Below, one piece after another: positions 1 to 64,000 of a stretch of 64,000 nucleotides of DNA. The position numbers and the translations under genes are program-made. This DNA is from a virus. The stretch's first letter is position 1. The number at the start of each line of letters is the position of its first letter. The stretch covers positions 96,001 through 160,000 of the IMG/VR virus record IMGVR_UViG_3300026484_000295, one strand, 5' to 3'. The notes beneath the pieces are model-generated. The model saw only the letters and a list, made by a program, of their open reading frames with translations. It was not told the DNA's origin and did not search any database.

Positions 1-1177
1 CAACTTTAGGCCTATCTATGGTTTTAACCATCCAATCTAAATCCGATAATTTTGAAGGGAATTCTCCCATATATGCATGTTTATTTTTTGGCTGTATATG
101 TTGGGATATTATTTTTTCCAATTCACCATCAGTATTAGCCATTTTTGCATCAAATTTTAAATAAGTACCTTCGTTTTTAGGATTTAATTTATTTGTTGTA
201 TCTCTATAAATTTGATCTAAAATAAGGTCTTCGGCTGTTTTCTTTTTTAGTTCTTCTATCTTATGTGTAGCATCATATAATTGGGTTGCAGCATCTTGTT
301 TTTCTCTAATACTTGCATTAGGATCATTAACAATTTTATTTAAATCCGCTATACGCTTCTTTTCAGCAGATATCTTTGCTTGAATAACGGCACGTTTTTT
401 TGCTATTTCGGCATTCTCTTTATCTTTTTCAATATTCTTATTATTCGTTTTTAAATTTACCGCATCTTGTTCTTTTGCTACTTCAACACTATCAACCATA
501 TCTTTATAAATTTCTGGGTAATCTTCAGCTAATTTCTCTTTTATTTTTTCTTCATTCTCCAATGATTCTTTATAAATATCTTCGCTTTTTGATACATCAT
601 TTTCAAGAGTAGGTAGTTCATTTTCAGCAGTTTCAATATCGCTATCGTAATCTTCTATATCATCTTCTAAATTACCATTTTCAGTTGCTAAATTGTCATT
701 TTCAGTTGCTAAATTGCCATTTTCAGTTGCTAAATTGCCATTTTCTTTCTCTAAAGCTTTTCTCTTAGCTACAACTTTTTCATATGCCTCATTTGCTGCC
801 GCAATTTCTTCCGGAGATTTTGAATTATCGATAGCAACATTGTATAATTCCTTTTCCCGAACTTTTAAATTATCTATTTTATCATTATTTGTATCTATTT
901 TATCATTATTTGTATCTATTTTATCATTATTTGTATCTATTTTATCATCATTTATATCTATTTTATTTTTAGCTATCTGTTTTTTGTTTTCCAATTTACT
1001 AATATCATTCTTTTTTTGTTGTAAATTAGCATTTGCATCCATAACATCTTGTTTGGCTTGAGTTGTTTTTTTACAAGCATTATCATAGGAAGAGCTTTTT
1101 GCTCTAATGGCGTTTTTTGCTTTTAAGGCATTATTAGTCGGTAATGGTTTTGATGGTGTTGTTGTAATAGTACTCAT
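1..1177 (-). CDS. Partial ORF (runs off the left end, absent from the ORF track): long coiled coil followed by a possible tail-tube-like (gp48/gp54-type) baseplate domain
   Basis: ATG at 1177, open to base 1 (MSTITTTPSKP...KIDTNND x3...ENGNLAT...FPSKLSDLDWMVKTIDRPKV). The end resembles HHVKTITKPNV in the local tail tube protein. Confidence 0.6.
   Translation of the reverse strand, partial: MSTITTTPSKPLPTNNALKAKNAIRAKSSSYDNACKKTTQAKQDVMDANANLQQKKNDISKLENKKQIAKNKIDINDDKIDTNNDKIDTNNDKIDTNNDKIDNLKVREKELYNVAIDNSKSPEEIAAANEAYEKVVAKRKALEKENGNLATENGNLATENDNLATENGNLEDDIEDYDSDIETAENELPTLENDVSKSEDIYKESLENEEKIKEKLAEDYPEIYKDMVDSVEVAKEQDAVNLKTNNKNIEKDKENAEIAKKRAVIQAKISAEKKRIADLNKIVNDPNASIREKQDAATQLYDATHKIEELKKKTAEDLILDQIYRDTTNKLNPKNEGTYLKFDAKMANTDGELEKIISQHIQPKNKHAYMGEFPSKLSDLDWMVKTIDRPKV
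667..745. repeat. 21-bp tandem repeat, about 3.7 copies, encoding heptad ENGNLAT
   Basis: Unit cattttcagttgctaaattgN repeated in tandem. Confidence 0.9.
871..966. repeat. 21-bp tandem repeat, about 4.5 copies, encoding heptad KIDTNND
   Basis: Unit tatctattttatcattatttg at 871, 892, 913 and a variant at 934. Confidence 0.9.
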
Positions 1178-1179
1178 TT

Positions 1180-1866
1180 TTAAGAAGCCCTTTTATTAAA
1201 TTGATATTCATATTCATACATTCGATCAAGCATAGGATTTTCTTCTATAATAGGTATAAAATTATTATCAAATTGAACATCTTTTATATATCTATAATCA
1301 ATTATATACTGCATTATTGTTCTCATTTCTTCTGGAGCTTGTTCAACTATTAAATTAAAAACATCATAATTTCTAGTCCATTTGATATCATAATATAAAT
1401 CTTTATCTAAAAATTCATTATTAAAAATTTCTTCAAATAACGAATCTAGCACAACATCATCTTCATTTTCAAGAAATATAGTGAATATATCTATATATTT
1501 AAGATAGTTTAGTTGATCAAATTTAAAAAGACTATTTAAATATTTTCGCTTATCATTTATTATTTTATTAATATTGTTTATTTTTATTTTATAGTTGTTA
1601 ATTTCTCTTTTTATACGTAAATAATTTTCATCTTTTTCTAAAAGCTTATATTGAGATAAAACTATTTTATCTGGAATTATAGTTTTGTTGTTTATTTTCA
1701 TTTGTTCATATAAAAATAAATTGTGAAATAGATCTTTTTTTATTGATAGTACTTGATCATTCAATGTATTGTATTTGAATTCTAATGTTTCTAGTTCAGT
1801 AATATATATTGATAAAGTATTATCTATATTATCTAAGAGAAAATCTTCTTTATTGTAAACTTTCAT
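1180..1866 (-). CDS. Hypothetical late protein (coiled-coil N-terminus)
   Basis: 228-aa ORF, AAGGAG RBS, TATAAATA box at 1888-1895. Confidence 0.7.
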   Translation of the reverse strand: MKVYNKEDFLLDNIDNTLSIYITELETLEFKYNTLNDQVLSIKKDLFHNLFLYEQMKINNKTIIPDKIVLSQYKLLEKDENYLRIKREINNYKIKINNINKIINDKRKYLNSLFKFDQLNYLKYIDIFTIFLENEDDVVLDSLFEEIFNNEFLDKDLYYDIKWTRNYDVFNLIVEQAPEEMRTIMQYIIDYRYIKDVQFDNNFIPIIEENPMLDRMYEYEYQFNKRAS

Positions 1867-1952
1867 TAGTTACTCCTTATTATAATTTATTTATACCAAT
1901 TAATAAGATTATATTATGAAAAGTTGATTTTGCAGCAGTATAGTGTATGAAG

Positions 1953-1983
1953 TTTTTATAGAAGGTCTTACCTTCTATAAAAT
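1953..1983 (-). terminator. Intrinsic terminator hairpin
   Basis: tttttatagaagg-tctta-ccttctataaaaa, downstream of the baseplate genes. Confidence 0.75.
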
Positions 1984-2012
1984 AAGTTCTAGTGGATATG
2001 AATAGTTAAAAA

Positions 2013-2540
2013 TTAAGAAACAGTAATCTCTACTTGATAAGTAAATGAAAGTGTTCTATTTTCAGTTTTAGTAATACCATCAAATGTAATATGTGTTAAT
2101 TTTTTATTAGATATATCAAATAAACCCAATTCATTAAACTTAACACCATTAGCTTCTGTTGAACTAATAGTAGCATTAACTTCAATAATTTTTGAGTTTG
2201 GTTCAATTATATTATTAGCATCATCCGTAATATCTAAAACTTTGATACCGTTTCCAGATCCAACTACATCTTCCGAATGTGCAGCTTCAAATAATGTGTC
2301 CGTAGATACATCAGGAGTTTTTTCATTACCATCTACATCTTCTCCACCTGATCCAAATCTAATAGTTGCTATTCTATACGCATCAGCATTAGTTACATCA
2401 CCATGAACTGCTCCAAATGCTAATGTTCTAACAAAGTTATCTAATTTAATTTTGTTTCTTTTTTCAACAACTAAATCTAAGCCATCAAATACTTTTAATG
2501 TACCAATTACACTTGGTGTTGACATTTCTTTCATACTCAT
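2013..2540 (-). CDS. Baseplate/tail-collar fibre-type structural protein
   Basis: Motifs IRFGSGG...P, FNELGLF, LTHITF.GITKT.NRT..FTY typical of this myovirus family. Start revised to 2540 because of the RBS aggggaa and the late box at 2579-2586. Confidence 0.65.
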   Translation of the reverse strand: MSMKEMSTPSVIGTLKVFDGLDLVVEKRNKIKLDNFVRTLAFGAVHGDVTNADAYRIATIRFGSGGEDVDGNEKTPDVSTDTLFEAAHSEDVVGSGNGIKVLDITDDANNIIEPNSKIIEVNATISSTEANGVKFNELGLFDISNKKLTHITFDGITKTENRTLSFTYQVEITVS

Positions 2541-2631
2541 TTTGGTTCCCCTTGAACAATTTTTTATTTGTTTTATTTTATTTATATTCAAATACCTTTT
2601 TTTATTTTAAAAAAGATTTTTTTATTAAGAT

Positions 2632-5600
2632 TTAAAGATACACATTAGGATTTTCAGCATATGTTCCTTGTATTTTATCAATAATTCCAACTTCAGTATA
2701 ATCCCCGAATATTAATTCAACTATTGATGAAGTATTATCCTTAATAACCGTCATTGATTTAGCTATAGAACCATCTGTTCGTTCTTTATATAAATCTATT
2801 TTTGTTTTGTAATCTGTATCTAAGGACATATATTCATCAAACTTAAATAAAGCACTTGTTAATATATCATTATTTATATCTATATCTATTTTTTCATACA
2901 TACGATATTTAAAAATTGATTCGATAATTTGATTAATATTTGGATCCAAAATATCTATACTCTCTAATTTATATTTTTCATTATAACTAAATGTATGATT
3001 TTTAACTAAATCATCAAATGTATAAGATAACTTCATTTGTTCAGTTCTAATTCGTGCTTGTATTTTTTTATTATCTACTACCAAATATCTAGTATCAATT
3101 TTATCAATCATATTCATATTTAATGTTTCATGGAATGTAGTTATATATTGATAATAATCAAAACCAGAAACATCTTTCATTGATATATTTAAGGTATCTT
3201 TAAAATAATAATCAAATCCAACAATCAAATTATCATACACACCAGTTGTAATTTGAGATAAATCATCACCTTGTTGATCGTATTCAAATTCATTATATGG
3301 TATTTCATCATGGGGAATTTGTCCGACCCAAGTCTCATAAGGAACGTTATATCCAAAAGATTCCCATTCTTTATAATCCCATATATAATCATAATAACCA
3401 ACTCCATACATAAGATTATCAGAATTATTAATTGAGATAATATCTTTTGTATTTATTCTTTCCTGATTAAGAGATGTATTTAATACATCATCAGGATATA
3501 CTGTTAATGTATCTCGGATAAAAAATTCACTTATAATATTTAAATCATCGAATAGACCTAATGTTGCACTATTATCTATTGAATAATCATCATAATATTC
3601 CATACCAACATCAGCTTTTTCATGTATTACATTGTCTACACCATATCTATTCACAGTCCATTTTCTGGAAATATATAGTTGTTCATCTCTAAAAATAGAC
3701 ACATCTAAATTATCATTAAATATCATACCGTATTTTAAACGTTCGTATGTTCTTACTGATGCAATATTACCCTGCGGATCATTCACAACATTATATTGGA
3801 ATATTTCATTCATTTGCACATCAATGTCTGATGGATTATCGGCAGATTCATCAACACTCAATCTATTTAATATAAATCCTCTTATTTTATCTGTAAACCA
3901 TTTACCCGTTCCATATGATATTTGTTCATTACCAGCTTGAATAGTTAAAGAATCTGTAAAAGTTTTATCATCATTCAAATATAATTTATCACTTACTGTT
4001 ACATATATACTATCTTCTAAATTTAAAGTACGATATTCATCAATAAGAAGAGTATCTTTAATTTTAGTATTAATAGCATCATCATAAAAAATATTCGTGT
4101 CATAAATTTCTAATAAACTATCTGAAAACACAATATTAGTTTTTTCTTCTTCCAAATTAAATTTGGTTAGTAACCAATCTGATAAATTCACTTTAAACAT
4201 ACTTTCACTTATTTTAGCATCTTCAAAACCATAATCAAGGTAATCAGTCATTTGAATATTCATATAATTGTCTCTTAACTTGTAACCATACCAAACAGTA
4301 TCAAATATTGATATATTAGTTTTATTTTCAATATTTTCTTTTCTAATAATACTATTATCATGATTTTGAATATATAATTTATCTTTAAAACCAAATTCAA
4401 CAATTTTTAACTCGTCGGCTATTGATATATTTGTACCTATTTCATCTATTTCTATTTCTTCATAAATTAAAATTTTCTCAGTAAATGTTATCAATGCATT
4501 TGAATCATATAATAAATTCATAGAATCAAGTCTTAAATATTCTCTAAGCTCCGTAGTTATATCGAATTCTTCAGATATACCATGGAACATATGCGGCAAT
4601 TCATCATGACCAAATTTATCAAATTCTTGCCATATCCAAGGTTTTTTAACTATATTAATATATGTGGTTATCGAATCTATAATACTTACAGATACACTAT
4701 CCTTAATATTATTTGATATATCTTGCATTAAATAATCATATAAAGAAATATAATTATCATCATAAAATGTATCAGTCATAGTAAAAATTAAACTATCATC
4801 TAATTTTGATGTAATTGAACGTTCTATTGATTCATCAGTATAGCCCATTTGACCATACAAATCATGATATTCTGATAGTCGTCTATCATCAAATTCATAT
4901 TCTATTGCAACATCTTCTAAAAACGTTTTCTCTGTTTGTGAAATAACTAATGAATCACTATATATTTTATTAGACAAAACATCTATAAGTTTATCATTTA
5001 GCGATATTGTCATTCCATCTATAATAAATTTACTTTGATGTCCATAATATAATCGATCTAATAATGATACTTCTTGTTTTTCTAAATTTATTTGTTTTAT
5101 ACTACCATATTCATTTTCATTTAATAAAATAGTAGTTTTTTCAATCATATTAAAATAGGTTTTAAGATTTTCCATTAATCTAGTTCTTAAATTATCATCT
5201 TTATATTTAAGCAATACAAAATTATCCTCTTCAATTTTTATTGATCTTAAATAATCTCTATCAAATTTAGTCATACCTCTTTCTATTTTCATTTTATGCT
5301 TTGTATCAATATATACATTATCACTAATTTCTAATTTAAATAAGTTATCTCGCTCTACATTTGCAGCATTAATTCCAAAAATACCAACTATTGATTCATC
5401 ATTAATAATGCTTGCATATTTATCCAATGATACTACGTACTCTCTAAAGTCGTATCTTATATGTCTATTAATTAATGAATCGGTAATTTTATTGGCAAAA
5501 TATTCTTCAGAAATATTATCATTATCAATCTTTGAATATATTTCACTTCTTAAATTTTCATCAATTATATCAATAGTATAAAAATCTAATAGATTTATAC

Positions 5601-8600
5601 GAATTATATCCTTACTAAAAACATGTATATCATATAATAATGAATCTCTAACTCTTGCATTATGCATATCTGAACCAGGTTGATTAGCTCTATAAAACTT
5701 TTGTGAAATTAAATCACTATATGGATCTATTGGTAGCATTCGCATAAACCCAAAATCTATACGTATAATACCTAATGCATCAATTAATAAAGAATCTACC
5801 ATATTAGCAATTCTATCTAAATCAGCAGAGTTATGATAAAATTCATCGTATGCAAATTCATTATGTCCTGGTATAAATGTTCCATTATCAGTTATAAATG
5901 ATTCTCTTTCTCGTCCTGCCCAAATATGTATTTCTGTATGTATTGTATCAATTGGCTTTATCTGAATATTTTCACTTTCCACCATATCTAATTTAGCAAT
6001 ATATTTATCTTTTAATGAAATATCATTCATATCTAATAACTCTGTTTCAAAACCTTGTTCTAATAGTGAATCATAAACCATAGCACTTATATCCTGTCCC
6101 AATATTGTAGGATTGCTTTGATGAAAATATTCGTCAATAGCAAATTCATCATGTCCTGGAATATCAAGTACATCATATAGAATACATATATCAGTCCAAA
6201 TAGAATCCAATACAGCAATATTTAATTGTTCATAAAATTCGTGTAAAATAGTTTGATGCATTAAATCTTTCATACCGATTAATGTTGTTTGATCTTCAGG
6301 TCCAGAATATTCATCTAAACCATATAAATCCATAGGTAATTGTTCCATATCATAAAATCGAATATTAAATTCTGTATCAATGTCAATCAAATAATCTTCT
6401 ATAATATTTGTTTCCGTAACATCATCAATATCATTCATAATATCAATAGTAGGTATATAATCTATAAAATGTGATTCAATAATATTATCTTGTTCAAAAA
6501 TATTTTGTTTGATATGAAAATAATCATCAATATAAGTATCAACTACTTTCTCAAATTCATTTTCAGGTATGCATTCCCACCATAAATTTGCTAAATTAGG
6601 TGGAGTATATATAGATTCAGGTCTCTGCTTCCAAATTTCTTTATTTAGTACATACCATTCATCATCTATACCATATGTTTCATCATCCATAACCATCAAA
6701 TCATGTCCACCAACTTTTACACTTCTATCATAATCATATGGTATTTCATCATGGGCGCCACACAGTTTTAATCCTTCAGATGGAAAAATTACACCAATTT
6801 TAGATGTTATTATAGAACGGTCTATTGTTTGTATTCTAATGTTTTCACTAAACGCAGAAATAATATCGATGATATTTCTATCTCCTACCACAATATCTGC
6901 TTCTTTAGAAACTGCTTCTGCTGATGAACTTTCCATAATCTTAATAGTAAATATAATTTTATCTAAAACAGTATGAAAAGGTAAAAATTCATCAAATAAA
7001 TCTTGGACTATTTTCTCATAAATATCATAAGTTGCATCACCTTTACTATCCTTTATATTAATAGCCATAGATAAATCTAACATTGAAGATGCAATTACAT
7101 CTTCTGTAAATAATGCTAGTATCTTAGTTATTAAATCATAACGTTTGATATTAAATAAATAGTCAAAATAATGTTCTACTGGCTGCTTAATATTGTCTAA
7201 ATACGTTAATTCTTCAAGATCAGTTATTTCAAGATTTATGAATGAATTATATACTAAGTTTGAATCGGTTATTACTTTATAAATTTCATCTACATTGTTA
7301 CCTAAATCCGCAAGGAGAGTATGTTCTTTTATTTTATTATATTCCACAGATAAATTTGGATGATCAAATTGCTTTAATTCAAAATATATCACTTTTTTAA
7401 ATTCTTCAACAGTCTTTACATCATTCATAAGAATATAATTTGGTAAAAATCTCTCAACAAACCATCGAATTATAACTAAATTAACGCTTAATATATCAAA
7501 TCCCTGTTCAATAGATAACCGATTTAATACATCTAATACCTCAAATAAGTAATCTACAGGTTTATTTAGTTCATATTTAATAATATCTTCATATTCATTA
7601 TAATTATCAGAAAAACTAACATATGAATTAGTAATCATACTATAATCTAATAATCTATAATCTTTTTTAGAAAAAACACCATCATCAATAATAGGACGGA
7701 TTAACAATAACGGTTCTTTCCAATCAACAGACATTTTAATAAATCCATTTATATCTAAAATATCATATTTGAATGGTTTTTCAAAATGCACATGATTATT
7801 ATCTTGAATATCATTCCAGTCTGAATAATTTATAATTGGTTTATACGTTTCAATAGTATCTTTTTTTATCTTTTCTAATTCATCCGTAAAAATATAAAAT
7901 AACCGTTCTTTATCATACTGATTAAATGTCATCATTGAAACTTCAGAAACAATTGCATTATCAGCATTTTCTTTTATAAAATCAACAATATCTTTTAAAT
8001 TATTCTCTATCCATACATTATGAATCAAATAATAATCGAATTGTTCTAGTAAAAAATCATCTTCAAGATATTTTCTTATATATTCTATCAATATATTATG
8101 TATATTATTCGTATCTAAAGAAAAATGCTCATAATTATTATTTTTAAAAATATCAATCAAATCATCATATGAACCAGAAATCAATTTCGTCTCCATTAAA
8201 TCAGCAACTAATTCTTTTAATGTATCAACAATATAGATTGAAGATGGTAATACAGTTGAAACTCTAGCCCATTCAGATATGAATTTATTACGTTGAACCA
8301 TATAAACCGATGAAACATTTATATCATTTGAAATGGCTTTTAAATTTGACTTTAAATATGATTCCAATCCTTTTAAAGACGAAGTATTCGTTTTAAACAT
8401 TAAATATGGTTCTTCTTCTAAATTTTGAGGTTTTGCATTATTAATATCTATATCTAATTGTTCACCCAATAAATTATGTTGTTGTGAATCATTAATTTTA
8501 TCCTGTCCTCTCCCTAACATATATACATTATCAGGAATCATCATAGATGAATAAATATTTTCTCTACCAAAAAATTGACTGTTAGAATTTTGAGGTAATA

Positions 8601-11142
8601 CATTTCCTGCATAAAAAATTGAATTTACGGTCATACCTCTATCTCTATGACTATAATTAACAAATTCAGTTTCTTCTAGTTCTAATTCAATAGTTATTAA
8701 ATCATCATATATAAAAAATAATTTTTCTTCTTTTGAATCAAAATAAACCGAATTATTCATTTTTGTATCAATAAAAATTTCACTAGTTAAATTGATATCA
8801 ATATACATATCTATTATTTTTAATCTTGGAATACCAGTCAAACTATCTATATATATTATTTTATCATAAAGACGTACCTCGTCATTGTTTGCTATATATA
8901 AATTTTTAATATTAAATCTCTTTTCATTTATCTCAATTATAAAGATCATCTCAAAACTATCAAAATATATACTATTAATTATAGGTTTATTAATAGATAT
9001 TGGAGAAACAGCTTCTATTTCATCATATTCTTCTGTAATTGGATTTTTTAAATATATTTTTTTATTAGCAAAAACAAATCCTTCTTCACATAGCTCTTGG
9101 TCGCAATAATTAATTTTATTTTTAATATTATCAAATTTGAGATTATCAATATGTAAACCTCTATTTAGACCATCGTTTAATTGAATTATTAATTGCTCGT
9201 TACAATAATTAAATATAATTAAATTACGTTCTTGATCATAATTAAATTTATTTAAAAAAATAAGATTCCGATAAAATGGAATTTTTTTAATATTGTCAAC
9301 TATTGTTGAATACACCACGGTATTACGTTGTTTATATTCAACAAGTGTAATTTTATCAATAATTTCAATCACATTTTCATTATAAGGATTAAGGATATTT
9401 GAATAATTATATCTTTCAAAAGATTTTTTATATGCTTTACCATTATCCATAAATACAGTTTTTCTAATATTATTATTAAAGTCATTTATCTCAAAATCGG
9501 AATAATAGTTAAGTTCAAAATTATCATACATAATATCATCTATCAAGACATATTCTATAATAGTATGAAATCTAAAATTTATACTTTTATTTAAGTCATT
9601 AAAAAAATCTACATAAATTTTAGGTTCATAAACATAGTTATATGTATTAAACCCAATAATCAATTTTTCATTTTCAATTATTAGTTGGTGTGATGATTCA
9701 TCCAGACCAACTATTTCATATGTACGTATATATCTTTCTTCTTGCTCTTCTATACCAACTTTTACTTTAAATGCAACATTTAATTTCTCATAAAATCCAG
9801 AATCATTATATTTATAAATTATAAAATTATCTAAAAAACCTGTAGTATATATGGTTAAATTATTATATTCTTTTTCTTCAAATACAATACCAATTATATC
9901 AGTATCAATTCTAATGTCTTCTATAATATGATTGATTGATAGACCATTTAAGTCATAAATAATATAATCTTTAACTACTACCTTGTAATACATAGTATTA
10001 TCATCAAAATAATTTTTTATAAAATACCCATATAACTCTTCACCATCTAAAGGAACTATTCTTTCATATATACGTTCACCATTTATATACAATTTAAATG
10101 TTGATTCATCAACTTGTAAATTTTTATCTAAATAAAAATAAATTTCTAAATTATTATCTTCTTCATTTAAAAAATAAGTAAGATTATCACTATCAAGATT
10201 AATAGTTTGATTACTAAATACATCTTCTCTAATAAGTTTTGTTTGACTTTTTTCTAATGCATACCCCATTCCGTTGTTATCTACCAATATACTTTGATAT
10301 TCTTTATATTTTTCAACTATTGATGATATTTCTAATGAAAAAATAGCTAACAAATTAACTATGTTATCAATTACAAAATTATCATAAGAGATTTTTTCTT
10401 TTCCAGAAAAAACATATCTAACAACATTTTTATCATATGAAATGTAGTCTTCTAAATATACAACTAATACACTCTTTGCGAAAATTATTTCATTATCAAA
10501 AGTTCTAATATTTAATAATGAACTTAATGAACCAGCTATATTATCAACGATTTGATGAATAGAATACTCATTGTGTTTAGATAATTCTGTTAAAATTATA
10601 TCAAATTCGTCTATTAATTGTTTGTGTTCATCTACTATCAATTTATAATGTTCATAAGTACTTTTATAAACTTTCTTTTTATATATTTCCGGAGTCTCTA
10701 AATATTTTTTATAATTTTCATCATATAATTCTTTGTTTATATTGTAAGTATCCTGTAATTTAAAATATAATGAACAAATAGGCTGTAAAAAATTATACTC
10801 TTCTATAGCAAAATAAAAAAATATAAAATCTTTAATATCATCAAGAGTTTGCACTAAATCTTTTTTTGAATAACGTTCTAATTTTATTTTTTCTTGACTA
10901 TCATTCATATAAACATGAAATGCTCTAGGATCGATATTATATGGTATTCTAAATTGAGGCAAGAATTTATTTTTATAATATATATCTTTATTTAATAATT
11001 CACCAACAGTATATGAATTTTCATGTTCTATATTTATATCACGTACTTTTTCAAATAATAGAGGATTTAAGACATTATAAATAAATTTTGAATCTTCTTT
11101 TTCTAGAATTTCTCTAGGTAACGATTTTAATAGATTTGGCAT
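2632..11142 (-). CDS. Giant baseplate wedge/fibre protein (gp7-like), 2836 aa
   Basis: Directly downstream of gp6; wedge-type motif LFDEFLPFHTVL; repetitive acidic C-terminal half. Confidence 0.55.
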   Translation of the reverse strand: MPNLLKSLPREILEKEDSKFIYNVLNPLLFEKVRDINIEHENSYTVGELLNKDIYYKNKFLPQFRIPYNIDPRAFHVYMNDSQEKIKLERYSKKDLVQTLDDIKDFIFFYFAIEEYNFLQPICSLYFKLQDTYNINKELYDENYKKYLETPEIYKKKVYKSTYEHYKLIVDEHKQLIDEFDIILTELSKHNEYSIHQIVDNIAGSLSSLLNIRTFDNEIIFAKSVLVVYLEDYISYDKNVVRYVFSGKEKISYDNFVIDNIVNLLAIFSLEISSIVEKYKEYQSILVDNNGMGYALEKSQTKLIREDVFSNQTINLDSDNLTYFLNEEDNNLEIYFYLDKNLQVDESTFKLYINGERIYERIVPLDGEELYGYFIKNYFDDNTMYYKVVVKDYIIYDLNGLSINHIIEDIRIDTDIIGIVFEEKEYNNLTIYTTGFLDNFIIYKYNDSGFYEKLNVAFKVKVGIEEQEERYIRTYEIVGLDESSHQLIIENEKLIIGFNTYNYVYEPKIYVDFFNDLNKSINFRFHTIIEYVLIDDIMYDNFELNYYSDFEINDFNNNIRKTVFMDNGKAYKKSFERYNYSNILNPYNENVIEIIDKITLVEYKQRNTVVYSTIVDNIKKIPFYRNLIFLNKFNYDQERNLIIFNYCNEQLIIQLNDGLNRGLHIDNLKFDNIKNKINYCDQELCEEGFVFANKKIYLKNPITEEYDEIEAVSPISINKPIINSIYFDSFEMIFIIEINEKRFNIKNLYIANNDEVRLYDKIIYIDSLTGIPRLKIIDMYIDINLTSEIFIDTKMNNSVYFDSKEEKLFFIYDDLITIELELEETEFVNYSHRDRGMTVNSIFYAGNVLPQNSNSQFFGRENIYSSMMIPDNVYMLGRGQDKINDSQQHNLLGEQLDIDINNAKPQNLEEEPYLMFKTNTSSLKGLESYLKSNLKAISNDINVSSVYMVQRNKFISEWARVSTVLPSSIYIVDTLKELVADLMETKLISGSYDDLIDIFKNNNYEHFSLDTNNIHNILIEYIRKYLEDDFLLEQFDYYLIHNVWIENNLKDIVDFIKENADNAIVSEVSMMTFNQYDKERLFYIFTDELEKIKKDTIETYKPIINYSDWNDIQDNNHVHFEKPFKYDILDINGFIKMSVDWKEPLLLIRPIIDDGVFSKKDYRLLDYSMITNSYVSFSDNYNEYEDIIKYELNKPVDYLFEVLDVLNRLSIEQGFDILSVNLVIIRWFVERFLPNYILMNDVKTVEEFKKVIYFELKQFDHPNLSVEYNKIKEHTLLADLGNNVDEIYKVITDSNLVYNSFINLEITDLEELTYLDNIKQPVEHYFDYLFNIKRYDLITKILALFTEDVIASSMLDLSMAINIKDSKGDATYDIYEKIVQDLFDEFLPFHTVLDKIIFTIKIMESSSAEAVSKEADIVVGDRNIIDIISAFSENIRIQTIDRSIITSKIGVIFPSEGLKLCGAHDEIPYDYDRSVKVGGHDLMVMDDETYGIDDEWYVLNKEIWKQRPESIYTPPNLANLWWECIPENEFEKVVDTYIDDYFHIKQNIFEQDNIIESHFIDYIPTIDIMNDIDDVTETNIIEDYLIDIDTEFNIRFYDMEQLPMDLYGLDEYSGPEDQTTLIGMKDLMHQTILHEFYEQLNIAVLDSIWTDICILYDVLDIPGHDEFAIDEYFHQSNPTILGQDISAMVYDSLLEQGFETELLDMNDISLKDKYIAKLDMVESENIQIKPIDTIHTEIHIWAGRERESFITDNGTFIPGHNEFAYDEFYHNSADLDRIANMVDSLLIDALGIIRIDFGFMRMLPIDPYSDLISQKFYRANQPGSDMHNARVRDSLLYDIHVFSKDIIRINLLDFYTIDIIDENLRSEIYSKIDNDNISEEYFANKITDSLINRHIRYDFREYVVSLDKYASIINDESIVGIFGINAANVERDNLFKLEISDNVYIDTKHKMKIERGMTKFDRDYLRSIKIEEDNFVLLKYKDDNLRTRLMENLKTYFNMIEKTTILLNENEYGSIKQINLEKQEVSLLDRLYYGHQSKFIIDGMTISLNDKLIDVLSNKIYSDSLVISQTEKTFLEDVAIEYEFDDRRLSEYHDLYGQMGYTDESIERSITSKLDDSLIFTMTDTFYDDNYISLYDYLMQDISNNIKDSVSVSIIDSITTYINIVKKPWIWQEFDKFGHDELPHMFHGISEEFDITTELREYLRLDSMNLLYDSNALITFTEKILIYEEIEIDEIGTNISIADELKIVEFGFKDKLYIQNHDNSIIRKENIENKTNISIFDTVWYGYKLRDNYMNIQMTDYLDYGFEDAKISESMFKVNLSDWLLTKFNLEEEKTNIVFSDSLLEIYDTNIFYDDAINTKIKDTLLIDEYRTLNLEDSIYVTVSDKLYLNDDKTFTDSLTIQAGNEQISYGTGKWFTDKIRGFILNRLSVDESADNPSDIDVQMNEIFQYNVVNDPQGNIASVRTYERLKYGMIFNDNLDVSIFRDEQLYISRKWTVNRYGVDNVIHEKADVGMEYYDDYSIDNSATLGLFDDLNIISEFFIRDTLTVYPDDVLNTSLNQERINTKDIISINNSDNLMYGVGYYDYIWDYKEWESFGYNVPYETWVGQIPHDEIPYNEFEYDQQGDDLSQITTGVYDNLIVGFDYYFKDTLNISMKDVSGFDYYQYITTFHETLNMNMIDKIDTRYLVVDNKKIQARIRTEQMKLSYTFDDLVKNHTFSYNEKYKLESIDILDPNINQIIESIFKYRMYEKIDIDINNDILTSALFKFDEYMSLDTDYKTKIDLYKERTDGSIAKSMTVIKDNTSSIVELIFGDYTEVGIIDKIQGTYAENPNVYL

Positions 11143-11151
11143 TTATTTTCC

Positions 11152-13839
11152 TTATGAAACTATATCAATTGTTCTTGATGGTTTTCTTATAGTATTTATA
11201 ATTTTATGTTTTTCAACAATCTGTGTAAAAACTATTTTATCTTTTAAAATATCTAATGTTGATGATGGAGTTATCTGACTACCATTAATATCATTTATCA
11301 TCTCTATATGTTGTACTTCCTCAACATTACTATGAATCCATTCAATCAATCTGGATAAATAAAAATGCTTTCCTAATGGAATATTACTAATATCAAAGAA
11401 ACTGTCAATTACACTATCAATCTTAGACTTTAATAATTCATTTGTTATTGAAAATGTATGAGATTTAAAAATTTTCATAGCAATTTCAATTTCAAAAGTA
11501 TTCGAATTATAAACTTGGACTATATCAGAAATCATTTTTCGTTGATTAATATTATTAATTAAATTATTAATTTCAGAACTTGTTAATGGTTCATACAAAT
11601 CAATATTCTTTTTTAAATCTTTTTTTATTGCAGTAACATATATCTCAACTATATTTGATTTACTAGGGTTAATAAATATATCATCTGATTTATAATGCGT
11701 CCAAATATATGATAAATTTACTTCTGGTAAATATATATTTTTTGTCTTATATAGTAAAGTCATAGAATACAATGTATCGGTCGATGTTAAATTAATATCA
11801 ATTATATCAATATCATCAAATAACTTATTCAATGATAATAAAATATTAATCTTATTATCGTCTAAATAGTTTTCTATATCATCTTTTGATATCGCATCAA
11901 ACTTAAAATATAAATATTTATTTGTATTCGATTCAAATACTATATTTTTAATTGAGTAATCAAGCATTAAAATATTATTTAATGTATTTTCATTAATAAT
12001 ACTTAAAATATCATTTTCATTAACCTTTTTATTAATCAATTTAATAATAGTCCCTTTAGTTTTCCTTTCAGTAAACTCAGACGGATAACGATACCAAAGA
12101 TTTGCTGGAATACTATCTATATCAAAAATTTCAAAATAATATTCTTTACTATTTTCTATAAATTTAATACTATCAAATTTGTCAACTACTGATGGTTCAG
12201 TAAAATATGCGGTTGGAGTAATTATAAAAATCTCTTCATCAAATCCATCTTCAACTAATTTAAATACAGAAATATCCATTTTTTCTGCATCAAAGAATAT
12301 ATCTATAAATTCATTAGTCATTCTAGCACTATTTTTACCAATATAACTACGTAGAATGACCGTAGAGTATTTAACCCTTGGGTGTAGCATTCCTGCAGTT
12401 TCATAGTCAGATGCCGTTACAAATCGATCTTGAATACTTCTTAACTTTCTGGCCATATATTTGATTTGTTCATCACTTTCTGCCGGGGTACCATCTTTAG
12501 CACTAAATCTATCTATAACATCTAAGCTTAATGACGAAGATTGTGTTTGTTCAATGTAACTATCGAAATATTCTACATCTAAACTTATAGCTGGGATTTT
12601 TGCATTCACCACATTCATAATTTCATCACTATTATTAAAATTTTTTCTATAAAATAATAATGTTTTTGCAGCAGGTAAAAGAATTTCTGAATTTTTACCA
12701 TCACCAAATAATAATTCTATATGTCCATCTGGAGTATTATTTACTTCATAAGCATATTTATGAGTGTGATTATTTAAATTATCAACTTCAAAATAAGTTC
12801 TTAATAAATTATCTTGTGCATCATATTGACGTACTAATGTTTTATTATCAAATATATTTTCTTCATATGAAGTCATCTTAAAGTTTTTTATAGATTTTGT
12901 TACTTCTATTGGTCTAGTAAATGTACCACCTTGAATTGCAGGTATATACATAAATACATTTTTATCCAAAATATTATAACCTTTATCATATCGTAATGTA
13001 AATTCAAATCCGGCCTCATTAAACGGAGCATATAATGCATCTTCATTATAAGATAGCGCATCTTCTGTATTTTCACTATTAAAATAAGTAATACTATCAA
13101 ATAATAAACTTTGTAGCTCAAAGGGCTTGTCCTGTCCCATATATTCTGGATATATATTAGTATTTGGTTTATATCTCATTTGAAATTTATCTATAAAAAT
13201 TGATCTTTCAAAATATTCAAAATTATCTTCTACTATACGTTTCACTTTAATATTTTCAGTTTCTTTGAAATCAGATAACTTATCAAATATATTATCTAGT
13301 GTATTCATAAAATCTTCGGCCGTTACATTTTTCAACAAATAATCTAATTTATATTGAAAATATCTACTTACTGTAAATTCAATAGGTACAAAGGTTATAT
13401 CGTTGGTTTTTGAAAGTATATCATTTACAGATCCAACATTTTTAACCTTATTTAGAATCTGTGCTCCAGATGCACCATTTGAAAGGTCTATTTTTAAAAT
13501 TGAAATCGAGGGTTTAATTCTAGCATATTTATATCCCAACATATCTGCAATTTTAATTATGTTTTTTCTTTCTTTGGCAGAAGATAAATACACTTCATTC
13601 ATATTAGTATCCATACGATATGCCATCATTTCACCATAAAATGCAAATAATTCAATCAACATCATAACATAATCAGATCTGAAATAATCATTATAGTTCG
13701 GATAAGTTTGTTCAATATAATCTTGAAGTGTTTGCCTAATAGAATGAAAATCATATTCCTCAAAATTATAATTTTCGATAAGATTAGTGAATTCCGTAGA
13801 TAATTGTTTAACTTCTCTTTCAAAAGTTTTTACTGCCAT
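11152..13839 (-). CDS. gp6: Baseplate wedge subunit gp6
   Basis: DF..IR..L..YI....P.YNDY..S....MLIELFA..G....Y.MD...NE.YL.SA; LLFGDG; AESDEQIK..A....IQDRFVTASDY. Start revised to MAVK at 13839 (GAGG RBS). Confidence 0.9.
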   Translation of the reverse strand: MAVKTFEREVKQLSTEFTNLIENYNFEEYDFHSIRQTLQDYIEQTYPNYNDYFRSDYVMMLIELFAFYGEMMAYRMDTNMNEVYLSSAKERKNIIKIADMLGYKYARIKPSISILKIDLSNGASGAQILNKVKNVGSVNDILSKTNDITFVPIEFTVSRYFQYKLDYLLKNVTAEDFMNTLDNIFDKLSDFKETENIKVKRIVEDNFEYFERSIFIDKFQMRYKPNTNIYPEYMGQDKPFELQSLLFDSITYFNSENTEDALSYNEDALYAPFNEAGFEFTLRYDKGYNILDKNVFMYIPAIQGGTFTRPIEVTKSIKNFKMTSYEENIFDNKTLVRQYDAQDNLLRTYFEVDNLNNHTHKYAYEVNNTPDGHIELLFGDGKNSEILLPAAKTLLFYRKNFNNSDEIMNVVNAKIPAISLDVEYFDSYIEQTQSSSLSLDVIDRFSAKDGTPAESDEQIKYMARKLRSIQDRFVTASDYETAGMLHPRVKYSTVILRSYIGKNSARMTNEFIDIFFDAEKMDISVFKLVEDGFDEEIFIITPTAYFTEPSVVDKFDSIKFIENSKEYYFEIFDIDSIPANLWYRYPSEFTERKTKGTIIKLINKKVNENDILSIINENTLNNILMLDYSIKNIVFESNTNKYLYFKFDAISKDDIENYLDDNKINILLSLNKLFDDIDIIDINLTSTDTLYSMTLLYKTKNIYLPEVNLSYIWTHYKSDDIFINPSKSNIVEIYVTAIKKDLKKNIDLYEPLTSSEINNLINNINQRKMISDIVQVYNSNTFEIEIAMKIFKSHTFSITNELLKSKIDSVIDSFFDISNIPLGKHFYLSRLIEWIHSNVEEVQHIEMINDINGSQITPSSTLDILKDKIVFTQIVEKHKIINTIRKPSRTIDIVS

Positions 13840-13963
13840 ATTAACCTCTTTTTTCCTATTTCCTTTATTTATTCTATTTTTAAACAATTTTTTATTAAAA
13901 CATTAAGCTTAACCATTTATTTAAATAAATAAAGGAAATAGGAAAAAAGAGGTTAATATGGCA
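13834..13963. repeat. Perfect 40-bp inverted repeat (13834-13873 / 13924-13963) with a 50-bp spacer
   Basis: aataaataaaggaaataggaaaaaagaggttaatatggca occurs on both strands; each arm holds an AATAAATA box, RBS and ATGGCA start. Confidence 0.95.
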
Positions 13964-14413
13964 TCAGGAAGCTGGAAACAGGGAAAATACACACCAACGA
14001 ACCCAGATAAATATAAAGGGTCATTACCAATAGTTTTTAGAAGTAGTTGGGAAAGAAGAGTTTTTTATTTCTTAGATCATCACCCAGCTGTTATATCTTG
14101 GGGTAGCGAAAGTATAATTATACCGTATATTTATCAAGTTGATAATAAACAGCATAGATATTATATAGATGTTGATTTTATAATTAATGATAAAGATGGG
14201 AAACAAAAAAGGTATATAATAGAAATAAAACCTCACGATCAAACAATCCCTCCAAAACCACCAAAGAAAAAATCAGCAAAAGCTATGCAAAGATACAACC
14301 AACAGGTTTTGGCTTTTCAAAAAAATCAAGATAAGTGGATGGCAGCTGAAATTTGGGCTAAAAAAAATGGATATATTTTTAGTATATGGACAGAAAAAAC
14401 ATTAGGTTTATAA
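13958..14413 (+). CDS. gp4: Head completion nuclease gp4 (TnsA-like endonuclease fold)
   Basis: QGKY.P.NP.KYKG....I.FRSSWE, WGSE..IIPY, HRYY.D, IEIKP..QT, NQ.KW.AA, F.IWTEK.LG. Confidence 0.92.
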   Translation: MASGSWKQGKYTPTNPDKYKGSLPIVFRSSWERRVFYFLDHHPAVISWGSESIIIPYIYQVDNKQHRYYIDVDFIINDKDGKQKRYIIEIKPHDQTIPPKPPKKKSAKAMQRYNQQVLAFQKNQDKWMAAEIWAKKNGYIFSIWTEKTLGL

Positions 14414-14432
14414 ACTCTGCGAACATAAAAAA

Positions 14433-14460
14433 AGCCAATAATTAAAAATAATTATTGGCT
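14433..14460. terminator. Bidirectional terminator between gp4 and gp23
   Basis: agccaataatta-aaaa-taattattggct between convergent genes. Confidence 0.8.
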
Positions 14461-14488
14461 ATTATATAGTTAAATATTAATTTAGGAA

Positions 14489-15712
14489 TTAACCTAAATT
14501 AACACTTACTTTACCATAGTATGCATCAGCACCCATCATATTGTCAGCGATACCATATCTAGTACTTAACATTACTCTAGGCATAAATGAATTACCATCT
14601 AAAATTGTTGGAGATACTTCTAATGGTACATATGGCATATAAACAATACCAGTATCAGTTTCAGTATTACCTTTGTAACCCATTAAAATATCATCAGTTG
14701 TTCTGATAATATCAGTAAAAACTTTAAATCTACCTTCAATTGTTCCAGCTAAACCAATGTTTGTTGGATCAACATATGAACTTGCAGATGGAGCAAAGTT
14801 AAAAGATTTAAGAGTTTGAAGAATTGTTAAAACATTAGGATTAACGATCATCCAGTTTGCAGCCCCTCTTCTAGTTCTTACAGCAATTTGATTAGAAACT
14901 TCTAATACTTTAGTGTACATAGCTTGATATTTTTCAGCCATTGAGTTAGTTCCAGAAACATTACTATAATCATAGTTTGCTGTATAACCTACTTTTGATT
15001 CAATAGTTTGTAGTAATTCTCTATCAATATCATTAGCAATTGTTTGTGCAAGCGCTGTAATCATTTCTTTTTCAATATTGATACCTAATGAAGCTTGAGC
15101 ATCTTGTGCTGCTTCTAAAGACCATTGTGCTGCTAATTTTCTTGTTTTAGCAGTTACAGTAGTTTGAGTGAATTTTAAAGTTGTTTCTTTAAACTCATTG
15201 TAAGTTGGATTAGCAACTGTATTAAGAGTCATTTTTTCACCATCTTCAGTAGTCATTTTACTTGCATACTGATTAACACCAGCTACATATGATACTTCTG
15301 CTCCAGCTGGGTATGTTACATTTGTACCATCAACAGTTGCTTTTGGAGCATCTGGGTCGTTTTGTACTAATGCATTATATCTAGCTGCTTCTGCTGTTGC
15401 AGTATTAGCATCACCTAAATCAATTACTGAATCAGATGCATAAACATATTTAAGAGACATACATATACCTGTTCTCTCTTTAAGTGGTTGAACACCTACT
15501 AATTGATCAGCAACAACATTTGTCATTACTCTTCTTGCCAAAGGCATAATTAATTTTGGAACCGATTTGATAGCTCCACTAAAAGTAGCTTCATTTAAAG
15601 TTTCAGCATAATTCGCTTCATTTTCTAAGATTACTCTCATAGAATCTTTTTTGTGTTCAGCTACACCTTCTAATAATGATTCTACTAACATTTTTGGTTG
15701 TACTTGTGCCAT
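14489..15712 (-). CDS. gp23: Major capsid protein gp23
   Basis: LVGVQPL..RTG, VTAKTRKLAAQWSLEAAQD, IDRE, IAVRTRRGAANW, MGYKG..ETDTG..Y.PYVPL, F.PR....TRYG. Confidence 0.97.
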   Translation of the reverse strand: MAQVQPKMLVESLLEGVAEHKKDSMRVILENEANYAETLNEATFSGAIKSVPKLIMPLARRVMTNVVADQLVGVQPLKERTGICMSLKYVYASDSVIDLGDANTATAEAARYNALVQNDPDAPKATVDGTNVTYPAGAEVSYVAGVNQYASKMTTEDGEKMTLNTVANPTYNEFKETTLKFTQTTVTAKTRKLAAQWSLEAAQDAQASLGINIEKEMITALAQTIANDIDRELLQTIESKVGYTANYDYSNVSGTNSMAEKYQAMYTKVLEVSNQIAVRTRRGAANWMIVNPNVLTILQTLKSFNFAPSASSYVDPTNIGLAGTIEGRFKVFTDIIRTTDDILMGYKGNTETDTGIVYMPYVPLEVSPTILDGNSFMPRVMLSTRYGIADNMMGADAYYGKVSVNLG

Positions 15713-15759
15713 TTTAATTTCTCCTTAAAAAGAACTTCTGTTTTTTATTATTTCATTTT

Positions 15760-15767
15760 TATTTATA
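15760..15767 (-). promoter_or_regulatory. T4-type late promoter TATAAATA (capsid gene)
   Basis: Exact gp55 consensus. Same box on - at 1888, 2579, 18896, 20445, 29506, 33281, 34764, 57812, 60611 and on + at 33348, 41951, 42658, 62600, 63871. Confidence 0.85.
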
Positions 15768-15825
15768 TCGATATTTTAAAAAATATCATTTTTTAAAAGA
15801 TTTTAACCTTATTTTAATAAGATTT

Positions 15826-17055
15826 CTATCTAATTCCCGCTAATGACATTAAATTTGTCAATTCATCTGATGTTTTTGTTTCTGTATCACCTGAACTTAT
15901 TGAAGTTTGTACCGATTCAACAATCAATTCTTCTTTAATTTCTTGTTCAACATTTTTAATAACTTCTTCTTTTGAAAAACCTGCATTAAAAGTATCTACA
16001 ACTGATTCCATTAAAGTATCAATTTGTGTTTCAAGTTTATCCGATTCAATATTTTCAGCTAATTTTTCTAAAGCTTCTTTTTTATCATCAGTTAAGATTG
16101 ATCCTTTTGATTCAACAATTACTTTTTTCTTTAAAGTTTCAACTTCTATTTGTGACTCTTCTAATCTTGCATGTTCTTTTTTCAACATATCTTTATATTG
16201 TTCAACTTTTGCTTCAGTTTCTTTTTTCATTTCAAGAATTTCTTCTGCTACTTCTTCATCAATATTCCAATATTGTTTAACAATACCTTTAATTGATTCT
16301 AATAATTCTCTACCTTGAACTTCTTTCATAATAGATTCTTTATCAGCTTTAACTTCAGCTAATTCTTGTTCTAAGAAAATCTCTGTTGATGTAACTAAAT
16401 TTTCTTTTATAGATTCGATTCTTTCATCAGCTTCAGCTTTCATTCTTTCTTCTGTTTCTCTTATAGCTTCTTCTACTCTATCAATAGATTTAGATTCAAC
16501 TAATTCAGATTCTGCTTCTTCTAAATTATTTTCTAATTCATTAATTGTTTCAACTAATTCCTTATTTAATAATTCCGCTTCTTCTAATGATTCTTCTAAT
16601 TCAGTAATAATAGATGTACTACTCTCCATAGCAATTTCAAATGTATTATTAAATTTTTCCTTTGCTATATCAAATGCAGCCTCGTATTTTGCTTCTAATT
16701 CTTCAGTTAATTTCGCTTCTGCTTCTTCTAAATCACTTTCAGAAATATTTACAAAAGGTTTTGATTCTAATTCTTCAATATTATCTTCAAGATTTTCTAT
16801 TTCCTCTTTTGCCGCCTCAGCAACACTTTTAGCTTCCTCTAACTTTGTTTTATAAGATTCTTCTAACGTTTTAAAAGTTTCTTCAAATTTAGTTTTAGCA
16901 GCTTCAAAATTTTCTTTAGCTTTTGCTTCAACTTCAGCTCTTACCGCTTCTTCTCTCGCCGCAATAGCTTCTGTTAAAGAAACTTCTAAAGTTTCTTTTA
17001 CTTCATCTGTTAAAACATTATTTTCCAATAATGGTTTTAGGATTTCTGTCATCAT
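15826..17055 (-). CDS. gp22: Prohead core scaffold protein gp22
   Basis: Glu-rich coiled coil between protease and capsid genes; many L/I-x-E sites; C-terminal LMSLAGIR. Confidence 0.85.
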   Translation of the reverse strand: MMTEILKPLLENNVLTDEVKETLEVSLTEAIAAREEAVRAEVEAKAKENFEAAKTKFEETFKTLEESYKTKLEEAKSVAEAAKEEIENLEDNIEELESKPFVNISESDLEEAEAKLTEELEAKYEAAFDIAKEKFNNTFEIAMESSTSIITELEESLEEAELLNKELVETINELENNLEEAESELVESKSIDRVEEAIRETEERMKAEADERIESIKENLVTSTEIFLEQELAEVKADKESIMKEVQGRELLESIKGIVKQYWNIDEEVAEEILEMKKETEAKVEQYKDMLKKEHARLEESQIEVETLKKKVIVESKGSILTDDKKEALEKLAENIESDKLETQIDTLMESVVDTFNAGFSKEEVIKNVEQEIKEELIVESVQTSISSGDTETKTSDELTNLMSLAGIR

Positions 17056-17083
17056 AGTCTAACTCCTGTTCAAGCTTTTTCTT

Positions 17084-17722
17084 TTATTTATTTTTATTTA
17101 TTACAGAATTCAAAAACTTCTGAATTTCTTTAGTAAAATATTTTTGAGCTGCTTTATCTTCAACTACAGCTTCACTTAACGAAACAATTTTTGGATCATT
17201 ATAAATTATATTCAATGATTCTTGTAAACTATTTGGAAACGCCTCTGGTGCACTTGGTGTAGCAACAATATCCACAGTAATTAAATTAAAAGATTCTACT
17301 AATGTAATACCATCTTCATGTTTTGTTGAACCAGAACCCCTAGAAGAAACACCTAATTTTATACCCTCTTTAAGTAAAGCTTTAACAATTTCACCTTTTG
17401 GAGTATCTAATATTTTAGCTCTACCAATCACATCATTACCATTCCAATTAAAACTCTCAATAACATGTGAGACATTATTAAGATTTACCGTAAGTGCCTC
17501 AGGGTGTTCTAATTCACCTAAAACAGTATATCCTTTTAGCATTTTATCTTGAATTTTAGATACTGCCTCTGTTAAAACAGATTTAGGATAAATTCTACCA
17601 TTACCATTTTTGGCTTCAGACTGCATAAAAATACCTTCTAAATACCAATTTTTACCATCACTTTTTGATTCTTGTAAATTAGCTATATTTGGTGCTAATG
17701 ACTCAATTAATAAATCAGCCAT
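17084..17722 (-). CDS. gp21: Prohead core protease gp21
   Basis: YLEGIFMQSE.KNGNGRIYP, LGELEHP, VSHVI, ILDTPKG, LGVSSRGSGS, VDIVATPSAP.A. Confidence 0.97.
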   Translation of the reverse strand: MADLLIESLAPNIANLQESKSDGKNWYLEGIFMQSEAKNGNGRIYPKSVLTEAVSKIQDKMLKGYTVLGELEHPEALTVNLNNVSHVIESFNWNGNDVIGRAKILDTPKGEIVKALLKEGIKLGVSSRGSGSTKHEDGITLVESFNLITVDIVATPSAPEAFPNSLQESLNIIYNDPKIVSLSEAVVEDKAAQKYFTKEIQKFLNSVINKNK

Positions 17723-17724
17723 AA

Positions 17725-17940
17725 TTACTCCTCATTAGATAAATCTTCTGATTCATCTAATTCTTTCTTTAATTCTGCTTCTTCATCATTAGGATTTTTA
17801 TATGTACCACCAAATACCTCTTCATTTGAAAGATATTTTTTTCCAGCCATATATTCAGCTAAAGATGTTTTTAATGCTTCTCTTGCACCATCAAAATCTT
17901 CACCTTCAATTGCATCAACCATTTTTCTAATATTTGACAT
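17725..17940 (-). CDS. Small prohead core protein (gp67-like)
   Basis: 71 aa, acidic, upstream of gp21; I..MVDAI...D...A...L pattern; AAGGAG RBS. Confidence 0.6.
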   Translation of the reverse strand: MSNIRKMVDAIEGEDFDGAREALKTSLAEYMAGKKYLSNEEVFGGTYKNPNDEEAELKKELDESEDLSNEE

Positions 17941-18117
17941 GTCTTAATCTCCTTACAATTTTTTAAAATTTATTGCGCAAAAAAATTGTTTTCATTAGTA
18001 TTTATTACAATTAAATCTTTTTTTATATATTTTATGTGTTTTTCATAAATATAATACATCATTAAATTATATTTGTTTCATTATTTTTAAATTTGAAGAT
18101 AATAAATGTGAGGGGGG

Positions 18118-18143
18118 TTATCTGGAGAAAATTCTCCAGATAA
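18118..18143 (-). terminator. Terminator after tail tube gene
   Basis: ttatctggagaa-aa-ttctccagataa. Confidence 0.7.
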
Positions 18144-18163
18144 AATTATTTAAGAATTATTTT

Positions 18164-18853
18164 TTATTTTTGTGAAAATGCATTAGATGTAGTAGCATTT
18201 GAATCATCTGTACCATCATCCACAGCAGTACCATAACTAAATGAAGGCATCCAAGTAGTAAAGTTAGCGTATCTAATACCTAAATTTACAGATGAAAGTC
18301 CTGCATCATCCGAATAGTCTAAAGTACCAAAATCACAAGTCATTACTACACACTTGTGATAATACCATGCCATTAATGCCGTTCCATCACCACTTAATTC
18401 TTCCGCAGTCATGTTGAAAAAATATGCTGCAGCAGATTTAGCATGATAATTAGTATCAAAGTTTGCTTGTTTTTGTAGTTGTGTTTGAGCTGCTCTTGAA
18501 ACTGCTCCGTCTAATGAGTCATCCAACTCAACTGTTGCTTGATCTTGAGTTTTTCTACCTGCAAAATAAACTTTTGAGTTTAACTTAGGTACTTCAATCT
18601 CAGCAAATGTAACATTAGGTTTTGTTATTGTTTTAACATGATGTCCTACAGCTCTAAATACTCCAAATTTAACTCTAAATCTGTGCATTAATTTTACTTC
18701 AACATCCTCTACGTTATGAGCTCCGTCACCACCAACATTAAATGCTGCCGATCCAAATTCATTTCCACCAGTAGCTTTAGAATCAGCAAATGCATCTGCT
18801 GCTGCCGCAGAAGTTCCTACTGCAGTTCCATTATCTCCATTATACCATGCCAT
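18164..18853 (-). CDS. gp19: Tail tube protein gp19
   Basis: HRFRVKF, VKTITKPNVTF.EIEVP.LNSKVYFAGR, W....C.....DFGTLDYS; late box at 18896. Confidence 0.88.
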   Translation of the reverse strand: MAWYNGDNGTAVGTSAAAADAFADSKATGGNEFGSAAFNVGGDGAHNVEDVEVKLMHRFRVKFGVFRAVGHHVKTITKPNVTFAEIEVPKLNSKVYFAGRKTQDQATVELDDSLDGAVSRAAQTQLQKQANFDTNYHAKSAAAYFFNMTAEELSGDGTALMAWYYHKCVVMTCDFGTLDYSDDAGLSSVNLGIRYANFTTWMPSFSYGTAVDDGTDDSNATTSNAFSQK

Positions 18854-18937
18854 AATTATATCTCCTTTATGAGTTATTTTTCTATTTCTTTTAATTATTT
18901 ATATCGAAATAATTTTTCTTTTAATTTAGAAATAAGT

Positions 18938-20416
18938 TTATTCTCCACCTTCAATCTGAGTTTGAATTTTTGACCATTTTTTAAGTTGTGTAATATTTTC
19001 TTGAACTTCTTCTTCTGACCAACCAAGTACTTTCTTTTGTAAATATGTAGGCGCAAATTGCTCCATAGGAAAGCCTGTAAATACCGATTGTCTTTGAATC
19101 ATTTTTTCTAATTCTTGATTTTCAGCAACATTTATTGACTCTCGCCATTTCATATTTAATTGATCTGATGAAATATTAATTCCCCGTTCTTTAAGAAACT
19201 CAATAAATAATGATTTAAAAGACCATAAAAATTGTTCCCTGATTTCTGTAAGCCATTTACCGAACCTTGCTTCTTCTGCTAAAGCACTCCCGACTTTACC
19301 ATCATTCCAAGTAGGTTGATTTTCTAAATTGAAATATGAACTTGGGACCCGCATACCAGCTATAAGTTTTTTGTAAAAATAATTAACATCAGCTATTTCA
19401 CCTAAATTTGAAGCACCCGGTAAAGTTTCAACTCTTGATCCTCTACCATCAGCTCTTTGGGCAAAGAAATAATCTTCCTGCATTGATAGTGGATTGAATG
19501 ATGATGCTATACCTAACTCTTTAGATTCCTGAGATGCTGCCGTTCTTCTTCTTTTAATTTCTTCTTTAGTTTGAGTTACAACTTTTTCAGCAATTTTTGC
19601 AGGTGCTTTACCAACATCAATATAAAAAACTCTTCTTTCTGGCGCTCTTACAATCCTATAAATAATCAATGAATCTTCCAATAATGAAACTTTTTTCCAA
19701 TATGGAAATATACTTTCTAAATAACTTTCACCAAAAGGGAAAAATTTAGAATTTTGTCCCTTATTCATAAATCTAACCATTGATGATGAAGGTATGATAT
19801 AAAATTCTTCTCCCTCTTTAACTGCTATACCTGCCGTCTTATCTTCTGATGCCTTTGATAGGTTTTGGTATTTTAAAAATTGTAAATAACTTCCCATTTG
19901 TGCAGAGTCAATTTTTGATTTAGCAATATAATAATTTAATGGTTCAATTCCAACTTCATCATATTCAATAAAATCAATATCCTTATTTTCTATTCTTCTT
20001 AAACCTGCAATTCTGTTTTCTTTATTTTTAACAACAAAATAAAATGAATCCCCATATTTTAGTGATTGTCTTACCGCAAACGGTAATATCTCTTTCAATT
20101 TTAAGGTATCTGTAAATTGACTTATAGCTTTAGATAATACATTTTCTGGGACTTTATCATCAGTATCAAATAGGAAAGGGGAATTAGCTATCGGTTCAAA
20201 CATAAATATTTCTGTTGATATTATATCCAACGCTAAATGAATTTCTGGGTAACGATCCATTTCTTCATAGGTTTCATATCGTTCTAAACGTTTTCCACTC
20301 TGCTCTACAAACTGTGTAAATGCTTCCATATATGACATCCACATAGGTGTTGGAGACTCCATTAATGATTCATCCTCATTCAAATAATGATTTAGTTGTT
20401 CATTTAATATTTCCAT
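18938..20416 (-). CDS. gp20: Portal protein gp20
   Basis: YEEMD.YPEI..ALDI, LLEDSLIIYRIVRAPERRVFYIDVG, SMQEDYFF..R.DGRGSRVETLPG..NLGEI.DV.YF. Confidence 0.97.
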   Translation of the reverse strand: MEILNEQLNHYLNEDESLMESPTPMWMSYMEAFTQFVEQSGKRLERYETYEEMDRYPEIHLALDIISTEIFMFEPIANSPFLFDTDDKVPENVLSKAISQFTDTLKLKEILPFAVRQSLKYGDSFYFVVKNKENRIAGLRRIENKDIDFIEYDEVGIEPLNYYIAKSKIDSAQMGSYLQFLKYQNLSKASEDKTAGIAVKEGEEFYIIPSSSMVRFMNKGQNSKFFPFGESYLESIFPYWKKVSLLEDSLIIYRIVRAPERRVFYIDVGKAPAKIAEKVVTQTKEEIKRRRTAASQESKELGIASSFNPLSMQEDYFFAQRADGRGSRVETLPGASNLGEIADVNYFYKKLIAGMRVPSSYFNLENQPTWNDGKVGSALAEEARFGKWLTEIREQFLWSFKSLFIEFLKERGINISSDQLNMKWRESINVAENQELEKMIQRQSVFTGFPMEQFAPTYLQKKVLGWSEEEVQENITQLKKWSKIQTQIEGGE

Positions 20417-20482
20417 TTAATACCCTTTTATACTTAATTATTATTATTTATATATATTTTTTCCATAAATTATAAATATCTT

Positions 20483-23400
20483 TTATCTATATTGTGCTTT
20501 ACTTATATCTCTTTGACGTATATTATCACTAGAATCAACATCACGTTTATATGATTTTTGAGCAATCTTATTCTGTTTTGTAAATTCTTTTGATGTATTA
20601 TTAAGATGACCCAATTGTTGATTTTGAACCTGTAACATTTGCTCTAATAATTTTTCAACATTTAATAAGGTAGATGGTTCTGTTTTTTCATTATTTATTG
20701 TTGTTGAACTACTAGAATTATTATAGTCTTGTGTTGAAACATTATTCAATTTTGGACTTGTATTAATACCCGATGTACTAGTTCCAGATATAATACCGGA
20801 TGTTGGTTTTGATGCTTCAGATGAATTAGACATTACTAATTGGTCGAATATAGATACTAATGATTCAGGTATTACCTTCTCATTGGTATGAACAATTCCT
20901 GCTGCGCCTTTCATACCAGTTAGAGTTTCTAATATAGGATCTGGAGCCGATGGTGTTTTCCCTCCTTCTGCAAATCCAAAGAAATTACCAACAGATGATG
21001 CAACTGAAGAAATTGTATCTACAACCACACTAGATCCACCTCCACTAGATCCACCTCCACTAGATCCACCTCCACCTAGTAATCCACCTAGTGTACCACC
21101 AAGATTATCCATTATATTACCGAAATCAAATGATCCTAAGGCTCCAGTTAAGCTTTCCCCCATACTTCCAGTAATATTTTTAAAGGTTTCTGTTATGCTA
21201 CCATCACCATCAAATGCATCCATTACAGAATCTAATGGACCGCCTTCTGCAGTAAATGATGAAAATGTTTTAGATAGATTGCTTGTTAAAGCACCAGTTA
21301 CATTAGTTAAAGCATCACCAATACTAGTATCACCATTTAATACACCCGCAATATTTGTTGATACCAAATCTCCAGCACTACTTAAAGTCGTTGAAATGTC
21401 ACCAATCGTATTTGTTAAGGTTTTAGGTAAAATATTTGTTAATGAACTAGTTACATTAGTTAAAGCATCACCAATACTAGTATCACCATTTAATACACCC
21501 GCAATATTTGTATTTAAAGATGTTCCTACATCTTTAATACTTGAACCAACATTTTGTACTATATTTTGAACCGAGGTAGGTAATAACGACGTTACATTCT
21601 GTGCTAAATTTTGTAATGATTGAGATGCAGTCCCACCAATATTTGTTAATGCTTCAGTTATTGTACTCTTTCCATTAAAAACATTAGTTATTCCATCCAT
21701 AACACTTTTTCCAATATCAACTTGCCCACCAAAAAATGATGTAGCCGTCGCACCTAAACCTGTGGCTAGAATACCTAATTTATCTTTAAGTATATTTTTA
21801 ACATCATCAAGAGTATTAACCATAGTATTTGCTTGTTTATCATCAATACCTTCTTTTGTTGTCTTTTTAACTTGTTCATCTGCTATTTGTTTTTGTTTTG
21901 ATATAATCTCTTTTTGATTATTACGTTCTTTTATTTCTGTTAATTTATTACTATTTTCAGGTTTATTACTTGGTATTATTTTATCATAAGCATTACTAAC
22001 CGCACCTTTAACAGAATCAACTGGAGCACTAATAAATCCTTTGATACTATCTGTAATTTTACTAAATACATTAGTCTCTGTTTTTTTAGATTCTTTTTTA
22101 GATAATGTTTTATTATTTGAAGTTGAAAAATCTAATAATTTATAAAATGAATCAACTGTGTTTGCAGGTATAACAAATTCACCAGGACCATGGACTCCTG
22201 CAATACCATTAGGTTCTGCTGAACCGGTTGGATCTATTAATTGTGTTAATGCTTTGTTTACTGTATCACCAGTATACCCACCTTTAGCTTTAGCTTCTAC
22301 TTTTATGGTTTTTGCATCAGCCCCATTTTCAAGAGCTTTAATAAGTCTATCTAATTCATCCTCATACTTACCTTCTAACCCAGATTCAGATTTCATAGCT
22401 TTTAATTCTTTTAATCCAATTTCACCAGAATTTAATCCTTCTTGAACTTTAGTTGTGTTTAAAGTGTTGTAGCCATAATCATCAACCCAATAACCTTTCT
22501 CTTCAAGATCAGCAGATGATTTTTCTTCTTCTGAATCTGGACCCATACCAGGAATCATACTAAGAAGCCAATTTATAGCATTACCTATTGGTTTAGCAAC
22601 AACATCATACAATCCATCAAATATTTTTTTACCTGCATCTACAATACCATTAAACATATTTTTAAACATTTCTAAGAGACTCATATCTGGATCATTAAAA
22701 TAATCTACCACAGCCTGAAAAGGAGCAGTTACCAAATCGATAAATCCACCGAAAATATTTTTAACTCCATCTACAATTCCTTGGAATGTAGACATAATAT
22801 CAGTACCAAATATACCATCAACATAATCAATTATAAATTTAAATGGAGCAGTTACTAAATCAGTAAATCCATTAAATAATGATATTACACCGTTTTTTAC
22901 ACCATTAAATATCTGTTTTACGGCATCTATAAATGATAAGTCACTAGAAATCCATGCAGAAATAGCTAAAAATGGCGCTTTAACTATGTCAATAAATCCT
23001 CCTAAAATATTTGAAACAGCATTTACAATATTATTAAAATAACCTTTTATAGCATTTACAAATGAATTGAATACATTTGTAAAATTAGTACCAAAATATT
23101 CATCAACTAACCCAAAAATCCAATCAAATGGTTTTCGTACTAGATCAACAATACCATTTAAAGCGCCAGATATAGCATTTTTAACATTAGTAAAAATATC
23201 CTTTACCATAGTATCAAATGATATTTCACCTTTGAAAAATGACGTTATTGATTTAAAAGGTGCAGTTATAAGTTCATAAAATGTACCAAAGATATTTTTA
23301 ATTGCTGTAAATGAATTTCTGAAAGTTCCAAGCATATCTGTTCCAAAAATACTATCAACAAAACCCAAAACAGCTTTTAATGGAATTGTTATTATATCTA

Positions 23401-26400
23401 AAAAACCATCGAAAATTGTTTTTATACCCTCACCAATTTTACTAAAATTACCCGTAAATATACCAGTAATAATTTGGAAGAAACCATTAATATATTTAAA
23501 TATACCTTTAAAAACATCTCCAACCACACTTAATAAAGGCTGTATTCTATCAAATATCCATCCTATTACTTCACCAACTTTAGAAAAGAATGATCCTAAT
23601 GCACTACCCAACTCGTTAAATGCAGCAGTAATCCCCATTTCATCCATTTTTTTACCTAACCATGAAAAAGCTTCAGCTACTTTGTGAGCCACATGTTGCC
23701 CATCTAACATACCAAATGTTAATGCTTCAAGTGCTCCACCAACAGCTGAAGCTGATTTTTGAGTTAAAGAAGCTCTAGCTTCTAGTTTATTACCATATTC
23801 ATCTTCCCATTGACCATTAACAAAAACCGCTTTTCCCGTTTTTGATAATGATTCAGCGTATTTTTTTCCTTCTTCAGTATTTTTCGTTAATAATTCTTTT
23901 TGTGGTTCTAAATCTTTTCCAAACCATTCGGCTGCTTTACCCCAACCTTCCATTCCACCTTGGAGTGCTTTCATTGCGGCTCCAGCAAGAAAAGCAGGAC
24001 CCATCATACCTTTTAAACCGCCACCTATGGTTTTTAAACCACCACCAAGTTTAGTTTTAAAGTTTTTCCAGTTTTTACCTGCTTTTTGCCAAAAGTTACT
24101 ATTATCTTCCATTCCAGGAGGAAGTGCAGGTCCAGCACCCTGACTTCCTGTTTTAAATGACAATTTGATATTTTTAAAGGTATTTCCAATACTTGAACCC
24201 ACATTTGAAAAAACATCTTTTATTTTTCCAATTCCCGAAGATAAAGATTCTTTAAATCCTCCAAAAATATTTGATAATCCGGACACTGCACCTTTTGCAG
24301 ATTTACCAATAAAACCTATTATTTTTAATGAAGATTTACCAATGTTGGTTGCTAAATTTTTCATTGTATTTGGAAAATTCATTAAACCTTTTGTGAATTT
24401 ACCTATACCAATTGCTATACCTTTCGTAACATTCCAACCTGCAGTACCTATTAAATTAGTAGTTTTCATTATACCGGAACCAAGTTTCGATATAGTACCA
24501 CCGATTAAATCAAATGCTCCAGAGCTTTTTAATAGTTTTGCTAAAAATAATCCTCCCATAACCATTGCAATAGTATTAATATTTTCAGTTAAAAACGCTA
24601 AAGCTTTATTTAAATACGGAAGTACATCATTAACCAATTCCATAGTTTTATTTTGAAATGCATATAATGCTGAGGTCGCTTTTTGTTCTATAGTATCTTT
24701 AGTATTTTCAACCCCTGTACTATTAGCCTTTATTTGTTTTTGTAAATATTTAGGATCTTCGATCGTTTTTTTAACATCATCACCCGTTAAGGCACTACCA
24801 TCTTTTTTTGTTAAACCTGCCATAGTTAATTTTTTACCATCTTTAGCTAATTTAATTTGTTCTTTTATTAAATCAGCATTAGAAATTTTAAAAGCATCTT
24901 TTTGGTATTCTGCATATTTTTTAGGGTCATTCTTTTTTAACTCAGCAAGTTGAGTTTCACTCATTTTGGAAATAATCATCATTTGTTTTTTTGTTTCTTC
25001 GGCATTTTGATCATTCGATATAAGTTGATTTAACATCTTATCATAACTTTCTTTATCAGTAGCACCCATTGAAACTAAAAGTTTATCTAAATCAGCAGTT
25101 GATTTTTCTCCTTTTGAACGAGCTATAAATTCTCTAGTCCCTTCTTTTTGTGCAGCAACGGTAGCTGCAACACCTTGCTGATTTATTTTATTTGCTACTT
25201 CAGAATCTTTAGCCCAATCTTTATTTTGTTGTAGCATTTGAAGTTTTGCTTTCTCGCTTGCTGTTGCAGTACCATCATTAACTTTTTTAGCTAGGTCAGA
25301 ATACATAACCTGTTGTGCTTGAACATTAACTTGTTGCATTTGTAAAAATAATTTCTTATCTTTTTCACTTAATCCGTCAAATCCTACAAGAGATGCTTTA
25401 GCTGCTAAATCATTTGCTTCTTTTTGATTCATACCGATAGCGTCTAATCCCTGTTTTAAGAAATCAGCTCCTTTTCCACCCATCTGATTCATCATATTCA
25501 TATCTTTAATAGAATCAGCTATAGCTTCTGGGTCTGCAGCAATATTAGACACCTTCTCTAAAGTAGCTTTTATATATTCTTCTGAAAATCCAGCTTGTTT
25601 CATACCAGAGGCCATTCCACCCATAGTTTTTTCAATTTCTTTAGCAATATCAGCATTCATACCTTTTGTTATCAGTTTTGAATTTTCATGAATAGCTTTA
25701 ATTTGTTCAAGAGCATATTTATTACTAACCCCCATAGTTTTCGCAAGTGCTGAAGTTTGTGCAGCTAAATCATCCATCATTCCTGCTGGTGATTGTCCTT
25801 CTAAGACAGTTTTTAGTGAATTAAGTGCTTCCATTTGATTTTCAGCATACTCTTTACCCATAGTACGTTCAGACAATCTTTGTTTTACGGCTACCTTCTC
25901 CATTTCAACACGATTATTATTTAACGAAACATTAAATGTAGTTTGTAAATTATCAGATAGAGCTTTTAATCCAGCCGGATCTATCAAAGAATTAATGTGC
26001 ATATTTTGAAGATCTGAAATCATATTACCACTAGTATCACCCATTGATCTTGATATATCTAATTGATTATGATACATACCTATCGCTTTAGTAGCCATAG
26101 CCATTGCGGCTCCTAATGCTGCTACTGGTGCACCAACACTACTAATCATTCTTATAAAATCATTACCTACGTTTCTAACTTCACCAAATGATTTCATACC
26201 ATCACCAACATTATCAAATGCGGATGATAAGTGTCCTGCTGCATCACTCACTTTATCTAATTGATTAGAAAATCCTTGTGTACCTTGAGAAAGAATATCA
26301 AATTTAGATTTTGATTTTTGTACGGCTTCATCTAATTTTTTTTGAGATTTTGATTCATTTTTAATATTTTGATTGTCTACTTTTTTTTTGGTTTTACCTT

Positions 26401-27148
26401 TTATTGCAGGACCCAAATCATTTATAACTTTAGCATTTTCTTCTTGTAATTTTATAACTGTTGATAATGAATCTTGAGTAGATTTTAAATTCTCCGAAGC
26501 TTTTATAATTTCGGACTTGTCAGCACCATCATTAACTAGACGTTCAATTAGTTTTGTTTGACGTTCAGTTTCTATTTCTAATCGATTTTGTTCAGATATT
26601 AGATCATCACTTAAAGTATCTATACTATCTATAAAAGAAGAAGTATCACCATTAAAAGTGATATTACTACCATCTACATTATAAATATTTTCAATATTTT
26701 CTTTCAAACCATCATCAATCAAACTATCAAGTGTAAACGAATTATCACCCAATGAAATATTATTTGTATTTTCTGATTTCTCTTTAGATTTACCCAAATT
26801 TGCAACATATGAACCCAACATTTCTTTTGCTTCATTACTATTTGAATTCTTACGTTCTTCAGCAATCTCTTTAATAAATGCAGCAAACTTTTCATCATCT
26901 TGATCATTAGTAAAATCATGAGTAACTGAATTTAATTCTTTTTTTAATTCATCTGCAAAATTTTCTTCTAATTGATTTAGCCTGTTAATAATCTCAGTTG
27001 GATTAATATCATCATTAAGAAAATCATCTCGTAAATTTATTTTTTCACTTGATTGACCAGATAATTTTTCAACAAGTGTATAGAGCTTTGACATTTTCTC
27101 CGATGCATTTTTATAATCAATTATTTGACTACCTTTATTAAATTCCAT
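20483..27148 (-). CDS. Tape measure protein, 2221 aa
   Basis: Helical and Ala/Gly-rich; amphipathic Phe/Trp repeats; two A.GG....AG.(V)H..E.VIP motifs typical of tape measure C-termini. Confidence 0.8.
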   Translation of the reverse strand: MEFNKGSQIIDYKNASEKMSKLYTLVEKLSGQSSEKINLRDDFLNDDINPTEIINRLNQLEENFADELKKELNSVTHDFTNDQDDEKFAAFIKEIAEERKNSNSNEAKEMLGSYVANLGKSKEKSENTNNISLGDNSFTLDSLIDDGLKENIENIYNVDGSNITFNGDTSSFIDSIDTLSDDLISEQNRLEIETERQTKLIERLVNDGADKSEIIKASENLKSTQDSLSTVIKLQEENAKVINDLGPAIKGKTKKKVDNQNIKNESKSQKKLDEAVQKSKSKFDILSQGTQGFSNQLDKVSDAAGHLSSAFDNVGDGMKSFGEVRNVGNDFIRMISSVGAPVAALGAAMAMATKAIGMYHNQLDISRSMGDTSGNMISDLQNMHINSLIDPAGLKALSDNLQTTFNVSLNNNRVEMEKVAVKQRLSERTMGKEYAENQMEALNSLKTVLEGQSPAGMMDDLAAQTSALAKTMGVSNKYALEQIKAIHENSKLITKGMNADIAKEIEKTMGGMASGMKQAGFSEEYIKATLEKVSNIAADPEAIADSIKDMNMMNQMGGKGADFLKQGLDAIGMNQKEANDLAAKASLVGFDGLSEKDKKLFLQMQQVNVQAQQVMYSDLAKKVNDGTATASEKAKLQMLQQNKDWAKDSEVANKINQQGVAATVAAQKEGTREFIARSKGEKSTADLDKLLVSMGATDKESYDKMLNQLISNDQNAEETKKQMMIISKMSETQLAELKKNDPKKYAEYQKDAFKISNADLIKEQIKLAKDGKKLTMAGLTKKDGSALTGDDVKKTIEDPKYLQKQIKANSTGVENTKDTIEQKATSALYAFQNKTMELVNDVLPYLNKALAFLTENINTIAMVMGGLFLAKLLKSSGAFDLIGGTISKLGSGIMKTTNLIGTAGWNVTKGIAIGIGKFTKGLMNFPNTMKNLATNIGKSSLKIIGFIGKSAKGAVSGLSNIFGGFKESLSSGIGKIKDVFSNVGSSIGNTFKNIKLSFKTGSQGAGPALPPGMEDNSNFWQKAGKNWKNFKTKLGGGLKTIGGGLKGMMGPAFLAGAAMKALQGGMEGWGKAAEWFGKDLEPQKELLTKNTEEGKKYAESLSKTGKAVFVNGQWEDEYGNKLEARASLTQKSASAVGGALEALTFGMLDGQHVAHKVAEAFSWLGKKMDEMGITAAFNELGSALGSFFSKVGEVIGWIFDRIQPLLSVVGDVFKGIFKYINGFFQIITGIFTGNFSKIGEGIKTIFDGFLDIITIPLKAVLGFVDSIFGTDMLGTFRNSFTAIKNIFGTFYELITAPFKSITSFFKGEISFDTMVKDIFTNVKNAISGALNGIVDLVRKPFDWIFGLVDEYFGTNFTNVFNSFVNAIKGYFNNIVNAVSNILGGFIDIVKAPFLAISAWISSDLSFIDAVKQIFNGVKNGVISLFNGFTDLVTAPFKFIIDYVDGIFGTDIMSTFQGIVDGVKNIFGGFIDLVTAPFQAVVDYFNDPDMSLLEMFKNMFNGIVDAGKKIFDGLYDVVAKPIGNAINWLLSMIPGMGPDSEEEKSSADLEEKGYWVDDYGYNTLNTTKVQEGLNSGEIGLKELKAMKSESGLEGKYEDELDRLIKALENGADAKTIKVEAKAKGGYTGDTVNKALTQLIDPTGSAEPNGIAGVHGPGEFVIPANTVDSFYKLLDFSTSNNKTLSKKESKKTETNVFSKITDSIKGFISAPVDSVKGAVSNAYDKIIPSNKPENSNKLTEIKERNNQKEIISKQKQIADEQVKKTTKEGIDDKQANTMVNTLDDVKNILKDKLGILATGLGATATSFFGGQVDIGKSVMDGITNVFNGKSTITEALTNIGGTASQSLQNLAQNVTSLLPTSVQNIVQNVGSSIKDVGTSLNTNIAGVLNGDTSIGDALTNVTSSLTNILPKTLTNTIGDISTTLSSAGDLVSTNIAGVLNGDTSIGDALTNVTGALTSNLSKTFSSFTAEGGPLDSVMDAFDGDGSITETFKNITGSMGESLTGALGSFDFGNIMDNLGGTLGGLLGGGGSSGGGSSGGGSSVVVDTISSVASSVGNFFGFAEGGKTPSAPDPILETLTGMKGAAGIVHTNEKVIPESLVSIFDQLVMSNSSEASKPTSGIISGTSTSGINTSPKLNNVSTQDYNNSSSSTTINNEKTEPSTLLNVEKLLEQMLQVQNQQLGHLNNTSKEFTKQNKIAQKSYKRDVDSSDNIRQRDISKAQYR
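21296..21511. repeat. Exact 63-bp direct duplication within the tape measure gene (21296-21358, 21449-21511)
   Basis: Both copies encode TNIAGVLNGDTSIGDALTNVT; 153-bp (51-codon) spacing. Confidence 0.9.
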
Positions 27149-27149
27149 A

Positions 27150-27632
27150 TTATTTTAATAACTCCATTCTTAATGATTCTATGGATTCACTTATAATATC
27201 ATCATCTAAATCTCGTAATGATGGATTATTTCTTAAAAGTCTTACAATATTAGCTTTATTCCATAATTTATTATTTCTTCTATTCATTCGCATATTTCTT
27301 TTTTCTGAAAAAATATCAAATGGTATATCAATATAATTTAAAGTATCTTTATAAAAACGTACAAAAGTAAAATCAATATTACAACCTTTTGTAGCTTTCT
27401 TTTCTGCTTCATCAAGAATCTTTTTAATTTTTGAAATATTTCGCATAAAAACATATTTAAAAAATGATCGATATGAAGTATGACCTTTGTAATAATATAT
27501 TGACATCAGTTCATATTCAATTTTGTTCAGTTTCGATTTCACTAAACATGTTTTAATTTCTTTACCATATGAATCATCAGTTACATTATTACGTTTTTTT
27601 AATAGTGATGATAAACTTCCGAATAAACTCAT
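27150..27632 (-). CDS. Hypothetical basic protein
   Basis: 160-aa ORF with AAGGA RBS, abutting the tape measure gene. Confidence 0.65.
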   Translation of the reverse strand: MSLFGSLSSLLKKRNNVTDDSYGKEIKTCLVKSKLNKIEYELMSIYYYKGHTSYRSFFKYVFMRNISKIKKILDEAEKKATKGCNIDFTFVRFYKDTLNYIDIPFDIFSEKRNMRMNRRNNKLWNKANIVRLLRNNPSLRDLDDDIISESIESLRMELLK

Positions 27633-27690
27633 ATAAAATCCTTTTATTTAATATAACTATTTATTCATTTTTTTTATTTTTTTCTTTAAA

Positions 27691-28365
27691 TTAAGTATTT
27701 TGTAATCTAATATTACGTTTATCAATTTCTAAATAACTCAACCATCGCTTATAAGAAACTTCTTCAATAACTTTTATTTCTTCAGCTTTATAATTTCTAT
27801 ATGCTAATGAAAGTTCTGGAATGATTTTTCTAACCATTTCGATTGTTAAAATTGGCATTTTTCCACTTTTTATTCGTGGTCCATTAATTTTTAAAATTTG
27901 TTTAACAAAGAATTCACGAAATACCGGTATTAAATAATGTAAGTTAATAGCATTAAAATTTTGAAACTTACTATCATAGGAATTTAGAAAAATTACTAAT
28001 GGGAATGGATCATGTTGATAATTTTTATATTTTATCTGATACATTTGTCCTAATTTTATTCCTCGTACAATTTTAATATGATTAGTTTTCCAAACGGCAC
28101 TATCTTTATAATCAGTAACTAGATCTAATATCGAATCTAATAATAATTTTGTATTATTTTTATATTTTCTTTTTAGTATTTCGTATTCTTTTAAGTCATA
28201 TTTTGTTTTATATGAAAAATAGTTCATAAATTGATCTCTAATATCTGGAGTCATATTTTTTAAAAATTTATAATGTAATGGAAGAGTTTTATCGGTAGTG
28301 GATAATAATTTATCAAATAATTTTTTAAGTTTTCTATCAATTTTGGGTTTAATTCTAATTATCAT
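27691..28365 (-). CDS. gp2: DNA end protector protein gp2
   Basis: G.MY...Y....D.FPLV.......F.AINLHYL motif. Confidence 0.8.
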   Translation of the reverse strand: MIIRIKPKIDRKLKKLFDKLLSTTDKTLPLHYKFLKNMTPDIRDQFMNYFSYKTKYDLKEYEILKRKYKNNTKLLLDSILDLVTDYKDSAVWKTNHIKIVRGIKLGQMYQIKYKNYQHDPFPLVIFLNSYDSKFQNFNAINLHYLIPVFREFFVKQILKINGPRIKSGKMPILTIEMVRKIIPELSLAYRNYKAEEIKVIEEVSYKRWLSYLEIDKRNIRLQNT

Positions 28366-28407
28366 AAATTCACCTTTTAATTTTATTTATGATAATTAGA
28401 ATTAAAA

Positions 28408-28434
28408 TTTAATAGGGTATTCAAACCCTATTAA
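28408..28434 (-). terminator. Terminator hairpin
   Basis: tttaatagggt-attca-accctattaaa-like stem after the 343-aa gene. Confidence 0.7.
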
Positions 28435-28440
28435 AAATAA

Positions 28441-29472
28441 TTATTTAAGTATTTTACTACTAGCCTTCATATGTTTACCTTTGTTTCTCATATGTTTAAG
28501 AATACCAGGTATCAAAACAAATTGTAAATATTCATCTGAATATGCTTTACCCGTAGCTTGTTTATGAGCTTTTGCTGCTTTCTTAACATGTTTTCTTAAT
28601 TTACCAGTTAATTTATCCATTGATAAATCTTTGATATCTTCCCCACCATGTAATTTTGGATTTTTCATATAATATTTTTTTGCATCTTTAGCTTTTTTCT
28701 GCGCACATTGAACATCACCAGGCTTACATCTAGTAAGTTTTTTCTCAATTAAAACTGTTGCACCTTTAGCTTTTCTTAATAAATTAGCTCCATCTTCATC
28801 TTCTGCTTCTGCTAATATTTCTTCATTAACTTGTGCCATTTCTTCTAATAAATCTTCTGTATCTTCATAATCATCTAAAAATTCCATTAATGATTCACCC
28901 TCATAATCTTCAGAATCAAAGTCAATTACACCTTCATTTATAGCTTTTTCTAATTTATTAGAAATTTCTTCTACTGTTTCTACTAAATCCATAGTTTCAA
29001 CAGAATCATCAAGATCTAAATCTTTTGCAGCTTCTACAATATCAAATACCATTTCAGCTGGTAATGATTCAACTGTTTCTTCTCCTAACATCTCTGTTAA
29101 TTTATTTGTTACGATTGATAAAAGTGTTACTGATGCTGTTTCATCTTCTTCTAAAAATTCTATATCAATATTTTCAATATTATCTAGTGCTTCTTCAATT
29201 ATTAATTCTGGCTTAGAAGCATTTTTTCTAGCAGATTCTAAAATAATATTTAAAATTTTTGAACCATCAACTGTTTCAGCTATAATTTTAGCATTTTCAT
29301 CTGTTTGTGTTTCTACAAATTCAACCAAGTAATCTAAATGATGTACTATATCAAATTCAATATCAGTCCCTTCTTCTAGAATTGTTTCAATAAGATCTAA
29401 CTTGGATTCTGATAATGTTCCTAATTTTGACTCAATGTCTTCAACGATTTCAACGATTTCAACAAACTTCAT
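28441..29472 (-). CDS. Putative prohead core/internal head protein: acidic protease-cleavable N-terminus and basic C-terminus
   Basis: Dense I/L-x-E motifs over about 240 aa then a Lys-rich tail; own late promoter (29506) and terminator. Confidence 0.55.
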   Translation of the reverse strand: MKFVEIVEIVEDIESKLGTLSESKLDLIETILEEGTDIEFDIVHHLDYLVEFVETQTDENAKIIAETVDGSKILNIILESARKNASKPELIIEEALDNIENIDIEFLEEDETASVTLLSIVTNKLTEMLGEETVESLPAEMVFDIVEAAKDLDLDDSVETMDLVETVEEISNKLEKAINEGVIDFDSEDYEGESLMEFLDDYEDTEDLLEEMAQVNEEILAEAEDEDGANLLRKAKGATVLIEKKLTRCKPGDVQCAQKKAKDAKKYYMKNPKLHGGEDIKDLSMDKLTGKLRKHVKKAAKAHKQATGKAYSDEYLQFVLIPGILKHMRNKGKHMKASSKILK

Positions 29473-29622
29473 ATTTCTTTCTCCTATTTTCGGTTAATCT
29501 ATTTTTATTTATACACTATTAACCATATTTTTTATTTATTTATTACATTTTTTTAAAAATCATAGATTTTTACTAATAAATAAAATAAATCTATAAATTA
29601 TATAGAAAAAAGGAGATTTTTT

Positions 29623-30405
29623 ATGAGTGTTATCAATCCACTATTACAAAGCCAAGAGCCAACATATTATGATACAGAATTACCATCACACGGTATCCCA
29701 TATGAGGATATTGAAGAAATATTTGAACCGGGAACTATTCACGATGGTATTGTTCAAGTTAGAGCATTAACCACTAAAGATGAACTTATTTGGACAGATC
29801 AAAAATTAGTTGAAGATTTAAAAGCCCCAATAATCATTTTAAAAAATACAGTTTTAGGATTAAAAAAACCAGAATTATTAATTCGGGCTGATGTTGAAGC
29901 TTTATTACTTCAAGCAAGGGTACTGACATATGGTAAAATGACAAAAGTTAGTTGGACTTGTTCGGAATGTTCAAATACCAATGAAATTACAGTAGACTAT
30001 ACAAAACTACCTATCAAAAAATTAAATTCATTCGATGAACTTATGTTAAAATTTAAAAATTATGAAATATTTATGATACCTATCGTATTTAAAGAAGCCG
30101 TAGAAATACAAAAAGTTAATGATAATGATATAGCCGAACAATTAGATAAAATTGTTAGTTGTATTCAACGAGTAAATGTAATCGATCAATCGGGTGAAAA
30201 ACAAACCGTTCAAGATAAACAATTTATAGCTCAATGGGTAGAACAAGTAAATCCTAAAGATTTTAAATATATTATTGACCATTTTACTGAAGTTAATAAA
30301 ATTGGTACTGTATTAGATTTAGACGTTAAATGTGCACATTGCGCTTATAAAGAAAAAACTGATGTCGTGGTGGATATAACCAATTTTTTCTCCGAAGAGG
30401 ATTGA
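29623..30405 (+). CDS. gp26: Baseplate hub assembly protein / tail assembly chaperone (gp26-like)
   Basis: ELPS.G..Y, V.VRALT.KDE, D.EALL..AR..TYG, two CxxC motifs (CSEC, CAHC), ends NFF. Confidence 0.8.
   Translation: MSVINPLLQSQEPTYYDTELPSHGIPYEDIEEIFEPGTIHDGIVQVRALTTKDELIWTDQKLVEDLKAPIIILKNTVLGLKKPELLIRADVEALLLQARVLTYGKMTKVSWTCSECSNTNEITVDYTKLPIKKLNSFDELMLKFKNYEIFMIPIVFKEAVEIQKVNDNDIAEQLDKIVSCIQRVNVIDQSGEKQTVQDKQFIAQWVEQVNPKDFKYIIDHFTEVNKIGTVLDLDVKCAHCAYKEKTDVVVDITNFFSEED
30384..30390 (+). promoter_or_regulatory. Candidate -1 ribosomal frameshift site T TTT TTC
   Basis: X XXY YYZ heptamer in frame with gp26; the -1 frame is open into 30402..30620. Confidence 0.55.
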
Positions 30406-30620
30406 AAAACTTCACAGAACATGATGTTATTCCAATCCTCAAATCATTAAAAATACAACAAGATAATATTTTATTTGAAATTTGGGCATTAAATTATCAT
30501 ATGAATACTCAACGTAGTGAAACTATGTTGATGACACCTGACGAACGAAAATTTTGGATTGAAGAGTTGATTAAACAACGTGAAAAAGAAAATGAGGAGA
30601 TTAAAAAATCTTCTAAATAG
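30402..30620 (+). CDS. gp51-like / tail chaperone C-terminal extension
   Basis: EIW.L.YHM....SE...M.P.ER.FWI..L.KQ.E.EN pattern; TTG start only, in the -1 frame of gp26. Confidence 0.7.
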   Translation: MKNFTEHDVIPILKSLKIQQDNILFEIWALNYHMNTQRSETMLMTPDERKFWIEELIKQREKENEEIKKSSK

Positions 30621-30622
30621 TA

Positions 30623-30648
30623 CAACCAAAGAATTTAATCTTTGGTTG
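30623..30648. terminator. Bidirectional terminator
   Basis: caaccaaaga-atttaa-tctttggttg between convergent genes. Confidence 0.75.
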
Positions 30649-30662
30649 GTATGTTAATCATA

Positions 30663-33230
30663 TTAGCTAACTGATATAGGAATTATAAGGTGTTCCATAT
30701 AAGGACTCGGTTTAATTGCTACTAAAGCATTAAGTTTAGATTGTGCTAATACAATCGGTGGATTATATTCTTCCGTTACACTTGCTTCTGCTTCTGCTAA
30801 ACAACTATTAACAACATACGTATTTAAATATGATTGGAAATCATTTTGAATTCTATCCCATAATGCAGGAATACTTAAATCAAATAAATAATTTTTACCA
30901 GCCATTGTTAAATCTCTTACAATTTGTTCAATCATAAGCATTGTTCCCACTTTTTGCATAGGGGATGTTTTATTATAAGTTGTTTTTTGTCCCATAATAT
31001 GAATACCTGTTGTTAGACCTTTAGTAATTGGATTGATACCCATTCCATAAAGTCTGTCTCTCATTACTTGTGATAATTTAATATCTTTAGAAACAGCTAC
31101 AGCATCATAGATTACACCTCTTACTGTTCCTGCAGGAGCATCACAGATTTTACCATTATTAAGTGTTAATGCCATAGATTGTAATGCAGAACCACTTGGT
31201 GGTACAGCTACAACTTTTTTAGTCATAGTATCTAATTTCATAACCCATGGGTAATAAATAGACTCAAATTTAGAATTATGATTGCCACTAATTCTCCAAT
31301 TAATAACTGCTTGAGCTGTTAAATCTGGAGTATCAATAACACAATGGAAATCTCTTCTGCTTTCAGCTAATGAAACCATTTCACCACTAACAGCGCCATA
31401 TTGTGAAAAATAAGGGCACGCTAATGCTTTATAAGCAAATTCTTCAAAGTTTTGAACAGCCCATACACCCGTTTGATGAGCAACAGATCCAGCAATATAC
31501 GGTATCAATTTTTCATCATTTTTATAATCATCTTCCGTAAACATATCAGCTCCACCCATTAATTGGACTGGTTTTTCACTTCCTGTATCTGGATCTATAT
31601 CATTAACTGGATGTGTTAAACCGTTTGCTGGATCTACTGGAGTAGCAATACTAATAAGTACATTTTTAAATGTTAATTGATCAGCTTTATATGATACTGA
31701 TACACCATTTTCAATTTCAACTATATCCGAACCACGCTCTTCATAGATATGAATATTAACTTCATCAATTGAAACATCATAATCAACAGAAACTTGATAG
31801 TTATTACCCCATTCACCTGGAGAAATAGCATCAACTCTAAACGCTTGATTTGCTGGATCTTTCTTAATATTATTCATTTTTTCAATAATTTCAGCAAGTT
31901 TTTCAGCTGCATTAGCAAATTGTACAACAACATTATAATTTCTACCTGTACCTTCTATTGCTGGCAATGTAGCAGGGCCATCTGATACTTGCGGACAATC
32001 TTTCTTAAATAATTCTCCTAATAAGAAAATATCTTCATCCGAATTTAAGAAATAATTATGTGTTGTAACGTCTCCACCTAAAGGCATAACATAATTTCTA
32101 ATTTCACCAACTGTAAAATCTCTCTCTACACCATCAATATCTCTTAATGTGATAATAGTTGAATCACCAAGCGCCATGTTAGTTATTATAGGATATGCTG
32201 TTGCATATGCTACGGAACCATTAGAACAATCTACATTGTTATAAGTACCCCAATCTATCAATTTATCCGAATAAACCACTTGTTTCATAGTGTCTAGAGT
32301 TAATCCTGAAAGTACTAAAATACCATTATCACGCGCATATTTTTGTACATTTATTGGTAATTGCACATATTCATTTTTTGCCATTGTATAGTTATCTGAT
32401 TCTTCTCTAAATTCTGCTCTAGCTGCATCATATTTTTTGAAACCTGCTAAATTGAATATTGGTGCCCAAGCCGATTCTATAGCATTCGATCCACCTGCAA
32501 AATTAACAGTCGCTTTAAGTTTTTCTATCAAAATAGTTGATGTGAATGGCTCTCTCTCAAATATAAACATGAAATCTTCAGTTTCATTACCATTTACCAA
32601 TTCATTAAATTGTTTAACACATTCATCAGACACTGGATTATACAAATATTCACCAAAATGATTAACTTGGTCTGCATCATCAATAGCAGTATATACTCTT
32701 TGTGTTGCAAAATCTATATTAAATCTATTTTTTCCAGGAACTGGAATAAATTCTGGATATGGACTTGTTTCAGTTTCAGCCCATTCTTCAGGAGTTAAAG
32801 GGTTCTTCATTTCTATAAGAACTTGCATTGTAACCACACCATCAAAATTTATAGGGTTTATATCTTGAAAAACAGCTCTTAATGAATTACCAAATTCACC
32901 ACTTGTTTTATACCTAACTGTTAATAATGGTTTAGCATCTCTGGCTTTGATTGTTGTTTCAGCAAAACCCGGAGTGTCTGCTCCTGCTCTAATTATCCAT
33001 GCAGCAGAACCTTGTTTAAAAAATTCATAAGCTGCAAACATACCATATTGTTTTTTTGAAAGATCTGCTTCTCCAAAAATTTGTAAAGCTTCTTGAGCTG
33101 AACCACATAAATACGGTTGATTAACCGGTCCTTTACTTGCAAATGTTACGATTGTTGGAATAAATGATGAGTCTCCACCAGGATATGATGGCGAATTATC
33201 AATTAATTTTGTTTCTACACCTACTAACAT
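30663..33230 (-). CDS. gp18: Tail sheath protein gp18 (855 aa)
   Basis: ASKGPVN.P......E...IFG, AISPGEWGN, AESRRD.HCVIDTP, YYPW, VPPSG, APAG.VRG, RDRLY..GINPI, GQKT. Confidence 0.95.
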   Translation of the reverse strand: MLVGVETKLIDNSPSYPGGDSSFIPTIVTFASKGPVNQPYLCGSAQEALQIFGEADLSKKQYGMFAAYEFFKQGSAAWIIRAGADTPGFAETTIKARDAKPLLTVRYKTSGEFGNSLRAVFQDINPINFDGVVTMQVLIEMKNPLTPEEWAETETSPYPEFIPVPGKNRFNIDFATQRVYTAIDDADQVNHFGEYLYNPVSDECVKQFNELVNGNETEDFMFIFEREPFTSTILIEKLKATVNFAGGSNAIESAWAPIFNLAGFKKYDAARAEFREESDNYTMAKNEYVQLPINVQKYARDNGILVLSGLTLDTMKQVVYSDKLIDWGTYNNVDCSNGSVAYATAYPIITNMALGDSTIITLRDIDGVERDFTVGEIRNYVMPLGGDVTTHNYFLNSDEDIFLLGELFKKDCPQVSDGPATLPAIEGTGRNYNVVVQFANAAEKLAEIIEKMNNIKKDPANQAFRVDAISPGEWGNNYQVSVDYDVSIDEVNIHIYEERGSDIVEIENGVSVSYKADQLTFKNVLISIATPVDPANGLTHPVNDIDPDTGSEKPVQLMGGADMFTEDDYKNDEKLIPYIAGSVAHQTGVWAVQNFEEFAYKALACPYFSQYGAVSGEMVSLAESRRDFHCVIDTPDLTAQAVINWRISGNHNSKFESIYYPWVMKLDTMTKKVVAVPPSGSALQSMALTLNNGKICDAPAGTVRGVIYDAVAVSKDIKLSQVMRDRLYGMGINPITKGLTTGIHIMGQKTTYNKTSPMQKVGTMLMIEQIVRDLTMAGKNYLFDLSIPALWDRIQNDFQSYLNTYVVNSCLAEAEASVTEEYNPPIVLAQSKLNALVAIKPSPYMEHLIIPISVS

Positions 33231-33361
33231 ATATTTCTCCTTATTTTAAAGATTAAAATCTTTTTATTTTATTTCAATTTTATTTATATAATGTGAGAAA
33301 AAATATACCAATTTATAAATTTATTTTTTTGAGAAAAAGTTTTATGTTATAAATAGTGAGT

Positions 33362-33404
33362 TTGGATAAAAATCTAGGTCATCCAATTAAAAAACCTAGA
33401 TTTT
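33362..33404. other. Structured element: 11-bp hairpin (possible - strand terminator) that forms an H-type pseudoknot on +
   Basis: ttggat(33362-67) pairs with atccaa(33381-86); aaaatctaggt(33369-79) pairs with acctagatttt(33394-404). Confidence 0.5.
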
Positions 33405-33417
33405 AATTTTTTTTATA

Positions 33418-34743
33418 TTATGATATTATTAAGTCTGTTGTTTGATCTATATCAAATCCATCAATAGTACTAATCATATATCTTATTTTTGTAGATTCCG
33501 AAGTTTCAATCAATATAGTATTTTCATCAATTACTTCAATAGGTAATATATCGAAAAACCATGAACCATTATCTTCTCGTTGAATTTTAACATCAACAAA
33601 CACAGTCCCTAAATTATGTGAAATTTGAAATGAAGTTCCAGCTGTCGTTGTCTCACCAACTCTCACATTATTAATTCTATTAAAAGAATCATGATCAATT
33701 TTCTGAACTATATCATCAACAATACTATCTAGTTTTCCTGCAGTTACTTTATACGAATAATTTAATGCTTCTGCTTCTGTTGCACCATTATTAACAGCTG
33801 TTATATAATTTATACCATTATAACCATCGTAACCTATCCAAGATGTACCGGACTTATCTAATATTTCTCTACCCAAAGTATATGAATCTATTATTTGATG
33901 TAATTCATATGATGGAGTAGCCGACTCATAATTCCATATCGAAACATTAGCCGTTGCCTCTTTTAATGTTTCATCAGTTGAAGTATCAGTTGATTCAACC
34001 CATTTAATTAAATCGACAATACCTTCAGATCCACGATTAACAGCTATACCTGCATTCATATCAACATCTACACCATCAACTATTGCTGATGCTAATCTTG
34101 GATCTTCTGTTGTTAAATTACTATTTAAAATAATTATATTGTCTGCAATTGTCATATTTTCAGCAGCGATATCTACTTTTGTAGTTTGTCCACCAACAGT
34201 TAAATCTCCAGATATAATCACATTACCATCAACCGATACATCACTATTAATATTAGTAGTAGCATAAGATATTGTTAATTCATTATTCGTATGATCAGTA
34301 ATAATTTTATCAACTATACCATCATTTATTATAAATGAATCTGTTGAAACTATTTTTGTAGAAGTAGTATTAAATTGAATATCTACACCATTATATTCAA
34401 ATAACTCATTTGATATATCAATATTTAATAAATTTGATAAATCACTTTTTATAATCGATATACTATTTTTGAATTCTATTTCAGATATAATATTTTGAAT
34501 CCTAGTATCTGTTTTTGATAAGAATTCATCAATATATACTTCACCATCATTAATATTTACAAATTTATATACTTCACTTTCTGTATTATACCAAATTCTA
34601 CCAGTTTCTGGTATAACAGGTGTAACATTAGATAGGTCATTTATAGCTAACTCGTCATCATTATTAAATTTTTCAATAACTGCATTGGATAAAAATGATT
34701 TTTTTGCTATTATTGGATTGTGTAATTTACTATTAATCATCAA
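33418..34743 (-). CDS. Tail fibre-like structural protein
   Basis: GRIWYNT; GDLTVGG...IADNIIILN...GIAVNRG domain shared with 48996..51239; C-terminal ISHNLGT domain; late box at 34764. Confidence 0.65.
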   Translation of the reverse strand: MMINSKLHNPIIAKKSFLSNAVIEKFNNDDELAINDLSNVTPVIPETGRIWYNTESEVYKFVNINDGEVYIDEFLSKTDTRIQNIISEIEFKNSISIIKSDLSNLLNIDISNELFEYNGVDIQFNTTSTKIVSTDSFIINDGIVDKIITDHTNNELTISYATTNINSDVSVDGNVIISGDLTVGGQTTKVDIAAENMTIADNIIILNSNLTTEDPRLASAIVDGVDVDMNAGIAVNRGSEGIVDLIKWVESTDTSTDETLKEATANVSIWNYESATPSYELHQIIDSYTLGREILDKSGTSWIGYDGYNGINYITAVNNGATEAEALNYSYKVTAGKLDSIVDDIVQKIDHDSFNRINNVRVGETTTAGTSFQISHNLGTVFVDVKIQREDNGSWFFDILPIEVIDENTILIETSESTKIRYMISTIDGFDIDQTTDLIIS

Positions 34744-34783
34744 TCTAACACCTCTTTTTTATTTATTTATATCTTTGAATCTA

Positions 34784-35185
34784 TTATTCAAAATAAATAA
34801 ATATATAACCGGTTACGGGATCAATAAATTCTACTGTTATTTCGTTTTCGTCTATGATAGATATTGAACTATTAACCATACTATTTAAATTACTATCAAA
34901 AATATTATAGTTGAAAAAAATAGTATTTTTATTATGGCGAATATTTATAGTATATACATCTTCAAATGTGAATTTAAAACTATGCTGTGAAATACTTTCA
35001 TCAATATATTCATTAAGACTATCTTGTAATGATAAATTAGTCAGGAATATTTGTATTTCATTATCTCTCCAAGATTTAAATACTTTTTCAGTAGTATTAT
35101 ACCATACAAAACCATTTTCTTGAACTGATGGATCAAATTCTAATTGTTCTACTTTATTAATATTAAATGGATATTTCATTGTCAC
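34784..35185 (-). CDS. Small structural protein
   Basis: G.VWYNTTEK and I.HN.N motifs paralogous to the adjacent fibre-like gene. Confidence 0.55.
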   Translation of the reverse strand: MTMKYPFNINKVEQLEFDPSVQENGFVWYNTTEKVFKSWRDNEIQIFLTNLSLQDSLNEYIDESISQHSFKFTFEDVYTINIRHNKNTIFFNYNIFDSNLNSMVNSSISIIDENEITVEFIDPVTGYIFIYFE

Positions 35186-35188
35186 TCC

Positions 35189-36151
35189 TTAAATTATACG
35201 AACGTTTATAATAGCTTTATATCGTTTATCTTCTAAGAAATTAAATCGAATATATGAATCATTCTCTTCAACAGAAATAGGATTTATTAAACTATTATTA
35301 TCAATATCTATAATTTCAACAGAGAAAATATTTTTAAATTTTTTAGGTATTTGTAAATATGTTTTAGGTTTATCAATTTTAATATGCCAAGTAGAATAAT
35401 AATCCCCAATAGACCCACCATGTTTCCATATTGTTAATAAATCATTATTTTTAACTCTATATACCAACCCATCGATCGTTAAAATATTATTAATTATAGA
35501 AAATTCATTATTTTTTAATAATATACCATTTAAATCCACAGATAAACTATTAATATTTGTTCCTTCAAGAATACTTTCAATATCAAATTGTGTTTGTCCA
35601 GATAAAGTATAAATTTCATTTTTTTTATTTATTTTAGGATTACTTATTCTATCTTTTGGATGAAATACAAATATATATAAATCAATTATATTTGATTCTT
35701 TTAAAATTATTTTTTTTGAATCAAAAGGATCTATAATAAATTTAACTTCATTCATATTTTGATTATATATTATAATATTATCAATAGTAAAATTAAAAAT
35801 AGAGTCATCTAAAATAAATTCTATTTCATTCAGATCGTATTTGATAAAAATTTGAACATCAAAAGTTTTATCATATTCTGTTTGAACCCAATTATCTCCA
35901 AACCATCTATATACCATATGATCATTTTGATTAAACCATGTTTGACCAATTATAGGATTTATAGGTTGATATCTACCATAAAAATTTTGAATAACCTTAA
36001 TATAATTTTCATTTAATTCATCGGCTATATCAATTATATTATGACCAAACAAATGCAATGAAAATTTATCATAGTCGATTGTATCAGGGTCTATCCATGT
36101 TATATCTTTACCATTTATATCCGAAATTAATTGTGTGTTATTATTAGCCAT
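35189..36151 (-). CDS. Virion structural protein (jumbo-myovirus type)
   Basis: SL.LFG.N......LNENY....NF....P.NP..GQ.WF motif recurrent in large myovirus tail/baseplate proteins. Confidence 0.6.
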   Translation of the reverse strand: MANNNTQLISDINGKDITWIDPDTIDYDKFSLHLFGHNIIDIADELNENYIKVIQNFYGRYQPINPIIGQTWFNQNDHMVYRWFGDNWVQTEYDKTFDVQIFIKYDLNEIEFILDDSIFNFTIDNIIIYNQNMNEVKFIIDPFDSKKIILKESNIIDLYIFVFHPKDRISNPKINKKNEIYTLSGQTQFDIESILEGTNINSLSVDLNGILLKNNEFSIINNILTIDGLVYRVKNNDLLTIWKHGGSIGDYYSTWHIKIDKPKTYLQIPKKFKNIFSVEIIDIDNNSLINPISVEENDSYIRFNFLEDKRYKAIINVRII

Positions 36152-36168
36152 ATACTACCTCTAACTTG

Positions 36169-37476
36169 CTATAAATATGAATATGCAATTTCAGAAATTA
36201 TTTCATTTGTTTCAATAATTTTGAACTTCCCACCCATATCTTTAAATTTATTTATCTTATTTATAGTTGATTCAATAGTTTCAGTAATATTAGATTTATT
36301 GATAGGCGAATATAACAAATATTGATTTGATATAGAAACGATTGGCTGCCCTTCAAAGTTTTCCATAATAAGAACTTTAGGTTTATTTGATTCCGGAACA
36401 TCTATATATGATATAATTTCTTTAAATAAATTATCAACAATTATCATATTCTCAATTTCTAAATTTTCAGATTTAAGATTACGTATAATTGTTTCAAGAT
36501 ATTTTTCTTCATTCTTAATTTCAGTTCCGAAAATCTTTGTTTGTTCTAATCTCTTTTTTGCTAAAGAACGATATTTCATTTCAATAGGAGATAATTCAAT
36601 TGCAGGCAATTCTTCATTAGAAATAATCTTAGTGTCTAAATCATACGATACATTATCAGTATAATCAATAAGTATTGATTTTTGAGATTCAAGTTTAAAT
36701 TTAACAGCAACAACTTCAAGTTTTTTATCTATGCGGTCTTTGATAACCTCATACGTTACTTTAATATCAGATTTATCATTAACCTCTTGTACAGCTTTTT
36801 TTAATATATCTCTATTAAAATTAGCCCATTTTTGTAAAGACGGTTTATTAATAATATCAACATTCAAAATAGCCTTTAATATATTTATCTCTATACGTTT
36901 TTCATACGAACCAACATAATCTTTTAAAAGTTCATACAATAATTTTGAATATTTCGATTTTAATCCTACTTGGATTTGTAATGAGAATTTAGTATAATAA
37001 TTTTTTACATTCAAAAACATTATCAATAATTCTGGCTCTATCCATACTTTAACTCTCTTGCTAGTAGTTTGTTTATCTTTCGACCATGCTATTTTTCTTA
37101 AAAAATGAAATAAAATAGACTCTTGTGTTTTATTTTTATGTAAAACATTTGTTAAAACCTGTATTTTAGATATTTCATGTAAATTTTTTATTATCTCATT
37201 ATAATATCCATTTTTATATTTACCTAATACGTCAGATATTGATTGTAAGTTAATTTCAAAATGATTTAGAGATGCCCATTCATAAATCTCTTCTTCCGTT
37301 AATTCCTGTTGTAACATAATATCAGAAATAAAGAAAAACATAGTCCCAATTAAATCAACTTGAATAGGTGTTAAAACAGCAAATTCTTCTTTTATAAAAT
37401 CTTTATAATATAAAACTTGACATAACTCTGATGGTTTTCTTAATTCTAAGTTTTTTGTTAAATCTTTTTTACTCAT
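36169..37476 (-). CDS. rep: Plasmid-type replication initiator protein (Rep_3 / RepB family, winged helix)
   Basis: YTKFSL.....LKSKYSKLLYELLKDY, I....LK.IL, W.NF.RDILKKAV.EVN.KSDI.V.YE..K....V.AVKF. Confidence 0.9.
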   Translation of the reverse strand: MSKKDLTKNLELRKPSELCQVLYYKDFIKEEFAVLTPIQVDLIGTMFFFISDIMLQQELTEEEIYEWASLNHFEINLQSISDVLGKYKNGYYNEIIKNLHEISKIQVLTNVLHKNKTQESILFHFLRKIAWSKDKQTTSKRVKVWIEPELLIMFLNVKNYYTKFSLQIQVGLKSKYSKLLYELLKDYVGSYEKRIEINILKAILNVDIINKPSLQKWANFNRDILKKAVQEVNDKSDIKVTYEVIKDRIDKKLEVVAVKFKLESQKSILIDYTDNVSYDLDTKIISNEELPAIELSPIEMKYRSLAKKRLEQTKIFGTEIKNEEKYLETIIRNLKSENLEIENMIIVDNLFKEIISYIDVPESNKPKVLIMENFEGQPIVSISNQYLLYSPINKSNITETIESTINKINKFKDMGGKFKIIETNEIISEIAYSYL

Positions 37477-37507
37477 AGTTTCAACCTTATTTTTTTGTAT
37501 TTATTAG

Positions 37508-37515
37508 ATTTTACA
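37508..37515 (-). promoter_or_regulatory. TGTAAAAT early-type (sigma70 -10-like) promoter of rep
   Basis: Same TGTA(T/A)AAT box precedes gp47 (38222), gp46 (39353), dnaE-C (41238), tmk (48299, -), uvrD (57829), dnaE-N/gp55 (60626) and gp45 (61812). Confidence 0.7.
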
Positions 37516-37525
37516 ATCACAATTA

Positions 37526-38050
37526 AAATTACACAATCTAATCACAGTTTCTTCCCATTTTTAATATTTTGTAAGTATATTTATCCATATTTATATAGCA
37601 TTTTATCTTTTTTTTAAATTACACAATCTAATCACAGTTTTTTTCTTTTTATTCTTATCATGTATAATTATGGCAAAAAAAACTTAAAAAAAAAATCTTA
37701 GTTAAATTTAATATAAATTTTAGGCAATTTTCATAAGAAAAAAACTTAAAAAAAAAATCTTAGTTATGGCATTTTTTTTAATTAATGGTTTTCAATATAA
37801 TATTTTCTTATATCTTATTTTTGTATATTGTCAATAAAATATATATTTAAATAATATTTAACTAAAAAATATTTTTTAAGGTATATAAAAAACTAAAAAT
37901 AAATACGTAAGTTAAAATTTAAAAATTTAACTAAGAATTATTTTTTGAGTTAAAAAATGGGTTTTTTGCCGCATTTTAACACTATAAAATAAAGGTACTT
38001 TTTATGGTTCACAATCTAATCACGAAAACTACACAATCTAATCACAGTTT
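37526..38050. repeat. Iterons: four copies of core cacaatctaatcac
   Basis: Cores at 37532, 37622, 38010 and 38032. Copies 1-2 share 25 bp (aaattacacaatctaatcacagttt); copies 3-4 are 22 bp apart. Confidence 0.88.
37681..37951. repeat. Second 24-bp repeat family: two direct and two inverted copies
   Basis: aacttaaaaaaaaaatcttagtta at 37681 and 37743; inverted variants taactaaaaaatattttttaaggt (37859) and taactaagaattattttttgagtt (37928). Confidence 0.75.
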
Positions 38051-38261
38051 TTTTCGAGGGTCACTGGGAAACACTATATTTTCTCGTGCAAAAATAGGAC
38101 TGTACAAAATACAAATAGAATAAAGGATAGATATATAGCCTTCGGCATGAAATAGATTATTTGATCCAGACTATCTTTATTTGATATGATTTATTTTCAT
38201 ATAATACCTATTAAAATTAATTGTATAATAAAAAACAAATTATTAAATTTAAAGGTAAGTT

Positions 38262-39317
38262 ATGTCAAATAAAATTACAATGAGTACAGATTGGCATTTT
38301 GGTAAATCAAATGGGAGATTCGATAATATTATTTTAAATGGTATTATTGAACAATGTAATTATGCAAAGAATAATAATATCAAAGTTATGATTAATCTTG
38401 GCGATACATTAGATGTAAAACAATCAATTACTACTAGTACTATGAATTATTTAGCTAAAGCATTTCAATTAATAAATGATACATTCGATAAAGTTTATGT
38501 ATTAGTTGGTAATCATGATATGTCAAAGAAAACTTATAATAATGATGGGCATAATTTGCATATTTTTTCTGGTTATAATAATATTGAGGTTATCGATTCT
38601 CCAAAAATAATTTCGATATTTGATTCAGATTTTTATTTCATGCCTTATTTCCCAAATGATTATCTTAAAAATCATATTTTTGAGGAAGCTAGATTTATGT
38701 GTGCTCATATTGAAGTCCAAGGTTTTATGTTGAATCAATTTGTTAAAGCTGAAGATGGATTGAATATGCAAGCTATAACTAATATATATGATAATGTTTT
38801 TTTAGGTCATTTTCATAAGCGACAATCTAGAGGAAATGTATCTTATATTGGTAATATGTGTAGATTTTTTTATGGTGAAAATGATGAAGAACGTGGTTGG
38901 ACTATTCTAGATGTTGATACGAATAAGTATGAATTTATTGAATACCATCATCCGAAAATGTACAAATTTAAATTATCGACATTAATGAGTCTAGATGAAG
39001 ATTTAAATAAAATATTTGAACCAGGCGACAATCTCAAACTAGTTATTGATAAACAATTAAAATATTCTGAATTAGAGGAATTTAAAACAAAACTAATTTT
39101 GGATTATAAAATTAATGATTTAGTATTAGACGATCAATTTTATGCGTTTGATATTGATGAAATAGATGATGAAGATGAAACAGATGACAATGTTGCTGAT
39201 TTAGATCCTAGTTATATGGAATATCTATTAACAGAAATGACTAAGATTATTACAGATGATAACGCTGTAGAAGCTCTAGAATATCTTAGAGAAAAATCTA
39301 AAGATTATCAGGAATAA
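38262..39317 (+). CDS. gp47: Recombination endonuclease subunit gp47 (Mre11/SbcD)
   Basis: TDWHFG, LGDTLD, VGNHD, AHIE..GF, FLGHFHKRQ...NV.YIGN. Confidence 0.95.
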   Translation: MSNKITMSTDWHFGKSNGRFDNIILNGIIEQCNYAKNNNIKVMINLGDTLDVKQSITTSTMNYLAKAFQLINDTFDKVYVLVGNHDMSKKTYNNDGHNLHIFSGYNNIEVIDSPKIISIFDSDFYFMPYFPNDYLKNHIFEEARFMCAHIEVQGFMLNQFVKAEDGLNMQAITNIYDNVFLGHFHKRQSRGNVSYIGNMCRFFYGENDEERGWTILDVDTNKYEFIEYHHPKMYKFKLSTLMSLDEDLNKIFEPGDNLKLVIDKQLKYSELEEFKTKLILDYKINDLVLDDQFYAFDIDEIDDEDETDDNVADLDPSYMEYLLTEMTKIITDDNAVEALEYLREKSKDYQE

Positions 39318-39389
39318 ATGTCTAATAAAATATAGTTTTAAAATCCTATTAATGTAAAATATGTAGAAAGATAAAAAAATGGAAGATAA

Positions 39390-41231
39390 ATGAAGATTAA
39401 ATTTCGTAAAATTGAAATACAAAATTTTTATAGTTATGGTGATAAACAGGAAGTAGATTTAGATCAATTTAAAAGTACAGTTGTTTTGATAGATGGTATA
39501 GATAAAGATACAGAGGGGTCAAAAATTGGTTCTGGTAAATCATCATTCCTTGCAGCGATAACATATGCATTATTTGGTGAAACTGTTTCAAACGTAAAAG
39601 CTAATGAGATTGTAAATTATATAAAAGGTAAAAATGCATTAGTGGTTTTGACATTTGAAATGAATAATACACTCTTTAAAATTGAAAGGGGTAGAAAACC
39701 AAATATATTGAATATCTATCAAGAAATTGATAAAGATGAAAAAGGTACTATTCAATGGGAAAATATATCACGAGCTGATATTAAAGATAATGATAAACTT
39801 ATTGTCTCATTAATAAAAATCAATTTTGAAACATTTTTACAAACATCATTATTTTCTGTAGCTTCAGAACATAATAAACCTTTTTTAAATATGACGCCAT
39901 CAAATCAAAAAAAAGTTCTTGAAAATATCTTTAATTTTGATTTATTTAATAATATGATTAATGAGATAAAAGATGATGTTCGAGATAAACAGATTATTAG
40001 AGCTGAATTAGAATCTTCATTGAGAGAGGTTCAAATTTCAAATGAACAAATAGAATCACAAATAGAAAGACTGAAGGAATCTTCAGAGAAATTTGAAAAA
40101 CGTAGAAATAAACGTATTAAAGAACTGGAAGAAAGTATAGTTTTTTATAATAATATTGATATTGAAGAAGAAAAAGATAAATTTGCATTTATAGATGAGT
40201 TAAAAGAACATAAAACTAATATTATGTCAACTATTTCAGAACTAAAAATTGAGTTGAAAGATATTCAAACTGAATTAGCACGAGTTGATAGAGAAATTGA
40301 ATTGTTAGTCAACGATTATCAATCAGAAGAAGAAAATAATAAAAGTTTGAAAGGTAATATCTGTCCAACTTGTCATCAAGATTGGGAAGATCCAGATGCA
40401 ATAATAGCAAGTGATGATAAATTAAAAAAAATTGGGTCAGAAATAATTTCATTTGAGAAGAGCTTAAATGAATTTGAGGAAGTTGAACAAAAAATCTTAA
40501 AAAAAATTAAAGATAAAAAAAGTATTTTATTTGAAATTAAAGAAGCGATAGATGAAATCGAAACACAAATTGATAAAAAAGAATTGGATAATATTGATAT
40601 TATATTATCGAATATTAAGAAAGAATTAAAAAATGAAATGAATCAAGAAAACCATTATTTGATGGAAATAGAGGCAAATAAATCCTTACTTCGGGAAATA
40701 GATACAGAAACATTAGATAAAGTTGATATATGGATACAAAATATCAAAGCATTTATCAAATTGTCTGAAGATCCTAAAACAAGAGGTAAATTTTTAAGAA
40801 AATTTATAAAACAGTCCAATGAAATTTTACGAGGGTTTAAAAAATTAATACCTGATTATAATATTCATATTCAATTTAACCCTGATTTCACCATTAGGGT
40901 TATGAAATTGGGGAAAGAAGTTAATCCTGCATCTTTATCGAATGGTGAAAAGAGGATTGGAAATATTATGATAATGATAGCATTAATGAAAGTATTTAAA
41001 CTTAAAAATAATGTTGAATTTAACGCTATTTTTATGGATGAAGTTCTTGATAGTGGTATTAATGGTGCGTTATTAGAAAGTGTTTACACTTTTATAAAAA
41101 ATGTAGCAAAAGAAGAACAAATGCGGGTTTATTTGATTTCTCATAGAGAAGAAATTAAAGAAAAAGTTAAAGAAATTATAATGGTTACAAAATCAAGAGG
41201 TATTTCAACTATTGAAATAAATCCTATATGA
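39390..41231 (+). CDS. gp46: Recombination ATPase gp46 (Rad50/SbcC)
   Basis: NFYSYG, Walker A GSGKSS, zinc hook CPTC, signature LSNGEK, Walker B FMDEVLD, LISH. Confidence 0.95.
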   Translation: MKIKFRKIEIQNFYSYGDKQEVDLDQFKSTVVLIDGIDKDTEGSKIGSGKSSFLAAITYALFGETVSNVKANEIVNYIKGKNALVVLTFEMNNTLFKIERGRKPNILNIYQEIDKDEKGTIQWENISRADIKDNDKLIVSLIKINFETFLQTSLFSVASEHNKPFLNMTPSNQKKVLENIFNFDLFNNMINEIKDDVRDKQIIRAELESSLREVQISNEQIESQIERLKESSEKFEKRRNKRIKELEESIVFYNNIDIEEEKDKFAFIDELKEHKTNIMSTISELKIELKDIQTELARVDREIELLVNDYQSEEENNKSLKGNICPTCHQDWEDPDAIIASDDKLKKIGSEIISFEKSLNEFEEVEQKILKKIKDKKSILFEIKEAIDEIETQIDKKELDNIDIILSNIKKELKNEMNQENHYLMEIEANKSLLREIDTETLDKVDIWIQNIKAFIKLSEDPKTRGKFLRKFIKQSNEILRGFKKLIPDYNIHIQFNPDFTIRVMKLGKEVNPASLSNGEKRIGNIMIMIALMKVFKLKNNVEFNAIFMDEVLDSGINGALLESVYTFIKNVAKEEQMRVYLISHREEIKEKVKEIIMVTKSRGISTIEINPI

Positions 41232-41265
41232 ATTTATTGTAAAATAAGTATGAGAAGGATATAAA

Positions 41266-41916
41266 ATGAAATTTTCAGATTTAGATTTAGATATACCTTC
41301 TAAATTGTCAAATGATATTAGGTCTAAATTTATAAGGGCGTCGGTTAAAAATAATGGAAAATATCAACCTCATCCAGCAGGTATATATTTGTATAAAAAT
41401 ATACCTCAATTTAACAAAATTGCAATAGCCGATTATAAATTTATGGAGAATAATAATTATCAAAAAATTGATATTTTGAATAATACATTTTTAGATAATA
41501 TTACAAATGATGAAATGGATGAATTTATAGATTTAATTGAAATGGAAGAAATTGATTGGAATAAACTATATAAGTATAATGAACCATATCAACTTAGTAA
41601 ATATCCATCGATATTAAAAGAATTTCAGGTTTCATCGGTATTTGATATTGCTATGGTTTTATCTATAATAAGACCTGGATCAATTAAAAAATATGATACT
41701 TTAAAAAAAGCTATGAAAATAAAAAAAAAGATTAGTAAAGATATAAAGTATTATGATATTTTAAAAGACACATATGGTGTCCCCATTTTTAATGAACAAT
41801 ATAAAGAAATGGGTATTGATGATGGTGTGTATAGATATAAAAAACCGCATGCTATTGGCTATGCGTATGTATTATTGATTGATTTTTTAAAAAAAAGTCA
41901 TAAAATTAAGGAATAA
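41266..41916 (+). CDS. dnaE: Split minimal DNA polymerase III alpha, catalytic (C-side) fragment
   Basis: SDLDLD (PDFDVD), HPAG, KIDIL (KFDFL), IRPG, TYGV..F.EQ, Y.YKKPHA..YA in DnaE order. Confidence 0.8.
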   Translation: MKFSDLDLDIPSKLSNDIRSKFIRASVKNNGKYQPHPAGIYLYKNIPQFNKIAIADYKFMENNNYQKIDILNNTFLDNITNDEMDEFIDLIEMEEIDWNKLYKYNEPYQLSKYPSILKEFQVSSVFDIAMVLSIIRPGSIKKYDTLKKAMKIKKKISKDIKYYDILKDTYGVPIFNEQYKEMGIDDGVYRYKKPHAIGYAYVLLIDFLKKSHKIKE

Positions 41917-41923
41917 TTGTATA

Positions 41924-41948
41924 AAAAAAGATTTTTGAGGTCTTTTTT
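41924..41948 (+). terminator. Terminator after the dnaE fragment
   Basis: aaaaaagattt-ttg-aggtctttttt. Confidence 0.55.
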
Positions 41949-42018
41949 GATATAAATAAAAATGAATTATAAAAATAAGGTTGATATCTTATTCAAATTA
42001 AAAAAAAAGGAAGTTAAT

Positions 42019-42303
42019 ATGACAAAAGCAGATATGGTAGTACAACTACAAGAAATCATTGGTGAAGAAAAAGTTTCTAAAGCAGAATGTGAAAGAATCT
42101 GGAATGGTTTAATTGAAATTATTGCAGAAGAAGTAAAAGATGGTGGAGAAGTAAAATTTGGATCGTTATTTAAAGTGTATAAAAAACATAAAAATGCTAG
42201 AAAAGTAAGAAATCCAAGAACTGGTGAAACTTTTATGAAAGAAGCTAGAGATGAACTAGGCTGTAAAGTTATGAGAGAAGGTAAATACCTTATTCAAGAT
42301 TAG
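42019..42303 (+). CDS. hup: HU/IHF family DNA-binding protein
   Basis: MTKADMV..L, V.FG..F......AR.VRNPRTGE. Start revised to 42019 (AAGGA RBS); late box at 41951. Confidence 0.9.
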   Translation: MTKADMVVQLQEIIGEEKVSKAECERIWNGLIEIIAEEVKDGGEVKFGSLFKVYKKHKNARKVRNPRTGETFMKEARDELGCKVMREGKYLIQD

Positions 42304-42311
42304 GCATAAAA

Positions 42312-42653
42312 ATGAATGTTAGAGTTGGTGGACCAAATTCAGAAATAGAAGCTGAAGCCAAAAAGAAACTTATTACTGAGAAAAGGATTAAAGAAATCCT
42401 TTCTCAAAATCCTTCAAAACACGATTTAGACTTACTTAAAGTTAAAATACGGGATTTAACTCAATTTTATGAACGTATAATCCAATCTATCAATCATACT
42501 ATACGTATGGTGAAATCAAAAACACAGATGACTTATTTAGAACAAAAGAAATATATTCAATCTCAAGAGAAAGAATTATCACAAGCTAAACGTGAAAAAA
42601 GTAGATTAAGAAAATATTTGAAGGTATTAAATGAAAAGTTAGATAAACTTTAA
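42312..42653 (+). CDS. Hypothetical basic coiled-coil protein
   Basis: 113-aa ORF following HU. Confidence 0.6.
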   Translation: MNVRVGGPNSEIEAEAKKKLITEKRIKEILSQNPSKHDLDLLKVKIRDLTQFYERIIQSINHTIRMVKSKTQMTYLEQKKYIQSQEKELSQAKREKSRLRKYLKVLNEKLDKL

Positions 42654-42685
42654 TTAATATAAATAAAAAGAAAAAGGAAAATTTT

Positions 42686-43033
42686 ATGGCATATGAATAT
42701 ACAAGTGTAACACCAGGGATATTTAGTTTTACTATTCCGGGAGAAAATAAAACAGTAAAATTATTTACTGGTGATAAAATTATCGTTAAAAAACAACTTA
42801 CGGGTACATATCTTAAAATGTTTATTTTTAATGGTGAAGTTCCAGATGGTGATGAATTAAAAACTAATAAAACCAATCCAAAAGCAAAAGTAGCAGATAA
42901 AATAACGTCAGTTGTCGAAACTGAAGATATTCAATCAAATGATAATATAGATATTGAAATTAGTGATGCTATTAAAGAAGTTGAAGACAAACCAACCCCT
43001 AAAAGAAGAGGGAGAAAGAAAAAAGTATCATAA
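42686..43033 (+). CDS. Hypothetical late protein with basic C-terminus
   Basis: Late box at 42658, AAGGA RBS, ends KRRGRKKK. Confidence 0.65.
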   Translation: MAYEYTSVTPGIFSFTIPGENKTVKLFTGDKIIVKKQLTGTYLKMFIFNGEVPDGDELKTNKTNPKAKVADKITSVVETEDIQSNDNIDIEISDAIKEVEDKPTPKRRGRKKKVS

Positions 43034-43054
43034 AGATTCTTTATTAAAAATATT

Positions 43055-43729
43055 ATGACAAAAGATTTCTTAAAACAATACATTTTATCTATGTTGGGAG
43101 CATCACAAACAGATGTTGAATTGTCTGATGAAGATTTAGATATGTCTATATATCACGCTATAAATTATTATGGTCATAATTCATCTGAGGCATGGAATGA
43201 AGAATGGGTTGTCATACCATTAAAAGCAGGCGAAAATTATCATGAAATAGATGATTCGATAGATTTTATTATAAGTATGAATGCTATGGCAGGGCAACAA
43301 GGGACATCCTTAATTCCAGAAACAGTAGGTAAGTCTTATGAAAATGCTATGTTAGCTATGAATAATCAAGATAATGATTTACAACGGGTAATTAATCCTG
43401 TATCTACAAGGATATTATATAGGGATAATAAAAGATTTATACAAACTGATTTTGCTCCAACATCAGATTTAAATGTTGCTGCGAAAGTTATGAGGTATAA
43501 AGATTTAGCTCCAATATATTCTGATCCTTGGATACAAAAGTATGCTTTAGCTCAAGCAAAATTTACATTAGGTATTATTCGTAGTAAATATTCAAGTGTA
43601 TCTGCTCCTCAAGATATGTCTATGAATGGATCAGATTTAATTTCACAAGCTCAAACAGAAATTGAAAAATTAGAACAAGAGTTATTTGATAAATCGGTTA
43701 TTATGAATGGTGGTATTTATATCGGATAG
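43055..43729 (+). CDS. gp13: Neck protein gp13
   Basis: LKQYIL.MLGA...DVEL...DLD..I; WIQKYALAQAK..LG..RSKY; MNG..L...A..EIEKLE. Confidence 0.9.
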   Translation: MTKDFLKQYILSMLGASQTDVELSDEDLDMSIYHAINYYGHNSSEAWNEEWVVIPLKAGENYHEIDDSIDFIISMNAMAGQQGTSLIPETVGKSYENAMLAMNNQDNDLQRVINPVSTRILYRDNKRFIQTDFAPTSDLNVAAKVMRYKDLAPIYSDPWIQKYALAQAKFTLGIIRSKYSSVSAPQDMSMNGSDLISQAQTEIEKLEQELFDKSVIMNGGIYIG

Positions 43730-43792
43730 TTTATAAATTTATCGAATAATAATGAACAATAAATAAATATATGAAATAATGGAGATAAATTT

Positions 43793-44542
43793 ATGACTAG
43801 AACTGATTTTTTAAATGAAATATTACCTACATCATATACTGTAAAAGGGACATTATCTGAATCAGGACCAAATTCCAGAAAAGTTTATAATAATAAACCT
43901 AAAGATGTATTGTTTATTAAACGTATTGCGAGAGAAAAAATACATCTTGATGGTGCTCCAATCTTATATTTTCCAATTGACCCAGCCTCAAATGATTCAT
44001 TGCAATCTTTAGATTTTGATAATAGTTTAAAAGATCATACGCATATAACATTAGGAAAACCATTAGAAATGGTAGCAACATGGACACCTCAGGAATATCA
44101 AAATGATTTATCAAAATGGGGTGTTATGATGCCAGCCGGTTCAGACCACCAATTATATATTCATGTAACAGATTTAGAAGAAATTTTAAAACGAAAACCA
44201 TTAGTTGGTGATATAATCGAAACTGTTATGGATCGAACAAAATTTAAAGTAGCTGATGTATTTTATGGACACTCAAATTTATGGGAAAACATATTTTGTA
44301 TGGTAACATTAAGTAAAGTTACTTATGATAATTATACCTCACAATTAGATCAATATGATGAATCATATAAAGATACATATACAAAATTGGAAAGTATTTT
44401 AGATATTATGGATGGTACGGAACATCATAAATCTAATGCAGAAATACAAAAAGAAAAAACAAAAACTGATAGTCATAATAATAGTAAACCTAGAAAAAAA
44501 TCTATTGATACTGCATTAGATATAATGACTATGACATTATAA
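43793..44542 (+). CDS. gp14: Neck/head closure protein gp14
   Basis: Between gp13 and gp15; E.I...G....Y.P, LSKWG, RKP.VGDII. Confidence 0.75.
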   Translation: MTRTDFLNEILPTSYTVKGTLSESGPNSRKVYNNKPKDVLFIKRIAREKIHLDGAPILYFPIDPASNDSLQSLDFDNSLKDHTHITLGKPLEMVATWTPQEYQNDLSKWGVMMPAGSDHQLYIHVTDLEEILKRKPLVGDIIETVMDRTKFKVADVFYGHSNLWENIFCMVTLSKVTYDNYTSQLDQYDESYKDTYTKLESILDIMDGTEHHKSNAEIQKEKTKTDSHNNSKPRKKSIDTALDIMTMTL

Positions 44543-44557
44543 AAGGAATAGTAAATT

Positions 44558-47305
44558 ATGAATCAAAACTTTTATTATGAAGGTCGACAGATAAAAAATT
44601 ATTTAATTGGGTTTGCAAGTATATTTTCTGAAATACCTTATAAAAATCGAAATGGTAAATTAGAAAGTGTACCGATTCATTATGGTTCTCCATCAGATAT
44701 AATATCGTATTTAGAAATGAACGTAGATAATGATGAAACCCATAATAGAAATAGATTAAAAGATATATCCGTACCTTTATTTTCATTTCGTATGACATCT
44801 ATGGAGCAAAATTTAGAACGTAGAAGAGCTCCTCTTGATACTATTACTGTTGATTTACGACCATTAGGGTATGGAACAGGTTATGTAGCTATGAAACCAG
44901 CTCCCTTTAAATTTACATTTGAATTGTTATTGTGGGCTAGTAGTGATTATCAAGCATTTGAAATAGTTGAACAAATAGTACCTTACTTTAACACTCCTCA
45001 ACAAGTAACAATAGAGCCACTTCCTAGATGTCCAGTCTCAACAACAGAAGTTTTTTTAGAAAGTTTAGACATTGATACTGAGCCAGATTCTCAAAAATAT
45101 TCTGCGCTAGTAACAATGAATTTTAATTTGAGTGGATGGTTATTATCACAGCCACGCATTTGGTCAACAAATATGCAATTTGAATTATCTATGCTAGATA
45201 AAGATAATATTACTCAAGGGGTCGATTTAAATGCGACTGATTATTCTGTTGGGCATGAGATAATTGATAATAATAGTAGGAATATTAATAAAGAAACACA
45301 AAATGAAACTACTATTATATCATTTATAAAGAATTCTAATTTAAAAGAAATGTATTCTGAAACATTAGATATAATTAATATATTGAAAGATGAAGGGTAT
45401 ATTAGTTATGACGGTCATATTTTAACTGATGAAGATATTTCTATAATATATAAAGGTCAAGAAAAAGTCCTTTCTATTGAATATATAAATTGGTTAATTG
45501 ATGAAAATGAAGATCTTGAATATCTCTACAAAAATTTTAATATGCAAGAAAAATTATTAGCACAAGATTTGAAAGCTGATAATTTAATACTTGATACTAT
45601 AATTCATGATGATAGTGAGACTATTGAAATTTATTTAAAATTATTAGATAATAATTTGGTAACATTTGGTTTTAACTTAACAGATATACAAATATCTAAT
45701 GCTGAAAAATTAAATATATTTGGTACCCCTAGAATTGATATCGATGATGTTTTAAATAGAATGAAAATGTATTATAGTGTACTTACTAATTTCAAAGTAA
45801 AAAAAGAATCTATATTGTTTAATATTGATAGTAAAATTAAACCTACATTTATTAAATTTGAATTACCAAAAGATTTTGAAATTGATGAACGATTAAAAAT
45901 ATATAATACTAACTTCATAATTGATAAAATTGAAACTGTAATTAATGAGGATTTAAGTGTCGATATGTATCTGAAATTAGATTCTAACCAAAAATTATAT
46001 TATTTAGAAAATGATAATTTGATTGAAATGGAATATGATGAAAAATTTAATTTTAAACCTGTATTAGGTACTATGAATATTTATGCTATAACAATAGATA
46101 CACAATGTTATATATTTGGTGGACTATTATATGATCCAACGGATACTTTATTTGATTCCAATAAATATTTTATTAATGGACAAAAAATTCCATTAGAGTT
46201 AAGTAATGATATTCAAAAAGTGGTTGATATAGAAAAAGTATTAAATTCTTCATTTAAAAATATTGATAAATTTATAATCGCTACATTATTATTTAATAAA
46301 ATAAAAGATAATTTATTAGATATTAATGATTTAGATGATTATGATTTATTTAAAATTGCTAATAAAAAATATAATATTACAAAATATGACGTTGTTGAAT
46401 ATGCGAATATTTTATATTCGTTGAATACAAAGCTAACTAATAACATTGATTTAATTAGTATTCCTTCAAATTTACCAATTTCAACCGATGAATTTAATAA
46501 TAAGCAAATTGATATATCACCGGATTTATCTATGGTGTTAGCATTAGATAAAAATAATAAACCTATATATGATGTTAATAATGACGGTTATATAAACAAG
46601 ACCGATTTGGAAATATTAGGGTCTGAAGTTGATGATATAGAATCATATGACTATGAACTAAAATATGGTATTTGGTATAAACGTTTTAATATTAATGATG
46701 TATCAGAAGAAAGAATACTTAAAATATCACAGAATCTTAAAACAATCTATTATTTAACTGAAAAAAATGATATGATAGAATTAAAATTGTATTTAGAATT
46801 AAAAGATCAAGGATTAGTATCGGATCAATATTCTATAATTTCTACGGAAAAAAATTTAAAAAAAATAAAAGCTTTAGGTTATAATTCGGAAGAATTAGAA
46901 GATAAACTTCTTTTTATGAGAATGTTTGTAGAAGCGGTAAAAAATATAATGATTGATGATAGAGATTTTATATTATATCAAGTTCCAGAAATGAATGAAG
47001 ACAGTAAGTCTTTGTTATATCGAACTGAAGGATTGGATATTGATAGTATCGTTTTAGGTAAATTCATTGAAAAATATTTTCAATTATTGGATGATTATGA
47101 TCAACGTATAAAAGATGATATTCTATTTAGACAATTATTATCAAAAGATATGGGTGAATTTTATAATGCTGCATACGAATTTAATCTTATGTGGGTGGAT
47201 ATAGTAAAAACGGATTTTTTTAAAAATAGTTTGCAAGTAAAAACTCCAAGATTGGATGAAATTTTACCATATGTAAAAGAAAAAATAGATGAAATCCTAA
47301 AATAG
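44558..47305 (+). CDS. gp15: Tail sheath terminator gp15 with a C-terminal extension of about 680 aa
   Basis: FYY..QIK.YL..F..IFS, VPI.YG, P.FSF.MT, P.PF.F.FEL..W, EIVEQI.PYF.P. Confidence 0.85.
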   Translation: MNQNFYYEGRQIKNYLIGFASIFSEIPYKNRNGKLESVPIHYGSPSDIISYLEMNVDNDETHNRNRLKDISVPLFSFRMTSMEQNLERRRAPLDTITVDLRPLGYGTGYVAMKPAPFKFTFELLLWASSDYQAFEIVEQIVPYFNTPQQVTIEPLPRCPVSTTEVFLESLDIDTEPDSQKYSALVTMNFNLSGWLLSQPRIWSTNMQFELSMLDKDNITQGVDLNATDYSVGHEIIDNNSRNINKETQNETTIISFIKNSNLKEMYSETLDIINILKDEGYISYDGHILTDEDISIIYKGQEKVLSIEYINWLIDENEDLEYLYKNFNMQEKLLAQDLKADNLILDTIIHDDSETIEIYLKLLDNNLVTFGFNLTDIQISNAEKLNIFGTPRIDIDDVLNRMKMYYSVLTNFKVKKESILFNIDSKIKPTFIKFELPKDFEIDERLKIYNTNFIIDKIETVINEDLSVDMYLKLDSNQKLYYLENDNLIEMEYDEKFNFKPVLGTMNIYAITIDTQCYIFGGLLYDPTDTLFDSNKYFINGQKIPLELSNDIQKVVDIEKVLNSSFKNIDKFIIATLLFNKIKDNLLDINDLDDYDLFKIANKKYNITKYDVVEYANILYSLNTKLTNNIDLISIPSNLPISTDEFNNKQIDISPDLSMVLALDKNNKPIYDVNNDGYINKTDLEILGSEVDDIESYDYELKYGIWYKRFNINDVSEERILKISQNLKTIYYLTEKNDMIELKLYLELKDQGLVSDQYSIISTEKNLKKIKALGYNSEELEDKLLFMRMFVEAVKNIMIDDRDFILYQVPEMNEDSKSLLYRTEGLDIDSIVLGKFIEKYFQLLDDYDQRIKDDILFRQLLSKDMGEFYNAAYEFNLMWVDIVKTDFFKNSLQVKTPRLDEILPYVKEKIDEILK

Positions 47306-47334
47306 AAATAAATAAAATAAAAAAGGAGATTAAT

Positions 47335-47532
47335 ATGAGAATTTCAAAATTATTTGAATCTGCACCTAGAAAGAAAGGTAAAACTACTGCTAATGATGTA
47401 AGAGTGTGGTTGGATAAAATAAATAACGGTGAAGCTACTGAAGAAGATATTCAATTATATGATGATTTAAAAAGTATATCACGAAAATTGGGTGGTAAAA
47501 CAACAGTAATAGAAATACTTAAAGCTATTTAA
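47335..47532 (+). CDS. Small late protein, candidate internal head protein
   Basis: AATAAATA box, AAGGAG RBS, N-terminus MRISKLFE-S, own terminator. Confidence 0.6.
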   Translation: MRISKLFESAPRKKGKTTANDVRVWLDKINNGEATEEDIQLYDDLKSISRKLGGKTTVIEILKAI

Positions 47533-47555
47533 TATAGGGTCCACCCTATATTAAA
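47528..47555. terminator. Bidirectional terminator
   Basis: tttaatataggg-tcca-ccctatattaaa. Confidence 0.8.
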
Positions 47556-47561
47556 ACAAAA

Positions 47562-48266
47562 TCAAAATATTTTACCTAATAAAACTCTCGATAAATCTTC
47601 AGGTTTATATAAACTTACATCTTCAAACCAATGTATATTAACACCAGAACCTTTTAAAAATTCTAACGATTTAAAATATGCATCTCTACGTTTATTTAAA
47701 ATCTCTATATCTAAAGTATCATTAGAGTCTACCAAACCATTTTTAATATCAGATTCCGTTCTTTCAATTATTAAATCGTTTGGTAAATCAAGGAATATAA
47801 TATCTGTCGGCATTTTTATAAATTTATTTGTATTGAGAGCAACTTTTATAAATTCTAAATCAGTTCTACTATTATTATAAAATGCTTGGTATGCTAATGT
47901 GGATATAAAATAACGATCAAATAGATAATTTGACTCATTAATTATGTTAGTATTCACAATTTGATAATTATTACTATTATTATCATTAATAAGTTTAGTA
48001 TTTAAAAATAATTCATTCATCCAATAGTGACTCATTTCGGATAAAAAATTGGGTGTGTTTACTATCGATGAATCCGGATTTGATGAATTTAATTCATTTC
48101 TAATTATAGCTCCAATAGGGGTAGATGGATTTGGGAATGAAAATCTATTTAATTTTTTTCCATTTGTTCCTTGTATTTGATTCCATACCATTTCAAACGA
48201 ATCACAAAATGAAGATTTTCCAGTTTTATCAAGACCTTCAACGGCTATAATTTTATTAATTATCAT
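47562..48266 (-). CDS. tmk: Thymidylate (dTMP) kinase
   Basis: IIAVEGLDKTGKSS, FP...TPIG..IR, FDRYF.ST.AYQ, P...IFLD. Confidence 0.9.
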   Translation of the reverse strand: MIINKIIAVEGLDKTGKSSFCDSFEMVWNQIQGTNGKKLNRFSFPNPSTPIGAIIRNELNSSNPDSSIVNTPNFLSEMSHYWMNELFLNTKLINDNNSNNYQIVNTNIINESNYLFDRYFISTLAYQAFYNNSRTDLEFIKVALNTNKFIKMPTDIIFLDLPNDLIIERTESDIKNGLVDSNDTLDIEILNKRRDAYFKSLEFLKGSGVNIHWFEDVSLYKPEDLSRVLLGKIF

Positions 48267-48359
48267 AATTTAATACCTTTTTATTTTATTTATTTTTTAT
48301 TTTACAATTTTGTTTGAATAAAGAATAAATAAAGATAATTAATAAAACGGAGATTTAAA

Positions 48360-48986
48360 ATGTCTAGACTGATTGATATTCTAAATAAGAATAAAATGAT
48401 AAAATTAAAAGAAGCTGATGAAGAGGCTCCGGCTGAAAATACTGATGAACTGACTTTGGATGATGCTCAAACTGATACTGAAGATCCTGGAGCAGGCGAA
48501 GCTCCAGTTGAGGGTACAGAAGAAGTTCAGGATGATACTGCCGAAGATGAAGATGCTGTGATTGGTGATGAAACAGACAATTCAACTGATGTTCCGCCAG
48601 AAGAAAATAATGATATGGAAACACCCACAGAAGATATTGATAAAGCTATTGAGGAAATGATAGGTATGACGGAAATTCAGCATACATCTAGTTCGACGAT
48701 AATTGATTTTGAGGATGGTGGTCAAGTAATGTTTGTTCACCCAATGGTATCATTAAAAAGTGAAACCTTGAATGAAATAATTAAATTGATTATGAAAGAC
48801 ATAACAAAGACGTATGCTTCGAATAAAGATGAAATAACAGGGAAGGATTTAAATAAAACTAGGTATTGGAAAAGTTTAAGTACTCTTATTGAAACAATGG
48901 TTAGAAGTCAATTAACAAAAAGTGATAATATGAATGGTTTGATTGATGAAATTAAACAAGTATTTAAAGTTTTAGAAGTAAAATAA
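48360..48986 (+). CDS. Late protein with acidic low-complexity N-terminus (probable head-associated protein)
   Basis: LKE-A site followed by a D/E/P/T-rich tract; AATAAATA box upstream. Confidence 0.55.
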   Translation: MSRLIDILNKNKMIKLKEADEEAPAENTDELTLDDAQTDTEDPGAGEAPVEGTEEVQDDTAEDEDAVIGDETDNSTDVPPEENNDMETPTEDIDKAIEEMIGMTEIQHTSSSTIIDFEDGGQVMFVHPMVSLKSETLNEIIKLIMKDITKTYASNKDEITGKDLNKTRYWKSLSTLIETMVRSQLTKSDNMNGLIDEIKQVFKVLEVK

Positions 48987-48995
48987 TAGGATATA

Positions 48996-51239
48996 ATGAT
49001 GGCTCAACCTTTGATGATTCAATCAATAGTGACTGATAATAGAATAACTGCAAAATTTTCTGATAATGAATTGCCTAAATATGCAAGGCACGGTGAATTA
49101 TATGTTGTCAATGGTGTATTATATATTTATGTTGATTTAGATAATACTGGTTCAGATATAGGTCAATGGTTTCCTATGACGTATGAAAAAGAAATTGTTA
49201 TGTATGTTGAAGTTGAAGAAAAGAATATATGGTCATTTCCTATATCATTTTATACTCATAATATACATGTTATTGTATATGATCAAAATGATAGAGTGTA
49301 CACATCCAATTTTAACTATACTATTGAACATGGTATAATGACTTTATCTTTTAATGAATCAATATCAGGGAAAGTCTATATTATTATGGATAAAGGTTTT
49401 GATTGGGTTGATTCGTCATTAATCGTTTCTGATAGAAAATTTGCTATAACTTCAGATGAAAATAATTTTTATTATATTGAAGTAGATACTGAAAATTTAT
49501 CTATTGATAAAAATGGTAAAATTATTATTAAAAACGATTTATCTGTAAATGGTAATTTAGATATTAATGGTGACATAAATATTACTGGTGATTTAAAAAT
49601 AATGGGTGAAAATGTTGAAATAGAATCTTCAACATTAACAGTCTCAGATAATGTAATAACGTTAAATAACGGTTTTGTAGGTTCACCGTTTCAAAATACC
49701 GGTATAGAAATCGATCGTGGAAGTTTGGGTAAATTAAATATTCTAACTTTTAATGAAACGATGGATTATGTTGAAATTCCAGTTATAGATAGTGATGATG
49801 TTATTAATCAAGAAGAAGTAGCTACCAAGCCATTTGTAAATAATTCAATATCAGATGAAACTAATAGAGCAACAGCTGCTGAATCTACTTTACAAACAAA
49901 TATAGATAATGAAGTTACTAGAGCTCAAGCTGCTGAAACTACATTACAAACAAATATAGATAATGAAGTAAACAGAGCAACAACTGCTGAATCTACTTTA
50001 CAAAGTAATATTGATAATGAAGTTACTAGAGCTCAAGCTGCTGAAACTACATTACAAACAAATATAGATAATGAAGTAAACAGAGCAACAACTGCTGAAA
50101 CTACATTACAAACAAATATAGATAATGAAGTAAACAGAGCAATTATAGTAGAAGGTGATATTAATAAATTACAAACTAACTCTAAATTAAATTTGGTTTC
50201 TGCTATAAATGAAAATGTTGAAAGTATTAATGTTGAAAAAGAACGCATTGATTCAATCTTATCGGCTAGTGATGCTGACAAAGATTCATTTGCAGAGATA
50301 GTGTCATTGATAAATTCGGTTGATATTGAAAATGATGATGTTTTCGCTAATTATGTTTTGGTTAATGATGAACGTAGTGATAATATTGAACAGTCAATAT
50401 CAGATGAAACTAATAGAGCAACAACTGCTGAAACTACATTACAATCAAATATAGATAATGAAACTAATAGAGCTCAATTAGTGGAAGCTGATTTAAATAG
50501 TGGGATTTCTACATTAACAACAAATATAGAAACAAATTTTCTCAATAAAACAACATCGGCTGAACAGATTATAAATCCTAATTTAAAATTAGATGGTTCA
50601 ATACTAACATGGTCCTTATCAACAGAATGGTTTTATTATTCTCTAAATGAAAATCTGACTACTATCGATATTATTAGTAGTACAAATATAAATGAATATA
50701 TTTATACTATGGATACTATTGAGACTATTAAATTTAATAAAAATGGTCAAATATGGTCGGTATTGTACGGTAATTTAGAAGAATATTTCTTAGGTATTAA
50801 TAGTCAATCTAAAGATAGTTTATTACTAAATGGTTTAAATGAAACACAATTTGTACGAACCGATATAGACACTACTATGAATGAAAATTACCATATATTG
50901 AAAGATTTAACCGTAGATGGTACACTTACAGCAGGAACAATAATTGAAACATCTTCTATTAAATATAAAGAAAATGTAAAATTGATAGAAACACCATTAG
51001 AAATTGTATCTAAATTAGATGGAGTTCGATATACATGGAAAGATACAAAAAAAGATGATATTGGATTTATTGCTGAAGATGTTAATTTAGTACTTCCCGA
51101 ATTAGTTCTAATTGATAATGGTGAAATTGAAGGAATGAATTATTCAAAAATAACTGCTGTTTTAGTTGAAGCTATAAAAGAACAACAAAAACAAATTATA
51201 GAATTGATGAATGAGGTAAAAAAATTAAAAGGAGAATAA
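48996..51239 (+). CDS. Tail fibre with 18-aa coiled-coil repeats and C-terminal intramolecular chaperone (peptidase S74)
   Basis: ETSS..YKENV..I...L..V..L.GV.Y.WK....IGFIAEDV..VLPELV....MNYSK.TAVLVEAIKEQQ. Confidence 0.85.
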   Translation: MMAQPLMIQSIVTDNRITAKFSDNELPKYARHGELYVVNGVLYIYVDLDNTGSDIGQWFPMTYEKEIVMYVEVEEKNIWSFPISFYTHNIHVIVYDQNDRVYTSNFNYTIEHGIMTLSFNESISGKVYIIMDKGFDWVDSSLIVSDRKFAITSDENNFYYIEVDTENLSIDKNGKIIIKNDLSVNGNLDINGDINITGDLKIMGENVEIESSTLTVSDNVITLNNGFVGSPFQNTGIEIDRGSLGKLNILTFNETMDYVEIPVIDSDDVINQEEVATKPFVNNSISDETNRATAAESTLQTNIDNEVTRAQAAETTLQTNIDNEVNRATTAESTLQSNIDNEVTRAQAAETTLQTNIDNEVNRATTAETTLQTNIDNEVNRAIIVEGDINKLQTNSKLNLVSAINENVESINVEKERIDSILSASDADKDSFAEIVSLINSVDIENDDVFANYVLVNDERSDNIEQSISDETNRATTAETTLQSNIDNETNRAQLVEADLNSGISTLTTNIETNFLNKTTSAEQIINPNLKLDGSILTWSLSTEWFYYSLNENLTTIDIISSTNINEYIYTMDTIETIKFNKNGQIWSVLYGNLEEYFLGINSQSKDSLLLNGLNETQFVRTDIDTTMNENYHILKDLTVDGTLTAGTIIETSSIKYKENVKLIETPLEIVSKLDGVRYTWKDTKKDDIGFIAEDVNLVLPELVLIDNGEIEGMNYSKITAVLVEAIKEQQKQIIELMNEVKKLKGE
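49845..50477 (+). repeat. 54-bp (18-aa) repeats E(T/V)(N/T)RA..AE.TLQ.NIDN
   Basis: About 5.5 tandem copies at 49845-50141 and about 1.5 more at 50395-50477. Confidence 0.85.
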
Positions 51240-52250
51240 ATGTTTTCATTACCTATATACCCTGATCTTGAACCGAAGTATATTAGAGAAGAATTTATCC
51301 CTTTTTTAAAAAAACATAAATCATTAATATATGATTTATATTTTACAGTACGTATTCCACCTTTTGAACAAGATGCTATGGGTAGTATATTTAGTGATGA
51401 AGATATACCATCATTAATTTCTAATGCTTTAATTATTCAGAATGAAACAAAAATACCTATTTCAGCTGTATTTAATAATATTTTTATATCTCCATCAGAG
51501 AAAAATTTAGATATATTTATTAAACATTTTACACCATTATATAATTTGGGTGTTAAATCGATAACAATTCCTTTTACCTCATGGCTTATGTTTGGTAAAT
51601 TACAAAAATCTTTTCCTGATTTATATATAAAAAATACAGTTTTGCAAAGTGTATCTGAACCAAGAGAAATTTACAATCTAGCAATAAATGGATTTGATTA
51701 TATTAATTTAGATAGAAATTTATTACGTAATCAAAATAAACTTAAAATTATAGATAAAGCCAGAAAAGCTGCAGAATTAAAATTGGGTAAGACTATTAAA
51801 CTTAGTATTTTATTTAATGAGAACTGTATAGGTAATTGTCCTATACAGAATGAACATTATTTATACAATGTACATAATGATATTAAAACCCAACCAAATA
51901 TTTTTTTTAAATCGTCAATGGGTAAAATTAGTTGTCTTGAATGGGAAAAGAAATCTCCAGAGTTACTATTAAAAAAAGCATCAGTCATAAATGATGAGAA
52001 ATTTATGAACGGTTTAGAAATGATTGATGCATTTAAACTTCATGGTCGTGAATCTAAAAATGTTTTTTTAAATAGCTTAAATATAATTAAATCTACGTAT
52101 GACAAAACCGAAATAATAGATGAGTTATATTATACTCGTATTAAATATAATATAAAAGATATTGAATATCATACATGGATAGAAAAAGTAAAAAATTGTA
52201 ATTTTGATTGTTGGGATTGTACTTATTGTGATGATTTATTTAAAAAATGA
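51240..52250 (+). CDS. U32-family (peptidase U32-like) Fe-S protein
   Basis: GFDYINLDR, L.NE.C...CP...HY, SC..W, FKLHGRE, C-terminal C.FDCWDC..C. Confidence 0.7.
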   Translation: MFSLPIYPDLEPKYIREEFIPFLKKHKSLIYDLYFTVRIPPFEQDAMGSIFSDEDIPSLISNALIIQNETKIPISAVFNNIFISPSEKNLDIFIKHFTPLYNLGVKSITIPFTSWLMFGKLQKSFPDLYIKNTVLQSVSEPREIYNLAINGFDYINLDRNLLRNQNKLKIIDKARKAAELKLGKTIKLSILFNENCIGNCPIQNEHYLYNVHNDIKTQPNIFFKSSMGKISCLEWEKKSPELLLKKASVINDEKFMNGLEMIDAFKLHGRESKNVFLNSLNIIKSTYDKTEIIDELYYTRIKYNIKDIEYHTWIEKVKNCNFDCWDCTYCDDLFKK

Positions 52251-52251
52251 T

Positions 52252-52878
52252 ATGAATGCAGAATTAATCCATACTATCAGTAATAGAAATATACTTCCTA
52301 ATAATATATATCGAATAGAAGGACTAACTAGTTTTAAAACTCAAAATATATTGGCTGAATTAGCAAGAAATAAGGATGTATTAGAAATAGGTAGCTTATA
52401 TGGTGCAACTACTCTAGCATTATCATATTATGCAAAAGAAGTTACGACCATAGATAATTGGTCTGATATTGAAATTTTACCAATAAAAAATAATATTAAA
52501 ATAAAAAAAACTGTAATAAATAAGACATATGATATATTTAAAAATAATATAAAATCTATTGATAATATCAAATTAATTGTTGGTGATATTTTTTCAAAAA
52601 AAATTTGGTCTAAATTAAGATTAAGAAAATTTGAGTTGATATTTTATGATGGTCCTCATAATGTTAAAGATATTATACAGTTTATAAATTTATATTCATT
52701 TTTATTTAAGAAAGATACTATATTGATTTTTGATGATTATAATTTTGATGCTGTTCAAAAGGGAATAAAATATGGATTTGAAACTATAAATATAGAAATA
52801 GAGAAATCGATTAAAATAGAAACTGAAGGTGAAAGTAAATATGAAATATGGAATGGTATTGCGGTTTTTCAATTTTAA
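52252..52878 (+). CDS. Class I SAM-dependent methyltransferase (Methyltransf_24-like)
   Basis: VLEIGSLYGATT, TIDNW, LIFYDGPH, LIFDDY. Start revised to MNAEL. Confidence 0.85.
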   Translation: MNAELIHTISNRNILPNNIYRIEGLTSFKTQNILAELARNKDVLEIGSLYGATTLALSYYAKEVTTIDNWSDIEILPIKNNIKIKKTVINKTYDIFKNNIKSIDNIKLIVGDIFSKKIWSKLRLRKFELIFYDGPHNVKDIIQFINLYSFLFKKDTILIFDDYNFDAVQKGIKYGFETINIEIEKSIKIETEGESKYEIWNGIAVFQF

Positions 52879-52889
52879 AAGGGATATAA

Positions 52890-53960
52890 ATGGCTGATTT
52901 GATAAAAATAGAAACTGTTGATGGTCAAGAAGTAATTGATTCTAATGCTCAAGTTAATTATGATGCAATTTCTAATATTCCTCCAGCTTTAGTTGATACT
53001 AGTACTCATAATCATGATAATGAATATATGAGTAAAAATACTATTGAAGATGAATTTACTCGTATAATGAATAAAGTAGCATCTCTAACAAAGGCATTAA
53101 CTATTAGACCATTAAAAACAAAAGGTTTTTTAAACGGTGGTTATAAAAGTGGATATGTTTATGCACAAAGAGTTCAACGTTTTAATACTGTTACTGAAAC
53201 TGGAGTTGAAATCGGACAAATAGGTACAGTTGCATCGTATTATACACCTGGAGCTTCATCGGAATTGAAAGGTTATTATTTTGGTGATGCCAATAGTAGT
53301 ACAAAGGGTGGAGATCATACTAGAACAGGGAGAGATTTAGATAAAATTACATATTTAACAGAGGTAGAAGAATATTTAGGAAATATTACGTTGCATAATA
53401 CAAAATCAACAATCTATAATATCTATTCACAGTCTAAAATATTTTTATCAAATGCTGATGCAGGTTGGTCTAAGTTATCTGTTCTGACTGATACTATTGA
53501 TAGTGTATCGTCTACACTTAATGGGTATGGTATGGGAAGACAAGGTTTATCTTCAGAAACATTTGGATATGTTGTTCAAGCTGGTAATTATGAAAGAACT
53601 TCATTAAAATTTGATTATTTAACAAATGTAACAGATACTGGTACTACACAGCAGATTAGACAGCACCCTGCTGGACTTTCAAAAGATAAAGATAAAGGTT
53701 ATTGGATAGATTATGGAACTGCTAATAATTGGCGAGTAGATATGTTGAATAATACTGTATCTAATATCGTCTGTTTTACAGAAGGTTTCGGTGAAAGTAA
53801 TGCGTTAGGGTCTGAGAAAGAAGGGTTTATGATGGGTGGCTATGATGGTGCACAGCATGGGAAAGTTCAAAAAATGGTATGGGAAACAGAGACTGCTAGT
53901 AATGTATTGGGTGGATCATTAGCAATACCACAATCATCAGCTGGAATGGCAGAATCATAA
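52890..53960 (+). CDS. Putative fibre-associated beta-propeller protein with N-terminal HxHD module
   Basis: N-terminal I.NIP....THNHD..Y; about six repeats of about 40 aa (S....KGY..G...........Y.T(E/D)T). Confidence 0.55.
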   Translation: MADLIKIETVDGQEVIDSNAQVNYDAISNIPPALVDTSTHNHDNEYMSKNTIEDEFTRIMNKVASLTKALTIRPLKTKGFLNGGYKSGYVYAQRVQRFNTVTETGVEIGQIGTVASYYTPGASSELKGYYFGDANSSTKGGDHTRTGRDLDKITYLTEVEEYLGNITLHNTKSTIYNIYSQSKIFLSNADAGWSKLSVLTDTIDSVSSTLNGYGMGRQGLSSETFGYVVQAGNYERTSLKFDYLTNVTDTGTTQQIRQHPAGLSKDKDKGYWIDYGTANNWRVDMLNNTVSNIVCFTEGFGESNALGSEKEGFMMGGYDGAQHGKVQKMVWETETASNVLGGSLAIPQSSAGMAES

Positions 53961-53971
53961 GGTAATAAACA

Positions 53972-54958
53972 ATGGCAAAATTAAACCGACTTAAAGTAGA
54001 TAATAATAATATATTTGATACTGATAACAGGATAGATTGGACAAGATTTAAAAATATACCATCAACTTTAGTAAGTGCTTCCGGACATAATCATGATGAT
54101 TTATATTACAAATCGTCGATAGTTAATGATAAATTTAAATTGGAAGAGGATAAGCTTGATTTGCTTGAAAAACGTATTGAAGTATTATCCTATAAAACAG
54201 ATATAATGATGGCAGGTGGACTATTAAATAACACTAAAATACATAATTATAATTTTTCAACTGAAGTAACTAGTGAGATTTCAACAAATACTAATATGAT
54301 AAGTATTAATGCTCCTGGTATTTCGTCAAAAGAATTTGGTTATTTTACTAATACAGATAGAATAATTGATAAATTTTATCACTTTACATTAACAATTGAA
54401 TCGGTTCAACAATCAAATATTGAACCAAAAGCATCATTAATAGATTTTGCTGTTCAAAGCTTAGGTTTTATTACGGATGGTATTGGTTGGAATAAACTCA
54501 ATCAATTATTAGATATATGGGAAACTAAAAGTGATAATCCGGTTGATGTATCTGGACGACCATTTTTATCATCTAGTGTTATTGGGTATTGTAAGGGGTC
54601 AGACTTAGGTATGGTAAAAGAATTAACATATACAACAGAAGTATTAAAAGAATTATCAGAGATAAGAACAATCGGAATAACAACAGGCCTAAATAAAAGT
54701 TCAAATTTAGGTTATTGGATTTCAAAAATAAATGGTAATTATGAGCATAATTATCTAACAGAAAGCTTTAGATCAATAAATATTTTTATAGATGATATGG
54801 ATAATTCATCAACATCAACAACTGAATTTTTTGGTATGATTGTAGCAGGAGGAATAGATGGTGATTTAACTAATAAATTGATGTGGTCTACTCTTTCAAT
54901 TACACAATCTGTATCTCTTTCTTTAAATAAGAGTGGAGCCAGTTCAATAGAACTATAA
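53972..54958 (+). CDS. Paralogous beta-propeller protein with N-terminal HxHD module
   Basis: W....NIP....GHNHDD.YY; same repeat architecture as the upstream gene. Confidence 0.55.
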   Translation: MAKLNRLKVDNNNIFDTDNRIDWTRFKNIPSTLVSASGHNHDDLYYKSSIVNDKFKLEEDKLDLLEKRIEVLSYKTDIMMAGGLLNNTKIHNYNFSTEVTSEISTNTNMISINAPGISSKEFGYFTNTDRIIDKFYHFTLTIESVQQSNIEPKASLIDFAVQSLGFITDGIGWNKLNQLLDIWETKSDNPVDVSGRPFLSSSVIGYCKGSDLGMVKELTYTTEVLKELSEIRTIGITTGLNKSSNLGYWISKINGNYEHNYLTESFRSINIFIDDMDNSSTSTTEFFGMIVAGGIDGDLTNKLMWSTLSITQSVSLSLNKSGASSIEL

Positions 54959-54975
54959 CAAAACCGGAGAATATA

Positions 54976-55197
54976 ATGGATATATTAAAACTAGAAATTA
55001 ATAAACAAATAATATTAGATGAAGCGAATAAAATTGATTGGGGTAAAGTAAAAAATACACCTTTAATAAATATTACTAGTAATGCTCATACTCACGATGA
55101 TAGATACTATCGCCAAAGTGATGTTGATAGTAGAATAAATTCACTAAGTCTAGCTATAGCAGATTTAGAAGAAAAAGTAAATAACTTAGGAGTATAA
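54976..55197 (+). CDS. Short protein consisting of the HxHD module and a coiled coil only
   Basis: IDWGKVKNTP....AHTHDDRYY....D; GGAG RBS. Confidence 0.6.
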   Translation: MDILKLEINKQIILDEANKIDWGKVKNTPLINITSNAHTHDDRYYRQSDVDSRINSLSLAIADLEEKVNNLGV

Positions 55198-55199
55198 AA

Positions 55200-55886
55200 A
55201 TGACAATACCAGAAATAGATTATCCAATAATTAACAAAGTTAAAGATAAAAAAATTGTAATATATACAGCTAATAATGTAGGTGAATTTCCACATAATTT
55301 CACCAAATCATTTATCCCTAGTAGTATCCCTATAAAATTAGACTGGTACGTAGGATACACAAATATTATATTGGAAGATTTTAATATGATAGAAATATCA
55401 TTAGATATTGCTAAGGGTTTACAAACATTTAATATTATTAATCATTCAAAAAAAAGATATGATCAATATAATAGACCAAACCCAAACAATGAAAAAAAAG
55501 AAATAATTATGACTGATGATGAGTTATATTTACAAGTGAAAGCTAAAAAATTTCTAATAGAGAAAGAAATTATCCGTATGTTTGATAAAAAAATTGATAA
55601 TTTATATAAACAATATGGTCGAGAATCTGATTCATGGGATATACAATACTCAGAAGCTATTGAGTATAAAAATGGGGATATGGATACACCTTTTATAGAT
55701 ATTTTATCTTCAGAACGAAATATTAGTAAAGAAATATTAATTGAAAAAATTATTACTAAAAATAAAGAATTTAAACAAATTTTTGCTAAAATTATTGCTG
55801 AAAAACAGATACTTGAAGATAGATTAAAAATTATGGATACAGATATATTATTGAATTTATTTATTGATGAAAATATTGTAAAATAA
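55200..55886 (+). CDS. Putative tail fibre assembly-type protein
   Basis: C-terminal E..SW..Q..EA......TPF...L...R......L..KI pattern seen in fibre-adjacent phage proteins. Confidence 0.5.
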   Translation: MTIPEIDYPIINKVKDKKIVIYTANNVGEFPHNFTKSFIPSSIPIKLDWYVGYTNIILEDFNMIEISLDIAKGLQTFNIINHSKKRYDQYNRPNPNNEKKEIIMTDDELYLQVKAKKFLIEKEIIRMFDKKIDNLYKQYGRESDSWDIQYSEAIEYKNGDMDTPFIDILSSERNISKEILIEKIITKNKEFKQIFAKIIAEKQILEDRLKIMDTDILLNLFIDENIVK

Positions 55887-55909
55887 TTTAAAAATTGTGA
55901 GGTGTATCT

Positions 55910-56593
55910 ATGTCTAAATATCAAAATGAAATCAAAGAACTTATTGATATGCAACCTACAACAATGTCTAAATATCAAATTGATAATTTTGTTATTAATG
56001 AAAAAATGACAGACTATAAGATTCTAAAACAAATATTATTAGAATTAGGAACTCGATATAATGCGTATGAAGATATACTAATAGATTATGAAATTTTAGA
56101 ATTAGAAATAAAAAAATCTGAAGAAGAATACAATAAAATTAAAACTGATATAACTAAAAAAATTAAAAAATTAGAAATTCAGAAACAAAAAAATAATTTA
56201 AAACGTATGAAGAAAACTATAAAAAATCATGAATATGAAATTGCTATTTTTGAGGAAAATTATAAAAAAATTAAAGATAACTATGAATCGCCAAAATTAC
56301 TTTTACAAGATGAAACTGGGGAAGAAATATATTGGGTTAATAAATTTATAAAAGAAGCCCAGATTGATATAATGACTAATGGACGTATTGGTAAAGGTGT
56401 TTTAGATGCTATTCTTATGCTTCCAGAAAGATTACAAGAAATAATAGTGAATAATGCAGTTGCTCAAGCTGCTAATTCCAATTCATATATAGGATTTAAT
56501 GAAGCGGAAATTATTGAATCTATTAAATCATCTAAAAAGGTTTCATTGATGTTGAATACATTAATAGGTGAGAAAAAAGATGAGGTAGACTAA
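55910..56593 (+). CDS. Coiled-coil phage protein of the fibre-associated cassette
   Basis: MSKYQ...FV......Y....Q.LLEL..R, central coiled coil, E..YW......A..D....GRIG.G. Confidence 0.55.
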   Translation: MSKYQNEIKELIDMQPTTMSKYQIDNFVINEKMTDYKILKQILLELGTRYNAYEDILIDYEILELEIKKSEEEYNKIKTDITKKIKKLEIQKQKNNLKRMKKTIKNHEYEIAIFEENYKKIKDNYESPKLLLQDETGEEIYWVNKFIKEAQIDIMTNGRIGKGVLDAILMLPERLQEIIVNNAVAQAANSNSYIGFNEAEIIESIKSSKKVSLMLNTLIGEKKDEVD

Positions 56594-57339
56594 TGGGTTT
56601 CGATTTTAATAATTCATCTGGAGAATCATTTGGTAATATAGAAGATGTTTTTTTTAAAAAAGATGGGAAACCCATTATAGATTCCACAATTGGTAATAGT
56701 TCAGAAAAGGTTAATTTGAATGAATTAAAACAATCTATCCATGAAAAAAGTGTACAAAGTACTAATAATACTTCTGGAACAACAATAACAATATCTAAAG
56801 AAATATTAGATTTAGATGAAGATAAAATTGTTAAACTAACCTCGTTAGAAGAACGTAGAATGAATATTTCATCAGTACGTAATAAATCATTTATCAATAT
56901 AAATGATGGATCAGAAATTACTATTGTTGAAAAAACACAAATGTATAATGGTGTAAATTTATATACTGCTAAACAAGAAAATGGAGAAATGATAACATAC
57001 CCTCGTAGTATGTTTGTTGGTTCTACAAAACAATTTGTACCAAAAGAATTTTATATTCGAGAGGCTGAAAGAGTTTTGGAGGATACAATAATAAAACAAT
57101 ATAATAATATTAAAGCTTTGATAGAAAAACAAGAATTATTAGAAGAAACACCTGATAGCAAATATTTAGAATTAATGTTACCAGAGCCATTATCAATAGG
57201 TTCTATGGTTGTCCCTGATAAAGTTCAAATCCCCGTTAAAAGGATATTTGATATGGAATATAAAATAATGTTTTTGGAGAACGTTATTTGTTTAGATAAT
57301 AAAATAGCATCATTGTTATTTATTGATATTTGGTTCTAA
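56593..57339 (+). CDS. Hypothetical protein
   Basis: 248-aa ORF, TAATG-coupled, GAGG RBS. Confidence 0.65.
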   Translation: MGFDFNNSSGESFGNIEDVFFKKDGKPIIDSTIGNSSEKVNLNELKQSIHEKSVQSTNNTSGTTITISKEILDLDEDKIVKLTSLEERRMNISSVRNKSFININDGSEITIVEKTQMYNGVNLYTAKQENGEMITYPRSMFVGSTKQFVPKEFYIREAERVLEDTIIKQYNNIKALIEKQELLEETPDSKYLELMLPEPLSIGSMVVPDKVQIPVKRIFDMEYKIMFLENVICLDNKIASLLFIDIWF

Positions 57340-57531
57340 ATTATTATTAATTAAATAGTTTGTTAGATCACGTATGAATACGGAATTATTTGATGTGATA
57401 GGTATATCTCTAGGCAAAGTTTCTTTATCTAAAAAAACCAAAACATCAGATATTTCAAAATGGTCTGTTTTTTTAATAGAGAATAATTTTCTATTCATTT
57501 CGATTTTTCTTAATTCTAATTGATCTAACAT
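57316..57531 (-). CDS. Small hypothetical protein
   Basis: Start revised to MLDQLEL (AGGGA RBS), directly after 57542..57787. Confidence 0.45.
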   Translation of the reverse strand: MLDQLELRKIEMNRKLFSIKKTDHFEISDVLVFLDKETLPRDIPITSNNSVFIRDLTNYLINNNLEPNINK

Positions 57532-57541
57532 AAAAAATTCC

Positions 57542-57787
57542 CTACATACTTTTAAAATTGAATGAAAAAGATAAATCATCACTTTCTGTATTTTTTTCAT
57601 CTTTTAATTCTGATTCAATTAGTTTTTTAATTTTCTCAGCTCTCATTTTTTTAACAATAGTTTCATTTATTTTTGCTAATGTTTCTTCACTATAATTTGC
57701 AGTAGGTATATTTGGATTTTCATCAAAACTCATACTTATCACTTCATCATTTACGCTATCGAATGGTATTTTTTTTAATTCTGCCAT
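57542..57787 (-). CDS. Small hypothetical late protein
   Basis: AAGGAG RBS; TATAAATA at 57812. Confidence 0.6.
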   Translation of the reverse strand: MAELKKIPFDSVNDEVISMSFDENPNIPTANYSEETLAKINETIVKKMRAEKIKKLIESELKDEKNTESDDLSFSFNFKSM

Positions 57788-57867
57788 TTTTAACTCCTTC
57801 TATTTTAATAGTATTTATATCAAAAAAATGTAAAATAACTAAAAATATAATATAAGGATAAAAAATA

Positions 57868-59673
57868 ATGGGTATGACAAACGAACAAGAAGAATTTTCT
57901 AAAACACGAGACACCCATATATTGGCACTAGCATCAGCAGGAGCAGGAAAAACCCATACATTAATTCATTTTATTCACGATAAAATTAAAAGTGGATTGC
58001 GTCCAAACCAGATAATTTCATTTTCATTTACTCGTAAAGCTGCAAATGAATTGAAAGATAGAGTTAATAGTCATTTTAAAGGTATGGATTTTGATTTTAA
58101 ATATATATCGACTATACATTCTTTTTGTTGGAATGAAATTATTAAGCCCTTTTATAATGAAATTGGTTATACATCAATACCAACTATTGTACATGAGTTT
58201 CCAGATGAATTTATGGAAAAAGAATATAAAGAACACGGTAAAAAACAAGATAGAGCTGGATTTAATCGCAAATTTATGGATATAGTTTCTAAAGATTTAC
58301 AAGAAGAAGATTTTACGGCTCCAGAGACAGTACGCTTACTACAATATCTTGTTAGTCATAATCTAACTATGTTTGATTTTATGATTCATTTAGCTAATTT
58401 TGTATTGAAAGAAGAGCCAGTTAAATTACAAAAACATATAGGTACAATAGGCTATGTTATAACTGATGAAGCGCAAGATTTAAATCCAGCACAGTATAAA
58501 TTTACTAAGTTACTGCAGTCAGTTTTTAGTAATGAAAAGAATAATGTAAATTTAGTAAAAGTTGGTGATTTTAAACAATCGATATATGGATTTAGAGGTA
58601 GTGATCCTAGAATAATAAACACATTTGTTGATGAATTTGATCCTGTTGTTAAAATATTATCATATAATTTTAGGAGTGCTCCAGAAATTGTAGATTTAGC
58701 TAATGAGATTGCCGAAACTATTGATTTAGGGAATGATGCACTTAATGAGTCGAAATATGCTCAACATGGGTCTAGTATATCTGAAGGAGAAGTTTATAAC
58801 ATATACGATGTTGAAGAATTTATTGATGAATTAAAATTGATTGAAAAACCATTAGAGCAAACTTGTATTTTGGCTAGAACTAATATGGTTATAAAATCAT
58901 TAGCTAAGATTCTTGGAAAATTAGAAATACCGTATTATCTACATACTGAATTTGATATATTAAAGAGATCAGAAGTAAAATTTTTAATGAGTATGTTGAG
59001 TGTTGTGAGTCATGGATATAATAAAGCTATAGTTTTGGATATTATTAAAGCTGCAAAAGGTGGGATACCTATGAAAGTTGCTGCATCAATTAATAAATGT
59101 GATAATATGCAAATGGTTGGAAGAATGTTTCAAGATATTAAAAAAATACCAGAAATTATAAAAATTTATAATGATTTAGAAAAAGGGTTGTTTAATGCGG
59201 CGATACCTAAAATCGCAAAACTTATGGAAACTTCAAAAAAATCATCTGAACAAATTCAACAATCATTGGAACGTTTTTATCGTGATTTGAATACTGTTAA
59301 AACAACTGAAGGATTGGATTCTTGGATGGAAGCATTAGAAGAATTATTGTTTGAAGCTCAATTTTTAGAAGAAAAACAACAAGGTAAAGTACAGTTAATG
59401 ACAGTTCATAAAAGTAAAGGGTTACAATGGGATAATGTTATCTTTATTTATGATTTCAGTTTATTAGAGCAGGTAGAAAATGATTTTTATGATTTAGAAG
59501 AAGAAAAGCGTGTAGTTTATACTGCTGTAACTCGACCAACAACTAATTTAGTTATCTGGGATTTAGAACAACAGATGATTAGTAGTTACTTTACAAAAGG
59601 GTCATTGTTAAAGATGATAGAAAATGCTCTAAAAAAAGGTATTTTAGATATAGAGGATTTTTCAAAATATTAA
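57868..59673 (+). CDS. uvrD: UvrD/Rep/PcrA superfamily 1 helicase
   Basis: ASAGAGKT, FTRKAANEL, STIHSF, DEAQD, VGDFKQSIYGFRG, YNFRS, ILARTN, MTVHKSKGLQW, EEKRVVYTAVTR. Confidence 0.95.
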   Translation: MGMTNEQEEFSKTRDTHILALASAGAGKTHTLIHFIHDKIKSGLRPNQIISFSFTRKAANELKDRVNSHFKGMDFDFKYISTIHSFCWNEIIKPFYNEIGYTSIPTIVHEFPDEFMEKEYKEHGKKQDRAGFNRKFMDIVSKDLQEEDFTAPETVRLLQYLVSHNLTMFDFMIHLANFVLKEEPVKLQKHIGTIGYVITDEAQDLNPAQYKFTKLLQSVFSNEKNNVNLVKVGDFKQSIYGFRGSDPRIINTFVDEFDPVVKILSYNFRSAPEIVDLANEIAETIDLGNDALNESKYAQHGSSISEGEVYNIYDVEEFIDELKLIEKPLEQTCILARTNMVIKSLAKILGKLEIPYYLHTEFDILKRSEVKFLMSMLSVVSHGYNKAIVLDIIKAAKGGIPMKVAASINKCDNMQMVGRMFQDIKKIPEIIKIYNDLEKGLFNAAIPKIAKLMETSKKSSEQIQQSLERFYRDLNTVKTTEGLDSWMEALEELLFEAQFLEEKQQGKVQLMTVHKSKGLQWDNVIFIYDFSLLEQVENDFYDLEEEKRVVYTAVTRPTTNLVIWDLEQQMISSYFTKGSLLKMIENALKKGILDIEDFSKY

Positions 59674-59695
59674 TTTATAATCAATAAATAAATTT

Positions 59696-60073
59696 ATGAT
59701 TGATATAAAAAAAATTAAAAAAAATGATAATGTTTGGTGTATTTCACAGTCACTGGAACAAATGATATACCCTTTGAAAGCAACGTTTATTAAATTGGAA
59801 TCTTCAAAATCTGATAAATTAGTTCTTGTAAATTTTAATAATAAAACTATATGTTATCCATTACATCTGTTATTTGAAACAGAATTAGATGCTAAGATAT
59901 ATGGTTCTGTAAATTTTATGAAATTGTATTATAATTTTGATCCTTTTTTTGTATCAGAAAATATTGATGAACAAATTTTAAAAGAAGCATCATATTTAAT
60001 GAATACATTTGAAAAAAATAATCCGTCTAAATTTTTATATTATTGGATGGGAAATGTACCAAATAGATTCTAA
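59696..60073 (+). CDS. Hypothetical protein (paralogue of the next gene)
   Basis: 125 aa; C-terminal A......EKNNP..FL.YW. Confidence 0.6.
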   Translation: MIDIKKIKKNDNVWCISQSLEQMIYPLKATFIKLESSKSDKLVLVNFNNKTICYPLHLLFETELDAKIYGSVNFMKLYYNFDPFFVSENIDEQILKEASYLMNTFEKNNPSKFLYYWMGNVPNRF

Positions 60074-60389
60074 AATGTGGGGTATTGTATATAAATTTGA
60101 TACTCCAAAATTAGTAATAATTAAAGATATAATTGAGACTAAAAATAGTTTGATCTATAAAGTTAAATATAAAAATAAATTGTTTGATATTTTTAATATT
60201 GATATATATCCTTCTAAGATAGAAGCTGATATATTTTGGTCAATTACTATACAAGAAGAATTTAAATATACGCAAAAACAACCATCATTATTTATGACGG
60301 ATGAATTTGAATTTGCTGTAAGAAAAGCAAACAAGATATTATTGTATTATGCTGACAATAATCCGGATATTTTATTAAAATATTTTTAA
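60054..60389 (+). CDS. Hypothetical protein (paralogue of the previous gene)
   Basis: Start revised to MYQIDS; C-terminal A......ADNNP..LL.YF. Confidence 0.55.
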   Translation: MYQIDSKMWGIVYKFDTPKLVIIKDIIETKNSLIYKVKYKNKLFDIFNIDIYPSKIEADIFWSITIQEEFKYTQKQPSLFMTDEFEFAVRKANKILLYYADNNPDILLKYF

Positions 60390-60586
60390 GATAATACCGC
60401 TTTAAATTCTCTACCTGGATAACGATCTTCATTTTTATAAAATTCACATTTAAAATTTCTTTCAGAAACTCTAAAACCAAATTGTTTTTTTGCACTTTTG
60501 AAAATCGAACAATCATTAAAATGATCACAACATATACACGCGTAGTAAGTACACGATTTTTCATTTAATAATGTATTTAATTTCAT
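60386..60586 (-). CDS. Small Cys-rich late protein, candidate internal head protein
   Basis: GAGG RBS; TATAAATA at 60611; MKLNTLLNE then six Cys. Confidence 0.6.
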   Translation of the reverse strand: MKLNTLLNEKSCTYYACICCDHFNDCSIFKSAKKQFGFRVSERNFKCEFYKNEDRYPGREFKAVLS

Positions 60587-60659
60587 AGAATACCTCTTGT
60601 AATTTTATGTTATTTATATAAAAAATGTAAAATATACTAAAATCTTATAAGGGTAAAAT

Positions 60660-61166
60660 ATGGATGAATTAGCACCAGGTCTGATATATCTTTCTGATTT
60701 GAATAAACTTGTATATTCAAACTCATATATTATAAATTCTGGAAGTAAATTGAGTTCAATTTCTAATGATTTAGGAACATATGCTGAGTATATTTCAGAC
60801 GATGATAGAGATTTATTATATGCAAAGTCTATTGGAGTTAAAGTTTTTAATGAGATAGTAAATGAATTTGATTATTCGCTTATAAATGATATTGATACTG
60901 ATAGAGAAATTGATAAATTAAAAAAACAATTTTCTGAATTAAGTGATTTAATTGAAGATGAATATGATTATATCAAGTTATCAGCGCATAATATTCTTTT
61001 ATTAAAAATGGCTTTTATACTTAAAAAACATTTAGATTCATTAAATACATCAGTTTATTTAATGCGTGGATCTGGAGTATCATCATTCATATTTTATTTA
61101 ATAGGTTTAAATAAAGTCAACCCTATTAAATTTGGGTTAGATTATAAAAATTTTTGGAATAATTAA
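60660..61166 (+). CDS. dnaE: Split minimal DNA polymerase III alpha, N-side (GRGS) fragment
   Basis: MRGSGVSSFIFYLIGLNKVNPIKFGL...F aligns with DnaE [31 protein letters not shown]. Confidence 0.8.
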   Translation: MDELAPGLIYLSDLNKLVYSNSYIINSGSKLSSISNDLGTYAEYISDDDRDLLYAKSIGVKVFNEIVNEFDYSLINDIDTDREIDKLKKQFSELSDLIEDEYDYIKLSAHNILLLKMAFILKKHLDSLNTSVYLMRGSGVSSFIFYLIGLNKVNPIKFGLDYKNFWNN

Positions 61167-61783
61167 TGGAGAATAAAATGGAAGAAGAAGTATCAACAGA
61201 ACAGGTTAAAAAAAAGGGTCGACCTAAATCAGAGCATTATGTTAAAGAAAGCGAATTAAGAGATGAAATTGCGATAGCCCAGCAAAATGCTATAAAGGCT
61301 ATTGATGAAATCACCAAAGAATGGGATAAAAAAATTGAAAATGCATCAACAGAACCTGAAAAAGAAGCATTGCGAATTGAAAAAGAAAAAGCTTTAAATA
61401 GAGCAAAGACCAAAACGTACTGTACCCCAAGGTTAGGTGAAATTGTAGTATTAACAGTTGATAGAGTCGGTACACAAACAAAATTTAGACATTATACTTA
61501 TTTAGATGATATGAAAGCTGAAGCTATTTATCAATCCATTAGAGGTATTATAAAATTTAATTTAGATAAAACAAATGATGCTGGACAAAAAAGTTCATCA
61601 TTTTCTTACCTTACACAAATCATTACAAATGCATTTAGGCAAATTTTAAAGAAAGAAAAGAAAAATAGAGAAATAAAAGATCAGGCAATTGAAATGGCAT
61701 TAGATCAACATAGTGATATTGATGTTGATTTTGAATCTATAAAAAGAAAGAAAGATCGTTTAGATATAGCACATAGAGATTAA
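61166..61783 (+). CDS. gp55: Late transcription sigma factor gp55
   Basis: HYV...EL, LGE.........F..YTY.DDM..EA......I.KFN, FSYLTQI..NAF...LKKEKK. Confidence 0.9.
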   Translation: MENKMEEEVSTEQVKKKGRPKSEHYVKESELRDEIAIAQQNAIKAIDEITKEWDKKIENASTEPEKEALRIEKEKALNRAKTKTYCTPRLGEIVVLTVDRVGTQTKFRHYTYLDDMKAEAIYQSIRGIIKFNLDKTNDAGQKSSSFSYLTQIITNAFRQILKKEKKNREIKDQAIEMALDQHSDIDVDFESIKRKKDRLDIAHRD

Positions 61784-61852
61784 TTTTTAATTTGATTTTA
61801 ATTTTAATTTTTGTATAATATGTAGAAACAAATAAAAAAGAAGGGTTACCAT

Positions 61853-62584
61853 ATGACATATTTTGAATTTTTAGATGATATCATAGAAAATTTTAGAGTT
61901 TCTAAAATGATTGAGATTGTTAAAATTGAACAAGACGTAGAGGAAAATGAATTACTTGCTGTTGCTTATGAAGCAACAAGAAGTTTAATTGTAGTTGCAA
62001 ATTACAAGGAGAGACCGGATATTGATATGCCTCAAATTCAAGGGTTTTCGCAATTAGATTTTGTCAAACAAATTATCAATATTGAAAAAAATGCTAAGAA
62101 AAGTTCTGTTAAGTTTAAAGAGAATGATGAATTAGCAGTTGAAACTATTTTTAAAATGGATGCTGCTACTATTAAAAATAAAAATGTTGCAAAGTCACTT
62201 CTACCTGAAACACCTAAAAAACTTTCAGGATTCAAACCTGATATTGAAGTAGATTTAACATCAGAGGATATTTCATCTATTGTTACACATTTAAGTCTTA
62301 ATATTTTTAATGCTAGTGTATTTTTAACAAAATCATCAAAAGGTAAATTAAGCTTTAAACTTACAAATGATGTAGATACTGTTGATTATGATACTGACTT
62401 TGATGTTGAAGACGGTATTCTCGAAGAACCATTTAAAATTGATTTAGAGAGATTACTTGCTATTTTAAGAGTTGGTAAAGAAGGTGTTAAAGTTGCTATT
62501 TCTGAAGGCCAAAATTTAGCTAGAATTATCAAAGAAGATGATAAAGCAGAATATAAATATTTTATGATTAAAAAAGCATCATAA
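61853..62584 (+). CDS. gp45: Sliding clamp (gp45-like)
   Basis: 243 aa, two-domain alpha/beta pattern ending ISE......I......Y.YF; follows gp55; early-type promoter. Confidence 0.55.
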   Translation: MTYFEFLDDIIENFRVSKMIEIVKIEQDVEENELLAVAYEATRSLIVVANYKERPDIDMPQIQGFSQLDFVKQIINIEKNAKKSSVKFKENDELAVETIFKMDAATIKNKNVAKSLLPETPKKLSGFKPDIEVDLTSEDISSIVTHLSLNIFNASVFLTKSSKGKLSFKLTNDVDTVDYDTDFDVEDGILEEPFKIDLERLLAILRVGKEGVKVAISEGQNLARIIKEDDKAEYKYFMIKKAS

Positions 62585-62589
62585 AAAAC

Positions 62590-62626
62590 AATCCTCCTAT
62601 ATAAATAAAGAAAGTATAGGGGGATT
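62590..62626 (+). promoter_or_regulatory. RBS-sequestering hairpin containing a late promoter
   Basis: aatcctcctata pairs with tatagggggatt (12 bp, one G-U); TATAAATA at 62600-62607; ATG at 62633. Confidence 0.7.
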
Positions 62627-62632
62627 TAAATT

Positions 62633-63247
62633 ATGATAAATAGTATAAATGATATTGATAAAATTCTATTAGAATTTAATTTAGAAAATTACAATAATCA
62701 ATATATTGATGATATTATAAATTATATATTGGTAGAAAATAGTACTGTTTCATCATTAATTACAGAAATCCCCGAAATTATATCCAGTAAAAAAATTTTT
62801 GATGGTCAATTTGATTATTCGTTTGATCCAATATTAAACGAAAGTAATATATTATTAGTTGAATTAGTCCAGCCAATAATCGAAAAAGTCATTCCATCAC
62901 ATATATATAGAAGTTTTACTAATTTACATATAAATCACATAACTTCAGAAATATTAAATATTGATATTAGTGATGTTATAAATATTAATGAAATTAAAGA
63001 AAAAATAGCTGAAGCCTTTTTATCTGGTAATATCACAATACCTGTACAATCTTTACGAACCGAACTTATTACAGATAATACAGTTAAACATGGGTTATTT
63101 GCACCATCATTGTTTAAACTTGTAAAGTTAGATAAATTAAGTACCGCTAAAACTATTAATGATTTAGTTTACTCACTCGATACTGATATATATAAAATTA
63201 ATATTATCTCAAAATTATTACAAATAAAAAAGGATTCTATATGCTAA
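62633..63247 (+). CDS. Hypothetical late protein
   Basis: 204-aa ORF after the late box. Confidence 0.65.
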   Translation: MINSINDIDKILLEFNLENYNNQYIDDIINYILVENSTVSSLITEIPEIISSKKIFDGQFDYSFDPILNESNILLVELVQPIIEKVIPSHIYRSFTNLHINHITSEILNIDISDVININEIKEKIAEAFLSGNITIPVQSLRTELITDNTVKHGLFAPSLFKLVKLDKLSTAKTINDLVYSLDTDIYKINIISKLLQIKKDSIC

Positions 63248-63858
63248 CAGAAGAATTACGTATATTAGCCGGATTACAAGAATCAAAAGAAATAATAAAT
63301 CCATTACCAAAAATAATTAAAAATGAAGAAAATCATAACAAATTAATTAAATTACGTAAAGAAAATGAACAAAAAACGATATTAAGCCATTTTCAAATAT
63401 TTGAAAATAAATTTGATAATGTATTAAATATAATAAAGCGATTTGATAATTTGATAAAAAATAAAGATATATTCATGGATGGTATAATAGACGGTAAATA
63501 TCAATACTTACAAAAAGCAATTGAAACAATGATAAATGATTCTACCGTAGACTTTATGAGATTTATAAAAAATAATAAAGCTAATTTAATAAAAGAATTT
63601 GATAGATTTGATTGTATTAAAGTGAACATAGATGAATCGAAGCTTAAGGATTTTTTTGTAGCATCAGATTTAAACAAGACTTTATATACAGATATTTCAT
63701 TAAAAGAGAAAAAAGATAATATTGCTATTGAATATGGAGATCATATTTTAATATTGGATGGAGATTTGGCTATTATAAAAAAAAATAATAAACGTTTTTA
63801 TTTTAAATTAACAGAGAAAGAAATTTTATATATGATAGATAATAATATATTATTATAA
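63241..63858 (+). CDS. Hypothetical protein, candidate internal head protein
   Basis: N-terminus MLTEELRILAGLQE-S; AAGGA RBS. Confidence 0.6.
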   Translation: MLTEELRILAGLQESKEIINPLPKIIKNEENHNKLIKLRKENEQKTILSHFQIFENKFDNVLNIIKRFDNLIKNKDIFMDGIIDGKYQYLQKAIETMINDSTVDFMRFIKNNKANLIKEFDRFDCIKVNIDESKLKDFFVASDLNKTLYTDISLKEKKDNIAIEYGDHILILDGDLAIIKKNNKRFYFKLTEKEILYMIDNNILL

Positions 63859-63908
63859 AACAAATTTCAATATAAATAACAATAATAATCAAAATAGAAG
63901 GAAAAAAA

Positions 63909-64000
63909 ATGAACATAACACGTTATATACAAGAATTATCTCTATTAGAAGAATCTGAAAGAAAATCATATATTACTCATTTAGAAATAAAAAATTATGG
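63909..64000 (+). CDS. Partial late ORF (runs off the right end)
   Basis: Late box at 63871, AAGGA RBS, MNITRYIQELSLLEES... Confidence 0.55.
   Translation, partial: MNITRYIQELSLLEESERKSYITHLEIKNY

Follow-up and report, generated by a model that had tools for sequence, protein, structure and literature searches.

How a giant T4-like phage might use a plasmid-type initiator to copy its own genome is the question raised by a 64-kb stretch of DNA (the window; GC 26.4%) from the IMG/VR record IMGVR_UViG_3300026484_000295 (G000). This record is a linear fragment of 172,404 bp with a CheckV completeness of 61%, which leaves no meaning to the location "at the centre" of the phage given in the first-pass annotation of the sequence. 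Its assignment to the gp55/gp23 T4-like phages was confirmed: the phage encodes the gp23 capsid protein, a trait of T4-like myoviruses (E 3e-80), a gp55-type late sigma factor (PHROG 234), and further T4-like genes, including gp46/47 (PHROG 100, PHROG 77) and the tail sheath, and syntenic relatives have Pfam matches to gp13, gp15 and T4_baseplate. It is a giant, uncultured T4-like phage of a hydrothermal vent with virulent-type gene content. The full sequence is present in one sequencing run, a metagenome from a hydrothermal vent and possibly the source sample itself; seven other runs contain small shares of it, and none of the runs listed is an RNA run. A megablast of 15 kb against phage records returned zero matches. 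A 290-kb relative (G001) is 91% identical to G000, and the two are not independent of each other. The locus comprises the following features:

36169-37476, minus strand: rep, intact, encoding a 435-aa Rep_3 initiator (Pfam, AF2 model, Foldseek, dN/dS)
37477-38261: intergenic gap of 785 bp, 19.4% GC, with no ORF >40 aa
37508-37515, minus strand: -10-like motif TGTAAAAT of the rep promoter, 31 nt upstream of the ATG (motif conservation)
37513-37524, minus strand: half-iteron ATTGTGATTGT overlapping the rep -10, a candidate operator
37530-37549, minus strand: iteron 1 (proximal), CTGTGATTAGATTGTGTAAT on the rep strand, at -70 from the rep ATG, 100% conserved in G001
37620-37639, minus strand: iteron 2, 90 bp from iteron 1 (repeats, conservation in G001 and other lineages)
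37650-38000: AT-rich centre, 14.8% GC, a candidate unwinding region (GC content, motifs, repeats)
38008-38049, minus strand: iterons 3 and 4 (distal pair), 22 bp centre to centre, a distance kept exactly in 5/5 lineages
38046-38160, no strand assigned: conserved non-coding block beside the distal pair, with the box AAGGATAGATATA and the hairpin GCCTTCGGC, ~97% identical to G001 (85% for the whole gap)
38222-38229, plus strand: divergent -10-like motif TGTATAAT for sbcD, an outward-facing TGTA(A/T)AAT found on the sbcD side in 5/5 lineages
38262-39317, plus strand: sbcD/gp47-like recombination nuclease gene (PHROG 100, 4e-57)
39390-41231, plus strand: sbcC/gp46-like recombination nuclease gene (PHROG 77, 3.5e-84)
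41962-42303, plus strand: gene for an HU/IHF-type DNA-binding protein, 3.7 kb from the putative origin (PHROG 379, 3e-17)

The assignment of the 435-aa protein to the Rep_3 family, made in the first-pass annotation from the sequence alone, was borne out by profile searches (PF01051 and PF21205), in which both domains exceeded their cut-offs (Rep3_N 44.4 bits, cut-off 22.4; Rep3_C 36 bits, cut-off 21.1); a six-frame search gave 48.4 bits for Rep3_N. Rep also matches PHROG 4402 ("replication initiation protein"), and its sequence profile matches those of pi (2nra) and RepE (1rep). The AF2 model (pLDDT 82.5) has its top Foldseek matches in RepE54-iteron complexes (7soz, 1rep, 8aan; E ~1e-10 to 2e-11, TM 0.78-0.82 by target) and also matches pi (2nra, E 4.5e-7). 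The two winged-helix domains, WH1 and WH2, span approximately residues 10-270 and are followed by a family-specific C-terminal domain (approximately 295-435). For this last part (285-435) Pfam was silent even at E 5, the best PDB alignment (Z 5.5) spans a helical hairpin only, and Atlas matches stayed below 0.8, one cluster with L_lactis_RepB_C being a weak lead only. The RPA initiator of a Fusobacteriaceae preprint (there "replication initiator protein A") was considered and belongs to another Rep family. The codon comparison with G001 (dN/dS 0.05, dS 0.49; sbcC and the sheath gene are similar) indicates that rep is under strong purifying selection.

The gap beside rep contains four exact copies of CACAATCTAATCAC, all on the plus strand (at 37532, 37622, 38010 and 38032), with spacings of 90 bp between the proximal two, 388 bp across the centre and 22 bp in the distal pair. 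The AT-rich gap and its four repeats, two of them 22 bp apart, are therefore as first described. The repeats are also unique to the gap: we found no further copy in the 172-kb record and a single chance match with 2 mismatches in the 290-kb relative outside its own gap, and a shuffled 64-kb window yielded 0.84 matches even when 2 mismatches were allowed. Whereas the whole gap is only 85% identical to that of G001, the iterons form islands of 100% conservation. Tight spacing is limited to the distal pair, and the resulting layout (2 + 1 + 1 over 500 bp) departs from the compact tandem array that is usual, an observation that speaks against an origin. In the AT-rich centre, TAACT[ACT]A[AG]A motifs occur at 37696, 37758, 37859, 37928 and 37944 (5 of the 11 in the window), together with an exact 29-nt direct repeat (37676-37704 and 37738-37766); a central inverted pattern, AACTNAA-N6-12-TTNAGTT, had zero matches. 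The box and GC hairpins of the conserved block at 38046-38160 recur in relatives. We considered a small RNA there and rejected it, given no Rfam match (E up to 1), 0 pairs in RNAalifold and a fold z of -0.8 to +0.2 relative to shuffles.

Placement of a repeat close to the rep promoter had been proposed to allow autorepression, with a distance to the -10 box of about 17 bp. We measured 16 nt between the end of the proximal iteron and the motif TGTAAAAT, and TGTA(A/T)AAT follows the proximal iteron in 5/5 lineages. A half-site, (T/C)GTGA(A)TTGTA, precedes and overlaps the -10 in the window and in lineages L003, L027 and L028; L005 has a variant of it. It is plausible, from this arrangement and its retention in all five lineages, that the proximal iteron is placed for autorepression of the rep promoter. 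The conserved half-site is direct and no inverted pair was seen, whereas RepE uses an inverted-repeat operator; this, too, counts against an origin. On the other side of the balance, TGTAAAAT recurs at a distance of 20-36 nt upstream of some 18 genes in this record, sbcC and the C-half of polB among them, and such a promoter motif shared with replication genes favours an origin. Sigma-70-like matches in the gap were not above those in shuffled sequences (16 vs 12 +/- 3), and a terminator scan of the gap found none. A transcript entering the origin from an inward-facing TGTATAAT at 37661-37668 was discarded, since this copy is not conserved in G001 or any other lineage.

The layout of the gap is conserved well beyond the two records that are 91% identical. 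Four further lineages (contigs of 19-496 kb), with Rep proteins 53-62% identical, keep it: in every lineage the two distal repeats are spaced by 22 bp and the two proximal ones by 90-102 bp, and the AT-rich centre contains TAACTNARA. The motif TAACT[ACT]A[AG]A occurs 4-8 times in each relative, almost always between the distal and proximal iterons. The order sbcD, gap, rep, 320-aa gene, 131-aa gene, ~500-aa gene and sheath is shared by L002, L003 and L005 (contigs of 265-496 kb), where sbcD and sbcC hold the same position; in the 19- and 88-kb contigs of L027 and L028, rep and the 320-aa gene are retained together with the layout of the gap. The iterons of the different lineages have a common frame, GTG-N6-TTGTG, and variable bases that are lineage-specific. 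The two closest Reps (81% identical) share 18/20 iteron bases and other pairs share 10-15. The iterons co-vary with Rep.

Distant Reps (~30-40% identity) are encoded in phage-like contigs of 56-306 kb, a few of which carry genes of T4 type (Gp23, rIIB), and each has classic tandem iterons just upstream of its gene, mostly with a spacing of 31-32 bp. Relatives carry 2-4 Rep paralogs, and every paralog examined has its own iterons. In L024, four paralogs lie near an IS605-type gene. In G002 (306 kb) the rep copies are at 67 and 186 kb, and the homologous sbcD junction is empty. The first-pass description of a "long-resident origin" hence holds within the clade, given the synteny down to 53% Rep identity, the co-variation of the iterons and the low dN/dS, and fails at greater depth, where the cassette has moved.

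The genes around the gap switch strand as first reported, those on the left being mostly on the minus and those on the right mostly on the plus strand. A change in GC skew had also been predicted here, and the minimum of the cumulative skew does fall at the gap. As an argument for an origin it is weakened: raw skew mainly tracks the coding strand, and G002 has the same minimum and strand switch at the homologous junction between sbcD and a 326-aa gene, with a 194-bp gap and without rep, so that skew is not independent support. When strand was controlled for, the breakpoint in third-codon-position skew coincided with the gap in both G000 (133-134 kb) and G001 (119-122 kb); in G002 the strand-corrected breakpoint (50-65 kb) matches neither the sbcD junction nor the rep at 67 kb.

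The gap and rep probably form a working, clade-conserved origin of plasmid type that starts the copying of the phage's own genome; that it is a real, conserved origin is well supported by the sequence comparisons. Rep, a protein with two winged-helix domains like RepE and pi, would be made from an early host-type promoter. Its monomers would bind the four 20-bp iterons, one pair being spaced by 22 bp towards sbcD and the other by 90 bp next to the rep promoter. These bracket ~390 bp of 15% GC DNA, which Rep binding may open, probably aided by looping and an HU-like protein. The HU/IHF-type protein encoded nearby is a possible architectural cofactor, and the syntenic gene in L003 and L005 matches Pfam Bac_DNA_binding. 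Replicative helicase and primase, most likely those of the host, would then be loaded. Replication would at first be of theta type and later proceed by T4-style recombination through the adjacent gp46/47, with Rep feeding back on its own promoter through the proximal iteron and the half-iteron over the -10.

The source of the helicase was approached through gene content. In G000 and G001 (61% and 87% complete) there was no match to DnaB_C, AAA_25, phrog_19, Toprim_2, DNAG_N or Prim-Pol, and G002 likewise had none to DnaB_C, phrog_19, Toprim_2 or DNAG_N; a related contig, G003, gave a clear DnaB_C match as positive control. The gp59_N search of the three contigs also gave no match and is uninformative, its control having been silent. 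Since no DnaB/gp41, gp59 or DnaG-type gene was detected, the host most likely supplies helicase and primase, although such genes could sit in the missing parts of records that are 61-87% complete. There are hints, then, that Rep recruits host enzymes. The phage itself encodes an SF1 helicase (57868-59673).

The locus could be read in other ways. The first-pass annotation saw a candidate phage-plasmid, in which the Rep-iteron module would keep the genome as a low-copy episome and lytic growth would initiate otherwise. Rep_3 with iterons is indeed the classic replicon of low-copy theta plasmids, and the iteron and half-iteron at the promoter point to tight autoregulation. The incA locus of P1 controls copy number by handcuffing, and the separated distal iteron pair could act alike. 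Lytic-looking phages with a plasmid rep have been proposed as phage-plasmids, for example crAssphage, for which the proposal rests on its RepL gene (PMC10983915). We nevertheless consider this reading unlikely, and the episome found no support in the searches for partition and repressor genes that the first-pass annotation had suggested: in G000 and G001 we found no match to ParA (PF13614, PF01656), ParB (PF02195), tubulin/TubZ (PF00091), tyrosine integrase, or the S24 peptidase (PF00717) and HTH_3 (PF01381) of CI/Cro-type regulators, an absence that is not proof in incomplete records. The ParM search (PF06406) had no match, and neither had its control, so it says nothing on ParM. Nor did tblastn find a relative of Rep among 72,556 plasmid records (PLSDB) or, with P0001 and P0048 as queries, among 50,697 phage records, and a pattern scan of the contigs of GTDB species genomes, which sees only fairly close relatives, found none either. 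The promoter motif shared with sbcC and the C-half of polB also speaks against an episome, and the 2-4 Rep paralogs of relatives, with separate iterons for each one examined, look more like multiple vegetative origins. A double life, with a jumbo T4-like phage of vent bacteria kept by Rep_3 as a low-copy episome without classical partition genes and still running a full virulent-type T4 programme, seems improbable as well; more likely than this is a lineage in which the T4 entry route by helicase, loader and primase has given way to a plasmid initiator able to hijack the DnaB and DnaG of the host.

Could Rep instead be a regulator or exclusion factor, controlling the divergent early promoters of rep and sbcD or interfering with related co-infecting phages and plasmids, with T4-like replication by R-loops and recombination elsewhere? 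The repeats flank two conserved divergent TGTA(A/T)AAT promoters, lineage-specific iterons would give an incompatibility-like specificity, and the same gene junction works without rep in G002. RepE-type proteins repress as dimers, and such a dimer (2z9o) is among the Foldseek matches of Rep; the model, however, resembles the initiator form, a monomer bound to iterons (TM 0.8), much more closely than it does the dimeric repressor (TM 0.40). A pure operator would also not need a conserved tract of 15% GC with its own conserved motifs between the repeats, and the textbook tandem arrays beside distant family members and the strand-corrected skew switch at the gap add to what makes a regulatory role distinctly doubtful. 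A selfish plasmid-derived cassette that was inserted and is merely carried, with no role for the phage, is very improbable. The variable position between lineages, with the empty junction of G002 and the IS605-type gene near the paralogs of L024, fits such a cassette; its fixed position down to 53% Rep identity, the dN/dS of rep, the perfect retention of iterons in a diverging gap and the absence of the family from the searched collections of plasmids and bacterial genomes do not. The first-pass annotation had named loss of rep from close relatives or insertion scars as signs against its reading; rep is kept in the relatives, and neither scars nor flanking mobility genes were seen in the window.

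An origin encoded with its initiator would matter beyond this phage. Here we have an uncultured T4-like clade, with contigs up to 496 kb, that carries a plasmid-type initiator and co-evolving iterons, and distant relatives with 2-4 such modules. If these are functional, initiator-dependent origins would be a regular solution in giant T4-like phages, plasmid replicons would have been recruited into virulent-type phage genomes, and the origins of such uncultured phages would be predictable from sequence. If the phage does lack helicase, loader and primase genes, as it appears to, it would depend on the DnaB and DnaG of its host, which would be a determinant of host range. We found no description of a plasmid-type origin of T4-like giant phages in the searchable literature, and a survey of 224 jumbo-phage genomes leaves iterons and Rep initiators unmentioned (PMC7824862).

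Among the closest known systems are the Rep_3 theta plasmids. Rep resembles the initiators of mini-F (RepE), R6K (pi) and pSC101/pPS10 (RepA) in its two winged-helix domains, both Pfam domains and the fold of iteron-bound RepE54 and pi, and the locus shares with their replicons the ~20-bp direct repeats beside the gene (one pair spaced by 22 bp), the AT-rich tract and a repeat overlapping the rep promoter. It differs in residing in a giant T4-like phage of virulent type, in the low identity of Rep to RepE (15-18%), with no tblastn match in PLSDB, in the extra conserved C-terminal domain of ~140 aa without a clear structural match, in iterons split 2 + 1 + 1 around ~390 bp rather than in a tight array, in the direct half-site at the promoter and in the lack of detected ParA, ParB and tubulin (ParM being uninformative).

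T4 itself has one iteron-bearing origin, oriE (repEA/repEB), whose proteins RepEA and RepEB are small and not Rep_3. The 12-nt "iterons" of oriE are direct repeats at even spacing that have been compared to R6K gamma. Close to this origin, transcription changes direction and the compositional bias shifts; oriE needs an early promoter, and there is no established link between its repeats and origin activity (PMC3016281). Both are thus T4-type phage origins with direct repeats (the present one putative), and only here is a Rep_3 protein encoded beside co-varying repeats. T4 is also the textbook phage that initiates without a dedicated origin-binding protein, by R-loops and recombination (PMC3016281). 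T4-like phages can replicate in this way, and Rep need therefore not be essential, a further point against an origin.

Tailed phages with a plasmid-type initiator are exemplified by P1 (RepA, incC/incA), with iterons on both sides of its control region, and by crAssphage (RepL). The present phage differs from both in its T4-type gene content (gp23, gp55, gp46/47 and T4-type tail genes) and in the lack of detected partition, addiction, immunity or recombinase genes, and from crAssphage also in the family of its initiator. For lytic use the closest functional analogy is phage lambda, whose O protein recognises four direct repeats next to an AT-rich tract and delivers host DnaB to ori-lambda; its initiator family is unrelated, however, its origin lies inside the O gene, and it adds the helicase loader P.

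The phage carries a plasmid-type initiator gene beside a long intergenic gap, and the first-pass annotation described the Rep protein, the AT-rich gap and its four repeats accurately, including the assignment to Rep_3:

36169-37476, minus strand: rep, 435 aa; Rep3_N and Rep3_C scores each exceed the Pfam cut-offs
37477-38261: non-coding gap between rep and sbcD, 785 bp
37532 and 37622: iterons proximal to rep
38010 and 38032: distal iterons

In a PDB search, the family profile matches the R6K pi protein and F RepE by sequence. The AlphaFold model of Rep (pLDDT 82.5) superposes on the monomeric, iteron-bound RepE54 with a TM score of 0.78-0.82, depending on the target, and far more poorly on the dimeric repressor form (TM 0.40). 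The gap has 19% GC (15% at its centre) and contains four exact copies of CACAATCTAATCAC in one orientation, spaced by 90, 388 and 22 bp, three of which extend to about 20 bp. The motif has no copy elsewhere in the 172,404-bp record, and the 290-kb relative (G001, 91% identical) has outside its own gap a single chance hit with two mismatches.

The locus is conserved well beyond this pair. Rep has 37 relatives at cluster level with 49-63% identity, on contigs that reach 265, 347 and 496 kb, and a second tier at about 28-43%. In the three loci with sufficient flanking DNA (L002, L003 and L005), the order sbcD, gap, rep, 320-aa gene, 131-aa gene, ~500-aa gene and tail sheath is kept.

Rep loci of relatives, with iterons given on the rep strand
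Window: iteron CTGTGATTAGATTGTGTAAT
L002 (on G001): Rep identity 96%; contig 289,880 bp
L003: Rep identity 60% (pairwise); contig 264,683 bp; iteron TCGTGTAAGTTTTGTGAAGT
L005: Rep identity 53% (pairwise); contig 496,182 bp; iteron GTGTGAAAGTATTGTGTAGT
L027: Rep identity 62%; contig 18,831 bp; gap layout, rep and 320-aa gene kept; iteron TCGTGATTCGTTTGTGAAAC
L028: Rep identity 61%; contig 87,921 bp; gap layout, rep and 320-aa gene kept; iteron TCGTGTAAGTCTTGTGGAGT

All five lineages have two proximal sites with 90-102 bp between them, a distal pair at exactly 22 bp and an AT-rich centre with 4-8 copies of TAACT[ACT]A[AG]A; in L003 and L028 a fifth site lies mid-gap. The iterons share the frame GTG-N6-TTGTG, the remaining bases being lineage-specific, and the two closest Reps (81% identical) have the closest sites (18/20 bases, against 10-15 in other pairs). 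Between the record and G001, the iterons stand out as islands of 100% conservation, the gap around them being 85% identical, and the dN/dS of rep is 0.05 (dS 0.49), similar to that of sbcC and the sheath gene. Together, the layout, the co-varying sites, the conserved iterons and the dN/dS are what joint selection on a protein and its cognate sites would be expected to produce. Weighed with these data, it is very improbable that the Rep-iteron module is a passenger cassette.

Other elements of the gap are also shared. Five of the 11 copies of TAACT[ACT]A[AG]A in the 64-kb window lie in the AT-rich centre of the gap. At 37650-38000, and at the same position in L003, L005, L027 and L028, they often form inverted pairs flanking an A/T run; their sequence is constant across lineages, in contrast to the iterons, and could be the site of a conserved host or phage protein, e.g., the product of the nearby HU-like gene. 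Adjoining the distal iterons, a non-coding block (38046-38160, ~97% identical to G001) contains the box AAGGATAGATATA and a GCCTTCGGC hairpin, and in relatives the box recurs at the matching position together with C(UUCG)G-type hairpins. This block has no Rfam match and no consensus fold, and folds no better than shuffled sequences.

About 18 genes of the record, among them rep, sbcC, a DnaE-fragment gene and the C-terminal half of polB, have the motif TGTAAAAT 20-36 nt upstream, in most cases with a run of T or A ahead of it. The motif resembles extended -10 promoters as found in low-GC Campylobacterota. Each of the five lineages has one such motif after its proximal iteron, with a conserved half-iteron, (T/C)GTGATTGTA, overlapping it, and a second that points outward to sbcD. 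From the conserved half-iteron it is reasonable to infer that Rep autoregulates its gene. An inward-facing TGTATAAT shows no conservation in G001 or in the other lineages.

Judged by sequence, the phage is T4-like, yet distant from every cultured phage. It has genes for a gp23-type capsid protein (E 3e-80), a gp55-type late sigma factor, gp46/gp47-type nucleases, a tail sheath, a sheath stabiliser, a baseplate hub and a head-tail adaptor (gp13 family, by Pfam on the relatives' syntenic gene), and top tblastn identities to isolated phages are no more than 22-27%. Two giant minus-strand ORFs (2632-11142 and 20483-27148; 2836 and 2221 aa) lie among the structural genes. Only one sequencing run contained the full stretch; it is a metagenome from a hydrothermal vent and possibly the source sample. 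The window covers bases 96001-160000 of a linear 172,404-bp IMG/VR virus record (27% GC; 61% complete by CheckV). Both contig ends lie inside short tandem repeats within ORFs and are thus assembly breaks, not genome termini. These repeats are in frame (bases 1-140 of the record, 15-nt unit; bases 172,250-172,404, 18-nt unit, GATGGACAACCTCAA...) and probably caused the breaks. Because the record is a fragment, the placement of the replicon at the centre of the phage has no meaning.

The skew inflection anticipated by the first-pass annotation was found, but it is dominated by coding strand. Cumulative skew is minimal at the gap in the record (~134 kb, window ~38 kb) and in G001 (~120 kb), and coding strand contributes +0.15 to +0.22 on either arm. 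Once strand is regressed out, a residual arm effect has its best breakpoint at the gap in both genomes; it is clearest at third codon positions (coefficient 0.13-0.14), the two genomes not being independent and gene class being a possible confound. In the 306-kb relative G002, the homologous divergent junction, between sbcD and a 326-aa gene (L039 3807-4000, ~44.3 kb in G002) has no rep and a gap of only 194 bp, and is nonetheless the strand switch and cumulative-skew minimum of that genome. Its two rep genes lie at 66.7-67.8 kb and 185.8-187.0 kb, and its strand-corrected breakpoint (50-65 kb) matches neither the junction nor rep cleanly. Because of the dominance of coding strand and this control, skew is compatible with an origin at the gap and is not evidence for one. 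The rep-less junction, with rep elsewhere, also shows that the cassette has moved over deeper evolutionary time. At 44.5-50.6 kb of G002, third-position GC skew is negative in four plus-strand genes (those for 326, 128 and 657 aa and the sheath), a departure from nearly all other plus-strand genes there that a recent inversion or an effect of replication could explain.

Rep_3 plasmids work by recruiting host DnaB and DnaG. In the three T4-like records (G000, which is the full record, G001 and G002; 61-87% complete), we detected no DnaB/gp41-type helicase (DnaB_C, AAA_25, phrog_19), no DnaG/gp61-type primase (Toprim_2, DNAG_N, Prim-Pol) and no gp59 loader, the gp59_N control being silent. The helicase search works, since DnaB_C clearly matches in G003, a related Rep-bearing contig. 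If these absences persist in complete genomes, a plasmid-type initiator would fill the hole by recruiting host DnaB and DnaG. Besides an HU-like protein, whose gene lies 3.7 kb from the gap, the phage encodes split DnaE fragments and a helicase of another type:

57868-59673: SF1 (Dda/UvrD-like) helicase, 601 aa; PHROG 1967, Dda-like C-terminus; behind a TGTAAAAT motif

In T4, Dda is most important at oriE (PMC3016281). Small separate ORFs at 41266-41916 and 60660-61166 match fragments of DNA polymerase III alpha or of further families of DNA polymerase, which fits the split DnaE described for T4-like jumbo phages (PMC7824862).

We conclude that the locus is probably a functional, clade-conserved Rep_3/iteron origin, most likely for starting vegetative replication. 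That Rep is solely a regulator or exclusion factor is quite improbable. The phage-plasmid proposed by the first-pass annotation is unlikely: the replicon type itself is the sole point in favour of an episomal state. Six-frame profile searches with working controls found no ParA (two families), ParB, tubulin/TubZ, tyrosine integrase, S24 peptidase or HTH_3 regulator in the 61%-complete record or in the 87%-complete G001; the ParM search also gave no match, but its control was silent and it is uninformative. A tblastn search of 72,556 plasmid and 50,697 phage records gave no match to the Rep family, and a pattern scan found no relatives in GTDB species genomes.

By the features that can be tested, the phage Rep-iteron pair belongs with the Rep_3 iteron replicons. 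It differs from them in the type of host genome, the split iteron layout, a rep promoter with a direct rather than inverted half-site, and an extra conserved C-terminal domain of 140 aa in Rep, for which searches gave no clear structural match. The nearest likeness within T4 biology is oriE, with 12-nt 'iterons' likened to R6K gamma, at a point of transcription divergence and skew shift; the role of these repeats was never established (PMC3016281). The literature searched, with incomplete coverage, contained no paper on a T4-like or jumbo phage with a Rep_3 initiator; this does not prove novelty.

Second-tier Reps occur on phage-like contigs of 56-306 kb, some with T4-type genes (the Gp23 capsid gene in G002, rIIB in the contig of locus L024), and adjoin classic tandem arrays, in which 3-4 iterons follow one another mostly every 31-32 bp. 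G002 and G003 have two rep copies each, and L024 (ENA ERZ27262648 k141_25039, 7.6-19.4 kb) has four Rep_3 paralogs within about 12 kb. These adjoin a SIR2-domain gene, and an IS605 OrfB/TnpB-like gene lies 4.5 kb upstream of the first paralog.

Follow-up and report, generated by a model that had tools for sequence, protein, structure and literature searches.

C-family DNA polymerases are the replicases of bacteria and are described as large single-chain enzymes. An N-terminal PHP domain is stated to be universal in this family (PMC12926913). In cyanobacteria, DnaE is made in two pieces that are joined by protein trans-splicing (cited in PMC3919608). Splits that involve no intein have been described for B-family phage polymerases, namely the split polymerase of a chimallivirus (PMC13648687) and the one encoded by two adjacent T4-like genes in Atu_ph07 (PMC6102473). 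Furthermore, 'truncated' Pol III alpha-like genes, including CBB_328, XacN1 ORF245 and Atu_ph07 gp316, have been annotated in Rak2-like, XacN1 and Atu_ph07 jumbo phages (PMC5259590, PMC6102473).

We analysed a 64-kb window of the viral record IMGVR_UViG_3300026484_000295, which belongs to a large T4-like phage; all coordinates refer to this whole stretch, and residues of the E. coli enzyme follow the numbering of real E. coli DnaE. Pfam and PHROG searches, structure comparison and alignment to E. coli DnaE revealed that two genes on the + strand, hereafter the N-half (60660..61166, 168 aa) and the C-half (41266..41916, 216 aa), encode neighbouring portions of the core of a C-family (DnaE) polymerase, confirming an earlier note that had them joining at the catalytic motif. 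The combined size of the two products is 384 aa (~44 kDa), about a third of a normal DnaE. PF07733 and PF17657 both scored above cut-off for the pair, and C-family polymerases were its sole clear structural matches.

Within the N-half, residues 71-168 match the opening section of the DnaE palm (E. coli ~279-393), including the invariant loop MRGSG, which binds the triphosphate. They are preceded by a small, conserved alpha/beta domain (residues 1-70) for which the ESM Atlas and an exhaustive structure search provided no usable lead and no assignable fold. The protein matches phrog_11127 (E 5.3e-10), and its family profile found no DnaE among PDB sequences, where the only match was a chance one (E 0.78). 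The C-half begins at the equivalents of D401, D403 and D405 and ends at E. coli ~781. Its residues 1-79 make up the remaining palm, with the HPxG motif and the catalytic aspartates D5, D7 and D69, as well as D9, while residues 80-216 form a shortened fingers region carrying IRPG, TYG..EQ and YKKPHxxGY, the very motifs that had been read from the sequence beforehand. This region matches PF17657 (fingers) with 32.8 bits against a cut-off of 22 and is ~54 residues shorter than in E. coli DnaE. The C-half also matches phrog_11778 over residues 4-206 (E 1.6e-19). Its family profile recovered DnaE from PDB sequences only at a marginal E ~1e-3, and comparison of structures was therefore needed; the structure model of the C-half is weak at residues 140-195 (pLDDT ~50). 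The three catalytic aspartates said to be kept across the split genes are indeed present, all of them in the C-half. Hence the pair displays, across two chains, the Pol-beta-like palm with its G[GS] loop and three carboxylates (E. coli G363/S364, D401, D403, D555), together with a fingers domain bearing RPG and KSHxxxY.

Most other DnaE modules are missing, in agreement with the earlier report of no intact PHP, HhH, clamp-binding or OB domain. The PHP domain expected of a C-family polymerase was not found anywhere in the record, which is only ~61% complete. The thumb is deleted, as only 27 residues separate D9 from H36 compared to 106 between D405 and H511 in E. coli DnaE. The HhH/beta-clamp-binding domain is absent, with no PF14579 (HHH_6) match in the record or in two relatives, and the C-terminal OB fold is lacking, the C-half having ended well short of it. 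A search of the record for further hidden DnaE pieces returned none, PF07733 and PF17657 each matching only the known half. Given that the pair has neither a thumb nor the HhH domain for clamp and DNA binding, and has lost ~54 residues of the fingers, a stretch that includes R709/R710 in E. coli DnaE, templated synthesis on a bound duplex is not assured.

Both halves are preceded by the same promoter-like element, TGTAAAAT, located on the + strand at 41238..41245, 28 nt upstream of the C-half ATG and followed by a GAAGGA Shine-Dalgarno sequence, and at 60626..60633, 34 nt upstream of the N-half ATG and followed by TAAGGG. TGTAAAAT ranked first of 280 letter permutations for position upstream of starts (36% vs 3.2%); its raw count was at chance (13 found vs 14.8 expected), and only its position relative to starts is non-random. 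The element is common to at least 16 other genes, mostly of replication or recombination, and precedes the ligase, clamp loader, exonuclease, topoisomerase II, replication initiator, SbcC and helicase genes as well as a PolB piece. The two halves do share a promoter motif, as claimed previously, but this reflects their membership of a replication-gene regulon and is not a connection exclusive to the pair. Our results thus place both halves in a predicted replication and recombination regulon of the phage.

The C-half lies directly downstream of Mre11/SbcD-like and Rad50/SbcC-like genes of the T4 gp47/gp46 type (38262..41231, + strand), and the N-half stop codon overlaps (TAATG) the ATG of a gp55-like late sigma factor gene (61166..61783, + strand). 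Both neighbourhoods are conserved in relatives. Outside this lineage the halves lie near clamp-loader, helicase or primase genes, indicating that the Mre11/Rad50 linkage is lineage-specific. The nearby orf243 (61853-62584), suspected of encoding a sliding clamp from its T4-like position, had no Pfam match and matched only a PHROG of unknown function, so that this candidate was not confirmed.

Both halves are under purifying selection and neither is a decayed gene. Indeed, dN/dS was 0.073 for the C-half and 0.107 for the N-half (dS ~0.35), compared to a neighbour median of 0.12, which disposes of the neutral drift that the earlier note had set out as a possible refutation. Catalytic residues are invariant in the close families of both halves. 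An exhaustive profile search run with the C-half family yielded 105 distant C-half relatives with a median identity of ~27%, of which 100-104 keep the catalytic residues and 91 carry KSHxxxY, and GRGSS was present in all six cultured-phage N-halves examined.

Furthermore, the two halves strictly co-occur. Each was found in one copy in 12/12 tested phage records that were large or complete (this record, three viral contigs, XacN1, XaC1, SCTP-2, CM1, RAS14, Xoo-sp13, EJP2 and Slicko01). The two genes always share a strand but never adjoin, lying 11-116 kb from each other, and their break point is identical. N-half genes stop 0-4 residues past the EFF/NFW motif, and C-half genes start 0-11 residues ahead of the first Asp. 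A natural single-chain form of 375-376 aa (P0241, P0275 and P0276, from independent datasets) spans both halves with a ~10-residue linker, and the nearest relatives of this family are split C-halves. All known members of the fused family come from short metagenome contigs, and P0241 had no match in a scan of viral contigs. This form supports, independently of the co-occurrence, that the halves would act as one functional unit. Together with strict co-occurrence and selection, it agrees with the heterodimeric minimal C-family enzyme proposed earlier, and we infer from these sequence comparisons that the two chains associate.

We consider it likely that the two chains constitute a single enzyme, a miniature C-family (DnaE-type) nucleotidyl transferase hereafter called mini-DnaE, and most probably an accessory DNA-templated polymerase. 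The break falls within the Pol-beta-like catalytic core, such that the active site would form only on non-covalent association of the chains. The N-chain would contribute the helix and RGSG loop gripping the triphosphate of the incoming nucleotide. From the C-chain would come the strands on which the three metal-binding aspartates all lie, the equivalents of K553 and H511, and the shortened fingers domain. Since the parts of the active site are divided in this manner, homology mapping predicts that neither chain would be active alone. DNA grip and proofreading would probably be supplied by partner proteins because the PHP, thumb, clamp-binding and OB modules are absent. The record also encodes a B-family polymerase, a clamp loader and a DnaQ-like exonuclease, and mini-DnaE is for this reason probably accessory; a low-processivity, DNA-templated polymerase could serve in primer extension, gap filling or synthesis coupled to recombination-dependent replication. 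More tentatively, and with rather less confidence, mini-DnaE may be the smallest natural C-family polymerase, a ~44 kDa obligate heterodimer performing a dedicated and essential replisome step in T4-related jumbo phages. It could for instance receive RNA primers or 3' ends generated by Mre11/Rad50 and then pass them on to the B-family replicase, with grip and proofreading provided by separate phage proteins, including the DnaQ-like exonuclease.

That the two pieces are joined covalently after synthesis, at the RNA or protein level, into a single chain would have precedents in the cyanobacterial enzyme and in the same genome, where protein trans-splicing is used for PolB. However, the termini at the break (...NFWNN* and MKFSDLD) carry no intein residues and neither half has a Hint or intein match in Pfam, as the earlier note had gathered from the missing motifs, whereas the PolB pieces of the same record, our positive control, display both intein parts. 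RNA trans-splicing was rejected, as no intron or other Rfam family was detected in the window. Moreover, the two genes have separate promoter motifs, Shine-Dalgarno sequences, starts and stops. Covalent joining thus appears exceedingly improbable. PolB itself bears on another possibility, that mini-DnaE is the main replicase and the B-family polymerase is accessory or decaying. A T4-type PolB, whose presence the earlier note had asked about, does exist elsewhere in the record, where it is spread over several fragments separated by tens of kb, and mini-DnaE is constrained at least as strongly as core genes, as would suit such an exchange of roles. Nevertheless, the PolB pieces on either side of the break at motif C carry an apparently intact split intein whose junction residues are canonical, and a functional product is therefore implied; PolB homologs are reported to be T4-core genes in Rak2-like phages (PMC5259590, PMC6102473), and no module for clamp binding or proofreading, nor a thumb, is recognisable in mini-DnaE. 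We regard a main-replicase role as very unlikely.

Loss of the thumb, the HhH/clamp-binding domain, the OB domain and part of the fingers leaves little more than a Pol-beta-like core and a helical module. Such a remainder might instead be an active two-chain nucleotidyl transferase other than a templated polymerase, re-using this core as a terminal transferase on DNA ends, a de novo primer maker or a transferase modifying nucleotides or RNA. The C-half follows Mre11/Rad50 in this lineage, which would fit end-processing, but the replisome neighbours seen in other lineages and the grouping of both halves with replisome genes by TGTAAAAT, which predicts co-expression, argue against it, as does the retention in very divergent members of the DnaE-specific fingers motifs RPG and KSHxxxY, involved in dNTP and template handling. 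We judge this alternative unlikely. In other families, polymerase homologs have often become accessory subunits that are inactivated (PMC12926913), and the extra 70-aa N-terminal domain has no assigned function; both would suit non-catalytic proteins serving as decoys or adaptors for host or phage replisome parts, or two proteins with unrelated roles. Conversely, the metal ligands and the GS loop hardly vary even at 27% identity, which would not be expected of a scaffold, and it is precisely the modules through which DnaE binds partners (PHP for epsilon, and the internal and C-terminal sites for beta and tau) that are missing. Separate roles are further contradicted by the strict co-occurrence, the identical break point and the fused form, making this reading highly improbable. 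A two-chain accessory polymerase remains the interpretation that we favour.

PHROGs 11127 and 11778 are both already labelled 'DNA polymerase'. XacN1 ORF245 is a confirmed N-half homolog, and CBB_328 and Atu_ph07 gp316 are likened to the N-half solely from their published descriptions. Published accounts regard the N-half as a truncated gene standing by itself (PMC5259590, PMC6102473), whereas it is identified here as one of two paired halves. The C-half is annotated as 'hypothetical' in 6/6 cultured-phage records with annotation examined; the pairing proposed here would therefore correct those annotations. We found no description in the searchable literature of the pairing or of the C-half as the complementary catalytic half. 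A conserved and selected two-chain form of 384 residues would define the minimal catalytic core of the C family and show that the nucleotide-binding loop and the metal-binding strand of this core can be placed on separate chains. A widespread group of large phages, among them cultured phages of E. coli, Xanthomonas, Stenotrophomonas, Alishewanella and Salicola, would moreover possess a second, unexplained polymerase in their replication machinery. A minimal polymerase amenable to splitting and re-fusion would be attractive for enzymology and protein engineering.

Mini-DnaE has in common with bacterial DnaE the Pol-beta-like palm, in which the GS loop, the three catalytic aspartates and the equivalents of K553 and H511 are retained, and the RPG, TYG..EQ and KSHxxxY motifs of the fingers. 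However, bacterial DnaE is one chain of 900-1200 aa with a thumb, an HhH/beta-binding domain, an OB domain and a tau-binding tail, whereas mini-DnaE consists of 384 aa in two chains, lacks all of these modules, and carries the novel 70-aa N-terminal domain at the position of the PHP domain of DnaE. Cyanobacterial DnaE is likewise a C-family polymerase from two distant genes (dnaE-n and dnaE-c), but its halves carry intein fragments and are spliced to the full-length enzyme, while mini-DnaE has no intein residues, is broken at another site, inside the catalytic core, and would yield a miniature product. The B-family phage polymerases split with no intein resemble mini-DnaE in that separately encoded chains need non-covalent assembly, as predicted here for the two halves. 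Yet those enzymes have an unrelated fold and, in the cases cited here, act as the main replicase and keep their accessory domains, whereas mini-DnaE would be a stripped-down second polymerase.

Translation of the window recovered both genes of the proposed split DnaE. The N-half (60660-61166, + strand; first part of the palm with the GS loop) encodes 168 aa ending in MRGSGVSSFIFYLIGLNKVNPIKFGLDYKNFWNN, and the C-half (41266-41916, + strand; rest of the palm and fingers) encodes 216 aa beginning with MKFSDLDLD. Pfam matches above the curated cut-offs cover positions 21-95 of 260 of DNA_pol3_alpha (PF07733) for the N-half and positions 54-123 of 166 of DNA_pol3_finger (PF17657) for the C-half. 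The two proteins also match phrog_11127 (E 5e-10) and phrog_11778 (E 1.6e-19), respectively, both PHROGs of short phage proteins labelled 'DNA polymerase'. Structures predicted for both halves (pLDDT 74.8 for the C-half and 89.9 for the N-half) were compared with known polymerases. N-half residues 71-168 aligned with E. coli DnaE 279-394, M. tuberculosis DnaE1 304-414 and PolC 824-966, while C-half residues 1/6-215 aligned with E. coli DnaE 400/403-780, Thermus 460-838 and PolC 964-1296, so that the matched DnaE ranges abut. Close homologues, 47-68% identical to the window proteins, comprise 22 C-halves (203-229 aa) and 20 N-halves (167-174 aa). Alignment of both family profiles to E. coli dnaE placed the end of the N-half at about residue 393, the start of the C-half at D401 and its stop near residue 781, with at most about 3 residues absent at the junction. 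Both approaches confirmed that the halves correspond to contiguous parts of DnaE, as read earlier from the sequence.

The pair lacks much of DnaE. No PF02811 (PHP) match was found in the whole record, while the positive control was detected in 14/14 genomes, and HHH_6 gave no match in the source record or in two relatives, in keeping with the absence of intact PHP and HhH domains noted previously. Furthermore, the thumb is absent (27 residues separate D9 and H36 of the C-half, compared to 106 between the equivalent E. coli residues), the fingers are shortened by about 54 residues, and all sequence beyond residue ~781 is missing.

The earlier note had suggested examining co-occurrence of the halves. 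Exactly one copy of each was found in every large or complete record tested: the source record, three viral contigs (289,880, 306,333 and 87,921 bp) and eight cultured phages (XacN1, XaC1, SCTP-2, CM1, RAS14, Xoo-sp13, Escherichia phage EJP2 and the 141-kb Alishewanella phage Slicko01). A single half was seen in one record only, a fragment estimated to be 54% complete. The halves always lie on the same strand, 11-116 kb apart and never adjacent, in an order that varies between lineages. The break point is identical everywhere: N-half genes (170-183 aa) stop 0-4 residues past an EFF/EFL/NFW motif, and all 105 short relatives of the C-half begin 0-11 residues ahead of the first catalytic Asp.

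Natural single-chain forms also exist. In P0241 (375 aa; ...GRGSSSAS...KEFIKDNKEGIYNIADFDID...), residues 25-180 match N-half profile positions 12-167, and the C-half profile matches from its position 7 (residue 191). Two more members from independent datasets, P0275 and P0276 (376 aa), are 78-81% identical. The nearest relatives of the single-chain proteins (51-59% identity) are split C-halves beginning M..IPDLDLDM. This small family comes from metagenome contigs of 2.4-5.9 kb and falls within the split forms, and A0A249Y020, a 374-aa viral protein matched by structure in BFVD, may be another member. The alignments place the break after the GS loop and before the DxD strand of the Pol-beta-like core, which would leave the N-chain without metal ligands and the C-chain without the triphosphate loop. 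We infer that the natural reading is therefore an obligate heterodimer.

Rejoining by protein splicing finds no support. Both genes come with a TGTAAAAT element and a Shine-Dalgarno sequence of their own, as well as their own start and stop; neither half carries intein residues, as judged from termini and Pfam and as previously noted, and Rfam families, introns included, are absent from the 64-kb window. A positive control comes from the record itself: its T4 gp43-type B-family polymerase, whose presence had been left to be checked, is interrupted at motif C by a naturally split intein. The PolB N-piece (G000:C1:20156-20959 of the whole record; local L002:1372-2175) ends in SDTD followed by a ~107-aa N-intein; the C-piece (G000:C1:41177-42331; L021:1177-2331), 20 kb away, opens with 41 aa of C-intein (...ILVHN), after which come SCYF and the C-terminal part of the polymerase. 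Therefore, this genome trans-splices where needed, and the DnaE halves are not among the cases. In the relative G002, other PolB pieces (an exonuclease part and a 399-494 piece) are also encoded apart, by ORFs 10-22 kb from one another, indicating a replicase in at least 3-4 pieces.

Both genes were compared with their counterparts in a 94%-identical relative (the 289,880-bp contig; dS ~0.35). The C-half has a dN/dS of 0.073 and the N-half one of 0.107; the median of 30 neighbouring genes is 0.12, and the value of the Mre11-like gene is 0.077. Both halves are thus under purifying selection and are not a pseudogene. Catalytic and nucleotide-binding residues are invariant in both close families. 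An exhaustive search of 1.84 billion representatives with the C-half profile returned 287 matches, the best 150 of which are ~100 short proteins (~170-235 aa) followed by full-length DnaE aligned around residues 410-700. Equivalents of D403, D405, H511, G514, K553, D555, R639 and P640 occur in 100-104 of the 105 short relatives (median 27% identity), and KSHxxxY in 91, extending the retention of catalytic Asp first seen in the window.

The window spans positions 96001-160000 of its source record in IMG/VR (172,404 bp, ~25% G+C, estimated completeness ~61%), which belongs to a T4-related large myovirus. Directly upstream of the C-half are an Mre11/SbcD-like and a Rad50/SbcC-like gene. The gene after the N-half encodes a gp55-like late sigma factor, and its ATG overlaps the N-half stop (TAATG). 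The stretch between the halves contains genes for a helicase and for baseplate, tail and adaptor proteins. Both neighbourhoods are stable in the close family (Mre11-Rad50-[C-half]-HU-like and helicase-orf125-[N-half]-gp55). A clamp-loader gene lies near the N-half in XacN1 and SCTP-2, and the Slicko01 C-half is flanked by RFC on one side and primase/helicase genes on the other. Within what looks like a 270-bp gap before the N-half gene, a Cys-rich 66-aa ORF (60386-60586, - strand; CTYYACICCDHFNDC...) with an AAGAGG Shine-Dalgarno may encode a small zinc-binding protein; its conservation in the 94%-identical relative is 88%, and it was not found in more distant ones. Two giant minus-strand ORFs occupy 2632-11142 (2836 aa) and 20483-27148 (2221 aa).

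The promoter-like element shared by both halves proved real by position. By raw count, TGTAAAAT occurs about as often as chance predicts (13 observed, 14.8 expected). Of its 50 copies in the record, 18 lie 28-56 nt ahead of a start on the same strand, ranking it first among 280 same-letter permutations (36% vs 3.2% pooled). The copies placed in this way within the window are at 37508-37515 (-), 39353, 41238, 48299-48306 (-), 55877, 57829 and 60626. The consensus, approximately W5-TGTAAAAT-A, differs from the T4 late promoter TATAAATA. Among the genes that follow the element are NAD-ligase, clamp loader, PolB C-piece, exonuclease, topoisomerase II, replication initiator, SbcC, helicase and both DnaE halves; at least 18 genes carry it, nearly all for replication, recombination or nucleotide metabolism. 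The element therefore marks a replication/recombination regulon and is no private link between the halves.

The record also encodes a clamp loader and, directly after it, a DnaQ/epsilon-like 3'-5' exonuclease (G000:C1:28786-29403; L020:8786-9400; PF00929; phrog_192 'DNA polymerase exonuclease subunit'), which might act as the proofreading partner of either polymerase. The set of B-family polymerase, clamp loader and DnaQ-like exonuclease present here is also reported for Rak2-like phages (PMC5259590, PMC6102473). With these in place, the mini-DnaE is read as an accessory enzyme and not as the replicase. That the DnaE-specific fingers motifs are kept favours templated synthesis, and the absence of the thumb and of every DNA- or clamp-binding module favours short, distributive synthesis or reliance on partners; the enzyme might serve primer extension, gap filling or recombination-dependent initiation. 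A conserved 243-aa ORF after gp55 (61853-62584, + strand; omega 0.035), roughly at the position of the T4 sliding clamp gene, has no Pfam match and hits only an uncharacterised PHROG; the protein may be a highly divergent sliding clamp. No gp45 homologue was found in phage CBB (PMC5259590).

Within their open full texts, a jumbo-phage overview (PMC7824862), C-family censuses (PMC3919608, PMC12926913) and a phage polymerase-swapping study (PMC11348598) do not describe the C-half; one census dropped fragments <200 residues and terms PHP universal in the family (PMC12926913). The C-half is annotated 'hypothetical' in Xoo-sp13, XacN1, XaC1, EJP2, Slicko01 and RAS14, and is mentioned in neither the CBB (PMC5259590) nor the Atu_ph07 (PMC6102473) paper. 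As far as computation goes, our results support the earlier note's interpretation. The pair is a miniature of the C-family polymerase core in two chains without inteins, conserved and under selection, with physical association of the chains and enzymatic activity predicted. Among known systems, Pol III alpha and epsilon genes are conserved in most Rak2-like phages according to the Atu_ph07 paper (PMC6102473), and CBB encodes, beside its DnaQ gene, a Pol III alpha-like protein of 172 aa (vs 1120 aa) that 'appears to be truncated' (PMC5259590).
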